DNA from: Nannocystis bainbridge
Lineage (GTDB): Bacteria; Myxococcota_A; Polyangia; Nannocystales; Nannocystaceae
Direction: 5' to 3'
Assembly (NCBI RefSeq): GCF_028368995.1
Contig: NZ_JAQNDL010000003.1
Location: 1,440,001-1,504,000 of the forward strand
Length of the DNA stretch: 64,000 bases
Made by a program: the position numbers and the translations under genes. Numbering within the stretch: the stretch's first letter is position 1; every line of letters begins with the position of its first letter. This document shows positions 1-64,000 of the stretch, one piece after another. Below the pieces are notes generated by a model. It worked only from the letters and a program-made list of their open reading frames with translations. It searched no databases and was not told the origin of the DNA.

Positions 1-91
1 CCCCGCTCCCCGGCAACCTGTCCCTCGGGACATCCGCTCCGCTCTTCGCCCCGCTCCCCGGCAACCTGTCCCTCGGGACATCCGCTCCGCT
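1..91. repeat. 43-bp direct repeat x2 (period 48), each copy holding TGTCCCTCGGGACA
   Basis: ccccgctccccggcaacctgtccctcgggacatccgctccgct at 1-43 and 49-91. Confidence 0.9.
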
Positions 92-113
92 GCCCGCCGC
101 CCTGCGCGCGCCC

Positions 114-2417
114 GTGCTCGCCGCCCCCGGCCCGCGCGTCCCCGCGACGCCCGGCGAGCCGGTGGTGAGCGGCGACGCCGTCCGCCTCCTGAGCGACGCC
201 GAGGACGCGATCAAGGCCGCCGAGCAGCTCACCGCCGCGGCCGCGACCCCGAGCCCCGCCGAGCTGGCCGAGCGCCTCGTCGCCGGCCAGGTCCAGCTCG
301 AGGGCGGCGACGCCGAGGGCGCCGCGATCATCTTCCTCGACCTGCTGGAGAACGCCCCCGGCACCCCCGCGGCCGTCCAGGCCCGCTACTACCTCGGCGA
401 GGCGCTGCTGCTCCTGCGCATGCGTCGGTGGGCCAGCGAGTGCTTCTCGCTGACCCTCGCCGACGCCAGCCCCGAGGCGCGCCGCCTCCATCAGCGCAGC
501 GTCGCCCGCCTGCTCGAGCTCGCCGCGCCCGCCCGCGCCCGCGGCCACGCGCGCAAGCAAGGCCTGTCGGTCATGCCCGAGCTGCGCGCGCGCATGCAGT
601 CGGTCGGCCTCGACGGCGACCGCGGCCCCGGCAGCGAGCTCAGCGCCCTCGACGTCACGCGCCTGCGCGGGTGGGTCGCCGCCGTCCCGACCGAGCAGCG
701 GATCCCCGAGCTGCGCTACGCCTGGGGCCGCTTCCTGTTCCTCTCGAAGGAGTACGCCGAGGCCCTGACCGAGCTCGACGGCATGGTCCCGGCGGACCTG
801 CCTCTCGGGACATCCGCGCCCGCCTGGCGCAGCCTGCTGCGCGCCGTGTACGTCGCCGGCGCCGCCGCGGCCGCGCTCGGCCGCCTCGACGACGCGATCG
901 TGCGCTTCGACCGGATCGTCGCCACGCGCACCCTGCCCGGCCCGGCGGAGCAGGAGATCCGCGAGCTGGCGTGGATGGCCCGCGCGCGCGTCTTCCACGA
1001 CCGCGGCGACTACGACGGCGCCCTGCTGTCGTACCGCTCGATCGGCCGCGCCTCGCCGCTGTACGCCTCGGCGCTCTACGAGATCGCGTGGACCCTGCTC
1101 CGCGCCGACCGCCACGAGGCCGCCCTCGCCGCGCTCGATCAGCTGCTGCGCGAGACCCCGCACAGCCCGGCCGCCGCCGAGGCCAAGTCGCTGCGCGGCA
1201 AGCTGCAGATCCGCCGCCGCAACTGGAAGGCCGCCGAGGACGAGTTCGCGGCCCTGCGCCGCCACTTCGACGACCAGTACAAGGCCGTCGCCCCGGCCCT
1301 CGCGGTCGGCAGCGACGCGCTCGACTACGTCGCCGCCGTCATCCGCTCCGACCCGCGCCACTTCGCCCTCGACACCCTCGTCCCGCGCGCCGCCATCCCG
1401 CTGGCGCGCAACCTGCCGCGCGCGGTGCAGGCCGAGCGCCTGGCCCGAGAGACAGGTGAGACCGAGCACCTGCTGCGCGAGACCCTGGCCCTGCTCGAGC
1501 GCATGGAGATCGCCGCGGCCTCGCCCGAGCGCGCGCTGCTGTTTACCGACCTCGGCGCCCACTGGCAGGCCCTCGACCGCGCCGGCCGCGACCTCGGCGA
1601 GGCCGGCGAGGCGCTGCTGCTCGCCGTCGGCCGCAGCCCGACCCGCGCCCTCACCGACATGCGCAGCGCCGTCGACGCTCTGTTCGAGCGGCCGTCCAAG
1701 CAGCTGCGCCGCGTCAGCGAAATGGGCGAACCGCTGGCCGACGCCCGCGCCGAGACCACCGCCGTGCGCGCGCGCCTCCACGGCCTCGAGTACATGCACC
1801 GCGAGTCGTCGCGCCGCGGCTCGCCCGACCCGTTCTTCCAGGAGGCCGCGGCCCTGCGCAGCGAGCTCGGCGCGCTCGAGGACAGCCTCGCCGACGCTCA
1901 CCGCGGCCTGCAGACCGCCCGCGCCACCCTGCGCTTCACCGACCCGCTGCCCGGCACCCGCCGCGACGCCATCGCCGCCCACAACCTCGTCGTCGGCAAC
2001 CTGTGGCCCGCCGGCGGCGGCGACGGCGTGCGCGAGCCGTGGCAACGTCGCCAGCGCCTCCTCATCCGCCTCGACGCCGCCCGCAAGCGCCTCGCCGCCG
2101 CCGCCCAGGCCCGCCTCGCCCGCGCCGTCGTCGTCCTGAAGGAAGAGCGCGACAACCTCGCCCGCTACCGCGACGAGCTCGAGGCCCTGCGCCCGCGCGC
2201 CGAGGTCACCGCCGCCGAGGCCGTGCACGCCGGCGTCCGCGACGTCGCCGCCGACCTCCGCTACTGGACGATCCGCGCCGACGTCGGCCTGCTCGACGTC
2301 GCCTGGGCCACCAAGGAAGCCGAGCTCGAGCAGGCCCGCGACCTCGAGCGCACCCGCGACCGCAGCCTCAAGAACATCGACCGCGCCGTCAACGAGGCGC
2401 TGGAGGACAGCGAGTGA
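114..2417 (+). CDS. TPR protein, GltC-like component of Agl-Glt cluster (frame is open to the window edge, so the true start may be upstream)
   Basis: Repeated helical TPR-like units (ARYYLGEALL, ALYEIAWTLL); TGA overlaps next GTG (GTGA at 2414-2417); first gene of glt-like run. Confidence 0.7.
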   Translation: MLAAPGPRVPATPGEPVVSGDAVRLLSDAEDAIKAAEQLTAAAATPSPAELAERLVAGQVQLEGGDAEGAAIIFLDLLENAPGTPAAVQARYYLGEALLLLRMRRWASECFSLTLADASPEARRLHQRSVARLLELAAPARARGHARKQGLSVMPELRARMQSVGLDGDRGPGSELSALDVTRLRGWVAAVPTEQRIPELRYAWGRFLFLSKEYAEALTELDGMVPADLPLGTSAPAWRSLLRAVYVAGAAAAALGRLDDAIVRFDRIVATRTLPGPAEQEIRELAWMARARVFHDRGDYDGALLSYRSIGRASPLYASALYEIAWTLLRADRHEAALAALDQLLRETPHSPAAAEAKSLRGKLQIRRRNWKAAEDEFAALRRHFDDQYKAVAPALAVGSDALDYVAAVIRSDPRHFALDTLVPRAAIPLARNLPRAVQAERLARETGETEHLLRETLALLERMEIAAASPERALLFTDLGAHWQALDRAGRDLGEAGEALLLAVGRSPTRALTDMRSAVDALFERPSKQLRRVSEMGEPLADARAETTAVRARLHGLEYMHRESSRRGSPDPFFQEAAALRSELGALEDSLADAHRGLQTARATLRFTDPLPGTRRDAIAAHNLVVGNLWPAGGGDGVREPWQRRQRLLIRLDAARKRLAAAAQARLARAVVVLKEERDNLARYRDELEALRPRAEVTAAEAVHAGVRDVAADLRYWTIRADVGLLDVAWATKEAELEQARDLERTRDRSLKNIDRAVNEALEDSE

Positions 2418-5400
2418 AGCGCCTGTCCTTTCGGCCATGGCTGTTCGGACCTGCTCTTTGGGCCCTGTCCCTTGCGACAGCATCGCCCGCCGCCGCCCTG
2501 CCGCGCAGCGAGCTGCCGCCGCCGTCGGGCTGGCAGGGCATCCTCGGCGAGCCGGGCTCGGGCAGCGCGCGTGAGCCGACCGGCGCGGTCGACCGGCGCG
2601 CGCTGTCGGTCCCGCCGGCGCGCCTGCCGAAGACCGCCGAGGACGACAAGGCCCTCTCCGACCTCGAGGCGATCTTCGCCCGCTACCGCCGCGCCGCCGC
2701 CGTCGCCGCCGACACCCTGGCCGTCGTCACCGTGGTCGAGGCCGAGCGCGGCCGCGGCAAGCTGCAGAAGCAGCTCGACGGCCAGATCGCCGCCCACAAG
2801 GCCAAGGCCCTGCAGCTGCGCGAGGCCGCGATCGCCCGCTACGACGGCTTCCTCAAGCAGAACCCGTCCGACCCGAGCTGGACCCCCGAGATCCTGTTCC
2901 GCCTGGCCGAGCTCCACTTCGAGTCCGACAACGAGCGATACGCACGCGCCGAGTCCGACTACGAAAAGGCGCTGCTCGCCTTCGAGGACCGCAAAGACAA
3001 GAAGCCACCTCCACGGCCCTCCGGGCCTGGTGCCGACGTCCCGCCCGACCCGCCGAAGGTCGACTACGCCAGGAGCGTCGCCCTGCTGCACGACCTCAAC
3101 GCCCGCTTCCCGTCCTACGTCCACGCCGACGCCGCCCTGTACTTGATGGCCGTCCTGCGCTTCGAAGAGGAGCGGTTCGACGAGAGCCGGCAGACCATGC
3201 TCGCGCTGGTGTGCGCCGACCGCTACGCCGTGCCCGGCCCCGACGGCAGCGGCGTCGTCCCGGCCAAGAACTTCCGCGCCGGCGACTACAACGGCTGCAA
3301 CCCGCGCAAGCCGGGCAGCAAGTACATCGCCGAGACCTGGCTGCGGATCGGCGAGCTCCACTACGACCTCGACGAGATGCGGCCCGCGCTCGAGGCTTAC
3401 ACCGAGGCCGCGCGCGACACCGGCGGCCCTTACTTCGACGAGGCGACCATCCGGATCGCCTGGACCCTCTATCTTCAGCGCGATTTCCCCGGCGCCGCCG
3501 CCCGCCTCGACGAGTACGTGCGCCTGGCCGAGAGCATGAAGGCCGCCGGCGACGACTCGGCGATGGCCCTGCGCGACGACGCCATCCGCTACATCGCCAA
3601 GTGTTACATCGAGGACGACTGGGACCTCGACGGCAACCCCGACCCCGCGATCGGCTTCGCCCGCCTCGAGCGCGACTACAAGGCCCGCGGCGGCGAGAAG
3701 CACGTCGCCGAGATCTACGCCGCGCTCGGCGACCTCTACGCCTTCCAGACCGACTTCAAGCTCGCCATCAAGATCTGGGACGCCGCCCTCGCCCGCTGGC
3801 CGACCGCCGCCGCCGCCCCGCTGCTGCAGAAGAAGATCCTCGACGCCCAGGTCGCGCTCGGCGACAAGAACGGGGCTCGCAACGCCCGCGACGCCCTCGC
3901 CAACAACTTCTTGCGCGGCACCCCGTGGTTCTACGCCAACGAGGCCGACACCGAGGCGATCGACGCGGCGATGAAGCTCGTCGAGGAGGCGCTGGTCGCC
4001 AGCGCCGTCGAGCGCCACGCCTACGCCCAGAGCTTGCGGGCCGCCGGCGACCCGCGGGCCGAGGAGGAGTACAAGAAGGCCGCGGCCGCCTACGCCGCCT
4101 ACCTCCTGCGCTACCCCGACACCCCGTCCTCGTACCAATACCGCTACGACTACGCCGAGAGCCTCTATTACTCCGGCCAGTTCCTCGAGGCCGCGCGCGA
4201 GTACATCATCGTGCGCGACAGCAACACCGCCGCCAGCCGCCAGATCGACGCCGCCGAGGGCGTGGTGTTCTCGCTCGAGGACTTCGTCGACGCCGAGCAG
4301 AAGGCCGGCAAGCTGACCCTGCCGGACCTGCCGAAGCAGGACGTCGCCAAGCCGCCCTTCGACCCCAAGCCGATCCCCGAGGCCCTGGTCGCGCTGCAGG
4401 CCGCCTACGACAAGCTGGTCGCCATCAAGCCCGACGCCAAGGCCGCCGGCAGCCTGGCCTTCAAGTCAGGCGCGATCAGCCAGCGCTACATGCACTGGGA
4501 CGAGGCCGAGACCCGCTTCACCCGCGTCATCGACGACTACTGCGGCGAGAACGTCGCCATCAACGCCGGCTTCTCGATCATCGACGGCAAGGTCATCCGC
4601 GGCGACCTCAAGGCCGCGCAGGAGTGGACCGAGAAGCTGCTGCAGAAGGGCTGCGGCGACGCCGAGCAGAGCGAGAAGTTCGCCGGCGACCTCAAGACCC
4701 TCGGCAACGCGGTCCGCTTCAAGGAGGCCAACCAGCTGTTCGAGGCCGGCGAGTTCGAGGCCGCCGCCGACCGCTACACCGCGCTCGTCGACCAGGCCCC
4801 GAAGGACCCCAACGCCGACCGCGCGCTCAACAACGCCGCCGTCGCCTACGAGAAGATCGGCCGCTTCGGCAGCGCCTCCAAGACCTACGAGCGCATCTAC
4901 AAGCAGTACCCGGACAGCGAGTTCGCCGACGACGCCCTGCTGCGCTCGGGCCTCAACCACGTCCGCTTCTTCGAGTTCGACGACGCCGTCGCCAGCTACC
5001 TCGTGCTGGCCCAGGACGAGCGCTACAAGGACTCCGAGCACCGCCTGCTCGCGCTCAAGAACGCCGCCGACCTGCTCGACAACCTCCAGCAGTACAAGAA
5101 ATCGTCGGACCTGTTCGTCCGCTACGCCGCCAAGACCACCGACCCCAAGGAGGCCGCGGACGCCAGCTTCCGCGCCGCCTCGGTGCTCGGCAAGACCGAC
5201 GACCACAAGGCCGCCGAGACCGCCTTCGCCGCCTTCCTCGCCAAGTTCGGCGCCGACCCGACGCAGGCCGCCAAGTCGGTCGAGGCCCACCTGCGGATCG
5301 GCGAGGCCCGCTCCGCTCGCGGCGACCGCAAGGGCGCCGAGACGGCCTACCGCGAGTGCGTCGCGCTCTACACCGCCCGCGGCCTGCAGGCCGCCAGCGA

Positions 5401-5905
5401 CGCCGCCGACTTCCCGTCCGAGGCCCAGTTCCTGCTCTCCGAGTTCAGCCTGTCCGACCTGCTCGATTTTAAGCTGACCGGCACCGGCAAGAAGTTCGCA
5501 GACAGCGCCAAGGTCCTGTTCGACAAGGTCGTCGCGGCCAGCAAGTCCTACGACTCCGTGTTCCCCTACCGCCGGATCGAGTGGGTGCTGGCGGCGATGT
5601 TCCGCCGCGGCTACGCCTTCGAGGTGACCGCGATCAAGATCCGCGAGGCCCCGGTCCCGCGCGAGCTCAAGGAGTACAGCGAGCCCTGGTTCGCCTACAA
5701 GGACATCGTCGAGACCGAGGCGGGCAAGTTCGAGGCCAAGGCGATCCAGCTGTACGAGGAGACGATCAAGCGCGGCAAGGAGTACGGCGTCGCCAGCGAG
5801 TGGACCAAAAAGGCCCTCGAGCGCATGAACATCTACAAGCCCGACCAGTACCCGCTGCTGCACGACGCCGCCGTCGACCTGCAGGTGGAGGACCGGCGCC
5901 GATGA
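2414..5905 (+). CDS. Large secreted TPR protein, GltD/AgmU-like
   Basis: GTG start coupled to upstream stop; signal peptide (WLFGPALWALSLATASPAAA); many TPRs (TPEILFRLAELHFE, ADRALNNAAVAYEK); C-terminal EWTKKALERMN..PDQYP. Confidence 0.8.
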   Translation: MKRLSFRPWLFGPALWALSLATASPAAALPRSELPPPSGWQGILGEPGSGSAREPTGAVDRRALSVPPARLPKTAEDDKALSDLEAIFARYRRAAAVAADTLAVVTVVEAERGRGKLQKQLDGQIAAHKAKALQLREAAIARYDGFLKQNPSDPSWTPEILFRLAELHFESDNERYARAESDYEKALLAFEDRKDKKPPPRPSGPGADVPPDPPKVDYARSVALLHDLNARFPSYVHADAALYLMAVLRFEEERFDESRQTMLALVCADRYAVPGPDGSGVVPAKNFRAGDYNGCNPRKPGSKYIAETWLRIGELHYDLDEMRPALEAYTEAARDTGGPYFDEATIRIAWTLYLQRDFPGAAARLDEYVRLAESMKAAGDDSAMALRDDAIRYIAKCYIEDDWDLDGNPDPAIGFARLERDYKARGGEKHVAEIYAALGDLYAFQTDFKLAIKIWDAALARWPTAAAAPLLQKKILDAQVALGDKNGARNARDALANNFLRGTPWFYANEADTEAIDAAMKLVEEALVASAVERHAYAQSLRAAGDPRAEEEYKKAAAAYAAYLLRYPDTPSSYQYRYDYAESLYYSGQFLEAAREYIIVRDSNTAASRQIDAAEGVVFSLEDFVDAEQKAGKLTLPDLPKQDVAKPPFDPKPIPEALVALQAAYDKLVAIKPDAKAAGSLAFKSGAISQRYMHWDEAETRFTRVIDDYCGENVAINAGFSIIDGKVIRGDLKAAQEWTEKLLQKGCGDAEQSEKFAGDLKTLGNAVRFKEANQLFEAGEFEAAADRYTALVDQAPKDPNADRALNNAAVAYEKIGRFGSASKTYERIYKQYPDSEFADDALLRSGLNHVRFFEFDDAVASYLVLAQDERYKDSEHRLLALKNAADLLDNLQQYKKSSDLFVRYAAKTTDPKEAADASFRAASVLGKTDDHKAAETAFAAFLAKFGADPTQAAKSVEAHLRIGEARSARGDRKGAETAYRECVALYTARGLQAASDAADFPSEAQFLLSEFSLSDLLDFKLTGTGKKFADSAKVLFDKVVAASKSYDSVFPYRRIEWVLAAMFRRGYAFEVTAIKIREAPVPRELKEYSEPWFAYKDIVETEAGKFEAKAIQLYEETIKRGKEYGVASEWTKKALERMNIYKPDQYPLLHDAAVDLQVEDRRR

Positions 5906-7662
5906 CTGTGCTTCGGGACATGTCCGTTCGCACCTGTCTCTTGGGACTTTTGCTCGTCCTCGCGTGCGACAAGCCGGCCGGCGAGTCGACCCCGCCGGGC
6001 AAGACCGCCGCCGCCGAGCCCGACGCCAATTGGAAGCCCGAGGCCGTCGAAAAGCCCGCCGAGCCCGCCGCGAGCGACAAGCCCGCGGCCAAGAAGAACC
6101 GCGACCGCGACCCCGAGGAGGAGCGGCGCAAGCTGGCGGCCTCGCACCAGCAGAGCCAGCAGGCCGGCCAGTCGCTGCGCCAGGGCGACCTCTCCCGCGC
6201 GCTCGACCTCTCGCGCGAGGCCCTGCGGATCCACGAGCAGAACGTCGACGCCATGCTCGTCATGGCCGAGGCCTTCCTCAAGCAGGGCAAGCACGAGCTG
6301 ACCCAGACCGTCACCAGCTCGGCGCTCGCCGTCGACGCCAAGGTCATCACCCCCGAGGAGACCTCGCGCGCCTACAACCTCAAGGGCTTCGCCTACCTCG
6401 CCGCCGACAAGCCGACGCTCGCCACCCAGTCGTTCCGCAAGGCCGCCGAGACCGACGCCGGCAACGCCACCGCGTGGAACAACCTCGGCGCGCAGTACCT
6501 CCGCACCGGCAACTTCAAGACCGCCAGCGAGTGCTTCATCTACGCGCTGAAGCTCGACCCCAACTTCTTCAAGGCCCACCTCAACCACGGCAGCGCGCTG
6601 CGGGCTCTGGGTGACGTCGTCGGCGCCGAGAAGGCCTACCAGGCCGCGCTGCGCCTGCGCGCCGACTACCCTGACGCCCACTTCGACCTCGGCGTGCTCT
6701 ACCTCGACGCACCCGAGTTCCCCGGCCTCGACATCACGACCCGCCTGCAGCGCGCGCTGATCCACTTCGGCAAGTACCGCGACCTCGCCCTCGCCAGCGG
6801 CGGCGGCGCGGCCAAGGGAGATCGCTTCACCGATCTCAAACGCGACACCGGCGCCAACAAACCCCGCACGGCCCCGGGCAAGGAGTCGGTCAGCGTCGCC
6901 CAGGCCGACCTCTACATCGACCTTGCCAAGAAAGGCCTCGAGCGCGAAAAGCGGCGCCTGGAGCGCGAGGGCAAGTCGCCACCTGTCTCGAAGGACAGCC
7001 CGGCCGCCCCCGGCACCGCGACCTCACCTGGCCCCAAGGACAGCCTGCCGGCCGCGGCCACGCCCGCCGCAGCCTCGACTGCACCTGGCCCCAAGGACAG
7101 CTCGCCGACGAAGCCCGGCGAGCCCCCGGCCGCGACCAATCCGACTCCGGGCAGCCCGGCCGGCTCGCCCAAGCCAGGCGCCTCCACCCCCGCCGCCAGC
7201 CCGCCGACCGCCGGCTCGCCCACGGCCGCCAAGCCCGGTGCCTCGGCCCCGCCGACGGCCACGACCCCGCCGCCCGCCGGCCCCGGCAGCTCCGGACCCG
7301 CCGCCACCCCTCCGGCCGCCAGTTCGCCCGCCACCACCCCGCCGGCCACCGCCAAGCCCGGCGCCCCGCCGCCGGCCACCGCCAAGCCCGGCACGCCGCC
7401 GCCGGCCACCGCCAAGCCTGGCACGCCGCCGCCCGGCAATGCGCCCCCGGCCACCCCGCCGGCCGCCAGCGCGCCCTCGGCCACCCCGCCACCGACCGCC
7501 AAGCCGGGCGGGACCGCTCCCCCGCCGACCGCGACCGCCAAGCCTGGCGAAGCCCCTCCCACGGCGAAGCCCGGGGCTCCGCCGCCGTCGGCCCAGAAGC
7601 CCGGAAGTGCGGCGTCGCCCACCCAGAAGCCGGGCGGCAATGGGGGCGCGAGCGCCCCATGA
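5902..7662 (+). CDS. TPR lipoprotein, GltE/AglT-like, with long Pro/Ala/Thr-rich C-terminal tail
   Basis: ATGA coupling at 5902-5905; lipobox LVLAC; TPRs (AWNNLGAQY, AHLNHG, AHFDLGVLY); ATAKPG repeats. Confidence 0.8.
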   Translation: MTVLRDMSVRTCLLGLLLVLACDKPAGESTPPGKTAAAEPDANWKPEAVEKPAEPAASDKPAAKKNRDRDPEEERRKLAASHQQSQQAGQSLRQGDLSRALDLSREALRIHEQNVDAMLVMAEAFLKQGKHELTQTVTSSALAVDAKVITPEETSRAYNLKGFAYLAADKPTLATQSFRKAAETDAGNATAWNNLGAQYLRTGNFKTASECFIYALKLDPNFFKAHLNHGSALRALGDVVGAEKAYQAALRLRADYPDAHFDLGVLYLDAPEFPGLDITTRLQRALIHFGKYRDLALASGGGAAKGDRFTDLKRDTGANKPRTAPGKESVSVAQADLYIDLAKKGLEREKRRLEREGKSPPVSKDSPAAPGTATSPGPKDSLPAAATPAAASTAPGPKDSSPTKPGEPPAATNPTPGSPAGSPKPGASTPAASPPTAGSPTAAKPGASAPPTATTPPPAGPGSSGPAATPPAASSPATTPPATAKPGAPPPATAKPGTPPPATAKPGTPPPGNAPPATPPAASAPSATPPPTAKPGGTAPPPTATAKPGEAPPTAKPGAPPPSAQKPGSAASPTQKPGGNGGASAP

Positions 7663-8000
7663 GAAAATCGGCCGGAGTGATCTCCGCCATCCGGAAAAAA
7701 TTCGCGAACCGGTGTCGCCGATCGAGACCGCCGCTCCACCCCGCCCGTTTGGCCTCCACCGTGGCGACGGAACTCCGCAGCGAGACGATGGCTGGCGAAT
7801 CGGGGCGCCCTGCGCGATCGGTCGCCGCTTCGTCGGTCCGCCGCGGCCCCGTCCTTCATCCCCGCAGCGGTCGACCGACCGGGGGCTCGCCACCAACTCG
7901 TTGGTGGAATTCTCCGCGGCGTTCACTGTATAACGCGGTCGTGCTCCGCTCACACCGTTCTGTCGCCGTCCGCCCGCTCCCGGGCCTGGGCCGCGCGCGG

Positions 8001-8315
8001 ATGTGGCAGCTGCTCGTGTTCCTGATCGTGCTCGCGCCCGTCACGGCCCCGGCCCTGGCGCTCGCAGCCCCGCCGCCGGCGCCCGCATCAGGGTCGGGCA
8101 CCAAGGCGGCCAAGACCTCGACCCGGGCTCCCGAGCCCACCCCCGGCGGCAAGAAGGTGATCTCGCTCGACGACGAGTTCCTCGTCGAGGGCCAGTTGGA
8201 GAAGCCGAGTGCGTTCTACGTGCTGCGGCGCTCGTCCACGGATTACGACTGGGCGCGTCTCGACGCGACCATGACTCCGCTGGTGCTTGAAAGTGTCTGG
8301 GATCCTTTGTTCTAA
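8001..8315 (+). CDS. GltF/CglF-like small secreted protein
   Basis: Signal peptide; motif ISLDDEFLVEGQLEKPSAFYVLRR and C-terminal VLESVWDPLF resembling CglF family. Confidence 0.7.
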   Translation: MWQLLVFLIVLAPVTAPALALAAPPPAPASGSGTKAAKTSTRAPEPTPGGKKVISLDDEFLVEGQLEKPSAFYVLRRSSTDYDWARLDATMTPLVLESVWDPLF

Positions 8316-8498
8316 TGGACCCTGAAAAAGCTTCAGGTGCCTGAAGGCCTGAGAAGACAACGCGGGTCGGGCGCTCTCCGCGCGCGAAAGCTCCCGCACC
8401 CGAGTCCGAACCCACAACAACCACCACAGCCGGGACGAACCCGGTCCACGAGCGACACATCGGGATCACACCCCGGTCTCTGAGGAGGATAAGCGGCC

Positions 8499-9128
8499 AT
8501 GGATTTTGCGCAGTTTTACCAGGAAGGCGGCGTCTGGATGCACCCGATCGCCGTGTGCGCCGTGCTCGGTGCCGGCGTCATGATCGAGCGCTTCATTTTC
8601 TTGTTCTTCCGCTTCAACATCAACGGCGCTCAGTTCTTCAACCAGATCCAGAAGCTGGTGATGGCGAACAACATCGACCGCGCCATCAAGCTGTGCAACG
8701 CCGCTGACAAGGCTGCGCTCGCCCGCGTGATGAAGGCCGGTCTGACCCGCGCCAACAAGAGCGAGGCGGACATCGCCGCGGCGATCGAGGAGGCGATGCT
8801 CGAGGTTTCGCCGGCGATCACCAAGCGCATCTCGATGATCGCGGCCGTCGCGAACATCGCCACGCTGCTCGGTCTGCTCGGGACGATCTTCGGCATGATC
8901 GACGCCTTCACTGCGGTGGCCGTGGCGGCCGCCGACCAGCGGTCGCAGGCGCTCGCGAAGGGCATCTCGATCGCCATCAACACCACGGGCTTCGGCCTCA
9001 TGGTGGCGATCCCGCTGCTCTCGGCGCAGGTCTTCATCCAGGGCCTGGCCAAGAAGATCGCCGACGAGGTCGACCTCTACGCGGTCAAGCTCGAGAACCT
9101 CCTCGCCGCGCGGGTGCGTCAGGGGTAA
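8499..9128 (+). CDS. MotA/TolQ/ExbB proton channel, AglR-like
   Basis: GGVWMHPI; ATLLGLLGTIFGMI; GISIAINTTGFGLMVAIP; GAGGAG RBS. Confidence 0.92.
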   Translation: MDFAQFYQEGGVWMHPIAVCAVLGAGVMIERFIFLFFRFNINGAQFFNQIQKLVMANNIDRAIKLCNAADKAALARVMKAGLTRANKSEADIAAAIEEAMLEVSPAITKRISMIAAVANIATLLGLLGTIFGMIDAFTAVAVAAADQRSQALAKGISIAINTTGFGLMVAIPLLSAQVFIQGLAKKIADEVDLYAVKLENLLAARVRQG

Positions 9129-9232
9129 GGCGGTCCGGCTCGAAGCCTGTTCACGAGGACATGTCCTTCAAGACAGACCCAGGGCCGACCGCAGACCAAC
9201 TCTCCACCCGAGCGAAAGAAAGGAGGTGAACG

Positions 9233-9808
9233 ATGCCCCGTAAGAAGATGGAGGAAGAGGAGATTGAGGCGAACCTCTTGCCGGTCATGAACGTGATGTT
9301 CTTGATGATCCCGGCGCTGCTGATGGCGATGGAATTCGCCCAGATGGCCTCGATCAACGTCTCGCCGCCGAAGTTCGCGGCTGCTGCTCAGCAGAAGGAC
9401 GAGGAGCAGAAGAAGGACGAGAAGCCGCTCAACCTCAAGGTCTTCGTCATGGAGGACGGCTTCCGCGTCAGCGCGGATGGTCAGCAGGAGGGCGCCGAGG
9501 CCGGCAAGTCGCAAGACTCCAAGGCCCCGACGATCGGCCTCGCCAAGCAGGGCGCGCCGCTCAACGACTACGAGCGTTACGACTACGCCCAGCTCGAGGC
9601 CAAGGCCAAGGGCTACAAGCAGCTGTTCCCGAACGAGGCGGTGGTCACGGTGAGCGCCGAGGCCAACATCCCGATGCAGTCCATCATCATGACGATGGAC
9701 GCCCTGGCGGGCACCAAGTGCAAGCTCGCCAAGGCCCTCAAGGGCGGCGAGAAGATCCCCGACGATTGCTACTTCTGGCAGCCGATCGTGGAAGGGGGTG
9801 CGAGCTGA
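9233..9808 (+). CDS. ExbD/TolR family, AglQ-like (Asn at canonical TM Asp position)
   Basis: EEEEIEANLLPVMNVMFLMIP TM segment; AEANIPMQSIIMTMDA motif; AGGAGG RBS. Confidence 0.85.
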   Translation: MPRKKMEEEEIEANLLPVMNVMFLMIPALLMAMEFAQMASINVSPPKFAAAAQQKDEEQKKDEKPLNLKVFVMEDGFRVSADGQQEGAEAGKSQDSKAPTIGLAKQGAPLNDYERYDYAQLEAKAKGYKQLFPNEAVVTVSAEANIPMQSIIMTMDALAGTKCKLAKALKGGEKIPDDCYFWQPIVEGGAS

Positions 9809-10344
9809 TGACCCCCGAACAAGAGGCGTTCATCGCCAGGAAGAAGGAGAAGGCCGCAGCTCGCCGGGCCAAGCCGGAAGAGAAGGCCAACCTCGGCATC
9901 ACCTCGCTGATGGACATCGTGTCCATCCTCGTGGTGTACCTGCTGAAGAGCTACGCGTCCGACCCGGTCGTCATCAACCCGACCGCGGGCCAGAAGATCC
10001 CGATGTCCTATGCCGACGCGCCGATCCAGGACGGCATCCCGGTCTTCGTCACCACCCGCGGCATCACGTTCGACAGCAAGAAGATCGTGACGATGACGCC
10101 CGACGGCGACATCGACCCGTCCCAGGTGCAGAACCACCTGATCGGGCCGCTGTACGACCAGCTCGCCGAAGAGGTCGACAAGGCCAAGCAGCTGGCCGAG
10201 CGCCAGGGCAAGCCGTGGAACTCGCGGATCATCCTGGTCGGAGACTCGGATCTCAAGTTCAGCGTCCTCGTCGATGTCATGTACACGACGGGTCGCGCCG
10301 AGTTCGCCGAGTACTCGTTCTGCGTGATCAAGAAGAGCGGCTGA
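9808..10344 (+). CDS. ExbD/TolR family, AglS-like
   Basis: TGATG coupling; LGITSLMDIVSILVVYLLKS; GDSDLKFSVLVDVMYT. Confidence 0.88.
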   Translation: MTPEQEAFIARKKEKAAARRAKPEEKANLGITSLMDIVSILVVYLLKSYASDPVVINPTAGQKIPMSYADAPIQDGIPVFVTTRGITFDSKKIVTMTPDGDIDPSQVQNHLIGPLYDQLAEEVDKAKQLAERQGKPWNSRIILVGDSDLKFSVLVDVMYTTGRAEFAEYSFCVIKKSG

Positions 10345-10359
10345 GCGCAGGAACACACG

Positions 10360-10403
10360 ACGAGGGTCGGCAGCTCTTCGGAGCCGCCGGCCCTTCGTTT
10401 TTT
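10360..10403 (+). terminator. Intrinsic terminator after aglRQS-like genes
   Basis: gagggtcggcagctc-ttcg-gagccgccggccctt hairpin followed by T6. Confidence 0.75.
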
Positions 10404-10592
10404 GCTCGCGGAGCGCCCCGCGTAGCCGTTTGGCCGCCGCCCCTGAAATCCGTCAGCGCCGCGCAGCGAACTCCCGGCGACCTCGCTCGCATGGTGTTCC
10501 GAGCTGTCTTGTCCCCAGGTCCGATCGCGCAGGGACCCGGGAAAATTGGCGCGTGCACCACAAATCAACTACATCCGCTAAACTTCCTTCGC

Positions 10593-11927
10593 GTGGTAGC
10601 CCGGTCCAAGGTCCTGCGGATCGCCTCGATCATCGACGGCTTGGTCTGCGACGAGCTGCATCAGAGCGCAGCCGAGGCGGTGACCGCCGGCACCGACGTC
10701 GACAATCAGCTGCTGTGCTTCGGCCCCGCGGTGCCGAAGAGCCACGTCCTCTTCGTCGTGCAAGAGGGCCGCTACGTGCTCGACCTGCCGCCGCGCGTCG
10801 GCGGCCAGCTCGTCACGCGTGGGCGCTCGGTCAACCTGAATCAGCTGTGGCGCAAGCAGCTGCAGTCCGACCCGCAGGCTCGCAGCCTGCGGGTGACGCT
10901 CGACCCGAGCACGCGCGGCAAGCTCGACGTCGGCGAGACCACCCTGCTGTTTCAGTTCGCGGCGCCGGTCCCGGTCCCGCCCAAGCCGCCGTTCCCGGCC
11001 GAGTTCAAGGCGCGTCCGTCCAACATGTGGACGCGCTCCGACCTGACGACGCTGACGGTCGCGTTCTTGATGTTCGGGCCTTACTTCATCTGGGCCTCGA
11101 ACAAGCACATCGACTACACCATCGAGCCCGAGATCGACGAGCGCTTCTTGCGGGTGATGCAGCTCGACAAGCCCAAGAAGAAGGAGCCCGAGGAAGAGAA
11201 GCTGAACGACGACGAGGAGGTGCTCGCCAAGGAGGACGAGAAGCTGACGCCGAAGCCGGACAAGGTGATCGACAAGCCCGTGCTGACGCAGAAGACCTAC
11301 TCCAAGGAGTCGATGGACAAGGCGCGCGGCGTCGGCATCGCCCGCGTGCTCGGCACCTACGGCGGCGACGGACCCGGCACCGTGTTCGACGTCATCCAGG
11401 GCACCGAGAACAACCTCGGCGAGCTGTTCGCCGCCGGCATGACGGCCACCGTCCTGCCTGACGGCACCGTCGTCAGCCCCTACGTCCCCGGCGGTGAGGG
11501 CATCAGCGCGCAGGGGGCGATCGTCGGCACCAAGGGCTTCGAGGCCCAGGGCCCGGAGCTCGCCGAGCTCGAAAAGAAGGAGCGGAAGATCAACTCCTCC
11601 GTGAAGAGCTCCGGCGCCGATGTCTACGGCGACGCCGACAAGAAGGCCGTGCAAGCCACGATCCGCCAGCGCACCGGCGCGCTTCAGGCTTGTTATAACA
11701 AGGCGTTGCAGACCAACCCTGGCCTGGCTGGCAAGATCTCCTACACGATCACCATCAGCGTCATGGGCACCGTCACCGACGTCCGCATCAATGACGACAC
11801 CCTCCAGGACGGTGGTGTACAGACGTGCACTGTCGCCAAGCTCAAGGGGTGGCGGTTCCCCACCACGCCAGGGGCCGAGCAGGCTTCGGACGTGACCTTC
11901 TCCGTGGTATTTTCTGGAGGGTCATGA
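10593..11927 (+). CDS. GltG-like protein (N-terminal beta domain, TM, TonB-like AgmX/PglI C-terminal domain)
   Basis: RGKLDVGETTLLFQF; TM; C-terminal LQACYNKALQTNPGLAGKI...CTVAKLKGWRFP; GTG start inferred. Confidence 0.8.
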   Translation: MVARSKVLRIASIIDGLVCDELHQSAAEAVTAGTDVDNQLLCFGPAVPKSHVLFVVQEGRYVLDLPPRVGGQLVTRGRSVNLNQLWRKQLQSDPQARSLRVTLDPSTRGKLDVGETTLLFQFAAPVPVPPKPPFPAEFKARPSNMWTRSDLTTLTVAFLMFGPYFIWASNKHIDYTIEPEIDERFLRVMQLDKPKKKEPEEEKLNDDEEVLAKEDEKLTPKPDKVIDKPVLTQKTYSKESMDKARGVGIARVLGTYGGDGPGTVFDVIQGTENNLGELFAAGMTATVLPDGTVVSPYVPGGEGISAQGAIVGTKGFEAQGPELAELEKKERKINSSVKSSGADVYGDADKKAVQATIRQRTGALQACYNKALQTNPGLAGKISYTITISVMGTVTDVRINDDTLQDGGVQTCTVAKLKGWRFPTTPGAEQASDVTFSVVFSGGS

Positions 11928-12550
11928 GCACGTTTTCCAAGCGCGTCGTCCTTGCCTGGGGGTCCGCCACGCTGCTCGCGGCCAGCCCCGTCGGAGCAGC
12001 TCCTTCGACCAGCCCGGCACCTGCGCCCGCGTCGCCCGACGCGGGCGTCGCTGCATCTGGGCCTGCCGCCGACGCCGCCGCTCCCGACGCTGCCGCCGCC
12101 GCCCCGGCGCCGCTCGCCGCCGCCGCAGTCGGCAGCTCTCGCGGCAGCATCGAGCGCGGCATGACCGAACTCGGCACGCTCCTCACCCGCGCCCGGCAAA
12201 GCGGCGACATGGGTCGGACTGCGTGCGTCCAGGACAAGCACGACCGCGCCGAGATCGTGCTCGAGGTTGCGACCGGCGAGCTCTTGGTCTTGCAAGATTC
12301 GTCGGCCGATGGGCAGAGCCGCGCCTTTGCCGGCGAGAAATTGGGCGAGGCCGCCGAGCGAATCTCCGGCCTCGTCGGCCAGGCCAGGGCGTGTCAGGGC
12401 GATCAGGAGCAGAAGCGCAGCGACGCCCAGAACACCGCCAATCAGCCGAAGACGGTCATCCCCACCGACCCCACGTCGACCAGCGCCGGTGTCCAGCGAT
12501 TGCCGCCGCGCATCGACCCGCGCCCGCCCGTCGCCAGCCCCGTGATTTGA
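11924..12550 (+). CDS. Secreted helical hypothetical protein with two Cys
   Basis: ATGA coupling to gltG-like stop; signal peptide; CVQDK...ARACQG; ends ASPVI. Confidence 0.7.
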   Translation: MSTFSKRVVLAWGSATLLAASPVGAAPSTSPAPAPASPDAGVAASGPAADAAAPDAAAAAPAPLAAAAVGSSRGSIERGMTELGTLLTRARQSGDMGRTACVQDKHDRAEIVLEVATGELLVLQDSSADGQSRAFAGEKLGEAAERISGLVGQARACQGDQEQKRSDAQNTANQPKTVIPTDPTSTSAGVQRLPPRIDPRPPVASPVI

Positions 12551-12733
12551 CCTCGCTGCGTCGGACCTCGCCGTCGGTTTTTGGCCGGGCGGACTGGCCA
12601 CACGCGCGTCGGTCTGTCTCGTCGGGCGCTCCCCCGCAGCGGACAAGCCACACGGCGCTCGCGGTTCGGACTTGGCGCTCACAATTCTCGCCTCCGGGCT
12701 GAGATTCGCTAGGCTGTAGCCTCTCGCCTTCCC

Positions 12734-14140
12734 TTGCGCCGACTTAACCAGCCAGCCCCCCGGTGGGCTCTCCGCGGCCTCGTCGTCGCGGCGACGATCT
12801 GCATGGCCCTCTCGATCCGTCCCGCGCGCGCGGCCGGGGGGAACGCCACTGGCAGCCTGATCGGCAGCGTGCCGCGGACCGAGGACGGCGCGGGCATCAA
12901 GCTCGGCCCGCGATCGACGTTCCACCCCGGCTTCGCGCTGATGGTCGGCGGCGACAGCAACGTGTTCTGGAACCGCCGCGGCGACCACGGCGGCATTCGG
13001 CCTGCCGCCCTCGTCATGCCGGTCGCATGGCTCGGCATCGGCAACCGCGAGGTCCGCGACGGCGTGCTGCAGAGCGAGGTCGAGGCGCAGCAAGATCGCA
13101 AGATCGACTACAACATCCGCGTCACCGCCGGCTACCGCGCCTTCATGGCCCGCGCCGAGGAGATTCGTCGCCTCCCCCGCTTCAGCGTCGATCTCAACGC
13201 GCACCTCGTGATCGCCCCCGGGCGGCGCTTCAGCTTCAACATCACCGAGTTCTTCTCGCGCTTCGCCGACCCGCGCAACTACGACGCCGGCGTCGGCTAC
13301 AACTACAACCGCATCGACCACCGGCTCTCGCTCGGCTTCATCTATCGCCCGGGCGGCGGCCGCTTCAGCATCGGCGCCAACTACCTCAACGAGGTGTTGT
13401 TCTTCGAGGCCCCCGACGTCTACAGCGGCGACCGCTACATCCACGGCGCCGCCGCCGAGGTCAAGTGGCGCATCGCCCCGCGCTCGGCGCTGCTCGTCAA
13501 CTACTCGTTCGCCCACTCGTATTACTTCAGCTGCAACGCCAACACCGATCCCGACTGCAACGAGGACAACAACGCCCACCGCGTCTACCTCGGCTTTCGC
13601 GGCCAGATCGCCAGGCGCTGGACCCTCGACGCCATGGCCGGTTACGGCGCCGGCCTCTACTACGACGACGAGAACGGCCCCAACTTCCGCGGCTTCATCG
13701 GCGGCCTCCGGGCGGCCTACTACCCGACCCTGCGCACCCAGTTCTTCGCCCAGATCGATCGCCAGTTCAGCGACTCGCTGTTCGGCAACTACTTCCACGA
13801 CATCGCCGGCCGGATCGGCGGCCAGCACACCTTCCGCTGGAAGATGTACGCCGAGCTGAACTTCTCCGTCGTCGGTCGTCGCTACGCCGGCCTGCCGATC
13901 CCCGGGCGAGAGACCCGCATCCAGTCGTACGAGAACGCCCCCGGGTTCGTCCGCTCCGACACCCTCTTCGCCATCGGCGCCAGGGTGGAGCAGCCCTTCG
14001 GCCGCCTGTTCGTCGTCGGCGTCCGCTACGACATGATCGTCGACCGCACCGACTTCATCGCCCACTACGCCGGCGGTTTGACCGACTTCGGCGGCTTCTC
14101 CAAGCATATTGCCATGGTCCTCGGCGCCGTGAGATTCTAG
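12734..14140 (+). CDS. Outer-membrane beta-barrel (EpsX/ExoB/WzpB-type partner of OPX)
   Basis: Signal peptide; alternating aromatic beta strands; C-terminal Phe (LGAVRF); adjacent to OPX; start uncertain. Confidence 0.75.
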   Translation: MRRLNQPAPRWALRGLVVAATICMALSIRPARAAGGNATGSLIGSVPRTEDGAGIKLGPRSTFHPGFALMVGGDSNVFWNRRGDHGGIRPAALVMPVAWLGIGNREVRDGVLQSEVEAQQDRKIDYNIRVTAGYRAFMARAEEIRRLPRFSVDLNAHLVIAPGRRFSFNITEFFSRFADPRNYDAGVGYNYNRIDHRLSLGFIYRPGGGRFSIGANYLNEVLFFEAPDVYSGDRYIHGAAAEVKWRIAPRSALLVNYSFAHSYYFSCNANTDPDCNEDNNAHRVYLGFRGQIARRWTLDAMAGYGAGLYYDDENGPNFRGFIGGLRAAYYPTLRTQFFAQIDRQFSDSLFGNYFHDIAGRIGGQHTFRWKMYAELNFSVVGRRYAGLPIPGRETRIQSYENAPGFVRSDTLFAIGARVEQPFGRLFVVGVRYDMIVDRTDFIAHYAGGLTDFGGFSKHIAMVLGAVRF

Positions 14141-14158
14141 CGGCTGCGGCGTCTGCTC

Positions 14159-14770
14159 ATGCCCGCACCTCCACGCAGCGGCCTCTCCTGGCTCGGCTCC
14201 GGCCTCGTTCTCTTGCTGTCCTTCGGGACAGCTTGTGATCGCCCGGTCCGCACCCATGCCCCGGTGATCGCCCCGAGCGCCGGCCTGCGCCCGGGCGACG
14301 AGCTCGACATCCGCGTGTTCGACGAGGACCGCTTCAACGGCACCTACGCGGTCGCCGAGGACGGCACGATCGATTTCCCGATGGTCGGCGGCGTCGCGGT
14401 CACCGGCCTCACCAAGGACGAGGTCGCCCGTCACATCGAGACCAAGCTCGCCGATGGTTACCTCAACCATCCGCACGTCGTGGTCCAGATCAAGGAGCGC
14501 GGCAACCGGGAGATCAGCATCCTCGGCCAGGTCAACGAGGCCGGCTCGCTCGGCTGGCGCGACGGCCTCACGCTCGTGCAGGCCGTCTCGCTGGCTGGCG
14601 GCCTGACCCCCTTCGCCGCCCCTGCGCGCGTCAAGCTGACCCGCCGCACCGGCCGCGGCGAAGAGACCGTGACCTTCGAGATCTCCCTCTCGGCGATCGT
14701 CGACGGCCGCGCCGAGGACCTGGTCTTACGGCCAGGTGACATCGTGTTCGTGCCTGAGACCCGGATGTAA
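14159..14770 (+). CDS. Short OPX/Wza-family polysaccharide export lipoprotein (Poly_export + SLBB)
   Basis: Lipobox FGTAC; LRPGDELDIRVF; DGTIDFPMVG; AVSLAGGLTPFA; LRPGDIVFVP; no C-terminal OM helix. Confidence 0.9.
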   Translation: MPAPPRSGLSWLGSGLVLLLSFGTACDRPVRTHAPVIAPSAGLRPGDELDIRVFDEDRFNGTYAVAEDGTIDFPMVGGVAVTGLTKDEVARHIETKLADGYLNHPHVVVQIKERGNREISILGQVNEAGSLGWRDGLTLVQAVSLAGGLTPFAAPARVKLTRRTGRGEETVTFEISLSAIVDGRAEDLVLRPGDIVFVPETRM

Positions 14771-14780
14771 GCGAGGCCCC

Positions 14781-15383
14781 GTGAACCCTGTGCGCACCGC
14801 CCGTGTCGAGCGAGCCACCCGCGAGACCCAGATCACCGTCGATCTGACCCTCCCGTGCGACGGGCCCGCGCACCACAACATCGACACCCCGGTGCCGTTC
14901 CTCTCGCACATGCTCGAGGCGCTCGCGCGTCACGGCGCGATGCAGCTCGAGGTCCTGGCCCGCGGCGACACCCACATCGACGACCACCACACCGTCGAGG
15001 ACATCGGCCTCGTGCTCGGCAGCGCGTTCGACCGGGCTCTCGGCCCGCGGCTCGGCATCTTCCGCTACGGCCACTTCTCGCTGTGCATGGACGAGGTCCT
15101 GGTCGACGTCGCCCTCGACCTCGGCGGCCGCCCCTACCTCGTCTACGACCTGCCGGGCGTGGCCGGCAAGCGCGTCGGCAGCTTCGACTGCGACCTCGTG
15201 CGCGAGTTCTTCCAGGCCTTCGCCGTCCAGGCGCGAATGAACCTGCATGTCCATCAGCGCGAAGGTGGCAACGCCCACCACCTCGTCGAGGCCAGCTTCA
15301 AGGGCCTCGCCCGCGCGCTGCGTCAGGCCTGCGCCCCCGATCCATACGTCGGCGTGCCCTCGACCAAGGGCACGCTCGGCTGA
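14781..15383 (+). CDS. hisB: Imidazoleglycerol-phosphate dehydratase
   Basis: RATRETQI; FLSHML; DDHHTVED; MDEVL; NAHHLVEASFK; PSTKG. Confidence 0.95.
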   Translation: MNPVRTARVERATRETQITVDLTLPCDGPAHHNIDTPVPFLSHMLEALARHGAMQLEVLARGDTHIDDHHTVEDIGLVLGSAFDRALGPRLGIFRYGHFSLCMDEVLVDVALDLGGRPYLVYDLPGVAGKRVGSFDCDLVREFFQAFAVQARMNLHVHQREGGNAHHLVEASFKGLARALRQACAPDPYVGVPSTKGTLG

Positions 15384-15479
15384 CGCAGCTGCCACTCGCT
15401 CGGCGGGCGCGCGCTCACCCGGTCGCGTCCTCGCAACCATCGCCGCGGCGCGGATGACCCGCGGCCGCAGCACGCCCCG

Positions 15480-15983
15480 TTAATTCTTGCTCATCTGCGT
15501 CTTCTTGCTGCGGGCCTCGCCCTTCTTCTCGAACCCTGCCGCCAGGCAATCGCCGGGTGAGCCCGCCTTGGCGCAGGCGTCGGTCAGCGCCGCCTTGCAG
15601 GCCTCTTCGCTGCTGACCGCGGAGGACGCCTCGCCGTCGACCATCGGCGCGATCGCCACCAGCGTCAGCGTCGTCGAGTGGGCCGTCGGACCGCCGCCGC
15701 TGGCCGACATCGACGACTTCGTCATCGACCACTTCGACTCGTCGCGGCAGGAAGGGCGCTCGGCCTCCGGCAGCTTGGCGCACACGTCCGTCCACGCCGC
15801 CTCGTCGGCCTTGGCCGGGTCCTCGCCGTTGCCCTTGCCCGAGAACTCGCTGGCCTTGTTCGCCACCTGAATGCTGCAGCGGTACTCCGTCTTCGGGCCC
15901 TGCGGCTGGCTCGGCGCCGGCTCGCTGCCGCTGCCGCCGCCGCAGGCCGCGAGGCAGGCCGCCAGCCCCAGCACGGGCGCCAT
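15480..15983 (-). CDS. Hypothetical Cys-containing lipoprotein
   Basis: Lipobox CLAAC; six further Cys; convergent with hisB. Confidence 0.6.
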
Positions 15984-16072
15984 CGGGGTGCTCTTGCGCT
16001 CTTCTCGCATGCTGCGCCCATAGCACATCTGCGCGCGAGCCCGCCGCGATTCCTGCTATTTTCCGCCCCGTC

Positions 16073-17698
16073 ATGTCCGACGCACCCAAGCGCCCGAGCA
16101 CTCCCGACCCGCGCGCAGCCCTCGAACAACGCGAGCGGCTCGCCGACAGCTACGCCGGTCCGAACCTCGTGGCCGGCGGCGAAAAGGACCTCGCGGTGGC
16201 CGAGAAGGGCGCCGCCACGGCCGTCGAGCGCTTGCACAAGAGCGGCCGTCAGACCGCCCACGAGCGCATCGAGCTGCTCCTCGACCCCGGCAGCTTCGTC
16301 GAGCTCGACCGCTTCGTCACCCACCAGTGCCCCGACTTCGACATGCCGGGCAAGAAGGTCTACGGCGACGGCGTCGTCACCGGCCACGGCACCGTCGAGG
16401 GCCGCCCGGTGTTCGTGTTCGCCCAGCAGGCACCTGTCTTTGGGGGCAGCCTCGGCTGGGCCCACGCCATGAAGATCTGCAAGGTCATGGACATGGCCAC
16501 CACCGTCGGCGCGCCGGTCATCGGCCTCAACGACAGCGGCGGCGCGCGGATCCAGGAGGGCGTCGCCTCGCTGGCCGGCTACGCCGAGATCTTCAAGCGC
16601 AACGTGCTCGCGTCGGGCGTGGTCCCGCAGCTGTCGCTCATCCTCGGCCCGTGCGCCGGCGGGGCCGTGTACTCGCCCGCGCTCACCGACCTCGTCCTCA
16701 TGGTCGAGGAGAGCTCGTACATGTTCATCACCGGGCCCGACGTCATCAAGACCGTCACCCACGAAGAGGTCACCAAGGAGGCGCTCGGCGGCGCCGCCAC
16801 GCACAACGAGAAGAGCGGCGTGGCCCACTTCGCCTGCCCGAGCGAGGCCGCCGCCGCCGCGATGACGCGCGAGCTGCTCGGCTACCTGCCCTCCAACAAC
16901 ATGGAGGACCCGCCGCACCGCCCGACCACCGACGACCCGGCCCGCGCCACCCCCGAGCTGGCCGACTTCGTCCCCGTCGACGCCTCGCGCCCCTACGACA
17001 TCCGCACCATCATCCGCGCCGTCGCCGACGACGGCGCCTTCCTCGAGGTGCAGGAGCACTTCGCCCGCAACATGGTGATCGGCTTCTGCCGCATCGACGG
17101 CCGCAGCGTCGGCGTCGTCGCCAACCAGCCGCTCGTGCTCGCCGGCTGCCTCGACATCAACGCGTCGATCAAGGCGGCCCGGTTCGTCCGCATGTGCGAC
17201 GCCTTCAACATCCCGCTGTGGACCCTCGTCGACGTCCCAGGCTTCCTGCCCGGCACCGACCAGGAGTTCGGCGGCATCATCCGCCACGGCGCCAAGCTGC
17301 TCTACGCGTTCGTCGAGGCGACCGTCCCCAAGGTCACCCTCGTCACCCGCAAGGCCTACGGCGGCGCCTACGACGTCATGGCGAGCAAGCACATCCGCGC
17401 CGACGTGAACCTCGCCTACCCGACCGCCGAGATCGCCGTCATGGGCGCCGAGGGGGCCGTCAACATCATCTACCGCCGCGACCTCGTCGAGGCCAAGAAC
17501 CCCGCGGCCCAGCGCACCGAGCTGCTGAACAACTACCGCGACCTGTTCGCCAACCCGTACAAGGCCGCCGAGCTCGGCTTCATCGACCAGGTGATCCTGC
17601 CCGAGGACACCCGCCGCCACGTCTCCCGCGCCTTCGCCCTGCTGAAGAACAAGCGCCAGGAGAACCCGCGCCGCAAGCACGGCAACATCCCGCTGTGA
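16073..17698 (+). CDS. pccB: Acyl-CoA (propionyl-CoA) carboxylase carboxyltransferase beta subunit
   Basis: [10 protein letters not shown]; [12 protein letters not shown]; VDVPGFLPG; RKAYGGAY; KHGNIPL terminus. Confidence 0.93.
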
Positions 17699-18154
17699 AT
17701 CGCACCGCCTGTCCCCAGGGACAGGCTCACCGCGAGCACCGTGCCCGCGCAACTCGGGGCGGGCTCGCCCGCGCGAACGACGAGCGCATCGTGCGTCGCG
17801 GCCTCCGAGCGAGCCGCCTCGGCCCGCGTGGCCATCGAGCGCATCCTGATCGCCCCGCATCGCGCAAGGCGCTCGCCTCGGCCCACGCAGACGCCGATCG
17901 CGTCGCTGCCCGTGACCCGCGAGCGCATCACGCGACCGCGCCACGCGCGTCGGCAGGGGATCGTCCTGCGCGCGCTCGCCCGACCCTCCATAGCGACTCG
18001 CCGAGCAGCACCCGCGCCAAGGCTCGCGCCCCCGCGAGCGAGCGAGCGCGCCAATCGTGCCCACGAGGCCGCCCCGGGCCAAGCGCCGCTCGCGTCCACG
18101 GCCACCTGCCCGGGCCTGAACCCGCGTCGCCGCAAAATGTGTCAAGCTCTCCGC

Positions 18155-18562
18155 ATGTCCCCGCCCCGCGCCGTCCTCGCCCTCGCGCTCGTCAGCGCGT
18201 GCGCACAGGCCGGCCCGAGCTCGCGGACCCTGCACTACATCGACAAGACCCTCGTCACCAGCGCCCCGGTCGACCACCGCGCCTACGGGGCGTACATGCA
18301 GGCCCGGATCGCCCTCGCCGCCGAGCCGCCCGACCTGGCCCGCGCGCTGCAGCAGATCGACCTCGCGCTCCGCTACGACCGCGACGACCCGCACCTCTGG
18401 ACGACGCGCGGGGAGATCGAGCTCCGCCTCGGCGACGTCGAAGCCGCCCGCCGCAGCAGCGCCCGCGCCCTCGCGTACGGCCCCAAGTATCCGCCCGCGC
18501 TCCAGCTCGCCGCCGATCTCCAGCTCCCCGGCGGCCGCCAGGTCGCCGAAGCCCGCCGCTAG
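18155..18562 (+). CDS. Small TPR lipoprotein
   Basis: Lipobox LVSAC; TPR-like LWTTRGEIELRLGDVEAA. Confidence 0.6.
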   Translation: MSPPRAVLALALVSACAQAGPSSRTLHYIDKTLVTSAPVDHRAYGAYMQARIALAAEPPDLARALQQIDLALRYDRDDPHLWTTRGEIELRLGDVEAARRSSARALAYGPKYPPALQLAADLQLPGGRQVAEARR

Positions 18563-18593
18563 TCTTCTTCCCCGTTCTTAAAAGGAAGAGACA

Positions 18594-18649
18594 TGTCCTC
18601 TGCGACATGCTTCCGAGGACATGCTCATCGGGACATGTCCTCGTGAGCA
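18594..18649. repeat. 14-bp-phased array of TGTCC-N4-GGACA-like units (4)
   Basis: tgtcctctgcgaca|tgcttccgaggaca|tgctcatcgggaca|tgtcctcgtgagca. Confidence 0.85.
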
Positions 18650-19335
18650 TGTCCTGATCGCGCCCCGACGAAGATCCCCGCCGCCAGCAGATCCTCCACC
18701 ACCTCGTCCGCGCCCCACGGCTCCGGCGCGCCGGCCAGCGCCGCCTCGATCGCCGCCAGCTCCTCGTCGATCGGCGTCGCCCGGCAGGCGTCGAGCTCGC
18801 CGTCTCGCCACACCACCGTCGCCGTCTCGCCGCGCACAGGCTCGGCCGCCCACGCCTCCTCGCCGAGCCAAGCCGCCACGTCCCACGACCCGCGCAGCAC
18901 CACCACCGACCTCGCCGCTCGCAGCGGCCCCTCCGCGCTGTCGCGCGGGTCATCCGGCCCGCTCTCGGCCCGCCACGTCGCCCACTCGAGCGCCGCCAGC
19001 TCCCCGAGCCACGCTGGCGACCCCGCCTGCCGGGCCACGAACTCGCCGAACCCCGCGGCGTTCTCGTTGAGCTCGAAGCTCTGCGCCGGCCGCTCGTGGA
19101 AATAAGCCTCGACCCACGCCGCCCACCGCGCCTCGCCCACGCGCACCATCACGGCCTCCCGCGTGCCCGCGTGGATGACGTCGATCGCGTCGCGCCGCAG
19201 CTTGCGGCACATCTCCGCGTACACCTGCAGCCCCTCGGCTGCCCCCTCGATCGCCAGCGACTTCGCCACCGTCGCCGCGTCCGCCGTCCCCTCGATCAGC
19301 GGCTGCAGCGTCGAGAACAAGCCCGCCAGCCGCAT
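18625..19335 (-). CDS. DUF2063 (HvfC/BufC-like) MNIO partner protein
   Basis: GLQVY...VGEARWAAWVEAYFHERP...GFGEFV...WLGELAALEWA; TGATG coupling to DUF692 gene. Confidence 0.8.
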   Translation of the reverse strand: MRLAGLFSTLQPLIEGTADAATVAKSLAIEGAAEGLQVYAEMCRKLRRDAIDVIHAGTREAVMVRVGEARWAAWVEAYFHERPAQSFELNENAAGFGEFVARQAGSPAWLGELAALEWATWRAESGPDDPRDSAEGPLRAARSVVVLRGSWDVAAWLGEEAWAAEPVRGETATVVWRDGELDACRATPIDEELAAIEAALAGAPEPWGADEVVEDLLAAGIFVGARSGHAHEDMSR

Positions 19336-20159
19336 CACAGCCCCTCCAGCGCCAGCGCCGACTCGCGGCGGGCCCGCGCCACCTCGGCCAGCAGCACCTC
19401 GACCGGCGGAAGATCGGTCTCCCACTCGACGATCGTCGGGATCGCCCGCCCCGCCTTGCGGATCGTCCAGCGATACAGCGACCACACCGCCTCCGGCACC
19501 GGCCCCGTGTGATCGTCGATCAGCAGCGACCCGCGCGGCCGATGCCCCGCCACGTGGATCTCCCGCACCCGCGCCAGCGGCAGCGCGTCCACATAGGCCT
19601 CCGGCGCCAGCCCGTGGTTGTGCGCATTGACGAGGACATTGCCGATGTCGAGCAGCAGCCCGCAGTCGGCCTCCTCGATCACCGTTCGCACGAACACCGG
19701 CTCCGCCAGCGCGTCGTCGGGCAGGCGCGCGTACGTGGCCACGTTCTCGAGCACCAGCTCTCGGCCGAGCCGCGCCTGTACCGCCTGCACCCGCCCCACC
19801 ACGTGCGCCGCCGCCTCCTCGCTGTGCGGCAACGGCAGGAGCGCGTGCGTGTAGCCGCCGCCGATCCGCCCGAAGCACAGGTGGTCGCTCCACCACTCGA
19901 GACCCAGCCCCGCGACCGCGCGGAGGAGCTCGTCGTCGAGCGGTTCGGGCCCGCCGACCGACAGCGAGATGCTGTGACCGACAGCGGGCCAGCGCTCGCG
20001 ACACGCGTCGAAGATCCGCCGCCGCCGCCCGCCGAAGCGGGCCCAGTTCTCCGGCATCACCTCGATGAAGTCGAGCGCCGGCTCGGCGGCCAGCAGCGCC
20101 TCTGCATATTCGTGCAGCAGCAACACCCCGACCCCGCCGTCCGCGATCGTCCCTTTCAT
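19335..20159 (-). CDS. DUF692 multinuclear non-heme iron oxidase (MNIO)
   Basis: DFIEVMPENW; GHSISLSVGG; WSDHLC; LENV; LLLDIGNVLVNAHN; IHVAGH; IDDH; IVEWE. Confidence 0.92.
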   Translation of the reverse strand: MKGTIADGGVGVLLLHEYAEALLAAEPALDFIEVMPENWARFGGRRRRIFDACRERWPAVGHSISLSVGGPEPLDDELLRAVAGLGLEWWSDHLCFGRIGGGYTHALLPLPHSEEAAAHVVGRVQAVQARLGRELVLENVATYARLPDDALAEPVFVRTVIEEADCGLLLDIGNVLVNAHNHGLAPEAYVDALPLARVREIHVAGHRPRGSLLIDDHTGPVPEAVWSLYRWTIRKAGRAIPTIVEWETDLPPVEVLLAEVARARRESALALEGL

Positions 20160-20228
20160 CGCAGTCTCACCAATGCCCATACCGCGAGCCGAGCCCGCGA
20201 CAGCCAACAATCCGGGGTGGGTTCAATC

Positions 20229-20272
20229 GGCCCTCCTCGCCCGCAGCGAGCCGCCCAGGCGCGAGGAGGGCC
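20229..20272 (-). other. Stem-loop between peptide gene and MNIO gene
   Basis: ggccctcctcgc ... gcgaggagggcc 12-bp perfect inverted repeat, 20-nt loop. Confidence 0.7.
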
Positions 20273-20324
20273 CGTATTTCCCCGGCGCGCCGATGCGGCC
20301 CGCCGGGCGCGAACCGGCGCGGCG

Positions 20325-20399
20325 CTAGCCCTTGCAGCTGCCCGCGCGCACGTTCGTCTTGACCTTCACCCCACCCTTGACACCCTTTTTCTTCTGCAT
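20325..20399 (-). CDS. 24-aa putative RiPP precursor MQKKKGVKGGVKVKTNVRAGSCKG
   Basis: ATG at 20399, TAG at 20327-20325; GGAGG 7 nt upstream; co-oriented and directly upstream of DUF692; one Cys near C-terminus; absent from ORF track because of size. Confidence 0.8.
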   Translation of the reverse strand: MQKKKGVKGGVKVKTNVRAGSCKG

Positions 20400-20516
20400 T
20401 CAAAAGCCTCCTGTAAAAGCCATTTTTAAAGCTAGCCGAGCCCCTCCGCACCGTCAAGGCGCGCCGGCGCACGATTCACGGCCGCATCCGCGCCGCGGCT
20501 GGTATCGTCATAGTCG

Positions 20517-21218
20517 ATGCCCGCCTTCGTCGTCTCGCTGCGCGAGCCCAATTACGGCAGCCCCGTCGCCGCCGAAGTCGTCGGCGACGTCGCTGTGGTC
20601 GCCGTCGCCAGCGCATGGGGAGCGTGGACCGGACTCGAGGCCGAGCAGCCCGCCGTCCTCGGCGCCCAGACCTCGCTCGCCGCCGACGCGCGCGCCGGCG
20701 CGACCGACTGGCGAGCCGCGCTGGTGCGAGCATTCGCTGGCGCCTCCGCGCACATCAGCCGCCTGCCCCCGCCCGAAGACCCCGAGTGGGCCCCGCTCAC
20801 CTCGCTGACCTGCGCCGTCGTCACGCCCGCGCAGATCTTCGTCGGCTGGCTCGGCGGCGTCACGGCCTGCGTGCTCGACGATCGTCGCCTCGCCCGCGAG
20901 TCAGAGCCGCACACGCTCATCCGCCAGCTGCTCGCCGAGGGCCACAAGACCGCGGCGCTGGGCGGCATGGCCCTCAGCCTCGGCCACATCATCGTCCGCA
21001 GCGTCGGCCCCGCGGGCCACCCCGCCCCCGCGCCCGAGCTCGTCGAGTGGCCGCCGCTGCAGCCCGGTCAACGCCTGCTGTTGACCCCGCGGGCCACCGT
21101 CGCCGCGCTGCGCGGCAGCTTGCCGCTCGCGCAACTCGGCGGCGATCCATGGCTGCACGCCGCCGTCTCGACGTGCGACGAGATCGGCCACCGGATCGGC
21201 GCCCTCGTCGAACCATGA
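20517..21218 (+). CDS. PP2C-fold-like protein lacking catalytic Asp residues
   Basis: LTCAVVT..IFVGWLGG, EPHTL, HIIVRSVG, LQPGQRLLL parallel PP2C motifs without GD/DH/DG. Confidence 0.5.
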   Translation: MPAFVVSLREPNYGSPVAAEVVGDVAVVAVASAWGAWTGLEAEQPAVLGAQTSLAADARAGATDWRAALVRAFAGASAHISRLPPPEDPEWAPLTSLTCAVVTPAQIFVGWLGGVTACVLDDRRLARESEPHTLIRQLLAEGHKTAALGGMALSLGHIIVRSVGPAGHPAPAPELVEWPPLQPGQRLLLTPRATVAALRGSLPLAQLGGDPWLHAAVSTCDEIGHRIGALVEP

Positions 21219-21234
21219 ATCCATGCGTCCCATC

Positions 21235-21326
21235 GGTCTCCAAGGACATGTCTCGAGAGACACATCAATCGCTCACGCGTGAGCCCGACCGTAAACTCTG
21301 TCTCCAAGGACATGTCCCGAGAGACA
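21235..21326. repeat. Two doublets of the 14-bp palindrome (direct repeat, period 64)
   Basis: gtctccaaggacatgtcYcgagagaca at 21236 and 21300. Confidence 0.85.
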
Positions 21327-21342
21327 ATCTTAAAAAAAGGAC

Positions 21343-21756
21343 TCATTCACCGGTCGCTTCGAGCAGCAGCTCGCGCAGCATCGTCCGGTGGCAGCGATCC
21401 GCGTCGAAGCACGCGCTCGAGCACAGCAGCGTGATCGTCTCGCCCGCGGCCACCCGCTCCGCCAGCGCCAGCACCTGCGCGTGCGCCGGCTCGTGCCGCA
21501 TCTCGCTGCGGTAGCGCCGGCGGAACATGCGATCGCTGATGGGAGCCTGCTGCTTGCCATGGAACGCCGCCAGCAGCTCCGGGCTCGGGCTCACCTCCTT
21601 GATCCACTCGTCCCACGTCTCGTCCTCGTGCCGGACCCCGCGCGGTCGGTAGCGGCACACCAGGATCCGCGTGCCCTCGCCCCGGTGCGCGCGATCGTTC
21701 CACCGCCGTGTGTGGATCTCCCCGGCCCTGCCCCGCATGTCGAGCGCCGCCGTCAT
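21343..21756 (-). CDS. DUF488 family protein
   Basis: GTRILVCRYRPRGV; WIKEVSPSPELL; ITLLC...CHR. Confidence 0.8.
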   Translation of the reverse strand: MTAALDMRGRAGEIHTRRWNDRAHRGEGTRILVCRYRPRGVRHEDETWDEWIKEVSPSPELLAAFHGKQQAPISDRMFRRRYRSEMRHEPAHAQVLALAERVAAGETITLLCSSACFDADRCHRTMLRELLLEATGE

Positions 21757-21845
21757 CGCTTCACCATGGCACGCCGGCGCTCAGGCGCCGATCAAAACCA
21801 CCTCGCTTGCGGCTCGCCCCTCCGCTTGTCACCCTCTCCTGGCTC

Positions 21846-22997
21846 ATGCGGTCGACCTCGCTCGCGCTGCTCGCCCTCGTCCTCGCCGCCCCCCGGCTCG
21901 CCCACGCGGCAGCGCGCTGCGAGCTGACGGGCTCGCCCGCGCTCCTCGGACGGATCGTCGGCGACGATCGCCTCGCCGGCGCGCTCGACGTCCGCCGCGG
22001 CGCCGCGATCGAGGTCCACCTGGTCGCGCCCGGCCGCCTCGACGGCAAGCCCGTCCTGTTCGCCGACACCGGCGCCGCCCGTCACGTCTCGTGGTCCGGG
22101 TCCGGCTGTCCCAAAGCGCAGGTCCGATGGCGCCGCGTCGAGCCGCGCATGCAGCACATCACCACCCCCGCGCCCAACGCCGCGATCGCCATCTACGCCA
22201 ACGCCGTGGTGTTCGGGCCCACCCACGGCACCTGGCTCGGCCACGACCACCTCGAGTACTTCGAGACCGCGCAGCCGGCCGGCGACGACCTGTGGACCTT
22301 CACCGTCCGCGACGCCCGGCCCAGCGAGCCCGCCCTCGCCGACGCCCGCCTGCCCGAGTACCGCGACCTCGGCACCATGCGCCTCGCCGCCACGATCACC
22401 GGCCCCGACGCTCGCGCCCGCGCCACCCCTGACGCCGATGATGCTCCGCGCGGGCAGATCGGCGACGACGTGTTCCGCTACAGCGTGCGCAGCGGCGACG
22501 GCCTGTTCGGCTGGCTCACCTCCTACTTCAACGTCCCCTACGTGTTCGGCAGCGCCGGCGTCGGCGCGCGCAGCCAGGCCGAGCGCCGCGTCGGCGTCGA
22601 CTGTGCCGATCTCATCGTCGCCGGCCTGCGCCGCGCCGGCCGCCCCGACCTCGCCTACTCGAGCGTCGGCGGCCTCGTCCGTTCGCTCGAGCGCGTCACC
22701 GAACCACTCGAGGTCCACGCCCGCGGCGACGCCCTCGACCCCGCCATCTACGCCCCGCGCCCCGGCGACATCCTCGCCCTCGACTATGTGAACAGCGCCG
22801 CGCTCCCGCGCCCGTGGGACCACATCGTCGTGCTCGCCGTCGACCGGGGCCCCGGCGGCGGTCCGGCTGACGGCCGCCTCGGCCCCGACGACCTCGTCGC
22901 CGACATCGGCGACGCCCAGGGCCTCAAGTTCGCCCCGCTCGGCGACCAGGGCGACGTCCGCGTCCTCGTCCTGCGCGCCCGCGGCGTCGAAGGCTGA
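21846..22997 (+). CDS. Secreted protein with C-terminal NlpC/P60-like (papain-fold) domain
   Basis: Signal peptide; VPYVFG...GVDCADL; PGDIL; DHIVV. Confidence 0.6.
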   Translation: MRSTSLALLALVLAAPRLAHAAARCELTGSPALLGRIVGDDRLAGALDVRRGAAIEVHLVAPGRLDGKPVLFADTGAARHVSWSGSGCPKAQVRWRRVEPRMQHITTPAPNAAIAIYANAVVFGPTHGTWLGHDHLEYFETAQPAGDDLWTFTVRDARPSEPALADARLPEYRDLGTMRLAATITGPDARARATPDADDAPRGQIGDDVFRYSVRSGDGLFGWLTSYFNVPYVFGSAGVGARSQAERRVGVDCADLIVAGLRRAGRPDLAYSSVGGLVRSLERVTEPLEVHARGDALDPAIYAPRPGDILALDYVNSAALPRPWDHIVVLAVDRGPGGGPADGRLGPDDLVADIGDAQGLKFAPLGDQGDVRVLVLRARGVEG

Positions 22998-23029
22998 CGC
23001 CACGACCGAGTCGAGGCTCTCTTCACCCA

Positions 23030-23099
23030 TGTCCCAAAGAACATGTCCTCCGGAAAATGCCCTTCAAGACATGTCTTGAAGAACATTCCCCGAAGGACA
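23030..23099. repeat. 14-bp-phased array (5 units)
   Basis: tgtcccaaagaaca|tgtcctccggaaaa|tgcccttcaagaca|tgtcttgaagaaca|ttccccgaaggaca. Confidence 0.88.
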
Positions 23100-23110
23100 T
23101 CCCGAGATCC

Positions 23111-24124
23111 TCACACAGGGTCGCTCGCCAGCGTCACCCCGAGCGCCGAGCCCAGCGCCAGCAGTTGCCGCGGCGACGCGCAGCCCAGGTGCTCCGGCGA
23201 CAGCTTCCCTGCTCGCCGGCGCAGCAGCCACGACCCGGCCGGGTGGGCGGCAGCCGCCCTTCCGAACTCCTCCCCGGCCGTCTCGGCGATCCGTGCCACC
23301 TCCGCGTCGAGCCGCTCGCGCAATTGCGGCAGCGCCCCGCGCAGCGTCGTCAGCCAATGCTGCACCTGGTCGAGCACCGCCCCGTCGAGCTCCGGATCGC
23401 GGAGCGAGCGGACCTTCTTCTCGATCTGCTCGAACGTCATCGTCTGCCACGGCAGCGTGCGCAGCACCGGCGCTTGCCACTCGCCGCGCACCCGCGCCCA
23501 GTGATCGGCGCGCGCCGGCACCGACACTAGTTTAAACTGCGGCAGCAAGAGCCCCGTCAGCCGCATCCCGTGGCACACCCCGGTGTCGATGCCGAAGATC
23601 CGGTCGCGCAGCACCAGCGGCTCCGGTCCGACCACCGCGTGCCCGAACACCACCGGCTTGTCGTCGTCATAAAACTCGTACCAGGGCCGCTCGCCGAAGC
23701 GCTCACGCAGCCGCGCCTCGCCCGACGTCGTGCCCGCGCGCACGTCCTCCGGCACCTCGTCGAGCGGCACCCCGGGGAACAGCCCCCAGTGGACCACCCG
23801 CACGTCGTCGCGCTCCCAGTGGTACGGCAGCGTCGCCATCCAGCCGACGTGGTCCGCGTAATCGGCCCCGAGCTGCAGCTTCGCCACCTGCTGCGAATAC
23901 GAAAGCACCCCGCGGATGTGCTTGCGCTCGTGGTTGCCGCACAGCGCCAGCGAGTGCGGCCGGCTGCGAAACAGCTCGACCACCGAGCTCGGGTCGGGCC
24001 CGCGGTCGACCAGGTCGCCGACGCTGACCACCAGGTCGTCGTCGCCGATCGCCGCCACGTCGAGGAGGTCGAGCAATTCGGCGTAACAGCCGTGAATGTC
24101 GCCGATGATGAGCGTGGACTGCAT
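23111..24124 (-). CDS. Calcineurin-like metallophosphoesterase (ApaH/PPP type) with helical C-terminal extension
   Basis: GDIHG; GDLVDRGP; GNHE; FGH; IDTG. Confidence 0.9.
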   Translation of the reverse strand: MQSTLIIGDIHGCYAELLDLLDVAAIGDDDLVVSVGDLVDRGPDPSSVVELFRSRPHSLALCGNHERKHIRGVLSYSQQVAKLQLGADYADHVGWMATLPYHWERDDVRVVHWGLFPGVPLDEVPEDVRAGTTSGEARLRERFGERPWYEFYDDDKPVVFGHAVVGPEPLVLRDRIFGIDTGVCHGMRLTGLLLPQFKLVSVPARADHWARVRGEWQAPVLRTLPWQTMTFEQIEKKVRSLRDPELDGAVLDQVQHWLTTLRGALPQLRERLDAEVARIAETAGEEFGRAAAAHPAGSWLLRRRAGKLSPEHLGCASPRQLLALGSALGVTLASDPV

Positions 24125-24257
24125 GACACCTTCTCCTTCGGCGCGCGCCGATGCGCTCGACGCCGCCCGCGCGCCGCGGATCTCCGCGCGCGCCAGATCG
24201 CACCAACTGCGCGGCGAACCCCGTCGCCGCGTCGCGTCCGGGTATAAAGGGCACCCC

Positions 24258-25241
24258 GTGGCCGCGCGAGGACAAAATTCCGGACAACCCACGTGGGCCG
24301 TCTATCTCGACGGTCTGGTCGAGGAGCACGGCTCGCTCGCCGCCGTCGCCGAGCGCATGGCCGCGCTCCACGGCTGGCGCGAGGACGTCGAGAGCATCAC
24401 CCGCGCCCTCCGTCGCCTGCGCCTGCGCGGCAGCCTGCCCGGCGGCAAGTGGGGCGACCGGCTGCTGCGCACCTTCGGTCTGCCGGCCAGCGTCGACGCC
24501 CGCCTGCGCTTCATGGGCAGCTATCACTCGCGCTTCGTCGACCTGCCCGTGTCGCTGTGCACCGACCTCGTGCAGCTGTGGGACCGCCCGCCCACCAGCG
24601 AGAGCCGCGGCGGACGCCTGTGGCTCTCGCTCGCGCGCGCCACTCTGGCCCTGCGCGCCCGCCATCCCGACGAGGCCGCCACCCACCTCGCCACCGCCAA
24701 ACCTCTCGCCACCGACGACCCCGCGGCGCAGATCGAGCTGGCCCTCTCCGAATCACTGCTCGACAGCCGCGCGCGCCCGACCTCCGCCTCGGCCGCGCTG
24801 GCCCACGTACCCGAGCTCTTGCGATCGCTGACCGGGCCTGACGCCGACTGCCTGCGCGCCCGCTACGTCGGTCAGGTCAGCCACGCGCTCAATCACGCTG
24901 GCGACATCGACGGCGCCGAGGCCCTGCATTTCGCCCTGCCCGACGCCGCCACCACCCACCCCTTCGCCCGCAGCCGCCGCGCCAACGGCCTCGCCTACGC
25001 CCGCTTTCGCCACGGCGACCTCGCGGCCGCCCGCGAGCACGCCCGCCTCGCCGCCCGTCACGCCGGCGACGCCGGCCACGTCCGCCTGCGCGCCATGGCC
25101 CTCCTCATGGTCGTGCGCGTCACCCACGGCACCCCCGAGGCCGCCGAGTCCCTCGCCCGCGCCCGCGCGATCGCCCACGCCCTCGAGGACGCGACCTTGC
25201 TGTCCCGCTGCGACGCCGCCGAGCGCGGCCGCCTGCCCTGA
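24258..25241 (+). CDS. Hypothetical helical protein (possible N-terminal DNA-binding region + TPR-like)
   Basis: Long ORF with host-like codons, divergent from phosphoesterase; start inferred. Confidence 0.55.
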   Translation: MAARGQNSGQPTWAVYLDGLVEEHGSLAAVAERMAALHGWREDVESITRALRRLRLRGSLPGGKWGDRLLRTFGLPASVDARLRFMGSYHSRFVDLPVSLCTDLVQLWDRPPTSESRGGRLWLSLARATLALRARHPDEAATHLATAKPLATDDPAAQIELALSESLLDSRARPTSASAALAHVPELLRSLTGPDADCLRARYVGQVSHALNHAGDIDGAEALHFALPDAATTHPFARSRRANGLAYARFRHGDLAAAREHARLAARHAGDAGHVRLRAMALLMVVRVTHGTPEAAESLARARAIAHALEDATLLSRCDAAERGRLP

Positions 25242-25331
25242 TCGCCGCATTCCCTGCGACTGCCACCATTCCACCGACCTCTTGCTTATTTTCTCCCCAA
25301 GCTCGCCTGCAAACGCGGCATCCTCCCGATC

Positions 25332-25589
25332 ATGACCACCCCGCGAACGCTCCTCCTCGCCCTCGCCGGCCTCCTCGGCGCCTGCGCCGGCAAGTCGAAC
25401 CCTCCGCCCGCCGACAACCCCGGCGGGGTGGCCTGCACCATGGAAGCCAAGGTCTGCCCGGACGGCAGCGCCGTCGGCCGCACCGGCCCGAACTGCGAGT
25501 TCGCCCCCTGCCCCGGCCCCGCCGGCGAATCGCCCGAGAGCGAGACCCCGCCGCCCGCCGAGCCGCCGAACCCGCCGCCGTCGCCCTGA
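25332..25589 (+). CDS. Small lipoprotein with CTxEAKxCPDGSxVGRTGPxCEFAxCP module
   Basis: Lipobox LLGAC; 4-Cys module; paralog downstream. Confidence 0.8.
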   Translation: MTTPRTLLLALAGLLGACAGKSNPPPADNPGGVACTMEAKVCPDGSAVGRTGPNCEFAPCPGPAGESPESETPPPAEPPNPPPSP

Positions 25590-25615
25590 CCGGGTAGCGC
25601 CCGAACGCATGGACA

Positions 25616-25705
25616 TGTCCCAAAGAACATGCTCCATGCGACATGAGACACAACTGTAGCGATGGCTCGCCAGGACATGTCCAACAGGACATGTCCAACA
25701 GGACA
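25616..25705. repeat. Two short 14-bp-phased arrays
   Basis: tgtcccaaagaaca|tgctccatgcgaca and tgtccaacaggaca|tgtccaacaggaca. Confidence 0.85.
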
Positions 25706-25872
25706 CGGGTCGAGCAAGCAATCCCGCTCACCTGTCCCTCCGAGCAGGTCCTCGAGGCCATGCAAACGAACTCGCGCGCCAACACCCTCGTCGCCCACCG
25801 GCCTCGACCGTGCCGCGCTCCGCTGAAAATGCCTACCCAACGGCCGGCGGACGGGGCATCGTCACCGCGGTC

Positions 25873-26100
25873 ATGAACACCACGCGCACGCTCCTCTTCA
25901 TCGTCGCCGGCCTCGTCGGCGCCTGCAAGTCGGACAAGCCCCCCGCCGAAGATCCCGGCGCCCCCAAGGCCTGCACCAAGGAGGCCAAGGTCTGCCCCGA
26001 CGGCAGCACCGTCGGCCGCACCGGCCCCGATTGTGAATTCGCCGCGTGCCCCGAGGGCAGCGAGACCCCCGAGACGCCCGAAGAGCCGCCCACGCCCTGA
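25873..26100 (+). CDS. Paralogous small 4-Cys lipoprotein
   Basis: Lipobox LVGAC; CTKEAKVCPDGSTVGRTGPDCEFAACP. Confidence 0.8.
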   Translation: MNTTRTLLFIVAGLVGACKSDKPPAEDPGAPKACTKEAKVCPDGSTVGRTGPDCEFAACPEGSETPETPEEPPTP

Positions 26101-26329
26101 GCCCCTCTAATCCGGTGCGCGCGGGCGGGCGACCCAACTGCTCGCGTCCTCGGTGCACACGCGACGAGCCCGCAGCGCCCGCCGCCCGCTTCACGCATAG
26201 TGGCGGCCCCCGCGGCCGGCTGCGCGCTCGCAGCCGCCGCCGCTCGCCGGCCCACCGCTCCCCGCTCTCACGCCACCGCGGCCCGCCCGGCCCCCGATCG
26301 GCCCACACCGTGCCGACCGAGGTTGTCCC

Positions 26330-26659
26330 GTGAAGCCGACCCTGCCTCTCTCCTGCGCCCTCACGGCGCTCCTGGCCGCCGCGCCCGCCCTCGCCTATTT
26401 CGTCTGCCCGGACGAGCGCGCCTCCCCGCCCGAGACCGAGCCCGCCTCGTTCGGCGTCACCAATCACAGCCCCGCCGACGTCTACCTCTTCTGGCTCGAC
26501 GCTGACGGCCAGCGCCAGTTCCAGGCCACCATCTACGCGGGCGGCTATCACCTGCAGCAGACCTGGTTCGGCCACGTGTGGGTCGCCACCACCGTCTACG
26601 AGGATTGCCTCGCCACCTTCGTCGGCGAGCTCGACCACGTCGACTACGACGTCTGGTGA
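26330..26659 (+). CDS. Secreted VHL beta-domain-like protein
   Basis: Signal peptide; TNHSPADVYLFWLDADGQRQ...QQTWFGHVWV. Confidence 0.65.
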   Translation: MKPTLPLSCALTALLAAAPALAYFVCPDERASPPETEPASFGVTNHSPADVYLFWLDADGQRQFQATIYAGGYHLQQTWFGHVWVATTVYEDCLATFVGELDHVDYDVW

Positions 26660-26827
26660 TTCCGCCGCCGAGTCATCACCTGTCTCTCCGGACATGGGAT
26701 CAACGCCGAGCCCGCCACGCATTCTCCGCCGTCGCGCCCCTGCTCCGTCGCTCGCGCGAAATCAAGCCCGCCCCGGCGCCCCCCGCGAGCGGGCCCGCCC
26801 CCGCGCGCTACGCTGCCACGCACCGCC

Positions 26828-27943
26828 ATGCGCGACCCACTCGTCGAGCTCACCGAGCGCGGCCTCTACTGCCGCGCGGGCGACTTCTACATCGACCCCT
26901 GGCAGCCGGTCGACCGCGCCGTCGTCACCCACGCCCACAGCGACCACGCCATCGGCGAATGTGCGCACTACCTCACCGCGGCGCCCGGCCGTGACCTCCT
27001 TGCCATGCGCGTCGGCGACGGCGCCGCCATCCAGCCGCTCGCTTACGGCGAAGCGATCGTCCACCACGGCGTCGGCGTCTCGCTGCACCCGGCCGGTCAC
27101 ATCCTCGGCTCGGCCCAGGTCCGGCTCGAGCACCACGGCGAGGTGTGGGTCGTGTCCGGCGATTACAAGCTGAGCCCCGACCCCACCTGCGCCGCCTTCG
27201 AGGCGGTGCGCTGCCACTGCTTCATCAGCGAATCGACCTTCGGCCTGCCGATCTTCCGCTGGGCCCCGCCGGCCGCCACCATGCACGACGTCGCCGCCTG
27301 GTGGCGCGCCAATCAACAGAGCGGCCGCACCTCGCTGCTGCTGTGTTACGCGCTCGGCAAGGCCCAGCGCCTGCTCGCCGGCCTCGACCCCGAGATCGGC
27401 CCGATCTACGTGCACGGCGCCGTCGAGCGCTGCAACGCCGTCTATCGGGCCGGCGGCGTGCGCCTGCCCGCGGCCCCGCCGGTGCTCGAGGCGGCCCGCA
27501 GCGCCGAGTTCGAGCGCGCCCTGATCCTCGCCCCACCTTCCGCCCAGGGCACCCCGTGGACCCGCCGGTTCAAGCGTCCGGTCCGCGGTTTCGCCTCCGG
27601 CTGGATGCAGATCCGTGGCACCCGTCGGCGCAAGGTGGTCGACCGCGGCTTCGTCCTGTCCGACCACGCCGACTGGCCCGAGCTGCTGGCCGCGATCGCC
27701 GGCACCGGGGCCGAGCGCGTGCTGGTCACCCACGGCTACGCCCAGGCGCTGGCCCGCCACCTTTGCGAGCGCGGCCTCGACGCCCAGCCGCTCGCCACCC
27801 GCTTCGTCGGCGAAGCCGGCGGCGAGGAGGTTTTGCCCGCACCCGAGCCCACGGACGCGAGCGACCCCCCGGAGGATGAGCCCGCGGAGGATGAACTTTC
27901 GGACATGTCCGAACCACCAGCCTCCGAGGAGACCGCACCATGA
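26828..27943 (+). CDS. Ligase-associated DNA damage response exonuclease (MBL/beta-CASP)
   Basis: THAHSDH; AGHILGSAQ; ESTFGLP; YALGKAQR; LSDHADW; VTHG. Confidence 0.92.
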   Translation: MRDPLVELTERGLYCRAGDFYIDPWQPVDRAVVTHAHSDHAIGECAHYLTAAPGRDLLAMRVGDGAAIQPLAYGEAIVHHGVGVSLHPAGHILGSAQVRLEHHGEVWVVSGDYKLSPDPTCAAFEAVRCHCFISESTFGLPIFRWAPPAATMHDVAAWWRANQQSGRTSLLLCYALGKAQRLLAGLDPEIGPIYVHGAVERCNAVYRAGGVRLPAAPPVLEAARSAEFERALILAPPSAQGTPWTRRFKRPVRGFASGWMQIRGTRRRKVVDRGFVLSDHADWPELLAAIAGTGAERVLVTHGYAQALARHLCERGLDAQPLATRFVGEAGGEEVLPAPEPTDASDPPEDEPAEDELSDMSEPPASEETAP

Positions 27944-28046
27944 CCTCCGCGCCTCATCATCCTGTCCTCGGAGACATGCTCGAAGCGACATATCATCATT
28001 GTCCCGAGCGCCATTTTAATAATGACCCTCTCCGGGGCTCCGCGTC

Positions 28047-29633
28047 ATGAGATCGTTCGCCGCGCTCTACGCCGCCCTCGACGAGACCACCCGCACCAGC
28101 GAGAAGGTCGCGGCGATGCGCGCCTACCTGGCCGCCGCGCCGCCCGAGGACGCCGCCTGGGCCGTCTATTTCCTGATCGGTCGCAAGCCGCGGCAGGCCG
28201 TCGGCGCCCGCAAGCTGCGGACGTGGGTCAGCGAGGCCGCCGGCGTGTCCGAGTGGCTGTTCGAGGAGTGTCACGAGGCCGTCGGTGACATCGCCGAGAC
28301 CGCCGCCCTGCTGCTCCCTCCGCCCTCGCGCACCACCGAGCAGCCGCTGCACCGGTGGGTCCACGATCGCCTGCTCCCGCTCGCCGGCAAGGACGAGGCC
28401 GCCCAGCGGGCCGACCTGCGGGCCGCCTGGGACGAGCTCGACCGCAACGAGCGGCTCGTCTTCCACAAGCTGATCACCGGGGCCTTCCGCGTCGGCGTGT
28501 CGCAGCGGCTCGTCATCGCCGCCCTCGCCGAGCTCGGCGAGCTCGCCCCGGCCACCGTCGCCCACCGGCTCATGGGCGACTGGCAGCCCTCCGCCGCCCA
28601 GTTCCGCGGCCTCGTCGCCGCCGAGTCCGACCAGCCGAGCGCCTCGCGGCCCTACCCGTTCCTGCTCGCGCACGCGCTCGAGGGCGAGCCCGCCGAGCTC
28701 GGCCCGCGCGACGCCTGGCAGGCCGAGTGGAAATACGACGGCATCCGGGCCCAGGTCGTCCGCCGCGGCGGCCAGCTGTTCGTGTGGTCGCGCGGCGAGG
28801 AGCTGATCGGCGAGCGCTTCCCCGAGCTCGCCGCCGCCGCCGGTCGCCTGGCCGAAGGGACAGTTTTGGACGGCGAGCTCTTGCCGTGGAAGGACGGCGA
28901 GCTCCTGCCGTTCGCCGAGCTGCAGCGGCGGATCGGCCGCAAGAACCTGTCGCGCACGATCCTCGCCGAGGTCCCCGTCACCTTCCTCGCCTTTGACGCG
29001 CTCGAGGCCGGCGGTCGCGACCTGCGCGAGCGCCCGCTCGCCGAGCGCCGCCCGATCCTCGAGCAATTGCTGGCCCCGCTCGCCGGCGAGGTCCTGCGCG
29101 TGTCGCCGGTCGTCACCGCCGCCACCTGGCAGGAGCTCGCCGCCCTGCGCCAGGACAGCCGCGCCCGCGGCGTCGAGGGCCTGATGCTCAAGCGCCGGGC
29201 CGCGCCCTACGGCGTCGGCCGCGTGCGCGGCGACTGGTGGAAATGGAAGCTCGACCCGCTCGTCGTCGACGCCGTGCTGGTCTACGCCCAGTCGGGCTCC
29301 GGCCGCCGCGCCAGCCTGTTCACCGACTACACCTTCGCCGTGTGGCAGGACGGCGCCCTGGTCCCGTTCTGCAAGGCCTACTCCGGCCTCACCGACGCCG
29401 AGCTGACCGAAGTCGACCGCTTCGTCCGCGCCCACACGCTCGAGCGCTTCGGCCCGGTCCGCAGCGTCACCCCCGAGCTGGTGTTCGAGATCGGCTTCGA
29501 GGGCATCGCCCGCTCGCGCCGCCACAAGTCCGGCGTCGCCGTCCGCTTCCCGCGGATCCTCCGCTGGCGCCGCGACAAGCAGCCCGTCGACGCCGACCAC
29601 ATCGACGCCCTCGAGGCCCTGCTCGGCGCCTGA
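28047..29633 (+). CDS. ATP-dependent DNA ligase
   Basis: EWKYDGIR; LDGEL; EGLMLK; WWKWK; AVRFPRI. Confidence 0.95.
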   Translation: MRSFAALYAALDETTRTSEKVAAMRAYLAAAPPEDAAWAVYFLIGRKPRQAVGARKLRTWVSEAAGVSEWLFEECHEAVGDIAETAALLLPPPSRTTEQPLHRWVHDRLLPLAGKDEAAQRADLRAAWDELDRNERLVFHKLITGAFRVGVSQRLVIAALAELGELAPATVAHRLMGDWQPSAAQFRGLVAAESDQPSASRPYPFLLAHALEGEPAELGPRDAWQAEWKYDGIRAQVVRRGGQLFVWSRGEELIGERFPELAAAAGRLAEGTVLDGELLPWKDGELLPFAELQRRIGRKNLSRTILAEVPVTFLAFDALEAGGRDLRERPLAERRPILEQLLAPLAGEVLRVSPVVTAATWQELAALRQDSRARGVEGLMLKRRAAPYGVGRVRGDWWKWKLDPLVVDAVLVYAQSGSGRRASLFTDYTFAVWQDGALVPFCKAYSGLTDAELTEVDRFVRAHTLERFGPVRSVTPELVFEIGFEGIARSRRHKSGVAVRFPRILRWRRDKQPVDADHIDALEALLGA

Positions 29634-29938
29634 TCCGCCGGTCTCGAATCACAAGAGTGCGTCCAATTGACGCATCCATATGTCGCCGCGGATAGGGTCG
29701 TGAAGATCCGGAATGATCTATCCGCTGCGGAAACCGGATTCCGTCACCGGCATTCTGTCATGATGGACAGAAGGCCGCCCAAACCCGCGCCTTCGCCCGA
29801 TTCACCGCGATCTGGCGCCCCACCGTGCGGCGCTCTGCACATTCCCTGATTGCGGTCCGCGCGGACCCATGCGACGAAGCCCCCCCGCGCTCCGTCGAAT
29901 GGCGTGAGCCGGACTTTTCCGTCAGGAGACATACGAAC

Positions 29939-30448
29939 ATGAAGCCCGGAATCCTCTCGATCCTCTGCCTCGTGAGCGCCGGCCTCGCGTGCAAGCCCGC
30001 GATCCCCGCCGAGCCCCCGCCCGAGCCCGCCACCGTCGCCGAGGACGAGCCCGCGCCCGCGCCGACCGCCGTCGTCGACCCCTCGGACGTGCACATCGAG
30101 GGCGACCACCTCGTCATCGACCGTCACATCAACTTCGCGTTCGACAAGAGCGAGATCCTCGCCGACTCCTTCGATTTGCTCGACCACGTCGCGCAGCTGC
30201 TGAAGAACCACCCGGAGATCGCCAAGCTCCACATCATCGGCCACACCGACAGCGCCGGCGGCGCCGACCACAATCAAAAGCTCTCCGACGCGCGCGCCAA
30301 GGCCGTCCTGGAGGCCCTGCGCAGCCGCGGCGCGACCCAGACGATGGACGCCGTCGGCAAGGGCGAATCGCAGCACCTGTGCAGCGAGGACACCGAGGAT
30401 TGCCATCAAAAGAACCGCCGCGTCGAGTTCTTGATCGAGGCCGGCTGA
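29939..30448 (+). CDS. OmpA-family lipoprotein
   Basis: Lipobox GLAC; INFAFDKSEI; GHTD; NQKLSDARA; NRRVEF. Confidence 0.9.
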   Translation: MKPGILSILCLVSAGLACKPAIPAEPPPEPATVAEDEPAPAPTAVVDPSDVHIEGDHLVIDRHINFAFDKSEILADSFDLLDHVAQLLKNHPEIAKLHIIGHTDSAGGADHNQKLSDARAKAVLEALRSRGATQTMDAVGKGESQHLCSEDTEDCHQKNRRVEFLIEAG

Positions 30449-30458
30449 GCGCGCCCGG

Positions 30459-31343
30459 TTAATCGAGCGCGTCCTCGGCGACCTCGTCGAGCCAGTCGAC
30501 CACCGCGCGGATCTTCGGCACCTCGGCCAGCGCCTCCGGCACCACGCGCCACAGCGCGCGCTCCATCGGCGGCGCGTCGCGGTCGAGGCGGACCAGCTCC
30601 GGGTGACTCTCGGCCGCGGCCATTGTCATCACCCCGAGCCCGACCCCCGCGCGCACCAGCGCGTACGAGGTCGGCACGCTGCCGGTCGCCGCCGCCACCC
30701 GCCCGTGCGGCACCAGGGCCCGCATCCATCGCATCTCCGCCAGCCGGCTGTCGGGCGGCCCGAGGATCACCAGCTCGGCCTCGGCCGCCGGCGGCAGCGG
30801 GTCGAGCCCGTGGCGCTCGACGTAGCTGCGCAGCCCGTACAGCCCGAGCGACACCTGGGCCAGCCGCCGCACCCGCACCCCCGCCTCGGTCGGCCGCACC
30901 ACCCGCACCGCGACGTCGGCCTGCCCCGCCGCCAGGTCGAGCACCTGCTCGGTGCAGCGCAGGTCGAGCACCAGCTCCGGGTGCCGCTCGCGCAGCAGCG
31001 GCAGCTTCGGCGCCAAAAACGACGAGGCGATGTAGTCGAGCGTCGTCAGCCGCACCGTGCCGACGGCCCGCTCGGACGCGGCCTCGAGGTCGCGGGCGAG
31101 CTCGCGCACCTCGGTGGCCATGCGCCCGGCCGCGTCGACGACCCGCCGCCCCGCCTCGGTCAGCCGCCAGCCCTCGGCGTCGCGCACGAACAGGGCGGCC
31201 CCGACAGCGGCCTCGAGCGCGGAGATCCGGCGACTGATGGTCGTGGGATCGAGCCTCAGCGCCCGCCCGGCCTCGCCGAGCGAGACGTGCCGCGCGAGCG
31301 CGAGGGCGATCCGGAGGTCGCGCCAGTCGAGGAGGTGCTGCAT
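30459..31343 (-). CDS. LysR-family transcriptional regulator
   Basis: WRDLRIALAL...TTISRRISALEAAVGAALFVR HTH; GTVRLT; ADVAVR. Confidence 0.92.
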   Translation of the reverse strand: MQHLLDWRDLRIALALARHVSLGEAGRALRLDPTTISRRISALEAAVGAALFVRDAEGWRLTEAGRRVVDAAGRMATEVRELARDLEAASERAVGTVRLTTLDYIASSFLAPKLPLLRERHPELVLDLRCTEQVLDLAAGQADVAVRVVRPTEAGVRVRRLAQVSLGLYGLRSYVERHGLDPLPPAAEAELVILGPPDSRLAEMRWMRALVPHGRVAAATGSVPTSYALVRAGVGLGVMTMAAAESHPELVRLDRDAPPMERALWRVVPEALAEVPKIRAVVDWLDEVAEDALD

Positions 31344-31423
31344 GGATGCAGTTCGGGACTGCATGATACTGCGTTGGCGCAGCCGCCGGTAGCCCGTACG
31401 GTTCACGGGCCTCGGAGGTCCCC

Positions 31424-32338
31424 ATGCCGTCGGAAGACATCACCCTCAAAGCGCTCGACGGGCGCCCGCTCGCCGCCACCCTCCACGCCCCGCGCGAGGC
31501 CCCGCAGGCGGTTTTGGTCGTGCTCGGCGCCCTCGGCGTCCCGCGCCGCTACTACGCCGCCCTGGCCGCCTGGCTGGCCGAGCGCGAGGTCGCGGTCCTG
31601 ACCCTCGACTACCGCGGCGTCGGCGGCTCGCGCTCGGTCCCGCTGCGCCAGGACCCGGCGGTGCTGCTCGACTGGGCCCGCCTCGACGCCGCCGCCGCGA
31701 TCGACCTCGCGCGCGAGCGCTTCCCCGGGCTGCCGGTCTGGGGCCTCGGCCACAGCTTCGGCGGCCAGGCGTTCGGCCTCACGGCCCGCGCGCTCGACCT
31801 GGCCGGCATCTTCGTGGTCGCCGCCGGCTCGGGCGACATGTCGCTGTATCCGAGCGGCCAGCGCCAGAGCTTCAAGGTCCGCCTCGGCCTCGCCACCAAC
31901 GTCATCGCCGCCCTGTTCGGCTACGTGCCCGGCCGCCTCGGCCTCGGCGAGGACCTGCCCGCCGGCGTCGTCCGCCAGTGGGCCCGCTGGTGCGAAACCC
32001 CCGATTACGCCCGCGGCGCCCTCGGCACCGAGTCGACCTTCTATCACCGCATCGCCGCGCCGATGTGGTTCTACGAATTCACCGACGACAGCTACGCCCC
32101 CGCCCGCGCCGCCGCGGCCCTGCGTGGCTGGTACAGCCGCGCGGACTCCCACCATCGCGCGATCTCCCCCGCCGACCTCGGCCTGCGCCGCGTCGGCCAC
32201 TTCGGCCCGTTCCGCCCCGGCCCGCCCGAGCGCCTGTGGGACGAATGGCTCGGCGTGATCACCGGCGAGGCCCGCCCGGTGCTGTCGACCGACGATTACA
32301 AGGACTCCGCGGCAGCCCGCGCGACCCCGAACGCGTGA
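31424..32338 (+). CDS. Alpha/beta hydrolase
   Basis: DYRGVGGS; GHSFGGQ nucleophile elbow; VGHFGPF; divergent from LysR. Confidence 0.88.
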   Translation: MPSEDITLKALDGRPLAATLHAPREAPQAVLVVLGALGVPRRYYAALAAWLAEREVAVLTLDYRGVGGSRSVPLRQDPAVLLDWARLDAAAAIDLARERFPGLPVWGLGHSFGGQAFGLTARALDLAGIFVVAAGSGDMSLYPSGQRQSFKVRLGLATNVIAALFGYVPGRLGLGEDLPAGVVRQWARWCETPDYARGALGTESTFYHRIAAPMWFYEFTDDSYAPARAAAALRGWYSRADSHHRAISPADLGLRRVGHFGPFRPGPPERLWDEWLGVITGEARPVLSTDDYKDSAAARATPNA

Positions 32339-32346
32339 TCGCCAGC

Positions 32347-32577
32347 GGTCCCTCGGGACATGTCCGTTCGCGCATGTCCTGAAGACCCTCGAGAGACGGA
32401 CCGCCACCGCATCGATCCGCCTCGGGACATGTCCGTTCGCGCATGTCCTGAAGACCCTCGAGAGACGGACCGCCGCGTCGTTTCACATGTCCCGAAGGAC
32501 ATCGACTTCGCCGCCGATCTCCGCGTGACCCGGCCGCTTTCCTCGCGCACCGCGATCACGACATGTCCTTCGAGACA
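32347..32577. repeat. 55-bp direct repeat x2 (period 69) plus 14-bp palindrome units
   Basis: cctcgggacatgtccgttcgcgcatgtcctgaagaccctcgagagacggaccgcc at 32351 and 32420; palindromes at 32488 and 32564. Confidence 0.88.
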
Positions 32578-32734
32578 TCCCGCTGCCGCCCGTCGCCGCG
32601 CGTGAGCCGGTGCGGGGCCGCGGGGCCGCGGCCCGCCCTGGCCCGTCCAGCCGCGAATCAGGCCCCTGCGGCCCGCCCATGCGGACGCCCGCGCCCTCGC
32701 GGCCGCCTCGCAACTCGACTACGATGGCCGGGCG

Positions 32735-33325
32735 ATGGACACCCACCGCTTGCGCAACCTGACCTTCCTGATGTCGCTCGGCGGCCTCTCGGCCGCGTGC
32801 TTCAGCGACAACGGCCCGCACGAGGGCGCCAGCGGGCCGGGTGACACCACCGGCGGCACCACCAGCGACCCCGGCACCACCGGCGACCCCGGCACCACCG
32901 GCGACCCCGACACCACCACCACGACCTCCGGCGCCGACGAGACCACCGGCACCACCGCGCCCGCGACCGCCACCACCGGGCCCGACACCACCACCGACGC
33001 CGCCACCACCGACCTCGAGACCACCTCGACCACGGATCCCGGGCCCGACACCGTCGTGTGCATGCAATACGTCGCCACGTACATCGGCTGCTACCCGCGG
33101 CTGGTCCAGTACCTCGACGCGATGGTCACGGACTGCGAGATGGTCATCACCCAGGGCCACGAGATCGACGGCCCCATGTGCAGCGACACGTACGCGGAGC
33201 TCTACGCCTGCCTGGGGGCGCTCGACTGCCAGCAGCTCGCGTTCGAGTTCGAACACTCGTTCCACTGCGCGATCCAGCGCGAGCTGATCGACCAGTTCTG
33301 CCCGGAGACCGGCAAGGACTTCTGA
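32735..33325 (+). CDS. Thr-rich linker lipoprotein with Cys-rich C-terminal domain
   Basis: Lipobox LSAAC; DPGTTG repeats; 8 Cys in C-terminal domain. Confidence 0.75.
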   Translation: MDTHRLRNLTFLMSLGGLSAACFSDNGPHEGASGPGDTTGGTTSDPGTTGDPGTTGDPDTTTTTSGADETTGTTAPATATTGPDTTTDAATTDLETTSTTDPGPDTVVCMQYVATYIGCYPRLVQYLDAMVTDCEMVITQGHEIDGPMCSDTYAELYACLGALDCQQLAFEFEHSFHCAIQRELIDQFCPETGKDF

Positions 33326-33335
33326 GGCGCCACCC

Positions 33336-34181
33336 ATGCTGTTCGTCTCCGGCACCAAGCGCAGCGGCACCTCGATGTGGATGCAGGTCCTGCGGGCCGC
33401 CGGCTTCCCGGTGCTCGGCGAGGCCTTTCCGCGCGGCTTCACCGAGGCGCTCCACCAGGCCAACCCGGCCGGCTTCTTCGAGTCGATCCTCCGCCACGGG
33501 GTCTACTTCCGCACCAACCCCCACCCGGTCACCGGCGAGTACTTCCTGCCCGAGCAGGTCGAGGGCTACGTCGTCAAGGTGTTCGTGCCCGGCGTCATCC
33601 GCAGCGAGCGCGCCTACATCAGCCATCTCGTCGCCAACGTCCGCGAGTGGCGCGAGTACGAGGCCTCGGTCCTGCGCCTCTACCAGCTCGAGCGCGACGG
33701 CATGGCCGCGGCCGGCCAACCTGTCCCCGAGGACAGCGTCTACTTCCCGCCGGCCTACGAGTGGTGGATGGAGAACTTCGCCCTGGTCCGCGACATCAGC
33801 CTGCGCCGCTACCCGGCCCGCCTGATGACCTACGACCAGGTCCTCGACGACCCGGTCGGCACCCTCACCGGCGTGCTCGCCTGGCTCGGCCGCGGCGACC
33901 TGGCCGCGGCCCTGCCGACCATCCAGCCGGCCTATCGCACCCAGACCCGCCCGAGCTCCGACAGCGTCCCGCCCGCGCTGGCCCGCGTGTTCGACGACCT
34001 CTACGCCGGCGTCGCCGCCCAAAAACCATTCCCCGAGTCGCTGCTGCGCGACCTCAACGCGACCAACCGCGCGCTGCTGCCCGAGCTGACGGAGATCCAG
34101 CACCGCGTAGCCGTGGCCCAGTCGCGCTCGCCAAAAGGCCCGGCGCCGACCCGCCCCGCCGGCCTGCCCGACCTCGATTGA
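33336..34181 (+). CDS. Sulfotransferase-like P-loop protein
   Basis: N-terminal SGTKRSGTS; NPAGFFE; TYDQVLDDP. Confidence 0.65.
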   Translation: MLFVSGTKRSGTSMWMQVLRAAGFPVLGEAFPRGFTEALHQANPAGFFESILRHGVYFRTNPHPVTGEYFLPEQVEGYVVKVFVPGVIRSERAYISHLVANVREWREYEASVLRLYQLERDGMAAAGQPVPEDSVYFPPAYEWWMENFALVRDISLRRYPARLMTYDQVLDDPVGTLTGVLAWLGRGDLAAALPTIQPAYRTQTRPSSDSVPPALARVFDDLYAGVAAQKPFPESLLRDLNATNRALLPELTEIQHRVAVAQSRSPKGPAPTRPAGLPDLD

Positions 34182-34185
34182 TACA

Positions 34186-34255
34186 TGGCCGATCCGACAT
34201 GTCCATTTCGACATGTCGTCTTGACCATGCCCTTGAGGACATGTCCGTTCCGCCA
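34186..34255. repeat. 14-bp-phased array (5 units)
   Basis: tggccgatccgaca|tgtccatttcgaca|tgtcgtcttgacca|tgcccttgaggaca|tgtccgttccgcca. Confidence 0.85.
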
Positions 34256-34369
34256 CCTCGGCGACGCCCTCCGCCCGCGCGCCGGTGATGCTCGCCTTCG
34301 CGCATGTCTGCGCGCGGTCGAGGCCGGTTGCGGCCGCGCGCGACGGCGGTCAAGCTCGGTCCACCCTCG

Positions 34370-35176
34370 ATGTCCGCGCTGAAGCTCGCCACCTACAACA
34401 TCAACGGCATCCGCTCGCGCCTGCCGATCTTGCTGCAATGGCTGGCCAAAGAGCAGCCGGACATCGTGTGCCTGCAGGAGCTCAAGGCGGTCGACGCCGA
34501 CTTCCCGGTCGCCGAGCTGCGCAAGGCCGGCTACGGCGCCCTGTGGCACGGCCAGCGCTCGTGGAACGGCGTGGCGATCCTGGCGCGCGACGGCATGCCG
34601 CTCGAGAGCCGCCGCGGCCTGCCCGGCGACCCCGACGACACCCAGAGCCGCTACCTCGAGGCCGCCGTGCACGGCGTGCTCGTCGGCTGCCTCTACCTGC
34701 CCAACGGCAACCCGCAGCCGGGCCCCAAGTTCGACTACAAGCTGGCCTGGTTCGACCGCCTGATCGCCCACGCCGCCACCCTCTGCAACGCCGGCATCCC
34801 CGCCGTGCTCGCCGGGGACTTCAACGTCGTGCCGACCGACGCCGACATCTACAACCCCAAGTCGTGGCGCAAGGACGCCCTGCTGCAGCCCGAGAGCCGG
34901 GCCCGCTACGACCGCCTGCTGGCGCAGGGCTGGCTCGACAGCCTGCGCCACCTCCACCCCGACCAGCCGATGTACACGTTCTGGGACTACTTCCGCCAGC
35001 ACTGGCAGCGCGACGCCGGCCTCCGCATCGACCACCTGCTCCTCAACGCCGAGCTCGCCCCGCGCCTCCAGACCGCCGGCGTCGACCGCTGGGTCCGCGA
35101 CCTCGAGAGCACCAGCGACCACGCGCCGACGTGGATCACCTTCACCGGCTACGCGGTGCCCGCCGACGACGACTGA
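34370..35176 (+). CDS. xth: Exodeoxyribonuclease III
   Basis: TYNINGIR; CLQELK; YLPNGN; GDFNV; GLRIDH; SDHAP. Confidence 0.95.
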   Translation: MSALKLATYNINGIRSRLPILLQWLAKEQPDIVCLQELKAVDADFPVAELRKAGYGALWHGQRSWNGVAILARDGMPLESRRGLPGDPDDTQSRYLEAAVHGVLVGCLYLPNGNPQPGPKFDYKLAWFDRLIAHAATLCNAGIPAVLAGDFNVVPTDADIYNPKSWRKDALLQPESRARYDRLLAQGWLDSLRHLHPDQPMYTFWDYFRQHWQRDAGLRIDHLLLNAELAPRLQTAGVDRWVRDLESTSDHAPTWITFTGYAVPADDD

Positions 35177-35246
35177 GCGGCCGCCCGCGAGGCGCTCCGC
35201 CACGTCCGTCAGCGACGCGCGCGCTCCGGCGCGGAGCGGCTTCACG

Positions 35247-35316
35247 TGTACGAGAGAACATGTCGTATTCGACATGACCTCAGGGACATGTCCTCATGGC
35301 CATATCCCTGAAGTCA
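35247..35316. repeat. 14-bp-phased array (5 units)
   Basis: tgtacgagagaaca|tgtcgtattcgaca|tgacctcagggaca|tgtcctcatggcca|tatccctgaagtca. Confidence 0.85.
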
Positions 35317-35358
35317 CCCGCCGGATTCGCCGCCGCGGCCGGCGGCGCCCGCGTCACC

Positions 35359-35739
35359 TCAGGGGACCACAGGAGGAGGCGGGGGGTTCGACGGGGGCGG
35401 CTGCGCCGCGTCGCTCCGGGCGATGTTGGCGATCCAGCCCTGGGCCGTGCGGATATAGACGACGCGCTGCTCGCAGCCCGAAACGCCGACCTGGGTGGCC
35501 CAATCATCGAAGAACATGCCGTTGCCGCCGACGGCGAGGACGGTGAGCGCGAGCTTCTCGGCGGGGCAGTTGAGGTCGAAGCTGGCTCGCTGGGCGATGG
35601 CTTGCCGGTCCTGTAACCACGGGTCAGGGTTGAGGGTAAAGCCGTCGACAGCCATGGTCGGGTCGGGGCTGTGGCGACAACCACCGAGGAGGGCGAGCGC
35701 CAGCGGGACGAAAAGGAGCGGACGAGGTAGGTGCATCAT
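35359..35739 (-). CDS. Hypothetical lipoprotein
   Basis: Lipobox LLGGC; RASFDLNC...GVSGC. Confidence 0.65.
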   Translation of the reverse strand: MMHLPRPLLFVPLALALLGGCRHSPDPTMAVDGFTLNPDPWLQDRQAIAQRASFDLNCPAEKLALTVLAVGGNGMFFDDWATQVGVSGCEQRVVYIRTAQGWIANIARSDAAQPPPSNPPPPPVVP

Positions 35740-36008
35740 TGTCTCCGAGAGCAGCGGTCTGACGAGAAGGGACACCCGCGGACGTTCACGGCCGCGAAGG
35801 CCGACCCCGAAGATGTCCGATGAGGCAGCTTGGATTCTGGCACCCGGCCTCGCTCGCCGACCCTGCGCAAGGAATGATGAAGCTCACGCGTCGCGCGGCT
35901 GGGAGCCGAAATCGGATGCTGTGAAAGACATGTCTTGGCGGGTAGGAGGCGCTCGCCGGGACAACGAGCGCCGAGGGACACCGACGACCCAACCCCGCGG
36001 CAGCCGCG

Positions 36009-40094
<4,086 letters not shown>

Positions 40095-40373
40095 TCTTCT
40101 CGAGTGGGCTCGCCGTGTGCGCGGCAGGTGAACCCGTCCCCTTAGCACGCAGGGCTCACCTGGCGCAATCGAGGGACCCGCCCACGATCGAGAGTAGCCC
40201 GAGGAACAGCGTCCTTCACCTCGGCGGACCGCCCGCGCGCAAAGTCAGCGGTAGGTCCTCGGAGCGCACCCTCCGGGCCGCCATCAACCCGGGTCGACCG
40301 TATCGCGCCGCGCATCGCCGCTGCTCCTCAGGCCGCTCGGTTCACCCAGCGGAGGCGGCCGCTCGCCCGGGCC

Positions 40374-41834
<1,461 letters not shown>

Positions 41835-41838
41835 GGTC

Positions 41839-41933
41839 CGGTCATTGTGACCGAACGCGAGCGGTCAAACCGACCGAAGTCCTGCGCGCCCCCCGGGCAA
41901 GTCGTTGAAATCAGTGCCGGCACGCGACCTGCG
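41839..41933 (+). promoter_or_regulatory. Putative sigma54 -24/-12 promoter for P450 with upstream inverted repeats
   Basis: ccGG-cacgcgacct-GCg at 41917-41933 (GG-N10-GC); tgaccg-N8-cggtca at 41848-41867. Confidence 0.6.
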
Positions 41934-41945
41934 AAGGGGCGGCGC

Positions 41946-43130
41946 ATGCGAACCAGCATCGACATCCTCGCCCCCGAATTCCGCGCCGACCCCTACCCCC
42001 ATTACGCCGTCTTGCGACGCGACGCCCCCGTGTGCCTGGCCGAGCCTGCTGGCGTGTGGCTCGTCAGTCGGCACGACGAGGTCATGACCGTGCTCCGCGA
42101 CCCCGCGCGGTTCTCCTCGCAGGGCTTTCGCGCCGTGTGGGAGCCGCCGTGGCTCGACTACAACCCGCTCGCGCGCTCGATCCTGGCGATGGACGCCCCG
42201 GGCCACACCCGCCTGCGCGCGCTCGCCAGCCGCTCGCTCGGCCCGCGCGCCGTCGCCCACCTGGGGCCCGCCATCCACGCTCGCGCCGACCAACTGCTCG
42301 CCGGGCTCGCAGGTGAAGTCGACCTCGTCAGCGCCTACGCCGCCCCGCTGCCGGCCTTCGTCATCGCCACCCTGCTCGGCCTCGACGAGGCCCTCGGCGA
42401 CCGTTTCAAGCGCTGGGCCGACGACTTTTTATCCGTCACCCCCGAGCCCCTCGACGCCGCCCACGCCGCCCGGGTGCGGGCCACCATCGCCGAGAGCTCC
42501 GCCTACCTCACCGCCGTGATCGCCGATCGCCGACGCGCCCCGATCGACGACACCGTCAGCGAATTGGTGAGCGCCGAGCTCGACGGCCAGCGCCTCGGCG
42601 ACGCCGAGATCCTCGAATTCATGATCGCCATCCTGCTCGGCGGCCTCGAGACCACCACCCACCTGATCGCCACCTCGGCCCTGTTCCTCGCCGCTCGCCC
42701 CGACCTGTGGTCGCGCCTGCGGGGCGAGCCCGCGCTGGTCCCCGCGTTCGTCGAGGAGATGCTGCGCTTCGACGGCCCCAGCCAATCGCTGCCCCGCTTC
42801 ACCACCTGCGACCTCACCCTCGCCGGTGTCGACATTCCCGCTCGCTCGCTGGTGCTCGCATTGGTCGGCGCTGCCGGCCGCGACGAGCGGCGCTTCGCCG
42901 ACCCCGACCGCTTCGACCTCGACCGCCGCAGCGCCGGCGCCCTGAACTTCGGCCACGGCGTTCACTTCTGCCTCGGCGCCGCCCTCGCCCGCATGGAGGC
43001 CCAGATCGCCGTCTCCGCCCTCCTCCAGCGCTTCGCCCGGATCGATCGGCTGCCCGGCCCGATCGCCTGCAACCGCACCATGACCGTGCGCGGCCCCGTC
43101 TCCGCCCCCCTGCGCCTCCACCCCGCCTGA
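41946..43130 (+). CDS. Cytochrome P450
   Basis: HTRLR; GGLETT; EEMLR; FGHGVHFCLG. Confidence 0.95.
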   Translation: MRTSIDILAPEFRADPYPHYAVLRRDAPVCLAEPAGVWLVSRHDEVMTVLRDPARFSSQGFRAVWEPPWLDYNPLARSILAMDAPGHTRLRALASRSLGPRAVAHLGPAIHARADQLLAGLAGEVDLVSAYAAPLPAFVIATLLGLDEALGDRFKRWADDFLSVTPEPLDAAHAARVRATIAESSAYLTAVIADRRRAPIDDTVSELVSAELDGQRLGDAEILEFMIAILLGGLETTTHLIATSALFLAARPDLWSRLRGEPALVPAFVEEMLRFDGPSQSLPRFTTCDLTLAGVDIPARSLVLALVGAAGRDERRFADPDRFDLDRRSAGALNFGHGVHFCLGAALARMEAQIAVSALLQRFARIDRLPGPIACNRTMTVRGPVSAPLRLHPA

Positions 43131-43179
43131 TCGCCCGGGACGCGAATGCTCCGTGTCGCCGACCCTTCGCTCCGCTCTC

Positions 43180-44073
43180 TCACCACGGCAGCCCGGTCAG
43201 CTCGCCGTCGCGGCCGATCACCCGGTACGTCGTCGCCGCGGCCGCCGTCATCACCACCGCGTTGCCTGACAGCAACAACACATCGTGAAGGCGTTCGCCG
43301 CCCTCGGGCGCCCCGAGCGTCATCGTCAGCCCCAGCCACGCGATCAGGCGCACGAACGGGTACGCCATCGCCAGCCCGAGCAGCTGGCGACGGCCGACCT
43401 CGTCCGAATCGGCCAGCGCCGCCATGACCCCGATCAGCGCCGACGCCACGAAGTTGCGGGTCGGCCCGCCGAAATCCACGTCGATCATCGGCCCGCCGAC
43501 CAGCGCCCCCGTCAGCGCCGCCGACAGCAGCGTCAGCACCAGCGCGAGCGCCAGCACCCGCAGCGCCTGCAGCATCAGCGCGCGCCGCCGCGCCGCCACC
43601 CCCAGCGCCGCGCTCAGCACCAGCGGCGAAAACGGCGTGAAGATCAGCGCCCCCACGGCCAGCAGCGTATCCGCCTTGAGCATCGCGTAGGCCAACAGCG
43701 CCGCCGACACGCACGTGCGCGCCACCAGGCTGGCCGTCACGTGGCAATGGCGCCACAGATCGTGATGCACGTCGGTGAGCGGCACCCCCGCGGGCACCGT
43801 CACGCGCTGCGCCGACTCCTCGTCGACCAGCGCCAGCACCTCGTGGGCCGAGAACCGAACCGTGCGACGGTCGAACAGCGGCGAGCACAGCAGGGCGCGC
43901 AGGAACTCGCGGATCTTCGGCGTCGACGACTTCACCGTCATCTCCTCCGCCGGCTCCTCGCGGCCCAGAACCCGCACCTCGTGCACGCTCGCCTCGGCGA
44001 TCCCCGCCGCGCGTGCCAGCGTGAACACGGCCTCCGCAGCGCCGGGCGGCAGGGTCAGACGGATCTCCCGCAT
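43180..44073 (-). CDS. DUF389-like multi-pass membrane protein
   Basis: Several TM helices; VGALIFTPFSPLV. Confidence 0.55.
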   Translation of the reverse strand: MREIRLTLPPGAAEAVFTLARAAGIAEASVHEVRVLGREEPAEEMTVKSSTPKIREFLRALLCSPLFDRRTVRFSAHEVLALVDEESAQRVTVPAGVPLTDVHHDLWRHCHVTASLVARTCVSAALLAYAMLKADTLLAVGALIFTPFSPLVLSAALGVAARRRALMLQALRVLALALVLTLLSAALTGALVGGPMIDVDFGGPTRNFVASALIGVMAALADSDEVGRRQLLGLAMAYPFVRLIAWLGLTMTLGAPEGGERLHDVLLLSGNAVVMTAAAATTYRVIGRDGELTGLPW

Positions 44074-44187
44074 CCCGGGCCAGGATGGCGCAGCCGCTCC
44101 GGACCGCCAGCCCGCCCGCCCAGCGCCCCCGCGGCCGCGCCTCGCCGCGACCGCCGTCAAACGGCGCAGGCCTCGCCACCCCGACCA

Positions 44188-44554
44188 CATGTCCCAGAGG
44201 ACATCTCACGGCCGCCGCCCCCGCCGCCCCGTCATATGTCCAGAAGGACATCTCACGCCCGCCGCCCGCGTCGCACTAAACATGTCCAAAAGGACATATC
44301 TCGACTCGCCACCCCGCGCCGCCCCTGAACATGTCCAAAAGGAAATCGCAGCTCGCCGCCCATGAACATGTCCCAAAGGACATGCAACGACTCGCCGCCC
44401 CGCATCGCGCTAAACATGTCTAGAAAGGACATATCACGGCTCGCCGCCCCGCGTCACCCCTAAACATGTCCAAAAGGACATATCATGGCTCACCGCCCGC
44501 GCCGTGCACCGGCCTCCCTCGCGCCTCGCCCATCCACATGTCTCGCTAGACATC
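44188..44554. repeat. Long-period (about 47 bp) degenerate tandem repeat, 8 units each with ACATGTCCAAAAGGACAT-like core
   Basis: Cores at 44190, 44237, 44283, 44332, 44369, 44417, 44467, 44539. Confidence 0.9.
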
Positions 44555-44727
44555 CCATCGCTCACGAACGAAATCGCCGACCCCGCGGCTCGCTCGTCCG
44601 CCCGCCATCCCCGCACGAATGCGAAGAGTCCGCCGCGCCGATTCGGCGCGTTATTGCCCGAGCGCAGCATGCGCAGCTTGGACCCACGAATCAACCTCGT
44701 TACCCTGCCCCTCGCGCGACCTCTCGC

Positions 44728-47700
44728 ATGACCGAGCCTCGCCCCCACCTCGTCGGCGCGCGCGTCCTCGTCCGCGGCGAGCGATGGCTCGTGCGCGCCG
44801 TCCGGGTCACCGCGGCCGGCGGCGCCGAGCTCCACGTCACCGGCCTCTCCTCGCTCGTGCAGGGCCGCGACGCCGTCTTCCTCGACGACCTCGACGACCT
44901 CGAGCTCCTTCACTCCGGGTCCACCGACCTCGTCTCCCCTCATTCTGCCCCCGACCCCCAGCAACTCGGCCCCTGCGACCCCGAAGTCCTGCTCGATCAG
45001 CTCGCCCTCGACCAGCCGCGACCGCGGATTCGCGGCGCTCGCGACATCATCGAGCGGCTCGCCGACGAATGCATCCACTGGCACCGCTGCGCCGATCCGT
45101 CCGTCATCGACGCCCCGCACCTCGCCGACCGCCTCGCCCGCGAATGCGTCGTCTACCTCTACCGCCTGCTGTTCCTGTTCTACGTCGAGGCTCGCGGCCC
45201 CAGGCTGCAGGCCGAGCCCTGGTTCACCGATGCCTATCGCCGCGCTTATTCGCTCGAGGCCCTGCGTGACCTCGAGCTCGTACCCCTCGACGCCCCCGAG
45301 GCTTGCGACGGCCACTACCTCGACGCCTCGCTGAAGCTCCTGTTTCGCCTGGCCCAGCGCGGCTACCCCGGCTTCGCCCTCGCTGGCCTTCACGGCCAGC
45401 TGTTCGACGATACGCGCATTCCCTTGCTCACCGCCGCCCGGCTGCGGAATCACGTCCTCCAGGACGTCCTGCGGCGATTGTCCTTATCGCGTCCGCTCGG
45501 CAAGCGCCCGCCTGCGCGGATCTCCTACGCCCACCTCGGCATCCACCAGCTCGGCGCCGTCTACGAGGGCTTGCTCAGCTACACCGGCTTCCTCGCCCGC
45601 GAGGACGTGCACGAGGTCCGCGCCGCTGCCGACCTCGCTGACGACGACGCCCGCACCTGGTTCGTCGCTCCCGCCCAGCTCACCGACGACCCCGGGCACG
45701 CGCTCGTGCGCGACGCAGCCGGCCTCCCCCTCCTCCACCCGCGCGGCAAATTCCTCTACCGCCTCGCCGGCCGCGAGCGTGAGAAGAGCGCCTCCTATTA
45801 CACCCCCGAGCTGCTCACTCGCTGCCTCACCCGCCACACCCTCGCCGAGCGGCTCCCCGGGGCCCGCGCCGACGACATCCTGCAATGGACAATCTGCGAG
45901 CCCGCCATGGGCTCCGGCGCCTTCCTCCACGAGGCCGTCGAACAGCTCGCCGACGCCTACCTCGCGCGCAAACAGGCCGAGCTCGGGCGCACGATCGCCG
46001 CTGACCGGTACGCCCACGAGCGACAGCGCGTCAAACATCACCTCGTCGCTCGCAACTGCTACGGCGTCGACCTCGACCCGCTCGCCGCCGAGCTCGGCCG
46101 CGTCTCGCTGTGGCTGAGCGTCCGCCACGAAGGCGCCGCCCCGCCGAACCTGTCCTTGCGGACAGCCGTCGGAAACAGCCTGATCGGCGCCCGCCGGGCC
46201 GTCCTTCGCGCCGACGACCTCGCCCGCGGCCTCCGCTGTGAACCGGCCGCCGTGCCCCTCCACGAACCGCGGCCCGCTGGCGCCGTCTATCACTTCCTCC
46301 TCGCCGACCCCGGCATGGCCGGCTTCGACGACGACCGCGCCCTCAAGTCGCTCGCGCCCGCGGCCGTCGCCCGCATCAAGTCCTGGCGCCGGCAGCAGCT
46401 CGCCGCCGACACCGCGCGCGAGCTGCCGCGGCTGGCGGCGATCTGCGCCGGCATCGACCTCTTGTGGCGCGCCCACCTCGACGAGCGCCGCGCCGCCCTC
46501 GCCGCCGTCCGCCAGCCGCTCGCGCTGTGGGGTCAAACCGACGAACCTTCGCCCCCGCTCGATCCCGTCGCCGCCTGCGAAGCCCTCGCCCGCCCCGACG
46601 CCCCCGGCCGCAAGCTCGCCGCGATCCTCGATTACTGGTGCGCCCTGTGGTTCTGGCCCATCGACCAGGTCGAAGCATTGCCCGACCGCGGGCAATGGCT
46701 CGCCGACGTCGAGCACCTCCTCGCCACCGACGACCTCGATCGCCCGGGCGATCGCCCCGCCCTCGCCGTCACCCGCCGCGTCGCCGGCGAGCAGCGCTTC
46801 TTTCACTGGGAGGTCACCTTCCCCGAGGTGTTCGCCGCCGGCGGCATGGACATCATCCTCGGCAACCCGCCGTGGACCAAGGTCGTGTGGGAGGAGACCG
46901 GCGTGCTCGCCGACCTGCACCCACGCCTCGGCCAGGGCCGCGCCGCCGCGACCCTCTCGCAGGCCGAGCGCCAGCGCCTGCTCGCCGACCCACGCTCGCG
47001 CGGCCGCTACGAGCGCGAGCTGACCACCAGCCTCGGCACCCGCAATTTCCTGAGCAGCCGGCTCTACCCGCTGCTCGGCGGCACCGCCACCAACCTCTAC
47101 AAGGCCTTCCTCGTGCGCGCCTGGTCGCTCGCCGGCCCGCGCGCCGTCGTCGGCCTGTTCCATCAGACAGGCGTGTTCGACGACCCCGCCGGCGGCCCGC
47201 TGCGCGCCGAGCTGCACCACCGCCTGCGCCTCGCCGCCCGCTTCCAGAACAAGCTCATGCTGTTCCCGGAGGTCCTTCACACGCGCCCCTACGCCTTCAC
47301 GATCTGCGGCGACCGCCGCGACGTCCCGCGATTCCGCTACGTCGCCAACCTGCTGCACCCGCGCACGCTCGACGACAGCCTCGCCCACGACGGCAGCGGC
47401 GACGTGCCCGGCCTCAAGGGCGACGACGGCGCCTGGGACCTCCGCGGCCATCGCGACCGCGTCGTCGACGTCGACGCGGCCGCTCTGGCCCTGTTCCGCG
47501 CCGTGTTCGACGCACCCGACACGCCCCTCGCCGAGGCTCGCCTGCCGATCGTGCACGCCGGCGCGCTGCTGCCGATCCTCCTCAAGTTCGCCGCCGGCCC
47601 GCGGCGCATGCTCGACCTCGCCGACGCCTATACCACCAGCGAACATTTCCACGAGACCTATCAGCAGCAGGACGGCACCATCCGCCGCGTCACCTGCCGG

Positions 47701-48726
47701 CCCGAGCGCCTCGCCCAATGGATCGTGTCCGGCCCGCACTACTACGTGGCCACCCCGTTCGCGCGCGACCCCAACGCGGCCTGTCGCAGCCCCATGGACT
47801 ACACCACGATCGACCTCGCCGCGATCGCCCCCGACTATCTCCCGCGCACCAACTATCTGCCCGCCTGCGATCCCGCCACCTACGCGGCCCGCAGCCCGCG
47901 CTGGCACGAGACGCCCCTCGCCGCGCGTGCGCGCTGGATCGCCCGCAAGATGCTGTCGCCCTCCGGCGAGCGGACCTTGATCGGCGCCCTGCTCCCGCCC
48001 GGGCCGGCGCACATCGGCGCCAGCGTCAGCCTGGCCTGCCGCGACGACGCCACCACCGTGCATTTCGCCGGCCTGGCCGCCTCGCTGCCCTACGATTTCT
48101 GGCTCAAGATCACCGGCAAGTCGAACCTCAGCAACGACGTGGTCAAGTTCCTGCCGCTGCCCACGGCCTGGCGCTCCGAGATCGTCCTGCGCGCCTTATT
48201 GCTCAACTGCCTCACCGAGCCTTACGCGCCGCTGTGGCGTGACGCCTTCGTCGAAGCCTTTCGCGCCGACGGCTTCGCCAGCGCCGATCCACGATTGCCG
48301 TCCTTCGCCGCCCTCGGCCCGCGCTGGACCCCGGGCACCCCCCTGCGCACCCCGTTCGCGCGTCGGCAGGCGCTGGTCGAGCTCGACGCCCTCGCCGCCC
48401 TGGCCCTCGGGCTCACGCTGCCCGAGCTGCTGGCGATCTACCGCCTGCAATTCGCGGTGCTGCAGCAGAACGAGCGCGGCACCTGGTACGACCGGCGCGG
48501 CAAGGTCGTGTTCTCCGACAACGTGCTGCTCGCGGGGCTCGGCCTCGATCGCCGCCGGTGGCTGGCGATCGCCGACGCCGGCGCCGGCGAAGTCCTGCCT
48601 GTGTGGGCCCACGACGTTCAGGGCCCGTACCTCCCGCCGTTCGACCGCTGCGACCGCGAGGCCGACCTGCGCCGCGCCTACGCGCATTTCTCGGCGCGCC
48701 GCAGACCTGTCCCAGCGGACCTATGA
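44728..48726 (+). CDS. Large N6-adenine DNA methyltransferase (Eco57I/type IIG, DrmMI-like), apparently N-terminally rearranged
   Basis: YLYRLLFLFYVEAR; LGAVYEGLL; REKSASYYTPE; CEPAMGSGAFL; GNPPW; TNLYKAF. Confidence 0.85.
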   Translation: MTEPRPHLVGARVLVRGERWLVRAVRVTAAGGAELHVTGLSSLVQGRDAVFLDDLDDLELLHSGSTDLVSPHSAPDPQQLGPCDPEVLLDQLALDQPRPRIRGARDIIERLADECIHWHRCADPSVIDAPHLADRLARECVVYLYRLLFLFYVEARGPRLQAEPWFTDAYRRAYSLEALRDLELVPLDAPEACDGHYLDASLKLLFRLAQRGYPGFALAGLHGQLFDDTRIPLLTAARLRNHVLQDVLRRLSLSRPLGKRPPARISYAHLGIHQLGAVYEGLLSYTGFLAREDVHEVRAAADLADDDARTWFVAPAQLTDDPGHALVRDAAGLPLLHPRGKFLYRLAGREREKSASYYTPELLTRCLTRHTLAERLPGARADDILQWTICEPAMGSGAFLHEAVEQLADAYLARKQAELGRTIAADRYAHERQRVKHHLVARNCYGVDLDPLAAELGRVSLWLSVRHEGAAPPNLSLRTAVGNSLIGARRAVLRADDLARGLRCEPAAVPLHEPRPAGAVYHFLLADPGMAGFDDDRALKSLAPAAVARIKSWRRQQLAADTARELPRLAAICAGIDLLWRAHLDERRAALAAVRQPLALWGQTDEPSPPLDPVAACEALARPDAPGRKLAAILDYWCALWFWPIDQVEALPDRGQWLADVEHLLATDDLDRPGDRPALAVTRRVAGEQRFFHWEVTFPEVFAAGGMDIILGNPPWTKVVWEETGVLADLHPRLGQGRAAATLSQAERQRLLADPRSRGRYERELTTSLGTRNFLSSRLYPLLGGTATNLYKAFLVRAWSLAGPRAVVGLFHQTGVFDDPAGGPLRAELHHRLRLAARFQNKLMLFPEVLHTRPYAFTICGDRRDVPRFRYVANLLHPRTLDDSLAHDGSGDVPGLKGDDGAWDLRGHRDRVVDVDAAALALFRAVFDAPDTPLAEARLPIVHAGALLPILLKFAAGPRRMLDLADAYTTSEHFHETYQQQDGTIRRVTCRPERLAQWIVSGPHYYVATPFARDPNAACRSPMDYTTIDLAAIAPDYLPRTNYLPACDPATYAARSPRWHETPLAARARWIARKMLSPSGERTLIGALLPPGPAHIGASVSLACRDDATTVHFAGLAASLPYDFWLKITGKSNLSNDVVKFLPLPTAWRSEIVLRALLLNCLTEPYAPLWRDAFVEAFRADGFASADPRLPSFAALGPRWTPGTPLRTPFARRQALVELDALAALALGLTLPELLAIYRLQFAVLQQNERGTWYDRRGKVVFSDNVLLAGLGLDRRRWLAIADAGAGEVLPVWAHDVQGPYLPPFDRCDREADLRRAYAHFSARRRPVPADL

Positions 48727-48748
48727 TCATACTCGGCACGCGTCCGCC

Positions 48749-49504
48749 TCAGCGCGGAGCCAGCGGGTGGATCTGCCCGCGGATGTCACCGAAGTAGCTC
48801 TGCCCCGTGGTGTGCAGATTAAAATAAAGCTCGCCGTCGCGGGCCAGTTGGGCCATCCCCGCGACCGTCGACACCTTGACCGGCGCGACGCTACCGAGCG
48901 ACGGGCTCGGGATCACGCAGCCGGTGGTGAACGCCCCGACCAGCCCGTGCGCGTGCTCGACCGTCTGGACCAGGTGCTCGTTGCGGATCTCGACCGAGAA
49001 CATCCCGTCGGCCAGGTTGCCCTGCAGATCGGTGGCGTGGGCGAAATCGACGAGGATCGGCCCGAGGATGCCCGGCTTGCCGCAATGGATGTGGAACATG
49101 TTGATAGACTTCAGATCGATCCCCTCGATCTTGACGTCGACGAACGCCCGGCTGAAGTCGTTGGTGAAGCGGACCTGCCCGTGCGCGCGGTGCCCCGCGG
49201 CCTCGCGCGCGGCCCGGTTCTGCGACGGCGTGGTCGAGCGGAATTGCTTGGGCGTGGTCGCGGGCGTGTTCTCCTCCTCGTCGCCCTCCTGGTGCGGGCT
49301 CAAGTAGGCTTCAAAAATCGCGCCGATCTGGGTCCCGCGGCCCGGATCGAGCTCACCCGCGGCCACCGCCGGCGCCGCGACCGTCGGCGCCGGAGCCGGG
49401 GCCACCGGCGCCGGGTCCGGCGCGGCCGTGGTCCGGCCCTCGGCCCGCGTGTCACAACCGCCCAAGAGGAGCACACCCACAACAACGACGCGTCGTCCGT
49501 CCAT
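48749..49504 (-). CDS. CHRD domain lipoprotein
   Basis: Lipobox LLGGC; LSPHQE; FHIHCGKPG; LYFNLHT; GDIRGQI. Confidence 0.85.
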   Translation of the reverse strand: MDGRRVVVVGVLLLGGCDTRAEGRTTAAPDPAPVAPAPAPTVAAPAVAAGELDPGRGTQIGAIFEAYLSPHQEGDEEENTPATTPKQFRSTTPSQNRAAREAAGHRAHGQVRFTNDFSRAFVDVKIEGIDLKSINMFHIHCGKPGILGPILVDFAHATDLQGNLADGMFSVEIRNEHLVQTVEHAHGLVGAFTTGCVIPSPSLGSVAPVKVSTVAGMAQLARDGELYFNLHTTGQSYFGDIRGQIHPLAPR

Positions 49505-49660
49505 GGTCCGCCACGCTAGCGGACTCGGCCGCGCCGTGATGGCGACACGTGGACACCCGGTGGTCCGAATTTGGACTCGAGCCCGGCGTGACCCCCGGTC
49601 AACCGATGGCGCCACGCGACCTGCGACCTGCCCTCTCCGAGATCGCCGTTTATCCCGCCC

Positions 49661-50326
49661 TCATGCTGCCTCGCAGAACCCCACTTCCATCTCCAGCGAG
49701 GCGAACGTCCCCGCCAGGTACGTCGCGCAGGCCGCCCCGCACAGCTCGACGATGCGCTCGCCGTCCGCGTGGAATTGCACCCACAGCGCATTCGGATCGC
49801 TGCAATCGGCCACGCCCTGCGGCAGCGACACGTCGTCGAGCCGCACGGACTCGACCGGCCAGGGGCAGAATGCGCCGACGATCCCGGTCGGAATGGCACA
49901 AGTCGCGCGGCCGGACGGCAACGGCAGGGGCCCGCCGCACTTGCAGCAATCGGTGAGCGGCTCGCACGCGGCAGAGCACAGGTCTTGCGAAGGCACGACC
50001 ACGCACGCGTCCTCCGCGGTCGTGTCCGTGGTCGCAGAGGAGGTGACCTCCCCCGCCCCGCTCGTCGGCGCCATCGAAGTCGCCGCTCCCGTGGCCTCGG
50101 CGCTCGCTCCCGACGACGCTTCGCCGGCGCTCGCTCCCGACGACGCTTCGCCGGAGCTCGCTCCCGACGTCGCTCCCGTCGCCTCGGAGCTCGCCCCCGA
50201 CGTCGCTCCCGTTGCCTCGGAGATCGACGTCGACTCGCTCCCCGTCGTCGCGCCCGGCGACGACGGCCCGCACGCCAGCGCCACCATCGTCCAGCACCAC
50301 CCCCGCATCCGACCCGGTGCTCTCAT
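49661..50326 (-). CDS. Ser/Ala/Gly-linker lipoprotein with Cys-rich domain
   Basis: VALAC lipobox; SEATGATSGAS repeats; many Cys. Confidence 0.6.
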   Translation of the reverse strand: MRAPGRMRGWCWTMVALACGPSSPGATTGSESTSISEATGATSGASSEATGATSGASSGEASSGASAGEASSGASAEATGAATSMAPTSGAGEVTSSATTDTTAEDACVVVPSQDLCSAACEPLTDCCKCGGPLPLPSGRATCAIPTGIVGAFCPWPVESVRLDDVSLPQGVADCSDPNALWVQFHADGERIVELCGAACATYLAGTFASLEMEVGFCEAA

Positions 50327-50394
50327 CGTCACGCCTCCGGCGACCGAGCATGGCCTCGACCCGCGTGACGACGCCGCTCAGCGGCCGGCCCGGC

Positions 50395-50892
50395 TCACAG
50401 GAACGTCGCCATGTAGACCACCAGGCAGTACCACGGCGTCCCGGCGAGGACGATCGCCCGCCGCCCGCGACCGAGGTCGCGCCGTGAGCCGCCCGCGATC
50501 ATCAGCCCCAGCGCCAGGCACCAGACCACCGCCGCGATCGCCACCGCCAGGGCGAACGCCTTGAGGATGAACGGCGCCACCCCGGGGACGAACAGCCCGG
50601 CGGCGGCCACGACCGTCAGGAGCACGGGCACGTACGCCAGTGCGAGGACCGCGCGCGACAGCCACGGCCGCGAGTGGTCGCTCGCGCGGCGGGCGTGGGA
50701 CAGCGCCCACGAGGCGATGAACACCAGGCTGGCGAGCAGCGCCAGGGCCACCCCGCCGAGCACCAGCAGCTCCTGGGCGCGGCGGAAGATCTCCCGCAGC
50801 CGGTCGAGGCCGCCGAAGGCCCGGTCGAGGCCCTCCAGGAGGGTGGAGCCGAACACGGCGAGCGGGAGGAGCAGCGCGAAGAGAGAGCGCAT
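50395..50892 (-). CDS. Hypothetical membrane protein
   Basis: Four to five hydrophobic helices. Confidence 0.55.
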   Translation of the reverse strand: MRSLFALLLPLAVFGSTLLEGLDRAFGGLDRLREIFRRAQELLVLGGVALALLASLVFIASWALSHARRASDHSRPWLSRAVLALAYVPVLLTVVAAAGLFVPGVAPFILKAFALAVAIAAVVWCLALGLMIAGGSRRDLGRGRRAIVLAGTPWYCLVVYMATFL

Positions 50893-51030
50893 CGAAGTCC
50901 AGTGTACCACCCCGAAGCCAGGGCCCAAGGCCGCGGCCACGGGCGCGGGCGGCGTGGACCCGGCGCCCGCGCACCCCGGCGGGGGCTTGCAAGCCGGAAC
51001 CTCCTGGGGTAGAGATCCCGTCCCCAAACT

Positions 51031-51107
51031 GCGTGTGTAGCTCAGTTGGATAGAGCGTTGGCCTCCGAAGCCAAAGGTCGCAGGTTCGACTCCTGCCACG
51101 CGCGCCA
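51031..51107 (+). tRNA. tRNA-Arg(CCG)
   Basis: Acceptor gcgtgtg/cacgcgc; D arm tagctcagttggatagagc; anticodon loop ctCCGaa; T loop ttcgact; encoded CCA. Confidence 0.96.
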
Positions 51108-51110
51108 GCC

Positions 51111-51141
51111 CGAGCGCCGCCCGGATCCCGGGCGGCGCTCG
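51111..51141 (+). terminator. GC-rich hairpin after tRNA
   Basis: cgagcgccgcccgg-atc-ccgggcggcgctcg; weak U tail. Confidence 0.6.
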
Positions 51142-51176
51142 TCGCTTTCGGGCCGCGCCGGGGCCGCCGCAGCGCA

Positions 51177-51338
51177 TGTCCCTTGCGACATGTCCTCGGG
51201 CGCAGACCACGGCTTCGCCCCTGTCTCTCAGGACATGTCCTGGGGGCGCCTTACGTCAACCGGCTCGCGGCCACAGCCTCGGCGCGCCGGATCATATGAC
51301 CTTTCGGACATGCCCATTCGCGCATGACTGAAAGGCCA
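51177..51338. repeat. Three short 14-bp-phased arrays downstream of tRNA
   Basis: Units starting at 51177/51191, 51222/51236, 51297/51311/51325. Confidence 0.8.
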
Positions 51339-51991
51339 GCTTCGAGGCGCGCGCTCGGGCGCCCCGGCGCGGCCCGGCGCGCACCTGTCTGAAGAGCCAG
51401 CTCTCCGAACAGCCGGCGGTCAGCGTCAGCGCCAGCGCCTCGACCTCCGGCGCGTCGGTCGGGTCGGGTGAACGGGTCGCGGCCGCGAGGGCCCGCGCCA
51501 GGGCGGAGATCCGCGGCCGCGGAGCCAGCGCCGGGGTTGCGAACAGCCGCCCCGGCGCCGCCGACTTCGACGCCACCGCCGCCAGCAGCGACGCCGACAG
51601 CCCGGGGCTCGGGCACACGTCGCCGACCCCGTGCTCGTGCGAACCCTCGAACCCCTCCTCACCCTCGCCGAGCAGCACCGACCCGGCCACCAGCGCGAGC
51701 GTGCGGTCGCGGCAGCGGTCACAAAAACTGCCGACCAGCACGAAGTACAGCATACCTGGCGGTGCTGCTCCGGGACCGGCCGGTCGCGGGGCCCCGCGTG
51801 ACACACGTGGCGCCTCACCGTGATGTCGGGTCAGGCCGCCAGCACCTCGACGCGCGGGCGCGCGGGGTCGGCGCGAGACGCCGTGGGGCCTTCCGCCACC
51901 TCACCGGGTGTACCGACACCGCCTGCGCGGGTCAACCGCGCTCTTGGCTGGCCCGTGCCAGTTGCGATACGGTCGGATGGCCAGGACGGCC

Positions 51992-53533
51992 ATGGAAATC
52001 GCAGCGAGCGTCACCCTCGGACTCTTGTTCCTGATCTCGGGCTTCGCGTCAGTGTTCCTGATGTTCAAGCTGTGGGGCTGGCCCGACGGACATCAACCGG
52101 GCATGGGCCAGGCGCCGCGGCACCTCGTGCGCCTCCACGACATCTTCAAGGTCATCTTCACCGCGCTCTACGTGGTGATGATGGCCGTGATGGTCCCGCG
52201 GCTGTGGAACTACCAGGTCGAGCTGCCGCCGCGCTCGGCCGTGCACGTCAGCCTCGGCTTCTTGCTGGGCGTGTTGCTGCTGGTCGAGCTCGCGTTCTAC
52301 AAGCTGTTCCGCCACCTGCAGTCCTGGGTCCCGGCGCTGGCCACCGCGACGCTCGGCTGCTCCGTGCTGCTGCTCGGCCTGTCGGTCCCGAGCGCCCTGC
52401 GCGAGTACGGCCTGGCGCGCGGCCAGGTCGGCGGCGGCGTCTACAGCGTCGAGAACCGGGCCCGCGTCGCCCGCCTGCTGCCGCAGGCCGAGATGCCCGC
52501 CGACGCCCCGCTGGCCGACCTCACCACCGTCGACGCCCTGCGCCACGGCCGGGAGATCCTCGCCACCAAGTGCGTCGTCTGTCACGACCTCAAGACCGTC
52601 CTCGTCCAGCCGCGCTCGCCCGCCGGCTGGTGGCGCACCGTCGAGCGCATGGCCGACAAGCCGATGTTCGAGGACCCGATGACCGAGCGCGAGCTCTACG
52701 ACGTCACCGCCTACCTGGTCGCCATCACCGGCGACCTGCAGAAATCGGCCCGCCAGCAGCGCGAGCAGAAGCTCAAGCAGCAGCAGGCGATCGCCCCCGT
52801 CGACCCGGCCGCCCCGGCGCCGACCTACGACGCCTCCGCCGCGCAAAAAGCGTTCGAGACCCGCTGCGCCGAGTGCCACGACCTCGCCGAGGTCGACAAG
52901 AAGCCGCCCACCTCCGCCCGCGAGGTCAAGGAGGTCATCGAGCGCATGGTCGCCGACAACGGCATGACCGCCCCCGCGGCCGAGCTCGACCTCTGCTACG
53001 CCTTCATGATCCGCAAGTACGCGCCGAACGAGGTCGCCACCGCGCCCGCGACTCTCGGCGCGGCCGTCGGCGCCGACGTCGCGGCCGCCGTGGCCGTGGC
53101 CAGCGCCCCGCCTGTCCCCGCGGACAGCAAGCCTGTCCCCGCGGACAGCAAGCCTGTCCCCGCGGACAGCCCGCCGCCCGCCGCCGATCCGGACGTCATC
53201 GTCGACGACGACACCCCGCCGGCCAAGGCCCCGACGCCCGCGCCCGCCGCCCCCGCCAAGCCCAAGCCGGCCCCCAAGGCGATCGACGCCCGCGGCCTCT
53301 ACGTCAAGCACTGCGCCGCCTGCCACGACGTCAGCGGCAAGGGCAAGCCGGGCCTCAAGAGCAAGGGCATCCCGGACATGACCGACAAGAACTGGCAGAA
53401 GAAGAACGGCAAGGGCGCGGTCGCCAAGGCGATCAAGGTCGGCATCCCCGGCACGATGATGAAAGCCTTCGCCGCCAAGCTGAAGCCCGAAGAGGTCGAC
53501 GCCGTCGCCGCCTTCGTCAAGAAGATGCGCTGA
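51992..53533 (+). CDS. Membrane-anchored triheme c-type cytochrome
   Basis: N-terminal TM helices with His residues; CVVCH, CAECH, CAACH; PVPADSK x3 linker. Confidence 0.85.
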   Translation: MEIAASVTLGLLFLISGFASVFLMFKLWGWPDGHQPGMGQAPRHLVRLHDIFKVIFTALYVVMMAVMVPRLWNYQVELPPRSAVHVSLGFLLGVLLLVELAFYKLFRHLQSWVPALATATLGCSVLLLGLSVPSALREYGLARGQVGGGVYSVENRARVARLLPQAEMPADAPLADLTTVDALRHGREILATKCVVCHDLKTVLVQPRSPAGWWRTVERMADKPMFEDPMTERELYDVTAYLVAITGDLQKSARQQREQKLKQQQAIAPVDPAAPAPTYDASAAQKAFETRCAECHDLAEVDKKPPTSAREVKEVIERMVADNGMTAPAAELDLCYAFMIRKYAPNEVATAPATLGAAVGADVAAAVAVASAPPVPADSKPVPADSKPVPADSPPPAADPDVIVDDDTPPAKAPTPAPAAPAKPKPAPKAIDARGLYVKHCAACHDVSGKGKPGLKSKGIPDMTDKNWQKKNGKGAVAKAIKVGIPGTMMKAFAAKLKPEEVDAVAAFVKKMR

Positions 53534-53536
53534 ACC

Positions 53537-53678
53537 GGCGAATGCACCGACCCCGATGAGCCCCCGGCAGCCGCGACCTCGCGGCTGCCCGCGCGACCCT
53601 GGCGAATGTACCGACCGCGATGATTACCCGGCAGCCGCGACCTCGGTTGCCCGGGCGACCTCGGCGAATGCACCGACC
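53537..53678. repeat. REP/BIME-like repeat (period 62-64) with hairpins between convergent genes
   Basis: ggcgaatgYaccgacc at 53537, 53601, 53663; ggcagccgcg-acct-cgcggctgcc hairpin. Confidence 0.75.
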
Positions 53679-53743
53679 ACGGAATCACTGCGACTACGTA
53701 CCCAGTGGGCCGGCCGCTCACAGTACGGTGATTCCGGCTCCTA

Positions 53744-54823
53744 TCAATACCCGAGCCGCTCGAGCACCTTCTCCGTCACCTTTGGGATCCCCCCGCGCGG
53801 TCGCTCGCCCGGCGCGATCCACATGCGCCCCGGGCCGTCCTCATAGCCGGCCCGGAACGGCACGTCGACGACCGCCGCCTCGCCGCGGCACGGCCACAGC
53901 ATCCACACCCGGTGCGTGAACACGTGCTTGACCGGCTCCACCAGCGCCTCGACCGACTTGACCTTCACTCCCGTCACCTCCGCGATCACCCGCGGCGGCG
54001 CCCCGGCGCGGTCCGTGCTCTTGCGCTCGATCAGCGGCAGGCACCACATTCCGCCCAGCAGCCCCTCGTTCGCGCGCTGCTCGAGCAGCACCCGGCCGTT
54101 GCGGCGCACCGCCACTGCCCATAGATCTTCGCGGGGCGACGGCGCTCGCTGCTTCGGCGTCGGGATCGTCGATTGCAGCCCCTTCGCCAGCGCCTGGCAC
54201 TCGCTGCGCACCGGGCAGCCCTCGCAGCGCGGCCCCATCGGCGTGCACACCGTCGCCCCCAACTCCATCAGTGCCTGCGCCAGCACCCGCGGCTGGCCCG
54301 CCTGCACGATCTTCTGCGCCATGATCCAGTGCCCGGCCGCGCTCGCGTCCTGCTGCTTCGGGTTCTCGAGCGCCTGCAGCCGCGAAAGCACGCGCGCCAC
54401 ATTGCCGTCGACCAGCGCGGTCGGCCGGTCGAACGCGATCGACGCGATCGCCCCGGCCGTGTACCGGCCCACCCCGGGAATCTTGCGCAACAATTCAGGA
54501 TCGTCGGGCACGGTCCCGCCGTGGCTGGTCGCCACGTGTCGGGCCCCCGCGTGAAGCAGGCGCGCCCGGCGGTAGTACCCGAGCCCGCTCCACGCCGCGA
54601 GCACCTCCGATTCGTCGGCCGCCGCCAGCGTGCCGACATCCGGGAAGCGCTCCAAAAACCGCCCGTAATACGCCTCCACGGTGTCCACGCGCGTCTGCTG
54701 CAGCATGATCTCGCTGACCCAGATCGCGTACGGGTCCCGCGTGCGCCGCCACGCCAGGTCGCGCTGGTGCTGGTGGAACCAGGGTTCGAGGAGGTTGGCG
54801 AGGCGATGCGCGAGATCGAGCAC
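53744..54823 (-). CDS. mutY: A/G-specific adenine glycosylase
   Basis: WVSEIMLQQT; WSGLGYY; PGVGRYTAGAI; VDGNV; CTP..PRCEGCPVRSEC. Confidence 0.95.
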   Translation of the reverse strand: MLDLAHRLANLLEPWFHQHQRDLAWRRTRDPYAIWVSEIMLQQTRVDTVEAYYGRFLERFPDVGTLAAADESEVLAAWSGLGYYRRARLLHAGARHVATSHGGTVPDDPELLRKIPGVGRYTAGAIASIAFDRPTALVDGNVARVLSRLQALENPKQQDASAAGHWIMAQKIVQAGQPRVLAQALMELGATVCTPMGPRCEGCPVRSECQALAKGLQSTIPTPKQRAPSPREDLWAVAVRRNGRVLLEQRANEGLLGGMWCLPLIERKSTDRAGAPPRVIAEVTGVKVKSVEALVEPVKHVFTHRVWMLWPCRGEAAVVDVPFRAGYEDGPGRMWIAPGERPRGGIPKVTEKVLERLGY

Positions 54824-55432
54824 ACACTTCGTATAGCATGTCCAGCGCGAAAGTGAACCCCGGATCCGTCCACACCCCGGACCCCGGCGCCCGCTCCGCA
54901 GGCCCCCCGGACGGCCTCGCCGGGCCGAACGCCGACGGGTCTGCTCATGCAGCTCGGCCCAATCGCATCACCATCGATCGCTTGTCGCGCTCGGATGTCT
55001 GATCATTCAAGCACAGTCTTGGCATTCATCTCCTGCGAATCAATGCCCAGAGCTCCGGCGAACACGCCATGCTCGCATCATGCGAGCTGCCCGCCCCACA
55101 CAGCGACGAGGTCGCATCACCCCCGGCGAGGCACGCACGGCCGCCCCGCTCTCGGCGTCGCCTCGACATGGCGAGCGCCGATCGAGCGCCGATCGAGCGC
55201 CCCAAGCCCCCTGCAGAGATTCCCGCCCGCGCCCGACCTGCGTCCGCGCATCGGGCGCGCGCCCCGCTCTGCTCGCCCCAAACCCGCCTCCCGCCGCTTC
55301 TGCCGCGGGAAATAACCCACCTGCCTCGACACGTTGAAGCCTCTGCCGCCCCGCGCGCCTCCCGCCACAGCCGGGGCTTTTTGTGTCCTTTTACCGGCGA
55401 ACCAGTACACTCGCCGGCCAGCGTTTCCCCGC

Positions 55433-56836
55433 ATGTTCCGCAAGAGCGACACACACATCCACTTCGTCGGCATCGGCGGGATCGGGATGAGCGGGATCGC
55501 CGAGATCCTGCTGGACCTCGGTTACCGCGTCACCGGCACCGACCTGGCCGAGAGCGAGACCACGCGCAGGCTCAGCGAGCGCGGCGCCGTGGTCCACCGC
55601 GGGCACGACGAGGCCCACCTCGGGGACGCCGACGTCGTCGTCATCTCCTCCGCCGTGCGGGCCGACAACCCCGAGGTCGTCGCTGCGCGCGCGCGCAACA
55701 TCCCCGTCATCCCGCGGGCCGAGATGCTCGCCGAGCTCATGCGGCTCAAGCAGGGCGTCGTCATCGCCGGCTCGCACGGCAAGACCACCACCACCAGCCT
55801 CGTCGCCACCGCCCTTCACGCCGCCGGCCTCGACCCGACCGTCGTCATCGGCGGCAAGCTCAACGCGCTCGGCAGCAACGCCAAGAACGGGCGCGGCAAC
55901 CTGCTGGTCGCCGAGGCCGACGAGAGCGACGGCAGCTTCCTCATGCTCACGCCCACGGTCGCCGTCGTCACCAACATCGACGACGAGCACATGGACCACT
56001 ACGGCAGCATGACGCGGCTGCAGGACGCCTTCGTCGGGTTCGCCAACCGGGTCCCGTTCTACGGCCTGTGCGTCGTCTGCGTCGACGACCCCAACGCCGC
56101 CGCCATCCTGCCGCGCGTGCACAAGCGCTTCGTCACCTACGGCTTCTCGCAGGAGGCCGACTACCGCGCCGTCGACGTCGTGCACGACGGCCCCGTCACC
56201 CACTTCCGCGTCGTCGGTCAGGGCCGCGACCTCGGGCCGTTCACGCTGCACATGCCCGGCGTGCACAACGTCCTCAACGCGCTCGCCACCATCGCCGTGT
56301 GCGAGTTCCACGAGCTGCAGATGGCCGCCGTCGCCAACGCCCTGTCCGGCTTCGGCGGCGTCCAGCGCCGCTTCACCGTGCGCGGCACCGCCGGCGACGT
56401 CATGGTCGTCGACGACTACGGCCACCACCCGACCGAGGTCCGGGCCACCCTCGCCGGCGCGCGCACCAGCTACCCCGAGCGGCGGCTCGTCGCCGTGTTC
56501 CAGGCCCACCGCTACACCCGCGTGCGCGCCCACCTCGACGGCTTCGCCGCCAGCCTCGACGCCGCCGACCTCGTCGTGCTCACCGACATCTACCCCGCCG
56601 GCGAATCACCCCTGCCCGGCGCCACCGTCGAGGCGCTCGAGGCTGCCATGCTCGCCCGCCGGCCCGACCGCCCGGTCGTCATCCACAAGCCGGTCGCCGG
56701 CCTCTCCGAGTACCTGGCCCGAGAGTCATGTCCCGGAGACCTCATCATCACCCTCGGCGCCGGCAGCGTCACCCACGTCAGCCGCGAGCTGGCCGCGCAC
56801 CTGGACGGCCTGCGCGAGCCCGCCGCCCGCGCGTGA
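55433..56836 (+). CDS. murC: UDP-N-acetylmuramate--L-alanine ligase
   Basis: HFVGIGGIGMSG; GSHGKTTT; EADESD; DDYGHHPTE; ITLGAG. Confidence 0.97.
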   Translation: MFRKSDTHIHFVGIGGIGMSGIAEILLDLGYRVTGTDLAESETTRRLSERGAVVHRGHDEAHLGDADVVVISSAVRADNPEVVAARARNIPVIPRAEMLAELMRLKQGVVIAGSHGKTTTTSLVATALHAAGLDPTVVIGGKLNALGSNAKNGRGNLLVAEADESDGSFLMLTPTVAVVTNIDDEHMDHYGSMTRLQDAFVGFANRVPFYGLCVVCVDDPNAAAILPRVHKRFVTYGFSQEADYRAVDVVHDGPVTHFRVVGQGRDLGPFTLHMPGVHNVLNALATIAVCEFHELQMAAVANALSGFGGVQRRFTVRGTAGDVMVVDDYGHHPTEVRATLAGARTSYPERRLVAVFQAHRYTRVRAHLDGFAASLDAADLVVLTDIYPAGESPLPGATVEALEAAMLARRPDRPVVIHKPVAGLSEYLARESCPGDLIITLGAGSVTHVSRELAAHLDGLREPAARA

Positions 56837-56841
56837 CCGCC

Positions 56842-57801
56842 ATGACCGACTCCCGCGGGCAGCGGCTCCTCGCCGAGCTCGGTGACCTCGACCTCCCGCC
56901 CGGCGCGCTCGAGCTGCGGCCCGATGAGTCGATGGCCCGGCACACCACCCTGCGGCTCGGCGGCCCGGCGGACCTGTGGGCCAGGCCGGCCGACGCCCGC
57001 GCCCTGCAGATGCTCCTGACCGCCTGCCACGCGCGGGCGATCGGCGTCAGCTTCGTCGGCGGCGGCTCCAACCTGCTCGTGCGCGACGCCGGCATCCGCG
57101 GCGTCGTCGTCAACCTCGCACGCATGAACCGGGTCGAGCGGCCCGACCCCGCCGACCCCGCGCGCGTCGAGGTCGAGGCCGGCGCCACCACCGGTCGCCT
57201 GCTGCAGCACGTCACCACCTGGGAGCTCGGCGGCCTCGAGTTCCTCGGCGGCGTCCCGGGCAGCGTCGGCGGCGGCCTCGTCATGAACGCCGGCACCTAC
57301 CTCGGCGAGTTCACCAGGGTCGTCGTGCGCGTGCACAGCCTCCACCGCGACGGCCGCGCGCGCACCCGCGAGCACGCCGAGTGCGGCTTTCGCTACCGCG
57401 GCAGCGACCTCCCGCCCGACGAGCTCGTCGTCGGCGCCGAGCTGCGCTGCTGGCCGCGCCCGCGCCCCGAGATCGAGGCCGACGTCGCCGGCCTGCGCGA
57501 GCGCCGGCGCCAGCGCGAGCCGACCGGCGTCGCCAACAACGGCAGCACCTTCAAGAACCCGCCCGGCGAGTTCGCCGGCCGCCTCATCGAGTCGGTCGGC
57601 CTCAAGGGCACCCGCGTCGGCGCCGCGATCGTCAGCCCCGTGCACGCCAACTGGCTGGTCGTCGAGCGCCCCGGCCCCGGCGTGCCCGAAGCGCGCGCCG
57701 CCGACCTCCTCGCCCTCATCGACCTCGTGCGCGAGCGCGTGCGCGAAGCGACCGGCGTCGCCCTCGAGCTCGAGGTCAAGATCGCCGGCGAGGCGGTATA
57801 A
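56842..57801 (+). CDS. murB: UDP-N-acetylenolpyruvoylglucosamine reductase
   Basis: HTTLRLGGPA; GGGSNLL; PGSVGG; MNAG; GSTFKNP; HAN; LELEV. Confidence 0.95.
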   Translation: MTDSRGQRLLAELGDLDLPPGALELRPDESMARHTTLRLGGPADLWARPADARALQMLLTACHARAIGVSFVGGGSNLLVRDAGIRGVVVNLARMNRVERPDPADPARVEVEAGATTGRLLQHVTTWELGGLEFLGGVPGSVGGGLVMNAGTYLGEFTRVVVRVHSLHRDGRARTREHAECGFRYRGSDLPPDELVVGAELRCWPRPRPEIEADVAGLRERRRQREPTGVANNGSTFKNPPGEFAGRLIESVGLKGTRVGAAIVSPVHANWLVVERPGPGVPEARAADLLALIDLVRERVREATGVALELEVKIAGEAV

Positions 57802-57809
57802 CTCCGGCC

Positions 57810-58067
57810 ATGAGTCACCACCCGACCAACTTCCAGGGCTCCGTCGTCGACGCCATCCGCGAGGCCATCCTCGCCAAGATGCCCGCAGACGACGTCCAGG
57901 TCTCGGGCGGCGGCGGCCACTACGCCATCGTCGTCGTCTCCTCCGAGTTCGCCGGCAAGACCATGGTCGCCCAGCAGCGCCTCGTCTACGGCGCCATCGC
58001 CCACCTCATGGCCGGCGACATGGCCCCGGTCCACGCCGTCGACAGCCTGCGCACCATCGTCCCCTGA
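57810..58067 (+). CDS. BolA family protein
   Basis: GGGHYAIVVVSSEFAGK..VAQQRLVY; VHA. Confidence 0.88.
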   Translation: MSHHPTNFQGSVVDAIREAILAKMPADDVQVSGGGGHYAIVVVSSEFAGKTMVAQQRLVYGAIAHLMAGDMAPVHAVDSLRTIVP

Positions 58068-58178
58068 GCGCCGCACCGCGACCTGTCCTCAAGGACAGGC
58101 CGCCTCGAAGCGCGAGCGCGCCAGGCCGCACCGCCCGGCTCTACCACGCGACGATGGGCGCGACGGAGCCCTGCGCGC

Positions 58179-58715
58179 TCAACCGAGCCGCGCGAGCAGG
58201 CCGTCATACACGTCCGTGAGCGCCAGGCGGCACGGCGGCGCCGCCAGCTCGACCACCGCCTCGGCCCCGGCCTCGCGCCGGTAGTGCCAGCCGTGCGCCG
58301 CGCGGACGAAGACCTCGACCGACAGCGCCTCCTGGCTCACCAGCAAGTACGCCTGCAGGCTGCTCAGCTGCTGATACAGCGCCCATTTGCGCCCCCGATC
58401 GAAGCTCTCGGTCGACGGCGAGAGCACCTCGACGATCAGCGCCGGCCGCTCGACCAGGCTCCGCTCGAGCTGCTCCGGATCGCAGCTGACCACCACGTCG
58501 GGATAGACCACATCTGCGCCCACGCGCACCTTCATGCCCTCGTGGAACGTGAAACAACCGCGCGGCCGCAGCTGCTCGCGCAGCGTCGCGGCGAGGTTGA
58601 CGCCGATGTGCGCGTGGAACGTCGAGCCACCCGCCATCGCGAACACCTCGCCGTCGACGAGCTCGTATCGCGGCTCCTGCTCCTGCTCCCACACCAGGAA
58701 CGCCTCGAGGCTCAT
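58179..58715 (-). CDS. Uma2 family endonuclease
   Basis: RYELVDGEVFAMAG; YPDVVV; VEVLSPST..DRG.K. Confidence 0.9.
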   Translation of the reverse strand: MSLEAFLVWEQEQEPRYELVDGEVFAMAGGSTFHAHIGVNLAATLREQLRPRGCFTFHEGMKVRVGADVVYPDVVVSCDPEQLERSLVERPALIVEVLSPSTESFDRGRKWALYQQLSSLQAYLLVSQEALSVEVFVRAAHGWHYRREAGAEAVVELAAPPCRLALTDVYDGLLARLG

Positions 58716-58978
58716 GCGTACCTGGGGGACCGCGGACACGCCTCCAAGTCTATCAAGCCCGGCGCATGACGGCCAGCTCGCCTCCCCGCCACGCCGGGCG
58801 CCGGCCTCGCGTCTCGTCGCGGCGGCCCCAGGAGTGACGCCCGCGAGGCCCGCGGACGCGAGCGACAGCGCAGCCGCGCCGGCTCGTCGCATTGACAGCC
58901 CCGCGCCTCGGCCCAGCCTTCGCGGGTGGGCCTCTTCGTCCACACATCAGCCCGGCGTTCGCCGCCAGGAGACCGATC

Positions 58979-59518
58979 ATGAGCACCCTCAAGCCTTCGC
59001 TCGGCCTGCGCGATCACCTGCGCGGCGAGCTCTCGCGGGCGATTCACCTCGTCGAATTCGGCGACTTCGAGTGCCCCTTCTGCGGCCAGGCCCAGATCGT
59101 CGTCCACGCCCTCGTACGGGCGCTCGGCGATCAGCTCTGCTTCGGCTTCCGCAACTTCCCGCTCGAGGCCGCCCACCCGCACGCCCGGCTCTCCGCCGAG
59201 GCTGCCGAGGCCGCCGGCGCCCAGGGCAAGTACTGGCAGATGCACGACCTCCTGTTCGAGAACCAGCACGCCCTCACCGTCCCGCACCTCGGGCATTACG
59301 GCGAGCAGCTCGGCCTCGACATGCACCGCTTCGTCGCCGACCTGCAGGCCCACCGTCACCTCGAGAAGGTCCGCGGCGACCGCCACAGCGGGGCCATCAG
59401 CGGCGTCACCGGCACCCCGACCTTCTTCGTCAACGGCATCCGCCACGAGGGCCCGTTCGACTTCGACTCCCTGCTCGCCGCCATGACCCTCGCCGCTCGC
59501 TTCCCCCGCGCCGGCTGA
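58979..59518 (+). CDS. DsbA-family thioredoxin-fold protein
   Basis: EFGDFECPFC; FRNFPL; GTPTFFVNG. Confidence 0.9.
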   Translation: MSTLKPSLGLRDHLRGELSRAIHLVEFGDFECPFCGQAQIVVHALVRALGDQLCFGFRNFPLEAAHPHARLSAEAAEAAGAQGKYWQMHDLLFENQHALTVPHLGHYGEQLGLDMHRFVADLQAHRHLEKVRGDRHSGAISGVTGTPTFFVNGIRHEGPFDFDSLLAAMTLAARFPRAG

Positions 59519-59534
59519 CGCGCGCCGCTCTGCA

Positions 59535-59618
59535 TGCCCCGCAGGACATGCCCCCTGGGACATGCCCTATCCGACCTATCCCATCGGACATGCCCCCGAG
59601 GCCATGTCCACGGCGCAC
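59535..59618. repeat. 14-bp-phased array (6 units)
   Basis: tgccccgcaggaca|tgccccctgggaca|tgccctatccgacc|tatcccatcggaca|tgcccccgaggcca|tgtccacggcgcac. Confidence 0.85.
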
Positions 59619-59623
59619 CGAAT

Positions 59624-60445
59624 CTAGCGCGTCTGCGTGAGCTCGACGCCGAGCCCGCGCAGCGCGTAGCGCAGCCCGCTCGCCAGGTCGGCCAGCGTCG
59701 GCGCCCGGAACGACACCCCGCGGGCGCTCATCGACTGTGCCACTGCCGGCTGGATCCCGACCAGCACCGGCGTCGCCCCGAGCAGCTCGATCGCCTGCGC
59801 CGCGCGGGCCAGCAGCTGCACGGCCTCGTCGGTGTCGAGGCTCGGCACGCCCGACAGATCGATCAACGCATAGGCCGCCGAATGCCTGGCCACCGCCGCC
59901 AGCAGCGCCTCGGTGATCTGCTGCGCGCGCTCGGCCCCCAGCTCGCCCAGCAGCGGCAGCACCACCACCCCGGGGTACAGCGGCAGCACCCGCAGCGACA
60001 GCCGCACCAGCGCCTCCGATTGGGCTCGCACCACCGCCTCGCGCGCCTGCAGGTACGTATCGGCCAGCACCGCCGCCCCGGCGTAGGCGAGCTTCGCCCG
60101 CGCGCGCTCCCAGCCGAGGCGGAGCTCGGGCTCGTCGGGGTGATGCGCCGCGAAATCGTCGGACACCGCCTGGAACCCGAGGTTGAGGCCCGTGACGACA
60201 TCCATCACCGCCACCCCGAGCTGCGAGCGGACCACCGCGATCTCGCGCATGCGCTGCAGCAGCGCCTGCGGCTCTCCGTGGGCCAGGTCGAGGGCCACCG
60301 CCTCGAACGCGCGGGCCAGCGTGGCCGACAGCTGCGGATCGGTGAGGCCCTCGTAGAACGGCAACTTCGCGGCCCGGATCCTGGCCGCGGACGCTGCCAC
60401 GTTGTCGTTCAACCGGCCTCGAAACGCGTCCACCAGCCGCTGCAT
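59624..60445 (-). CDS. RsbR-like STAS domain protein
   Basis: VLPLLGEL..ERA; IDLSGV..LDT; LLGATPVLVGIQP. Confidence 0.85.
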   Translation of the reverse strand: MQRLVDAFRGRLNDNVAASAARIRAAKLPFYEGLTDPQLSATLARAFEAVALDLAHGEPQALLQRMREIAVVRSQLGVAVMDVVTGLNLGFQAVSDDFAAHHPDEPELRLGWERARAKLAYAGAAVLADTYLQAREAVVRAQSEALVRLSLRVLPLYPGVVVLPLLGELGAERAQQITEALLAAVARHSAAYALIDLSGVPSLDTDEAVQLLARAAQAIELLGATPVLVGIQPAVAQSMSARGVSFRAPTLADLASGLRYALRGLGVELTQTR

Positions 60446-60676
60446 CTCCGGTCAAGATGCATCAACCGTCCACGCAAGTAAACGCGTGGGCCCGGGCCCA
60501 CGCATCACGCGAGCGCCGACCTCCGCCAGCGCACGCCCCGCACGCGCAGACGCGGCTGTGCGCCCCCGACCGCGTGTCGTCTCCGGCTCCAGGACGCGGC
60601 CTCATGACCCTGTCCCAAGGGACATGCACCAGGCGGACGATCGCGTCCACTTGTCCGCGGCGCCCGCCGCGGCCGA

Positions 60677-61981
60677 GTGCTACCCTCGCGCGCGATGCCT
60701 GCACGCGGCCGATCGCAGCGCCTCGCCGCCGACGACCCCGTCACGCCGGTGTTACGCGAAGACCTCGCGCTCGGCCACCGCGCCGCCCGGCCCGGCGAAG
60801 GCGACCTTTTCGACAATCGCCTGATCCACGGCGACAACCTCGCCGTCCTGCGCGCGCTCGAGCCCGAGTTCGCCGGCCGGGTGCAGTGCGTGTACATCGA
60901 CCCGCCCTACAACACCGGCCAGGTGTTCGCGCACTACGACGACGGCGTCGACCACGAGCGCTGGTCGGCGCAGATCCGTCAGCGCCTCGAGGTGCTGCAG
61001 CGGCTGCTCGCCGCCTCGGGCACGCTGTTCGTGCACATCGACGACAACGAGCTGGCCTATCTGATCACCGCCGCCGACGAGGTGTTCGGGCGGGCCAACC
61101 GGATCGCCGTGATCACCTTCAAGCAGAGCTCCGTCTCGGGGCCCAAGGCCGTCAACGCCGGCTTCGTCAGCACCGCCAGCTTCATCGTCGTCTACGCCCG
61201 CCAGCGCAGCGCCTGGCGCCCCGAGCGGGTCCACGCCGCGACCGCGCGCGACGCCCGTTACAGCCGGTGGATCGACAACATCGACGACCCGCCGGAGCGC
61301 TGGCGCTTGGTCCCGCTGCGCCAGGCGTTCGCGCGGGCCCGCGGCCTCGCCCCCGGCGGCCTGCGGGGCGGCGCCCACGAGGCCGAGCTCGAGGCGTTCG
61401 TGCTCGCATCCCCCCACCGGGTCGTCCGCACCGCCCGCATCGCCGCCCGCGACGTCGGCGAGCCCGCGCGGCAGATCCTGGCCCGCTCGGCCGCCGAGCC
61501 CGGCGTGGTCCTGCGCGCCGAGCGACCTGGCCGCGAGGACATGTACTTCCTCGGCGGCGAGCAGCTGATCTTCTATGCGGCCAAGGTCCGCGAGGTCGAC
61601 GGCCGCCGCGTCACCGCCCAGCCGCTGTCGACGATCTGGGACGACCTCCTGCCCAACAACCTCCACAACGAGGGCGGCGTCGCCTTCTCGCACGGCAAGA
61701 AGCCCGAGCTGCTGCTCAAGCGCTGCCTCGACGTCGCCACCGCCCCCGGCGACCTCGTGCTCGACTGCTTCGCCGGCTCCGGCACCACCGCCGCCGTCGC
61801 CCACAAGATGCGGCGCCGCTGGCTGGCCGTCGAGCTCGGCCCGCACGCCGAGACCCACTGCCTGCCGCGCCTGCGCGCCGTGGTCGACGGCGAGGACCCG
61901 AGCGGCGCGACCGCGGCGACCGGCTGGCGCGGCGGCGGCGGCTTCCGCTTCTTCCGCCTCGAAGACCCGCCCGCGCGCTGA
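60677..61981 (+). CDS. Site-specific adenine DNA methyltransferase, type III Mod-like (orphan)
   Basis: LIHGDNL; IDPPYNTG; KKPELL; LDCFAGSGTT; GGGFRFF; start uncertain. Confidence 0.88.
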   Translation: MLPSRAMPARGRSQRLAADDPVTPVLREDLALGHRAARPGEGDLFDNRLIHGDNLAVLRALEPEFAGRVQCVYIDPPYNTGQVFAHYDDGVDHERWSAQIRQRLEVLQRLLAASGTLFVHIDDNELAYLITAADEVFGRANRIAVITFKQSSVSGPKAVNAGFVSTASFIVVYARQRSAWRPERVHAATARDARYSRWIDNIDDPPERWRLVPLRQAFARARGLAPGGLRGGAHEAELEAFVLASPHRVVRTARIAARDVGEPARQILARSAAEPGVVLRAERPGREDMYFLGGEQLIFYAAKVREVDGRRVTAQPLSTIWDDLLPNNLHNEGGVAFSHGKKPELLLKRCLDVATAPGDLVLDCFAGSGTTAAVAHKMRRRWLAVELGPHAETHCLPRLRAVVDGEDPSGATAATGWRGGGGFRFFRLEDPPAR

Positions 61982-62000
61982 CGCGCCCGCCAAGCACACA

Positions 62001-62084
62001 TGCCCGTTCAGACATGCCCTTTCGAGCATGCTCCATCAGGCATGTCCCAAAGCACATGCCCCTTCGAGCATGCCCTCCGGGCCA
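62001..62084. repeat. 14-bp-phased array (6 units)
   Basis: tgcccgttcagaca|tgccctttcgagca|tgctccatcaggca|tgtcccaaagcaca|tgccccttcgagca|tgccctccgggcca. Confidence 0.85.
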
Positions 62085-62100
62085 TCCTCTACCTATCCGC

Positions 62101-64000
62101 TCACACGATCCACATCGCTTCGACGCGCTGGGCGACCGTGCGACGGACCTTGAGGAAGCGGGGGTCGGCGCGGACCGCCGCCAGCGCCGGGCACAGGTCG
62201 AGCCACTCGAGGTCGATCAGGCGGGACTCGCAGGCGCGCTCGATCAGCGCCAGGCAGTCGTCCTGGAACCCGCGCAGGCCCATGATCTCGGCGGTCACCT
62301 GGCACGTCGAGGTCAGCATGCGCGGGCTCGGACCGTTCTTGATCACGTCCTCGAGACCGACCCACAGCCGCTCGCGGTCGTAGTCGCCGAGCAGCCCGTG
62401 GGCCGAGAAGCTGACCGCGTTCTCGCGCTCGCCCTGGGCCATCGACCGCGAGCGCTCGAGGCACGCGCGCACCGTGTCCAGATCGCCGAACCACCCGGCC
62501 ACGCGCACGCGGGTGATGAGCGCCTGGAACTGGAAGTGCGGCTGGTGCTCGAGCTTGTCGAGGAACTCGTGCAGCGCCCCGAGGTCGCGGCGGAGCGCGT
62601 GCACCCGGGCCACGTGGGCGTACGCCTGCAGCAGGCTCGGCTCGAGCGCCGCCGCCAGGCGGGCGCGGGTCACCCCGTCCTCGATGTTGCCCGCCTCGCA
62701 CTGCAGCTGCGACAGGTACTCGTGGGCGTGGGCGTAGGTCGGCGCCAGATCGAGCGCCCGGACGAACGCCTTGACCGCGTCGCGCCACTCGCCGACCTGC
62801 ACCTCGTACATCCCGCGGGCGAACTGCGACTCGGCCAGGTCCGGCGCCAGCTCGAGCGTGCGCTCGACCGCCGCGCGCGACAGCGCCGCGAAGTCGCGCG
62901 GCGAGCCCACGCGGGTCGCGAAGAACCACGCGCGCGTGCACGCCACCGCGTAGCTGGCGAGCGCCGGGCGGAACATCGGCGCCGCCTGCAGCGCCTCCTC
63001 GAGCAGCTCGATCGCCCCGTCGGGCCCGACCACGTGCCCGCCGATGATCTTGCGGCGGGCCCGGCGGTACAGCGCGATCGCCTCGGGCGTGCCGGTGCGG
63101 CGGTGCGCGTACGTCGTCAGCTCGACGCGCAGGCCCTCGGCGATCTTCTTGCCGACGATCTCCTGCGCGTCGAGCAAGTCCTCGGCGCGGGCCTCGAACC
63201 GCTCGTTGTAGACCTGCAGCCCGGTCTGGACCTCGACCAGCCGGGCCTGCACGCGCAGCAGCGTCGGCGTCACCTGCAGCGTCGCGTCGACCACCATCGC
63301 CGCGCCCAGCTCCGTGCCGACCGCCCGCGGGTCGCGAGCGTCGCGGTAGCGGGCCGTCGCCCCGCTGCCGAGCACCCGCATCCCGCCGGTCTGCTGCAGC
63401 ACGTCGATCGCCGCGTCAGTCAGCGCCTCGCCCAGGTACGCCGTCGCCGGCGGCCCCTGGTAGCGCAACGGCAGCACCGCCACCATCGGCGCCTGCAGCG
63501 TCGCGGTCGGCGTCGTCGCCCCGGCCGGGTGACGCGTCGAGGCCAGCGTCGAAAGCGGCCCCGCCCCGCTCGAGATCGTCTCGCCGCTGCCGACCAGCCA
63601 CCCGCGCAGCCGCTCGGCGATCGCCGCCGCGCTGGCCGGCCGATGACCTGACTCTTGGGACAGGCACTGCCGCACCAGCTCCGCCAGCGCCTCGGGCGCG
63701 TCGGGCCGCACGGACAGCAGCTCGAGCGGCCGCTCCGTCAGGCGGGCCAGCGCCGCCGCGAACGCCGTGTCGCCGGCGAACGGCAGCCGCCCCGTCAGCA
63801 TCTCGAACAGCACCAGCCCGACCGCGTAGAGGTCGGTGCGCGCGTCGACCGGCGCCCCCGCCACCTGCTCCGGCGCCATGTACACCGGCGTCCCGAGCAG
63901 CCCCTGCGTGTGCTGGCCGTCGTCGAGCGGCCGCGCGATGCCGAAGTCGGTGAGCACCACCCGGCCCTCGACCTCGAGCAGCACGTTGGCCGGCTTGAGG
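62101..64000 (-). CDS. Ser/Thr protein kinase with TolB_N-like and TPR domains (5' end outside window)
   Basis: LKPANV; TDFGIAR; GTPVYMAPEQ; DLYAVG; TPR C-terminus. Confidence 0.92.
   Translation of the reverse strand, partial: LKPANVLLEVEGRVVLTDFGIARPLDDGQHTQGLLGTPVYMAPEQVAGAPVDARTDLYAVGLVLFEMLTGRLPFAGDTAFAAALARLTERPLELLSVRPDAPEALAELVRQCLSQESGHRPASAAAIAERLRGWLVGSGETISSGAGPLSTLASTRHPAGATTPTATLQAPMVAVLPLRYQGPPATAYLGEALTDAAIDVLQQTGGMRVLGSGATARYRDARDPRAVGTELGAAMVVDATLQVTPTLLRVQARLVEVQTGLQVYNERFEARAEDLLDAQEIVGKKIAEGLRVELTTYAHRRTGTPEAIALYRRARRKIIGGHVVGPDGAIELLEEALQAAPMFRPALASYAVACTRAWFFATRVGSPRDFAALSRAAVERTLELAPDLAESQFARGMYEVQVGEWRDAVKAFVRALDLAPTYAHAHEYLSQLQCEAGNIEDGVTRARLAAALEPSLLQAYAHVARVHALRRDLGALHEFLDKLEHQPHFQFQALITRVRVAGWFGDLDTVRACLERSRSMAQGERENAVSFSAHGLLGDYDRERLWVGLEDVIKNGPSPRMLTSTCQVTAEIMGLRGFQDDCLALIERACESRLIDLEWLDLCPALAAVRADPRFLKVRRTVAQRVEAMWIV

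What the first reader, a model, noticed from the sequence alone, without database searches (positions are those of the whole stretch)
19..63662. Highly over-represented 14-bp palindrome TGTCY-N4-RGACA across the whole window
Seen (manual count, a minimum): 19 exact TGTCC-N4-GGACA sites at 19, 67, 14217, 17710, 25678, 25692, 32488, 33722, 44190, 44237, 44283, 44369, 44467, 46151, 53113, 53134, 53155, 58084 and 60611. Another 11 TGTCY-N4-RGACA sites lie at 6984, 9162, 21249, 21299, 21313, 26681, 27963, 32564, 40662, 44539 and 51222, plus many near matches. A rough base-composition estimate (about 72% GC assumed) predicts far fewer than one exact site in 64 kb, although some copies arise from local tandem duplication. 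The central 4 nt vary freely while arm spacing is fixed, as expected for a dimeric DNA-binding protein site. Inference: a lineage-specific chromosome-wide signal analogous to HIP1, matS, Noc/SlmA sites or uptake sequences. It matches none of the consensus sequences I know.
Basis: partly seen in the sequence, partly recalled or inferred. Interest (0 to 1): 0.85.

Follow-up and report, generated by a model that had tools for sequence, protein, structure and literature searches.

The report
Clade-specific DNA dyad marking gene ends
A short two-armed DNA word, TGTCC-4 bases-GGACA, occurs thousands of times in this myxobacterial genome, mostly in phased rows just after genes end, and looks like the docking site of an unknown paired DNA-binding protein.

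Summary
All 19 exact and 30 degenerate sites lie at the given coordinates, against 0.04 and 0.17 expected. The 11-Mb genome holds 1987 exact sites at spacing 4, against 0-19 at every other spacing from 0 to 15, and 6245 with up to one mismatch. Coding DNA has 790 exact sites, against 17-27 after synonymous-codon shuffling.

The full element is a roughly 20-bp dyad, ACATGTCC-N4-GGACATGT. It often stands in 14-bp phased rows and peaks 0-75 nt after stop codons.

The two arms vary independently, without compensatory change. The element is symmetric with respect to transcription and has no T tract. Orthologous sites change by substitution, not insertion, and the arms are better conserved than their flanks. 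No RAYT transposase gene was found.

The element is abundant in 3 of 17 genera of the family searched.

Best reading: the double-stranded DNA site of an unidentified dimeric protein acting at gene ends. The protein and the function are inferred, not shown. Five literature searches found no description of it.

The parts
19..32 (.). exact site, inside a CDS (TPR protein); one of two copies in a 48-bp coding repeat that encodes NLSLGTS
67..80 (.). exact site, second copy of the 48-bp coding repeat
6984..6997 (.). TGTCT/GGACA variant inside a CDS, in the disordered tail of a TPR protein (PVSKDS)
9148..9175 (.). two abutting units (14-bp phase) 20 nt after the stop codon of gene 8499-9128; present at the same place in 4 of 4 relatives
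14217..14230 (.). exact site in the signal-peptide codons of the Poly_export gene 14159-14770; kept with 0-1 mismatch in 4 of 4 relatives
17710..17723 (.). exact site 12 nt after the stop codon of the carboxyltransferase gene 16169-17698. G010 has 2 and G001 has 5 units (up to 1 mismatch) after the same gene; G005 and G007 show only more degenerate copies
18590..18655 (.). 14-bp phased array, 4.8 units, consensus GACATGTCCTCGG
21249..21326 (.). three TGTCY/RGACA units in the convergent gap 21219-21342, two of them abutting
25616..25705 (.). array containing two identical abutting exact units (25678 and 25692) and a one-mismatch unit at 25616
26681..26694 (.). variant site 22 nt after the stop codon of gene 26330-26659; 1-2 units with up to 1 mismatch after the same gene in 4 of 4 relatives
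27963..27976 (.). variant site 20 nt after the stop codon of gene 26828-27943; 3 of 4 relatives have units with up to 1 mismatch in the same gap, G001 only more degenerate copies
32347..32577 (.). intergenic cluster: a duplicated block with GGACATGTCC joints, an exact site at 32488 and a variant at 32564. The variant at 32564 is positionally kept in 4 of 4 relatives aligned, but in more degenerate form (3' arm GAGCCA/AAGCCA)
33722..33735 (.). exact site inside a CDS (PVPEDS). There is no indel in 5 relatives: two are identical, the others differ by 1-2 substitutions
40662..40675 (.). variant site inside the AAA-lid domain of a sigma-54 activator gene; exact in two relatives
44174..44560 (.). 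47-49-bp tandem array carrying eight units (44190, 44237, 44283, 44332, 44369, an N5 variant near 44415, 44467 and 44539), in a divergent gap upstream of an Eco57I-like methylase gene
46151..46164 (.). exact site inside the methylase CDS; the four relatives differ at 4-5 of the 10 arm positions, without any indel
51177..51310 (.). three one-mismatch units (51177, 51222, 51297) downstream of the tRNA gene 51031-51104
53110..53170 (.). three exact sites in a perfect 21-bp coding repeat (PVPADSK x3) in a linker of a cytochrome c protein
58084..58097 (.). exact site 17 nt after the stop codon of the BolA-like gene, in a convergent gap
59535..59590 (.). three one-mismatch units (59535, 59549, 59577), the first two in 14-bp phase
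60611..60624 (.). exact site in the divergent gap 60446-60748; one-mismatch ortholog in G010
61999..62075 (.). 14-bp phased array, 5.5 units, consensus CATGCCCCTTCGAG (degenerate units)

Best explanation
TGTCC-N4-GGACA is the core of a roughly 20-bp dyad, (R)C(A/C)TGTCC-YYRR-GGACA(T/G)G(Y), most often ACATGTCC-N4-GGACATGT. I read it as a site recognised on double-stranded DNA, one half-site per subunit, by a homodimeric protein that is specific to this myxobacterial genus and two sister genera.

About 6000 sites (up to one mismatch) are kept by selection. Roughly 40% of them lie 0-75 nt after a stop codon, often as rows of 2-6 units in exact 14-bp phase, where neighbouring units share a CATG. 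That arrangement would let several dimers load side by side.

The role I think most likely (inferred) is that the bound rows mark and insulate the ends of transcription units, stopping read-through or the spread of supercoils. Canonical hairpin-plus-T terminators are scarce in this 71.5% GC genome. Single sites elsewhere, including inside genes, would add to a genome-wide binding landscape.

Shown here: the enrichment, the geometry, the independence of the half-sites, the symmetry, the placement, the conservation and the clade limits. Inferred: that a protein binds the site, and what it does there.
For: Spacing is fixed. Genome-wide, N4 gives 1987 sites against 0-19 at the other 15 spacings. 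With up to one mismatch there are 6245 sites, against 101-330 at N2, N3, N5, N6 and N7.

The dyad, not the pentamer, is the unit. 4205 of 12351 TGTCC pentamers have a GGACA arm (up to 1 mismatch) exactly 4 nt downstream, against 50-179 at control spacings. The pentamer itself is no commoner than permuted pentamers.

The half-sites vary independently, in a way a hairpin would not tolerate. Arm position 2 is almost invariant, with 13-25 single-arm transition variants. The central arm position 3 varies on one arm in 1889 sites, each variant class 7- to 150-fold (mostly 15-40-fold) over its spacing controls. Compensatory doubles are not favoured: TGACC/GGTCA 25 against 3-26, and TGGCC/GGCCA 78 against 51-77. 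Flank positions -1/+1 show little or no covariation: none in 493 isolated sites (284 observed against 291 expected), and a modest excess over all 1987 sites (1066 against 899).

The element is symmetric with respect to transcription. In 1257 sites oriented by the upstream gene, 36 of 37 mirrored positions do not differ at p<1e-4, and there is no T tract. Loops show no clear orientation.

The signal is at DNA level even inside genes: 790 CDS sites against 17-27 after synonymous shuffles.

Conservation points to selection rather than insertion. Of 81 aligned ortholog positions from 4 relatives, 51 keep the site, 28 differ by substitution and 2 by indel. Over the 80 pairs that also align across the flanks, arm identity is 0.89, against 0.79 for flanks and 0.74 for the loop, with the dip at arm position 3. 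After the same genes, copies recur in relatives although the surrounding intergenic DNA no longer aligns.

Placement. Density is 4.4 per kb (co-directional) and 10 per kb (convergent) at 20-40 nt past stop codons, against 0.1-0.6 per kb within 100 nt of starts in divergent gaps. 2205 of 5748 gene ends with at least 40 nt of downstream gap carry a site, while only 402 have a hairpin-plus-T4 terminator by my crude scan.

Phased rows. Neighbour distances of 14, 28 and 42 bp occur 485, 274 and 165 times. CATG-N10, N24 and N38-CATG occur 3736, 2073 and 1586 times, against 62-476 at other spacings.

Clade limits. ATGTC-N6-GACAT occurs 38-1458 times in 11 of 11 genomes of the genus, 98-207 in 5 of 5 of genus g2, 37-286 in 7 of 7 of g4, and 0-20 in all 50 genomes of the other 14 genera. 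The preferred base pair at arm position 5 shifts in g2, as expected if a reader protein co-evolves with its site.
Against: No protein was identified. A search for sites in promoter-side gaps gave 28 genes and no convincing DNA-binding candidate.

If bound rows block RNA polymerase, the roughly 35-fold excess of sites inside genes is awkward. It needs the extra assumption that single sites are harmless.

Only 9 of 102 tRNA genes have a site within 150 nt downstream, fewer than for protein genes.

The fall in density with distance from the stop codon partly depends on my crude GC3-based gene caller, which may miss small genes in long gaps.

There is a slight excess of G.U-compatible over C.A variants in transcript orientation, 228 against 184, which leaves a little room for an RNA role.

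The conservation test rests on about 21 window sites times 4 related, non-independent genomes.
Confidence: 0.42

Rival explanations
1. A REP- or MITE-like selfish repeat: a very small non-autonomous palindromic element copied by an unidentified transposase or by hairpin-promoted slippage. On this view it accumulates where insertions are tolerated, namely gene 3' ends, convergent gaps and disordered protein linkers.
For: It is high-copy, clade-specific and palindromic, and is enriched after stop codons and in convergent gaps, as REPs are. Copy number after the same gene ranges from none to 5 units (up to 1 mismatch) among relatives. Local tandem duplication is evident, with 14-, 21-, 36- and 47-bp repeats. 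Intragenic clusters sit in low-complexity linkers. Regions of lower GC content have fewer copies.
Against: No Y1/RAYT transposase was found in the genome, while the same search rang in 6 of 14 control genomes. In alignable DNA only 2 of 81 ortholog differences are indels. A site can arise inside a structured domain without any change in length. Arm positions are unequally constrained and better conserved than flanks. There is no head or tail asymmetry. The unit is 14-20 bp, too short for known transposition substrates (recalled).
Confidence: 0.18
2. A molecular-drive signal of the uptake-sequence or HIP1 type. The word would be over-represented because a DNA-uptake, recombination, methylation or repair system favours DNA that carries it. 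Its place after stop codons would then merely reflect where it costs least.
For: It is genome-wide, on all contigs at 10-108 sites per 100 kb. It is present and conserved inside ORFs through substitutions. Density is about 1 per 1.8 kb with up to one mismatch. It is specific to the genus and its sister genera and depleted where GC content is atypical. HIP1 shows the same over-representation and conservation within and between ORFs (abstract). A preprint listing reports that HIP1 aids transformation (listing only).
Against: The exact 14-bp phased rows and the peak 20-40 nt after stop codons, measured per available nucleotide, are not expected from drive alone. Known uptake sequences are oriented and non-palindromic (recalled). 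The commonest variants are the transition products TGTCT and AGACA (407 and 461), so they are not removed by a repair bias. Only 8 viral contigs carry even a single 20-bp dyad, so there is no sign of mimicry by phages.
Confidence: 0.14
3. An RNA (or single-stranded DNA) stem-loop: UGUCC-N4-GGACA hairpins in 3' untranslated regions that end transcripts or protect them from 3' exonucleases.
For: It lies just after stop codons and in convergent gaps. It has a 4-nt loop, with TTCG and its complement among the commonest loops. Where a hairpin-plus-T terminator is present, the unit often sits 0-40 nt before the T run (89 of 293 site-to-T-run distances). G.U-compatible variants slightly outnumber C.A variants, 228 against 184.
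Against: There is no compensatory covariation at any arm position. Central-pair mismatches are as common as perfect stems: 1889 against 1987. The sequence, not the pairing, is what is conserved. There is no orientation with respect to the transcript and no T tract. A 35-fold excess occurs inside coding DNA. No Rfam family matches.
Confidence: 0.1
4. A preferred action site of an enzyme that cuts or holds DNA with 4-bp dyad geometry, for example a strong site for gyrase or topoisomerase IV that relieves the positive supercoils piling up at gene ends.
For: The arms are symmetric around exactly 4 central bases, and type IIA topoisomerases cut with a 4-bp stagger (recalled). The highest density is in convergent gaps. 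REP/BIME clusters at gene ends in E. coli are gyrase sites (recalled).
Against: Gyrase is universal and only weakly sequence-selective (recalled), so a sharp motif of 10 specified bases confined to 3 of 17 genera is not expected. The 14-bp phase does not match DNA wrapping periodicity (recalled).
Confidence: 0.07

Closest known systems
HIP1 (GCGATCGC) of cyanobacteria
   Same: It is a short palindrome, 15- to 300-fold over-represented, at about one per gene, found and conserved both within and between ORFs, specific to a lineage, and of unresolved function (abstract of PMC5861425). Here there are 1987 exact sites against 0-19 at other spacings and 790 CDS sites against 17-27 codon-aware, and the arms are conserved.
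   Different: HIP1 is a contiguous 8-mer tied to orphan methyltransferases (abstract of PMC4390886, seen as a listing), and that paper found no gene-level role. The present element is a bipartite dyad of about 20 bp with a 4-bp centre, stands in 14-bp phased rows, and is strongly biased to the first 75 nt after stop codons.
REP / REPIN elements with RAYT transposases (enterobacteria, Pseudomonas)
   Same: Hundreds to thousands of palindromic repeats, clade-specific, lying after genes and between convergent genes, and clustered (abstracts listed).
   Different: No RAYT gene is present. The unit is half the size and perfectly symmetric. Rows are head-to-tail in 14-bp phase rather than inverted doublets. 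About 40% of exact sites are inside genes and arise by substitution.
Operator dyads of dimeric regulators, and tandem palindromic boxes such as the MetJ met-boxes (recalled)
   Same: Fixed spacing, dyad symmetry, independently varying half-sites, and abutting palindromic units that would allow cooperative binding.
   Different: There are thousands of sites rather than tens, they lie at gene ends rather than promoters (the lowest density is near start codons in divergent gaps), and no cognate protein is known.
Uptake sequences (DUS of Neisseria, USS of Pasteurellaceae) (recalled)
   Same: They are genus-level words at about one per kb, found inside genes and, as inverted pairs, after genes.
   Different: They are oriented non-palindromic 9-12-mers. 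No phased arrays are known for them. Uptake bias is untested here.
p53 response-element half-site RRRCWWGYYY
   Same: The joint between two abutting units, GGACATGTCC (956 copies), is letter for letter a consensus p53 decamer. The papers listed deal with such sites (listing only).
   Different: This is a coincidence of sequence as far as can be told. No P53-domain match was found in the genome, but the control search rang in none of the 14 control genomes, so that test is uninformative. Only 33 of 956 decamers stand without partner arms, so the N4 dyad, not the decamer, is the unit.

Membership tests
REP/REPIN-RAYT system | High-copy imperfect palindrome, mainly extragenic, at gene 3' ends | tested here: inconclusive
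   High copy number and a 3'-end bias are met. However, 790 of 1987 exact sites lie inside predicted CDS.
REP/REPIN-RAYT system | A RAYT (Y1 HUH transposase, Pfam PF01797) gene in the same genome | tested here: not met
   There were 0 matches in G000 (90.5% complete); the same search rang in 6 of 14 control genomes.
REP/REPIN-RAYT system | Asymmetric unit with a conserved head tetranucleotide; REPIN = two inverted REPs with a spacer (definition recalled, and from abstracts listed) | tested here: not met
   The unit is self-symmetric at 36 of 37 mirrored positions. Rows are in 14-bp head-to-tail phase.
Highly iterated palindromes (HIP1-like) | Palindromic word many-fold over codon-aware expectation | tested here: met
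   790 CDS sites against 17-27 in 5 synonymous shuffles; 1987 sites against 0-19 at other spacings.
Highly iterated palindromes (HIP1-like) | Sites conserved between genomes, within and between ORFs | tested here: met
   51 of 81 aligned ortholog positions keep the site. Arm identity is 0.89 against 0.79 for flanks. Copies recur after the same genes in most relatives examined. The sample is small and the genomes are related.
Highly iterated palindromes (HIP1-like) | Word is the target of cognate orphan DNA methyltransferases | not testable with these tools
   No methylome data are available. An Eco57I-like methylase gene lies beside an array in the window, but nothing links it to the motif.
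Intrinsic (Rho-independent) terminator | Stable stem kept by compensatory change, followed by a T/U tract on the transcript strand | tested here: not met
   There is no T tract and no strand asymmetry and no compensatory covariation. A minority of units do precede a T run.
Dimeric DNA-binding protein operator | Fixed half-site spacing, dyad symmetry, half-sites varying independently | tested here: met
Dimeric DNA-binding protein operator | A cognate protein that binds the site | not testable with these tools
   No candidate was found. This needs a pull-down, ChIP or full phylogenetic profiling.
matS / Noc / SlmA-type chromosome-domain sites | Tens of sites confined to a chromosome region (recalled) | tested here: not met
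   There are 6245 sites (up to 1 mismatch) on all five contigs, at 10-108 per 100 kb.
DNA uptake sequences | Preferential uptake of DNA that carries the word | not testable with these tools
Palindromy and the phased rows differ from known DUS/USS (recalled).

The most novel reading that the evidence does not exclude
These myxobacteria mark about 40% of their gene ends with phased rows of a sequence-specific DNA dyad, on which a dedicated clade-specific dimeric protein assembles. That would be a DNA-encoded, protein-read 'end of gene' signal acting as a roadblock terminator or supercoil insulator, and it would replace the scarce hairpin-plus-U terminators. Bacteria are not known to use such a genome-wide system.
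Probability: 0.2. Interest if true: 0.9.

Novelty: new variant of a known kind. Interest (0 to 1): 0.72.

Why it matters
If a protein reads this dyad, it would be one of the most abundant sequence-specific protein-DNA interactions in any bacterium. It would sit in the largest bacterial genomes known (11-13 Mb in this genus) and at a position, gene ends, where no general DNA-level signal is known in bacteria.

It offers a tractable entry point. The target is a defined 20-bp bait, and the clade distribution is sharp: all 23 genomes of three genera carry the motif in excess, against all 50 genomes of the other 14 genera at background. That should single out the gene.

Practically, the motif helps annotate gene ends in these GC-rich genomes, where ORF calling is hard. 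It flags native as opposed to atypical-composition DNA. It may also matter for expressing the large natural-product gene clusters of these organisms.

It also shows how a DNA-level signal can shape proteins: the VPxD(S/M) repeat linkers are the motif read in frame.

Tried and rejected

RNA evidence: no RNA holder was listed for window 12001-22000. The six listed runs held only 0.08-0.13 of the words, and as contigs.

Known RNA families: Rfam gave only a tRNA at 51031-51104.

Transposases and other protein leads. Y1_Tnp/RAYT is absent from the genome. LAGLIDADG_3 is absent, with the control ringing in 6 of 14 genomes. The P53 domain gave no match, but the control rang nowhere, so that test is uninformative.

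Autoregulation lead: 28 genes have at least 2 sites in a divergent upstream gap, and none is an obvious DNA-binding protein. They were not annotated further.

Phage mimicry: the 20-bp dyad occurs once each in 8 viral contigs of the collection.

Organism name: the search for related loci returned only myxobacterial MAGs (76-79% identity) and Archangium (73%) as nearest named records, and it warns that the window's own relatives may be left out. 'Myxococcota' is therefore supported.

Literature. Five searches found no description of this motif: Sorangium + palindromic + repeat + intergenic; TGTCC + GGACA + palindrome; 'TGTCC-N4-GGACA'; Sorangium cellulosum + terminator + stem-loop; myxobacteria + REP. 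Passages of PMC3696898 and PMC3372372 were read and mention no such repeat. Supplements are closed, and the So ce56 genome paper was not seen, so a mention there cannot be excluded.

Peptide-level explanation: rejected. Synonymous shuffles that keep every protein sequence lose about 97% of the CDS sites.

Codon periodicity artefact: rejected. The other high-count dyads (the CGCCG and CGTCG types) peak at every third spacing, whereas this one peaks at a single spacing.

The gene calls are my own crude GC3 log-odds caller: 7832 genes covering 81-83% of the genome. All coding and intergenic counts inherit its errors; for example, site 14217 was first called intergenic.

Full report
OBSERVATION. 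There are 19 exact TGTCC-N4-GGACA sites, with 0.04 expected from dinucleotide shuffles, and 30 TGTCY-N4-RGACA sites, with 0.17 expected. The window is C2:1440001-1504000 of an 11.05-Mb, five-contig, 71.5% GC genome.

Genome-wide the dyad occurs 1987 times at spacing 4 and 0-19 times at each other spacing from 0 to 15. Allowing one arm mismatch gives 6245 sites, against 101-330 at spacings 2, 3, 5, 6 and 7. An unbiased count of all 5-mer/reverse-complement pairs at spacings 0-15 puts TGTCC-N4-GGACA first. It is followed by ACATG-N10-CATGT, ATGTC-N6-GACAT and CATGT-N8-ACATG, which are facets of one longer dyad, ACATGTCC-N4-GGACATGT. The remaining high counts are codon-periodicity effects that recur at every third spacing.

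Predicted coding DNA holds 790 exact sites, against 17-27 in five shuffles that permute synonymous codons within each gene.

ANATOMY. Flanks extend the symmetry: R, C, A/C before the core and T/G, G, Y after it. The central four bases are biased towards YYRR rather than free.

One third of all TGTCC pentamers (4205 of 12351) have a GGACA arm, with up to one mismatch, exactly 4 nt downstream, against 50-179 at control spacings. The pentamer alone is not unusually common.

Units often abut. GGACATGTCC joints occur 956 times. Neighbour distances of 14, 28, 42, 56 and 70 bp occur 485, 274, 165, 58 and 28 times. CATG recurs at N10, N24 and N38 3736, 2073 and 1586 times, against 62-476 at other spacings. 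Only 33 of 956 joints lack both partner arms, whereas 493 of 1987 N4 units stand alone, so the N4 dyad is the primary unit.

In the window, Tandem Repeats Finder shows 14-bp rows at 18590-18655, 25671-25705 and 61999-62075. It also shows a 47-49-bp array with eight units at 44174-44560 and a perfect 21-bp coding repeat at 53110-53170.

PLACEMENT. I used my own GC3-based gene caller (7832 genes; crude, so these counts are approximate). By that caller, 1184 exact sites are intergenic, 790 are coding and 13 straddle an edge. Convergent gaps hold 456 sites in 311 kb and divergent gaps 109 in 562 kb.

Sites with up to one mismatch pile up 0-75 nt after stop codons. Per available nucleotide the density is 4.4 per kb (co-directional) and 10 per kb (convergent) at 20-40 nt past the stop. 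It falls to about 1 per kb beyond 200 nt and is 0.1-0.6 per kb within 100 nt of start codons in divergent gaps.

Of 5748 gene ends with at least 40 nt of downstream gap, 2205 carry a site. Only 402 have a hairpin (dG of -12 or lower) plus a T4 run by my simple scan. In 64 genes the TGA stop codon itself forms the first three bases of a TGACC variant. Only 9 of 102 tRNA genes have a site within 150 nt downstream.

Intragenic clusters lie in low-complexity linkers, where the unit is read in frame as (A/P)VP(A/E)D(S/M) or, in another frame, (L/M)SxGT. Single sites also occur in folded domains, for example in the AAA-lid of a sigma-54 activator.

STRUCTURE OR SEQUENCE? Three tests speak against a hairpin, whether RNA or cruciform, and for reading of double-stranded DNA by half-sites.

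(i) There is no compensatory change. At arm position 3, the centre of a 5-bp stem, 1889 sites differ on one arm only. Each variant class is 7- to 150-fold (mostly 15-40-fold) above its N2, N3, N5 and N6 controls. Compensatory doubles are at or near background. Arm position 2 almost never varies. Neutral decay of a repeat would not give such unequal positions.

(ii) Flank positions -1 and +1 show little or no covariation. There is none in 493 isolated sites, with Watson-Crick pairs at 284 observed against 291 expected. Over all 1987 sites there is a modest excess, 1066 against 899.

(iii) Oriented by the upstream gene, 1257 sites are mirror-symmetric at 36 of 37 positions out to 30 nt, with no T tract, and the loops show no clear polarity.

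The only hint of an RNA-level effect is a small excess of G.U-compatible over C.A variants, 228 against 184.

EVOLUTION. The exact dyad occurs 114-2090 times in all 10 other genomes of the genus, 87 and 161 times in two other genera, and 0-8 times in the remaining 28 genomes searched.

Across 73 genomes of the family, ATGTC-N6-GACAT is abundant in the genus (11 of 11), in g2 (5 of 5; 98-207) and in g4 (7 of 7; 37-286). It is at 0-20 in all 50 genomes of the other 14 genera. In g2 the TGTCT/AGACA form is 0.6-0.75 as common as TGTCC/GGACA, against 0.06 in this genome. Three loci from g2 and g4 show units in intergenic DNA, in one case 5 nt after a stop codon (anecdotal).

The window is syntenic with four relatives at about 80-95% identity, and the alignments break exactly at the motif-bearing gaps.

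Where DNA aligns, 51 of 81 orthologous positions keep the site, 28 differ by substitutions and 2 by indels. Over the 80 pairs that also align across the flanks, arm identity is 0.89, against 0.79 for flanks and 0.74 for the central four bases, with the dip at arm position 3. The site in the methylase gene at 46151 differs from all four relatives at 4-5 of the 10 arm positions, without any change in length.

After the same genes, most relatives carry units, but in different numbers. After the carboxyltransferase gene G010 has 2 and G001 has 5 units with up to one mismatch, while G005 and G007 show only more degenerate copies.

Sites are fewer in 100-kb bins of lower GC content, with r = 0.57. 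So sites are gained and lost mainly by substitution and by local duplication, and they are held by selection.

WHAT IT IS NOT. It is not a REP/RAYT system, because there is no Y1 transposase gene although the control search rang and the unit has no asymmetric head. It is not a canonical terminator. It is not a known RNA family. It is not a codon or peptide artefact. It is not a regional chromosome-domain signal, because it is on all contigs at 10-108 sites per 100 kb. It is not enriched in viral contigs.

MOST LIKELY MECHANISM. The geometry, the symmetry, the independent half-sites and the position-specific constraint (TG-n-CC) are what base-specific reading by a homodimer on duplex DNA produces. 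The 14-bp phase (42 bp, about four helical turns, per three units; my inference) would let dimers line up along a row.

Because rows start within a few nucleotides of stop codons, and hairpin-plus-T terminators are scarce, I think the bound rows delimit transcription units as roadblocks or as topological insulators. I hold the first step, a protein site on double-stranded DNA, at about 0.6, and the full statement at about 0.4. The excess of sites inside genes and the weak association with tRNA genes count against a pure terminator role.

Rivals are set out with their evidence: a REP-like selfish repeat (0.18), an uptake or repair-type drive as proposed for HIP1 (0.14), an RNA hairpin (0.10) and a topoisomerase-type enzyme site (0.07).

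NOVELTY. Five literature searches and passages of two papers gave no description of this element. Supplements and the first published genome paper of the probable genus could not be seen.

The nearest known kinds are HIP1 (abstract read) and REP/REPIN (abstracts listed). This element differs from both in being a spaced dyad, phased in 14-bp rows and tied to gene ends. I therefore rate it a new variant of a known kind, with a 0.2 chance that it is a genuinely new type of gene-end signal.

LIMITS. No protein was identified and no RNA data were available. Gene calls are crude. The conservation statistics come from one 64-kb window and four related genomes. The organism's name is withheld: Myxococcota is supported, and the genus is inferred only.

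Noticed in passing
window 44174-44560: A 47-49-bp tandem array carries eight motif units, one of them with an N5 centre. It lies in a divergent gap between a 297-aa gene of no Pfam family (43180-44073, minus strand) and a 1332-aa Eco57I-like N6-methylase gene (44728-48726). Divergent gaps are otherwise the most motif-poor DNA. In three relatives (G005, G007, G001) several kb of other DNA lie at this point.
   Followed up: partly
window 35177-40361: A stretch of about 5 kb holds a 1341-aa CheB-CheR-PAS-histidine kinase-receiver fusion gene (36009-40034, minus strand). It has no alignment in any of the four syntenic relatives and contains no motif site, so it is probably a strain-specific insertion.
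   Followed up: partly
window 51977-53533: A cytochrome c protein has a linker containing three perfect 21-bp repeats (PVPADSK), each of which is an exact motif site. The relatives keep the repeats with different central bases.
   Followed up: yes
whole genome (G000): Hairpin-plus-T4 terminators are rare, at 402 of 5748 gene ends by a simple scan. In 64 genes the TGA stop codon is itself the first three bases of a TGACC-N4-GGACA variant unit.
   Followed up: partly
G011, G055 (genus g2); G013, G059, G061 (genus g4): The sister genera carry the same dyad in fewer copies. Genus g2 uses TGTCT/AGACA nearly as often as TGTCC/GGACA, and many of the listed examples have A/T-rich centres, which suggests the motif drifts between genera.
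   Followed up: partly
window 32843-33050: An 18/36-bp repeat region inside gene 32735-33325 matches many places (70-80% identity) in all five relatives searched. It is a widespread low-complexity coding repeat unrelated to the dyad.
   Followed up: no
window 51031-51104: A tRNA gene (Rfam RF00005, 72.6 bits) is followed within 75-200 nt by three one-mismatch motif units.
   Followed up: partly
whole genome (G000), 100-kb bins: Bins with the fewest sites (10-17, against a median of 48-72) have a lower GC content (0.686-0.707, against a median of 0.716), and four of the five have fewer genes (44-65, against a median of 71). They may be acquired islands or clusters of giant genes.
   Followed up: no

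Follow-up and report, generated by a model that had tools for sequence, protein, structure and literature searches.

On the minus strand of the Nannocystis bainbridge DNA analysed here (the whole stretch of 64,000 nt, hereafter the window), a 24-codon ORF precedes an MNIO (DUF692) gene and a DUF2063 gene. The locus raises the question of whether this small ORF encodes the substrate of the two proteins, and whether such a RiPP system stands apart from the known MNIO precursor classes, as an earlier note had proposed.

Organization of the locus

The peptide ORF, the MNIO gene and the gene of its DUF2063 partner follow each other in this order on the minus strand and form a three-gene unit with the following features.

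20429-20457, minus strand: promoter-like block TTGACG-17 nt-TAGCTT; GCTAGC[CT]TT in 5/5 loci and TTGAC in 3/5 (alignment)
20407-20411, minus strand: ribosome-binding site GGAGG, 7 nt before the peptide ATG; same GGAGG in 5/5 loci
20325-20399, minus strand: candidate precursor peptide MQKKKGVKGGVKVKTNVRAGSCKG; 24-codon ORF plus TAG, conserved in orthologous loci
20229-20321, minus strand: spacer with two GC-rich hairpins (20321-20286 and 20272-20229) by folding; whole-spacer z-score -0.88, not significant
19335-20159, minus strand: MNIO (DUF692), 274 aa, divergent clade; PF05114, E 5.8e-83
18625-19335, minus strand: partner (DUF2063 plus RRE-like domain), 236 aa; PF09836, 31.9 bits against a cut-off of 27.2, a narrow pass
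18589-18640, minus strand: palindromic GGACATGTC repeats and terminator-like hairpin, operon 3' end; terminator-like site 18610-18591

The peptide ORF runs from an ATG at 20399 to a TAG at 20327-20325 and follows a GGAGG at 20411-20407, in agreement with the earlier note. An in-frame TGA lies immediately upstream of the ATG, and the third-position GC of the ORF, counted by hand, is 21/24, like that of the real genes of the window. The encoded peptide contains seven Lys, one Arg, no acidic residues and, as had been noticed, a single Cys (Cys22). This Cys lies in one GSCKG at the C-terminus; repeated EGKCG-type motifs, described for Buf_EGKCG/oxazolin precursors (Antoine et al. 2025), are absent. 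The claim that the peptide has no signal peptide is borne out by hydropathy: the longest hydrophobic run is one residue, and the Kyte-Doolittle mean over 8 residues reaches no more than 0.45, whereas it reaches 2.09 in the precursor of the related locus L006. The peptide is indeed unannotated: looked up in three variants, it has no entry in a collection of roughly 15 billion predicted proteins. When all five contigs of the genome were searched in six frames for the motif, this locus was the only one found. The literature searched gave no description of the peptide or the locus; the supplementary Table S2 (RODEO ORFs) of PMC12452194 and Data set S2 of PMC13097082 may list either.

Because a consensus promoter scan upstream of the peptide ORF gave 0 sites, the TTGACG/TAGCTT block is put forward only as a possible promoter of the peptide operon. 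In the spacer between the ORF and the MNIO gene, each ortholog carries a different GC-rich hairpin, as read from the locus sequences. An Rfam search at E up to 1 found no family at its gathering score; the sole match, mir-281, falls within the MNIO gene and scores 20.6 bits where 70 are required. The MNIO gene probably starts at the ATG at 20159, giving 274 aa like the database entry P0003, rather than at the TTG of a 291-aa ORF. Its stop codon (19337-19335) overlaps the ATG of the partner gene (19335-19333) by 1 nt, consistent with the translational coupling that had been described. Across the window there are 86 copies of the GGACATGTC motif seen at the operon 3' end, where 11.5 would be expected.

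As stated earlier, no DoxX, ECF sigma, protease or transporter gene is adjacent: none was found among the 16 neighbouring ORFs scanned, covering approximately 9.7-31.4 kb of the window. The neighbouring gene at 20517-21218 has no Pfam match even at E 10. For this gene a language model gave a lead to PP2C phosphatases only, and no link to the peptide-MNIO unit was found. Elsewhere in the genome there are four further MNIO loci, and at least one precursor of the conventional type, with a signal and Cys repeats (L033), is encoded. Public runs that match the locus are mostly soil DNA metagenomes. The only RNA-library contig among them (X20, 165 nt, 20102-20265) covers the spacer and the MNIO start but not the peptide ORF, over which none of the runs gave RNA, and DNA carry-over is possible.

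Conservation of the peptide ORF

A 24-codon ORF by itself is within chance; at the level of sequence, it is conservation that makes the peptide ORF real. The check that had been suggested, whether the ORF stands beside orthologous MNIO genes, gave a positive answer in 5/5 Nannocystis loci, where start, stop and length do not vary. Within the ORF the DNA is on average 96% identical, against 71% in the 120 nt upstream and 26% in the 100 nt downstream. Changes among the five loci comprise four synonymous events, one of which switches a serine codon (AGC/TCC), and two replacements (K3Q and G9S), both conservative and both in the N-terminal part; residues 10-24 are invariant. Across orthologs the peptide shares 92-100% amino acid identity, against 78-87% for the MNIO, whose DNA identity (84-91%) is also lower than that of the peptide ORF.

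A back-translated KTNVRAGSC pattern had ten matches in approximately 185,000 species genomes, four of which are Nannocystis loci; the remaining six have no similar context. In contigs from two more public runs (X17 and X19) the peptide ORF is linked to an MNIO start with a spacer of different size, and the arrangement is therefore kept in more relatives. A metagenome search with the MNIO retrieved 11 loci, all at most 48% identical, and no new orthologs. Since the intact examples come from one genus and a few metagenome fragments, the conservation of the peptide is shallow in time. The system is also dispensable: in one genus member (G010) the syntenic site holds only a truncated remnant of the partner gene, and in another assembly (G007) a stop or frameshift lies within the MNIO. 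The latter may be an assembly error because that assembly is just 80% complete by marker genes; the MNIO of P0004, named N. pusilla, is intact.

The MNIO and its partner

The MNIO matches PF05114 (MbnB_TglH_ChrH) with 278.6 bits against a cut-off of 25 over model positions 1-260 of 263, and its best solved relative is 3BWW. It scores below the cut-offs of the NCBIfam equivalogs BufB (NF050167, 255.2 against 310) and HvfB (NF003818, 227.5 against 360), and the MbnB model (TIGR04159) gives 38.5 bits against 325. The intact motifs described in the earlier note are present, all metal-binding positions being retained. H62, D92, H93, E138, D171, N174, H202, H206, D215, H217 and E245 are kept; in 114 homologs each shows at least 95% conservation, and most are also conserved in 149 cluster representatives. 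The choice of iron ligands among these 11 positions is an assumption based on homology rather than on a structure of the Nannocystis MNIO.

Six changes are specific to the clade: R15L, R16H, N173G, Q200E, T216D and D247E. Several near-invariant second-shell positions are altered in this way, including the proposed catalytic base, while the predicted metal ligands are intact. The proposed base position carries Glu in 6/6 clade members, in 0/114 close homologs and in 1/149 representatives; it is Asp in 114/114 other close homologs and in 147/149 representatives. This column was matched to FonB-Asp249, the base proposed for captophorin MNIOs that form 5-thiooxazoles (Gadgil et al. 2026), through the ERDF (Lys-Cys) and EWDD (Cys-Lys) patterns, without the FonB sequence, and its identification as the base is thus provisional. 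The double-Arg positions 15 and 16 are Leu/His in 6/6 clade members, and position 15 is Arg in 111/114 other close homologs. The same substitutions are fixed across the clade down to 58% identity (P0008). TglH, an MNIO with a different chemistry, has E-Y-Q at the base position and also lacks the double Arg. Because the base Asp is Glu and the BufB and HvfB cut-offs are unreached, the chemistry of this MNIO may differ.

The partner passes the PF09836 cut-off, supporting the DUF2063 assignment, and does not reach the NCBIfam HvfC equivalog (36 bits against 142). Its AlphaFold2 model (pLDDT 90.3) has a helical domain (approximately residues 1-125) followed by three strands and three helices (145-219), and the top Foldseek matches are TglI (8hci_A, E 3.2e-6), NGO1945 (3dee, E 4.1e-6) and MbnC (7fc0_C). 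The model predicts with high confidence an MNIO-partner fold, composed of a helical and an RRE-like beta/alpha domain.

Phylogenetic position and related systems

The Nannocystis MNIOs form a clade with a support of 0.999, which is sister (0.978) to MNIOs with upstream genes for Sec-signal peptides bearing SCKG/KSCG repeats. The stem branch of the Nannocystis clade is 0.30, against 0.10 for its sister. The sister-clade loci (L006, L050-L056 and L063, all uncharacterised) hold the closest enzymes, with 46-51% identity, and their partners share 31-36% (tblastn) or 33-37% (alignment) identity. Their precursors have the SCKG motif in common with the 24-mer ([G/H/K]SCKG and KSCG repeats). In contrast to the 24-mer, however, they carry signal peptides and several repeats, and their enzymes retain the Arg-Arg, Asn173, Gln200 and Asp247. 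In L006 a terminator-like hairpin was read in the sequence 3' of the precursor gene. A small precursor ORF was also sought beside the MNIO in the sister-clade loci L007 and L054, and none was convincing.

The claim that the architecture matches no known MNIO precursor class was not upheld. Because GSCKG is the repeat unit of these relatives and the enzyme is sister to their MNIOs, the 24-mer system is, judged by its sequences, a reduced form derived from the Buf_EGKCG/oxazolin (captophorin) kind and not a separate class.

The captophorins oxazolin (HvfABC), fontiphorin (FonABC) and gonophorin are described with the same order of precursor, MNIO and DUF2063-RRE partner (PMC11252979; PMC13097082). 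The MNIOs of the EGKCG/Lys-Cys captophorins belong to the same large sequence group as the Nannocystis MNIO, and their Cys lies within a small Gly/Lys/Ser-rich 5-mer, as in the 24-mer. The differences are several. The 24-mer has no Sec signal and one Cys, against 2 to 58 in captophorin precursors, and its Lys comes after the Cys, whereas in the EGKCG/Lys-Cys group it comes before. Compared with that group, the Nannocystis locus has no nearby DoxX gene or regulator, and its MNIO lacks the double Arg, has Glu for the proposed base Asp and falls under the NCBIfam HvfB/BufB cut-offs. With its single Cys, the 24-mer falls outside the Cys-rich precursors (DUF2282, Lys-Cys or Cys-Lys group) by which captophorins are recognised; its S-C-K-G resembles one sister-clade repeat.

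In the bufferin 2/Cys-Lys group (BufA2B2C2), as in the Nannocystis system, the substrate contains a Cys-Lys dyad and the partner is of the PME1 type. BufA2, however, includes a signal peptide as well as 6 or 12 Cys, and the Cys-Lys MNIOs lie far from the Nannocystis clade in the tree and carry an Asp right after the base Asp (E-x-D-D; L021 and L026 here), where the Nannocystis clade has E-W-E-T. The published Cys-Lys determinant maps to this E-x-D-x column. A pairing of the D-x-H residue with the residue after the substrate Cys (the IDDH Asp-Asp as Cys-Lys determinant) was considered and rejected, as SCKG-type relatives have DTH. The likeness to methanobactin (MbnABC) is one of form only, namely a short, signal-less, leader-bearing precursor whose Cys is modified by an MNIO-partner pair. 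The fold of the partner is nearer to TglI and NGO1945 than to MbnC, and near the Nannocystis MNIO there was no sign of an MbnC-type partner or of transport genes.

Proposed mechanism and alternative explanations

We consider it reasonably probable that the locus is a three-gene RiPP unit of Nannocystis, in which the 24-mer is the candidate precursor and would undergo cytoplasmic oxidation at Cys22, the likeliest product being a 5-thiooxazole. We infer the translation of the 24-mer, its binding, and the site and type of its modification. The translated peptide would be bound by the RRE-like domain of the partner, probably with its alternating V-K-V-K-T-N-V-R stretch as a beta-strand, and the partner would offer the C-terminal G-S-C-K-G to the MNIO at its iron site. 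There, Cys22 would be oxidised; a four-electron oxidation giving a 5-thiooxazole with the Ser21 carbonyl (-4 Da) is the likeliest course, as in captophorins, oxazolin and bufferins. Because the 24-mer has no Sec signal, the product would be made in the cytoplasm, where it would remain unless an unlinked exporter acts. The system may have descended from Sec-signal multi-repeat KSCG/SCKG precursors by loss of the signal peptide and all repeats but one, with the substrate pocket of the MNIO changing in step.

According to the published account of FonB, Arg15/Arg16 hold a substrate Glu, Arg15 excludes cationic residues, and the R15A variant gains processing of an Arg-bearing substrate (PMC13097082). 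FonBC is also described as leaving unmodified a one-repeat peptide and peptides with a charged residue after the Cys (PMC13097082), and a single S-C-K-G would therefore be a poor substrate for a standard enzyme of the captophorin kind. In the Nannocystis system, enzyme and substrate apparently co-vary, Leu/His replacing Arg15/Arg16 and the peptide having no acidic and eight basic residues.

The same changes could also mean that the 24-mer is the substrate of a new chemistry and that the altered active site makes something other than a 5-thiooxazole, for example an oxazolone-thioamide, a carbon excision, or a cleavage near the C-terminus releasing a very small product. This is unlikely in our judgement. 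It would fit the clade-wide Asp-to-Glu exchange, the loss of the double Arg with N173G/A and Q200E, the long stem branch, the Cys three residues from the C-terminus where relatives have internal repeats, and the example of TglH, likewise off consensus at the base position. However, Asp to Glu is conservative and base function may persist, the metal ligands are all retained, the nearest relatives are ordinary Cys-heterocycle-type systems, and the base column itself was placed by pattern. A broader reading, which we regard as doubtful, is that a neofunctionalised MNIO-partner pair acts on a signal-less, single-Cys, polycationic 24-mer to give a cytoplasmic product unlike the periplasmic copper-buffering captophorins. 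That product could carry a new modification derived from Cys, which the Asp-to-Glu base and the re-lined pocket would make possible. Alternatively, it could be a thiooxazole peptide with an intracellular role, which could be cytoplasmic metal handling or nucleic-acid/ribosome binding via the eight basic residues.

Other explanations deny the peptide its role as a functional substrate. The two strong hairpins after its stop codon, together with the other MNIO loci and the conventional precursor in the genome, would suit a regulatory uORF or leader peptide that tunes MNIO expression, the true substrate being encoded elsewhere. This is quite improbable: residues 10-24 are invariant while the hairpin sequences differ completely between species, and therefore selection acts on the peptide sequence; its C-terminus is moreover the substrate motif of the sister clade, and the other MNIO paralogs have their own neighbourhoods. 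Very improbable, too, is a relic, the decaying remnant of a multi-repeat precursor beside an enzyme losing function. The missing signal peptide and repeats, the replaced near-invariant enzyme residues, the deleted cassette in G010 and the broken frame in G007 point that way, but the peptide is better conserved than the enzyme, identical substitutions are fixed down to P0008, the metal ligands are kept, and the G007 break may be spurious, P0004 being intact in any case. We find it barely credible that the ORF is untranslated and the conserved 75 nt are an RNA or DNA element. Its 96% DNA identity does exceed the expectation from MNIO third-codon-position divergence (13-24%), but the GGAGG and its spacing are conserved, the conserved block ends exactly at the ORF boundaries, the AGC/TCC switch preserves serine, third-position GC is gene-like, and the sub-threshold Rfam match falls outside the ORF and spacer.

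Significance

In MNIO surveys, DUF2063-type (PME1) partners are described as accompanying Sec-signal, Cys-rich precursors (PMC12452194), and a model enzyme is described as requiring two repeats and not accepting a charged residue after the Cys (PMC13097082). The Nannocystis locus is a natural exception to all of this, having no Sec signal or Cys-rich precursor, a single repeat and a charged residue after the Cys. Its enzyme is altered at exactly the residues that earlier studies tied to substrate choice and catalysis. What the proposed base residue does could be tested on this naturally occurring variant. The 24-mer would be a very small, readily synthesised substrate for the study of leader recognition by the partner and of Cys choice and oxidation by the MNIO. 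Precursors this short escape surveys based on annotated ORFs, and this system may be the first case of a cytoplasmic product in a metallophore family whose other members are exported.

Organization of the peptide-MNIO unit

A 24-codon ORF preceded by GGAGG lies upstream of an MNIO (DUF692) gene and a DUF2063 partner gene. An earlier note had proposed this arrangement as a minimal RiPP system, and the three components were confirmed in the sequence and by Pfam.

Features of the unit and its flanks
20411-20407, minus strand: ribosome-binding site GGAGG, 7 nt 5' of the ATG at 20399
20399-20325, minus strand: peptide ORF, 24 codons, ATG at 20399, TAG ending at 20325, translation MQKKKGVKGGVKVKTNVRAGSCKG
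Between the peptide ORF and 20159, minus strand: 165-nt spacer, two GC-rich hairpins by fold prediction
20159-19335, minus strand: MNIO gene
19335-18625, minus strand: DUF2063 partner gene
20517-21218, plus strand: 233-aa gene, divergent from the peptide ORF and kept beside it in 4/4 other Nannocystis loci
15480-16028, minus strand: 182-aa ORF flanked by hisB (IGPD) and the carboxyl transferase gene; its N-terminus is lipoprotein-like and it contains several Cys

An in-frame TGA immediately 5' of the peptide ATG excludes a longer peptide ORF. The peptide contains seven Lys, one Arg and no acidic residues, and ends in GSCKG, with Lys following its single Cys (Cys22). As the earlier note described, it has one Cys and lacks a signal peptide; its longest hydrophobic run is one residue.

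The MNIO gene matches PF05114 (E 5.8e-83) and most likely starts at 20159 (ATG), which makes the protein 274 aa, as long as database entry P0003. Its nearest NCBIfam equivalogs are BufB and HvfB, with scores below both cut-offs (255 vs 310 and 227 vs 360). Its stop overlaps the partner ATG by one base. The partner (236 aa) narrowly passes the Pfam DUF2063 threshold (31.9 vs 27.2 bits), and in its AlphaFold2 model (pLDDT 90.3) a helical domain precedes an RRE-like domain of three strands and three helices, the fold seen in the MNIO partners TglI, NGO1945 and MbnC.

Sixteen neighbouring ORFs (approximately 9.7 to 31.4 kb of the window) were scanned. They are housekeeping or unrelated genes, including ExbD, polysaccharide export, IGPD, carboxyl transferase, TPR, DUF488, metallophosphatase, DNA ligase, OmpA and LysR, and several belong to no family. 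None of the sixteen encodes DoxX, an ECF sigma factor, a protease or a transporter, in agreement with the earlier note. The 182-aa ORF matched no Pfam family. The 233-aa protein has no Pfam match even at E 10, and a protein-language-model search retrieved PP2C-type phosphatases (score 0.96); a conserved block, GACTATGACGATA, adjoins the start of its gene within the 117-nt region separating it from the peptide ORF.

The palindrome GGACATGTC(C) occurs 86 times in the whole window (11.5 expected, one mismatch allowed), clustered between genes, e.g., at 18589-18640, 21244-21317, 23039-23076, 25611-25696, 32356-32568 and 44186-44484. It appears to be a family of REP-like repeats in the intergenic regions of this genome. 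The 3' end of the DUF2063 gene consists of one such cluster, and the last 11 residues of that protein are unconserved.

Conservation of the peptide ORF

The peptide ORF is kept beside the MNIO gene in all five orthologous loci, with identical start, stop and length. Mean pairwise DNA identity is 96% within the ORF and falls to 71% over the 120 nt preceding it and 26% over the 100 nt that follow, and the MNIO genes of the same orthologs share only 84-91%, with third-position divergence of 13-24%. Variation within the ORF comprises four synonymous events (codons 4, 19 and 24, and an AGC/TCC serine switch at codon 21) and two replacements, K3Q and G9S; residues 10-24 are invariant. A back-translated KTNVRAGSC pattern gave ten matches in approximately 185,000 species genomes, four of them in Nannocystis loci (N. 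punicea, N. radixulma, N. pusilla and Nannocystis sp. RBIL2) and six in unrelated contexts. Three peptide variants were all absent from approximately 15 billion predicted proteins, indicating that gene callers have missed the ORF. In contigs from two further public runs, the peptide ORF and the MNIO start are joined by a spacer whose length differs. The sole RNA-library contig covers the spacer and MNIO start, with the peptide ORF outside it.

The small ORF probably encodes a real peptide that is the cognate substrate of the MNIO-partner pair. A stretch conserved in this way could also be a regulatory uORF, an element that is not translated, or an evolutionary relic, each of which we regard as quite improbable.

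Relationship to known MNIO systems

The closest MNIOs that are not orthologs (46-51% identity) have, where visible, precursors encoded upstream that are Lys/Gly-rich Sec-signal peptides with repeated KSCG, [G/H/K]SCKG or KKCG motifs, and one ends ...GGEGSCKGGEGGCKH; beside the MNIOs of loci L007 and L054 no convincing precursor was seen. FastTree placed the Nannocystis clade (local support 0.999) as sister (0.978) to the MNIOs with SCKG/KSCG precursors, and the partner shares 31-36% identity with the partners of those MNIOs by tblastn and 33-37% in an alignment. Based on these precursors, the phylogeny, and partner identity and fold, the unit falls among the MNIO-PME1 systems, which one survey calls Buf_EGKCG/oxazolins (PMC12452194) and another unifies under the name captophorins (PMC13097082), and the GSCKG terminus of the peptide is a single repeat of their type. 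The observation in the earlier note stands, while its interpretation holds in part: the peptide does not fall outside the known precursor classes.

The unit nevertheless departs from its relatives. According to Antoine et al. (PMC12452194), PME1 partners accompany Sec-signal precursors and other partner types accompany signal-less ones, whereas the peptide here is signal-less despite a PME1-type partner. The model enzyme FonBC (MNIO and partner of fontiphorin) left a single-repeat peptide, and peptides with a charged residue after Cys, unprocessed (PMC13097082); the present peptide has one Cys, with Lys next to it.

A further group of MNIOs in the order (family relatives at loci L008-L010, L012, L014, L037 and L038) has lipoprotein-type precursors with long [TA]GGCPG / EAGCPGT repeat runs in which Cys precedes Pro-Gly. 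No name for this motif type was found in the available parts of PMC12452194 or PMC13097082.

Active-site positions of the MNIO

The best 120 homologs were aligned, and the six clade members (Nannocystis and metagenome proteins, 58-100% identity) were compared with the other 114.

Near-invariant MNIO positions that differ between the clade and other homologs
Position 15: Arg in 111/114 others; Leu or His in the clade
Position 16: Arg in 87/114; His, Ser or Glu
Position 173: Asn in 114/114; Gly, Ala or Asn
Position 200: Gln in 113/114; Glu
Position 216: Thr in 100/114; Asp
Position 247: Asp in 114/114; Glu

In a set of 149 cluster representatives drawn from 1.84 billion proteins, Asp occupies position 247 in 147 and Glu in one; position 15 carries Arg in 131 and Lys in five. 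Residues at metal-ligand-type positions are all retained. Around position 247, Lys-Cys enzymes, including 3BWW (the best solved relative), carry E-R-D-F and Cys-Lys enzymes E-W-D-D. Because these patterns fit the description in PMC13097082, we infer that position 247 corresponds to FonB-Asp249, the proposed catalytic base; replacing this residue with Ala abolishes activity. Positions 15 and 16 fit FonB Arg15 and Arg16, which, in the same paper, hold a Glu of the substrate; the R15A variant gains use of an Arg-bearing substrate. Loss of both Arg together with a peptide lacking acidic residues is co-variation of the kind expected when enzyme and peptide are cognate. The MNIO TglH, whose chemistry is different, likewise departs at the Arg pair and position-247 sites.

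If the peptide is the substrate, a thiooxazole is favoured over a different chemistry as the likelier outcome. The peptide would be translated from its own promoter-proximal ORF, and the spacer hairpins may set the ratio of peptide to enzyme. The RRE-like domain of the partner would bind the alternating V-K-V-K-T-N-V-R stretch as a strand, and the MNIO would oxidise Cys22, the most likely product being a 5-thiooxazole formed with the carbonyl of Ser21. Since the peptide lacks a signal peptide, the product would be cytoplasmic unless an unlinked exporter acts.

Distribution and history of the locus

MNIO orthologs at ≥78% identity occur in five of 73 genomes of the order, the window's own included, all in one genus (5/11 of its genomes). 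The next best matches among the 73 share ≤49% identity, and the best outside the genus anywhere 51%. The four Nannocystis species examined share synteny around the unit, in the order carboxyl transferase, TPR, partner, MNIO, peptide, unknown 233-aa, DUF488, unknown 429-aa and metallophosphatase. G010, a genome of the same genus (90% complete) without the MNIO, retains a truncated DUF2063 partner at the syntenic site (L067, G010:C1:3246000-3258000, about 3208-3840; residues 38-235, 69% identity). The remnant lies directly beside DUF488, indicating a deletion in which the remainder was lost, the peptide, the MNIO and the 233-aa (PP2C-like) gene among it. Nothing of the unit was found at the syntenic site of G009, a more distant member. 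In G007 (N. pusilla Na p29, L005 / L046; 80% complete by markers) the MNIO is broken by an internal TGA or frame break at residues 80-86, although the peptide ORF is intact. Database entry P0004, named N. pusilla, is an intact MNIO protein, and the break may have arisen in assembly. Four further MNIO loci occur in the window's genome, and a conventional lipoprotein-type precursor bearing EKSCG-like motifs accompanies at least one of them.

No mention of the unit, nor any paper on Nannocystis with DUF692, was found in the main text of the literature searched. So far the unit has been seen only in Nannocystis and in a few fragments of soil metagenomes. It represents a minimal offshoot of the captophorin/oxazolin family, in which the peptide is signal-less with a single Cys and the active site of the enzyme is re-lined.
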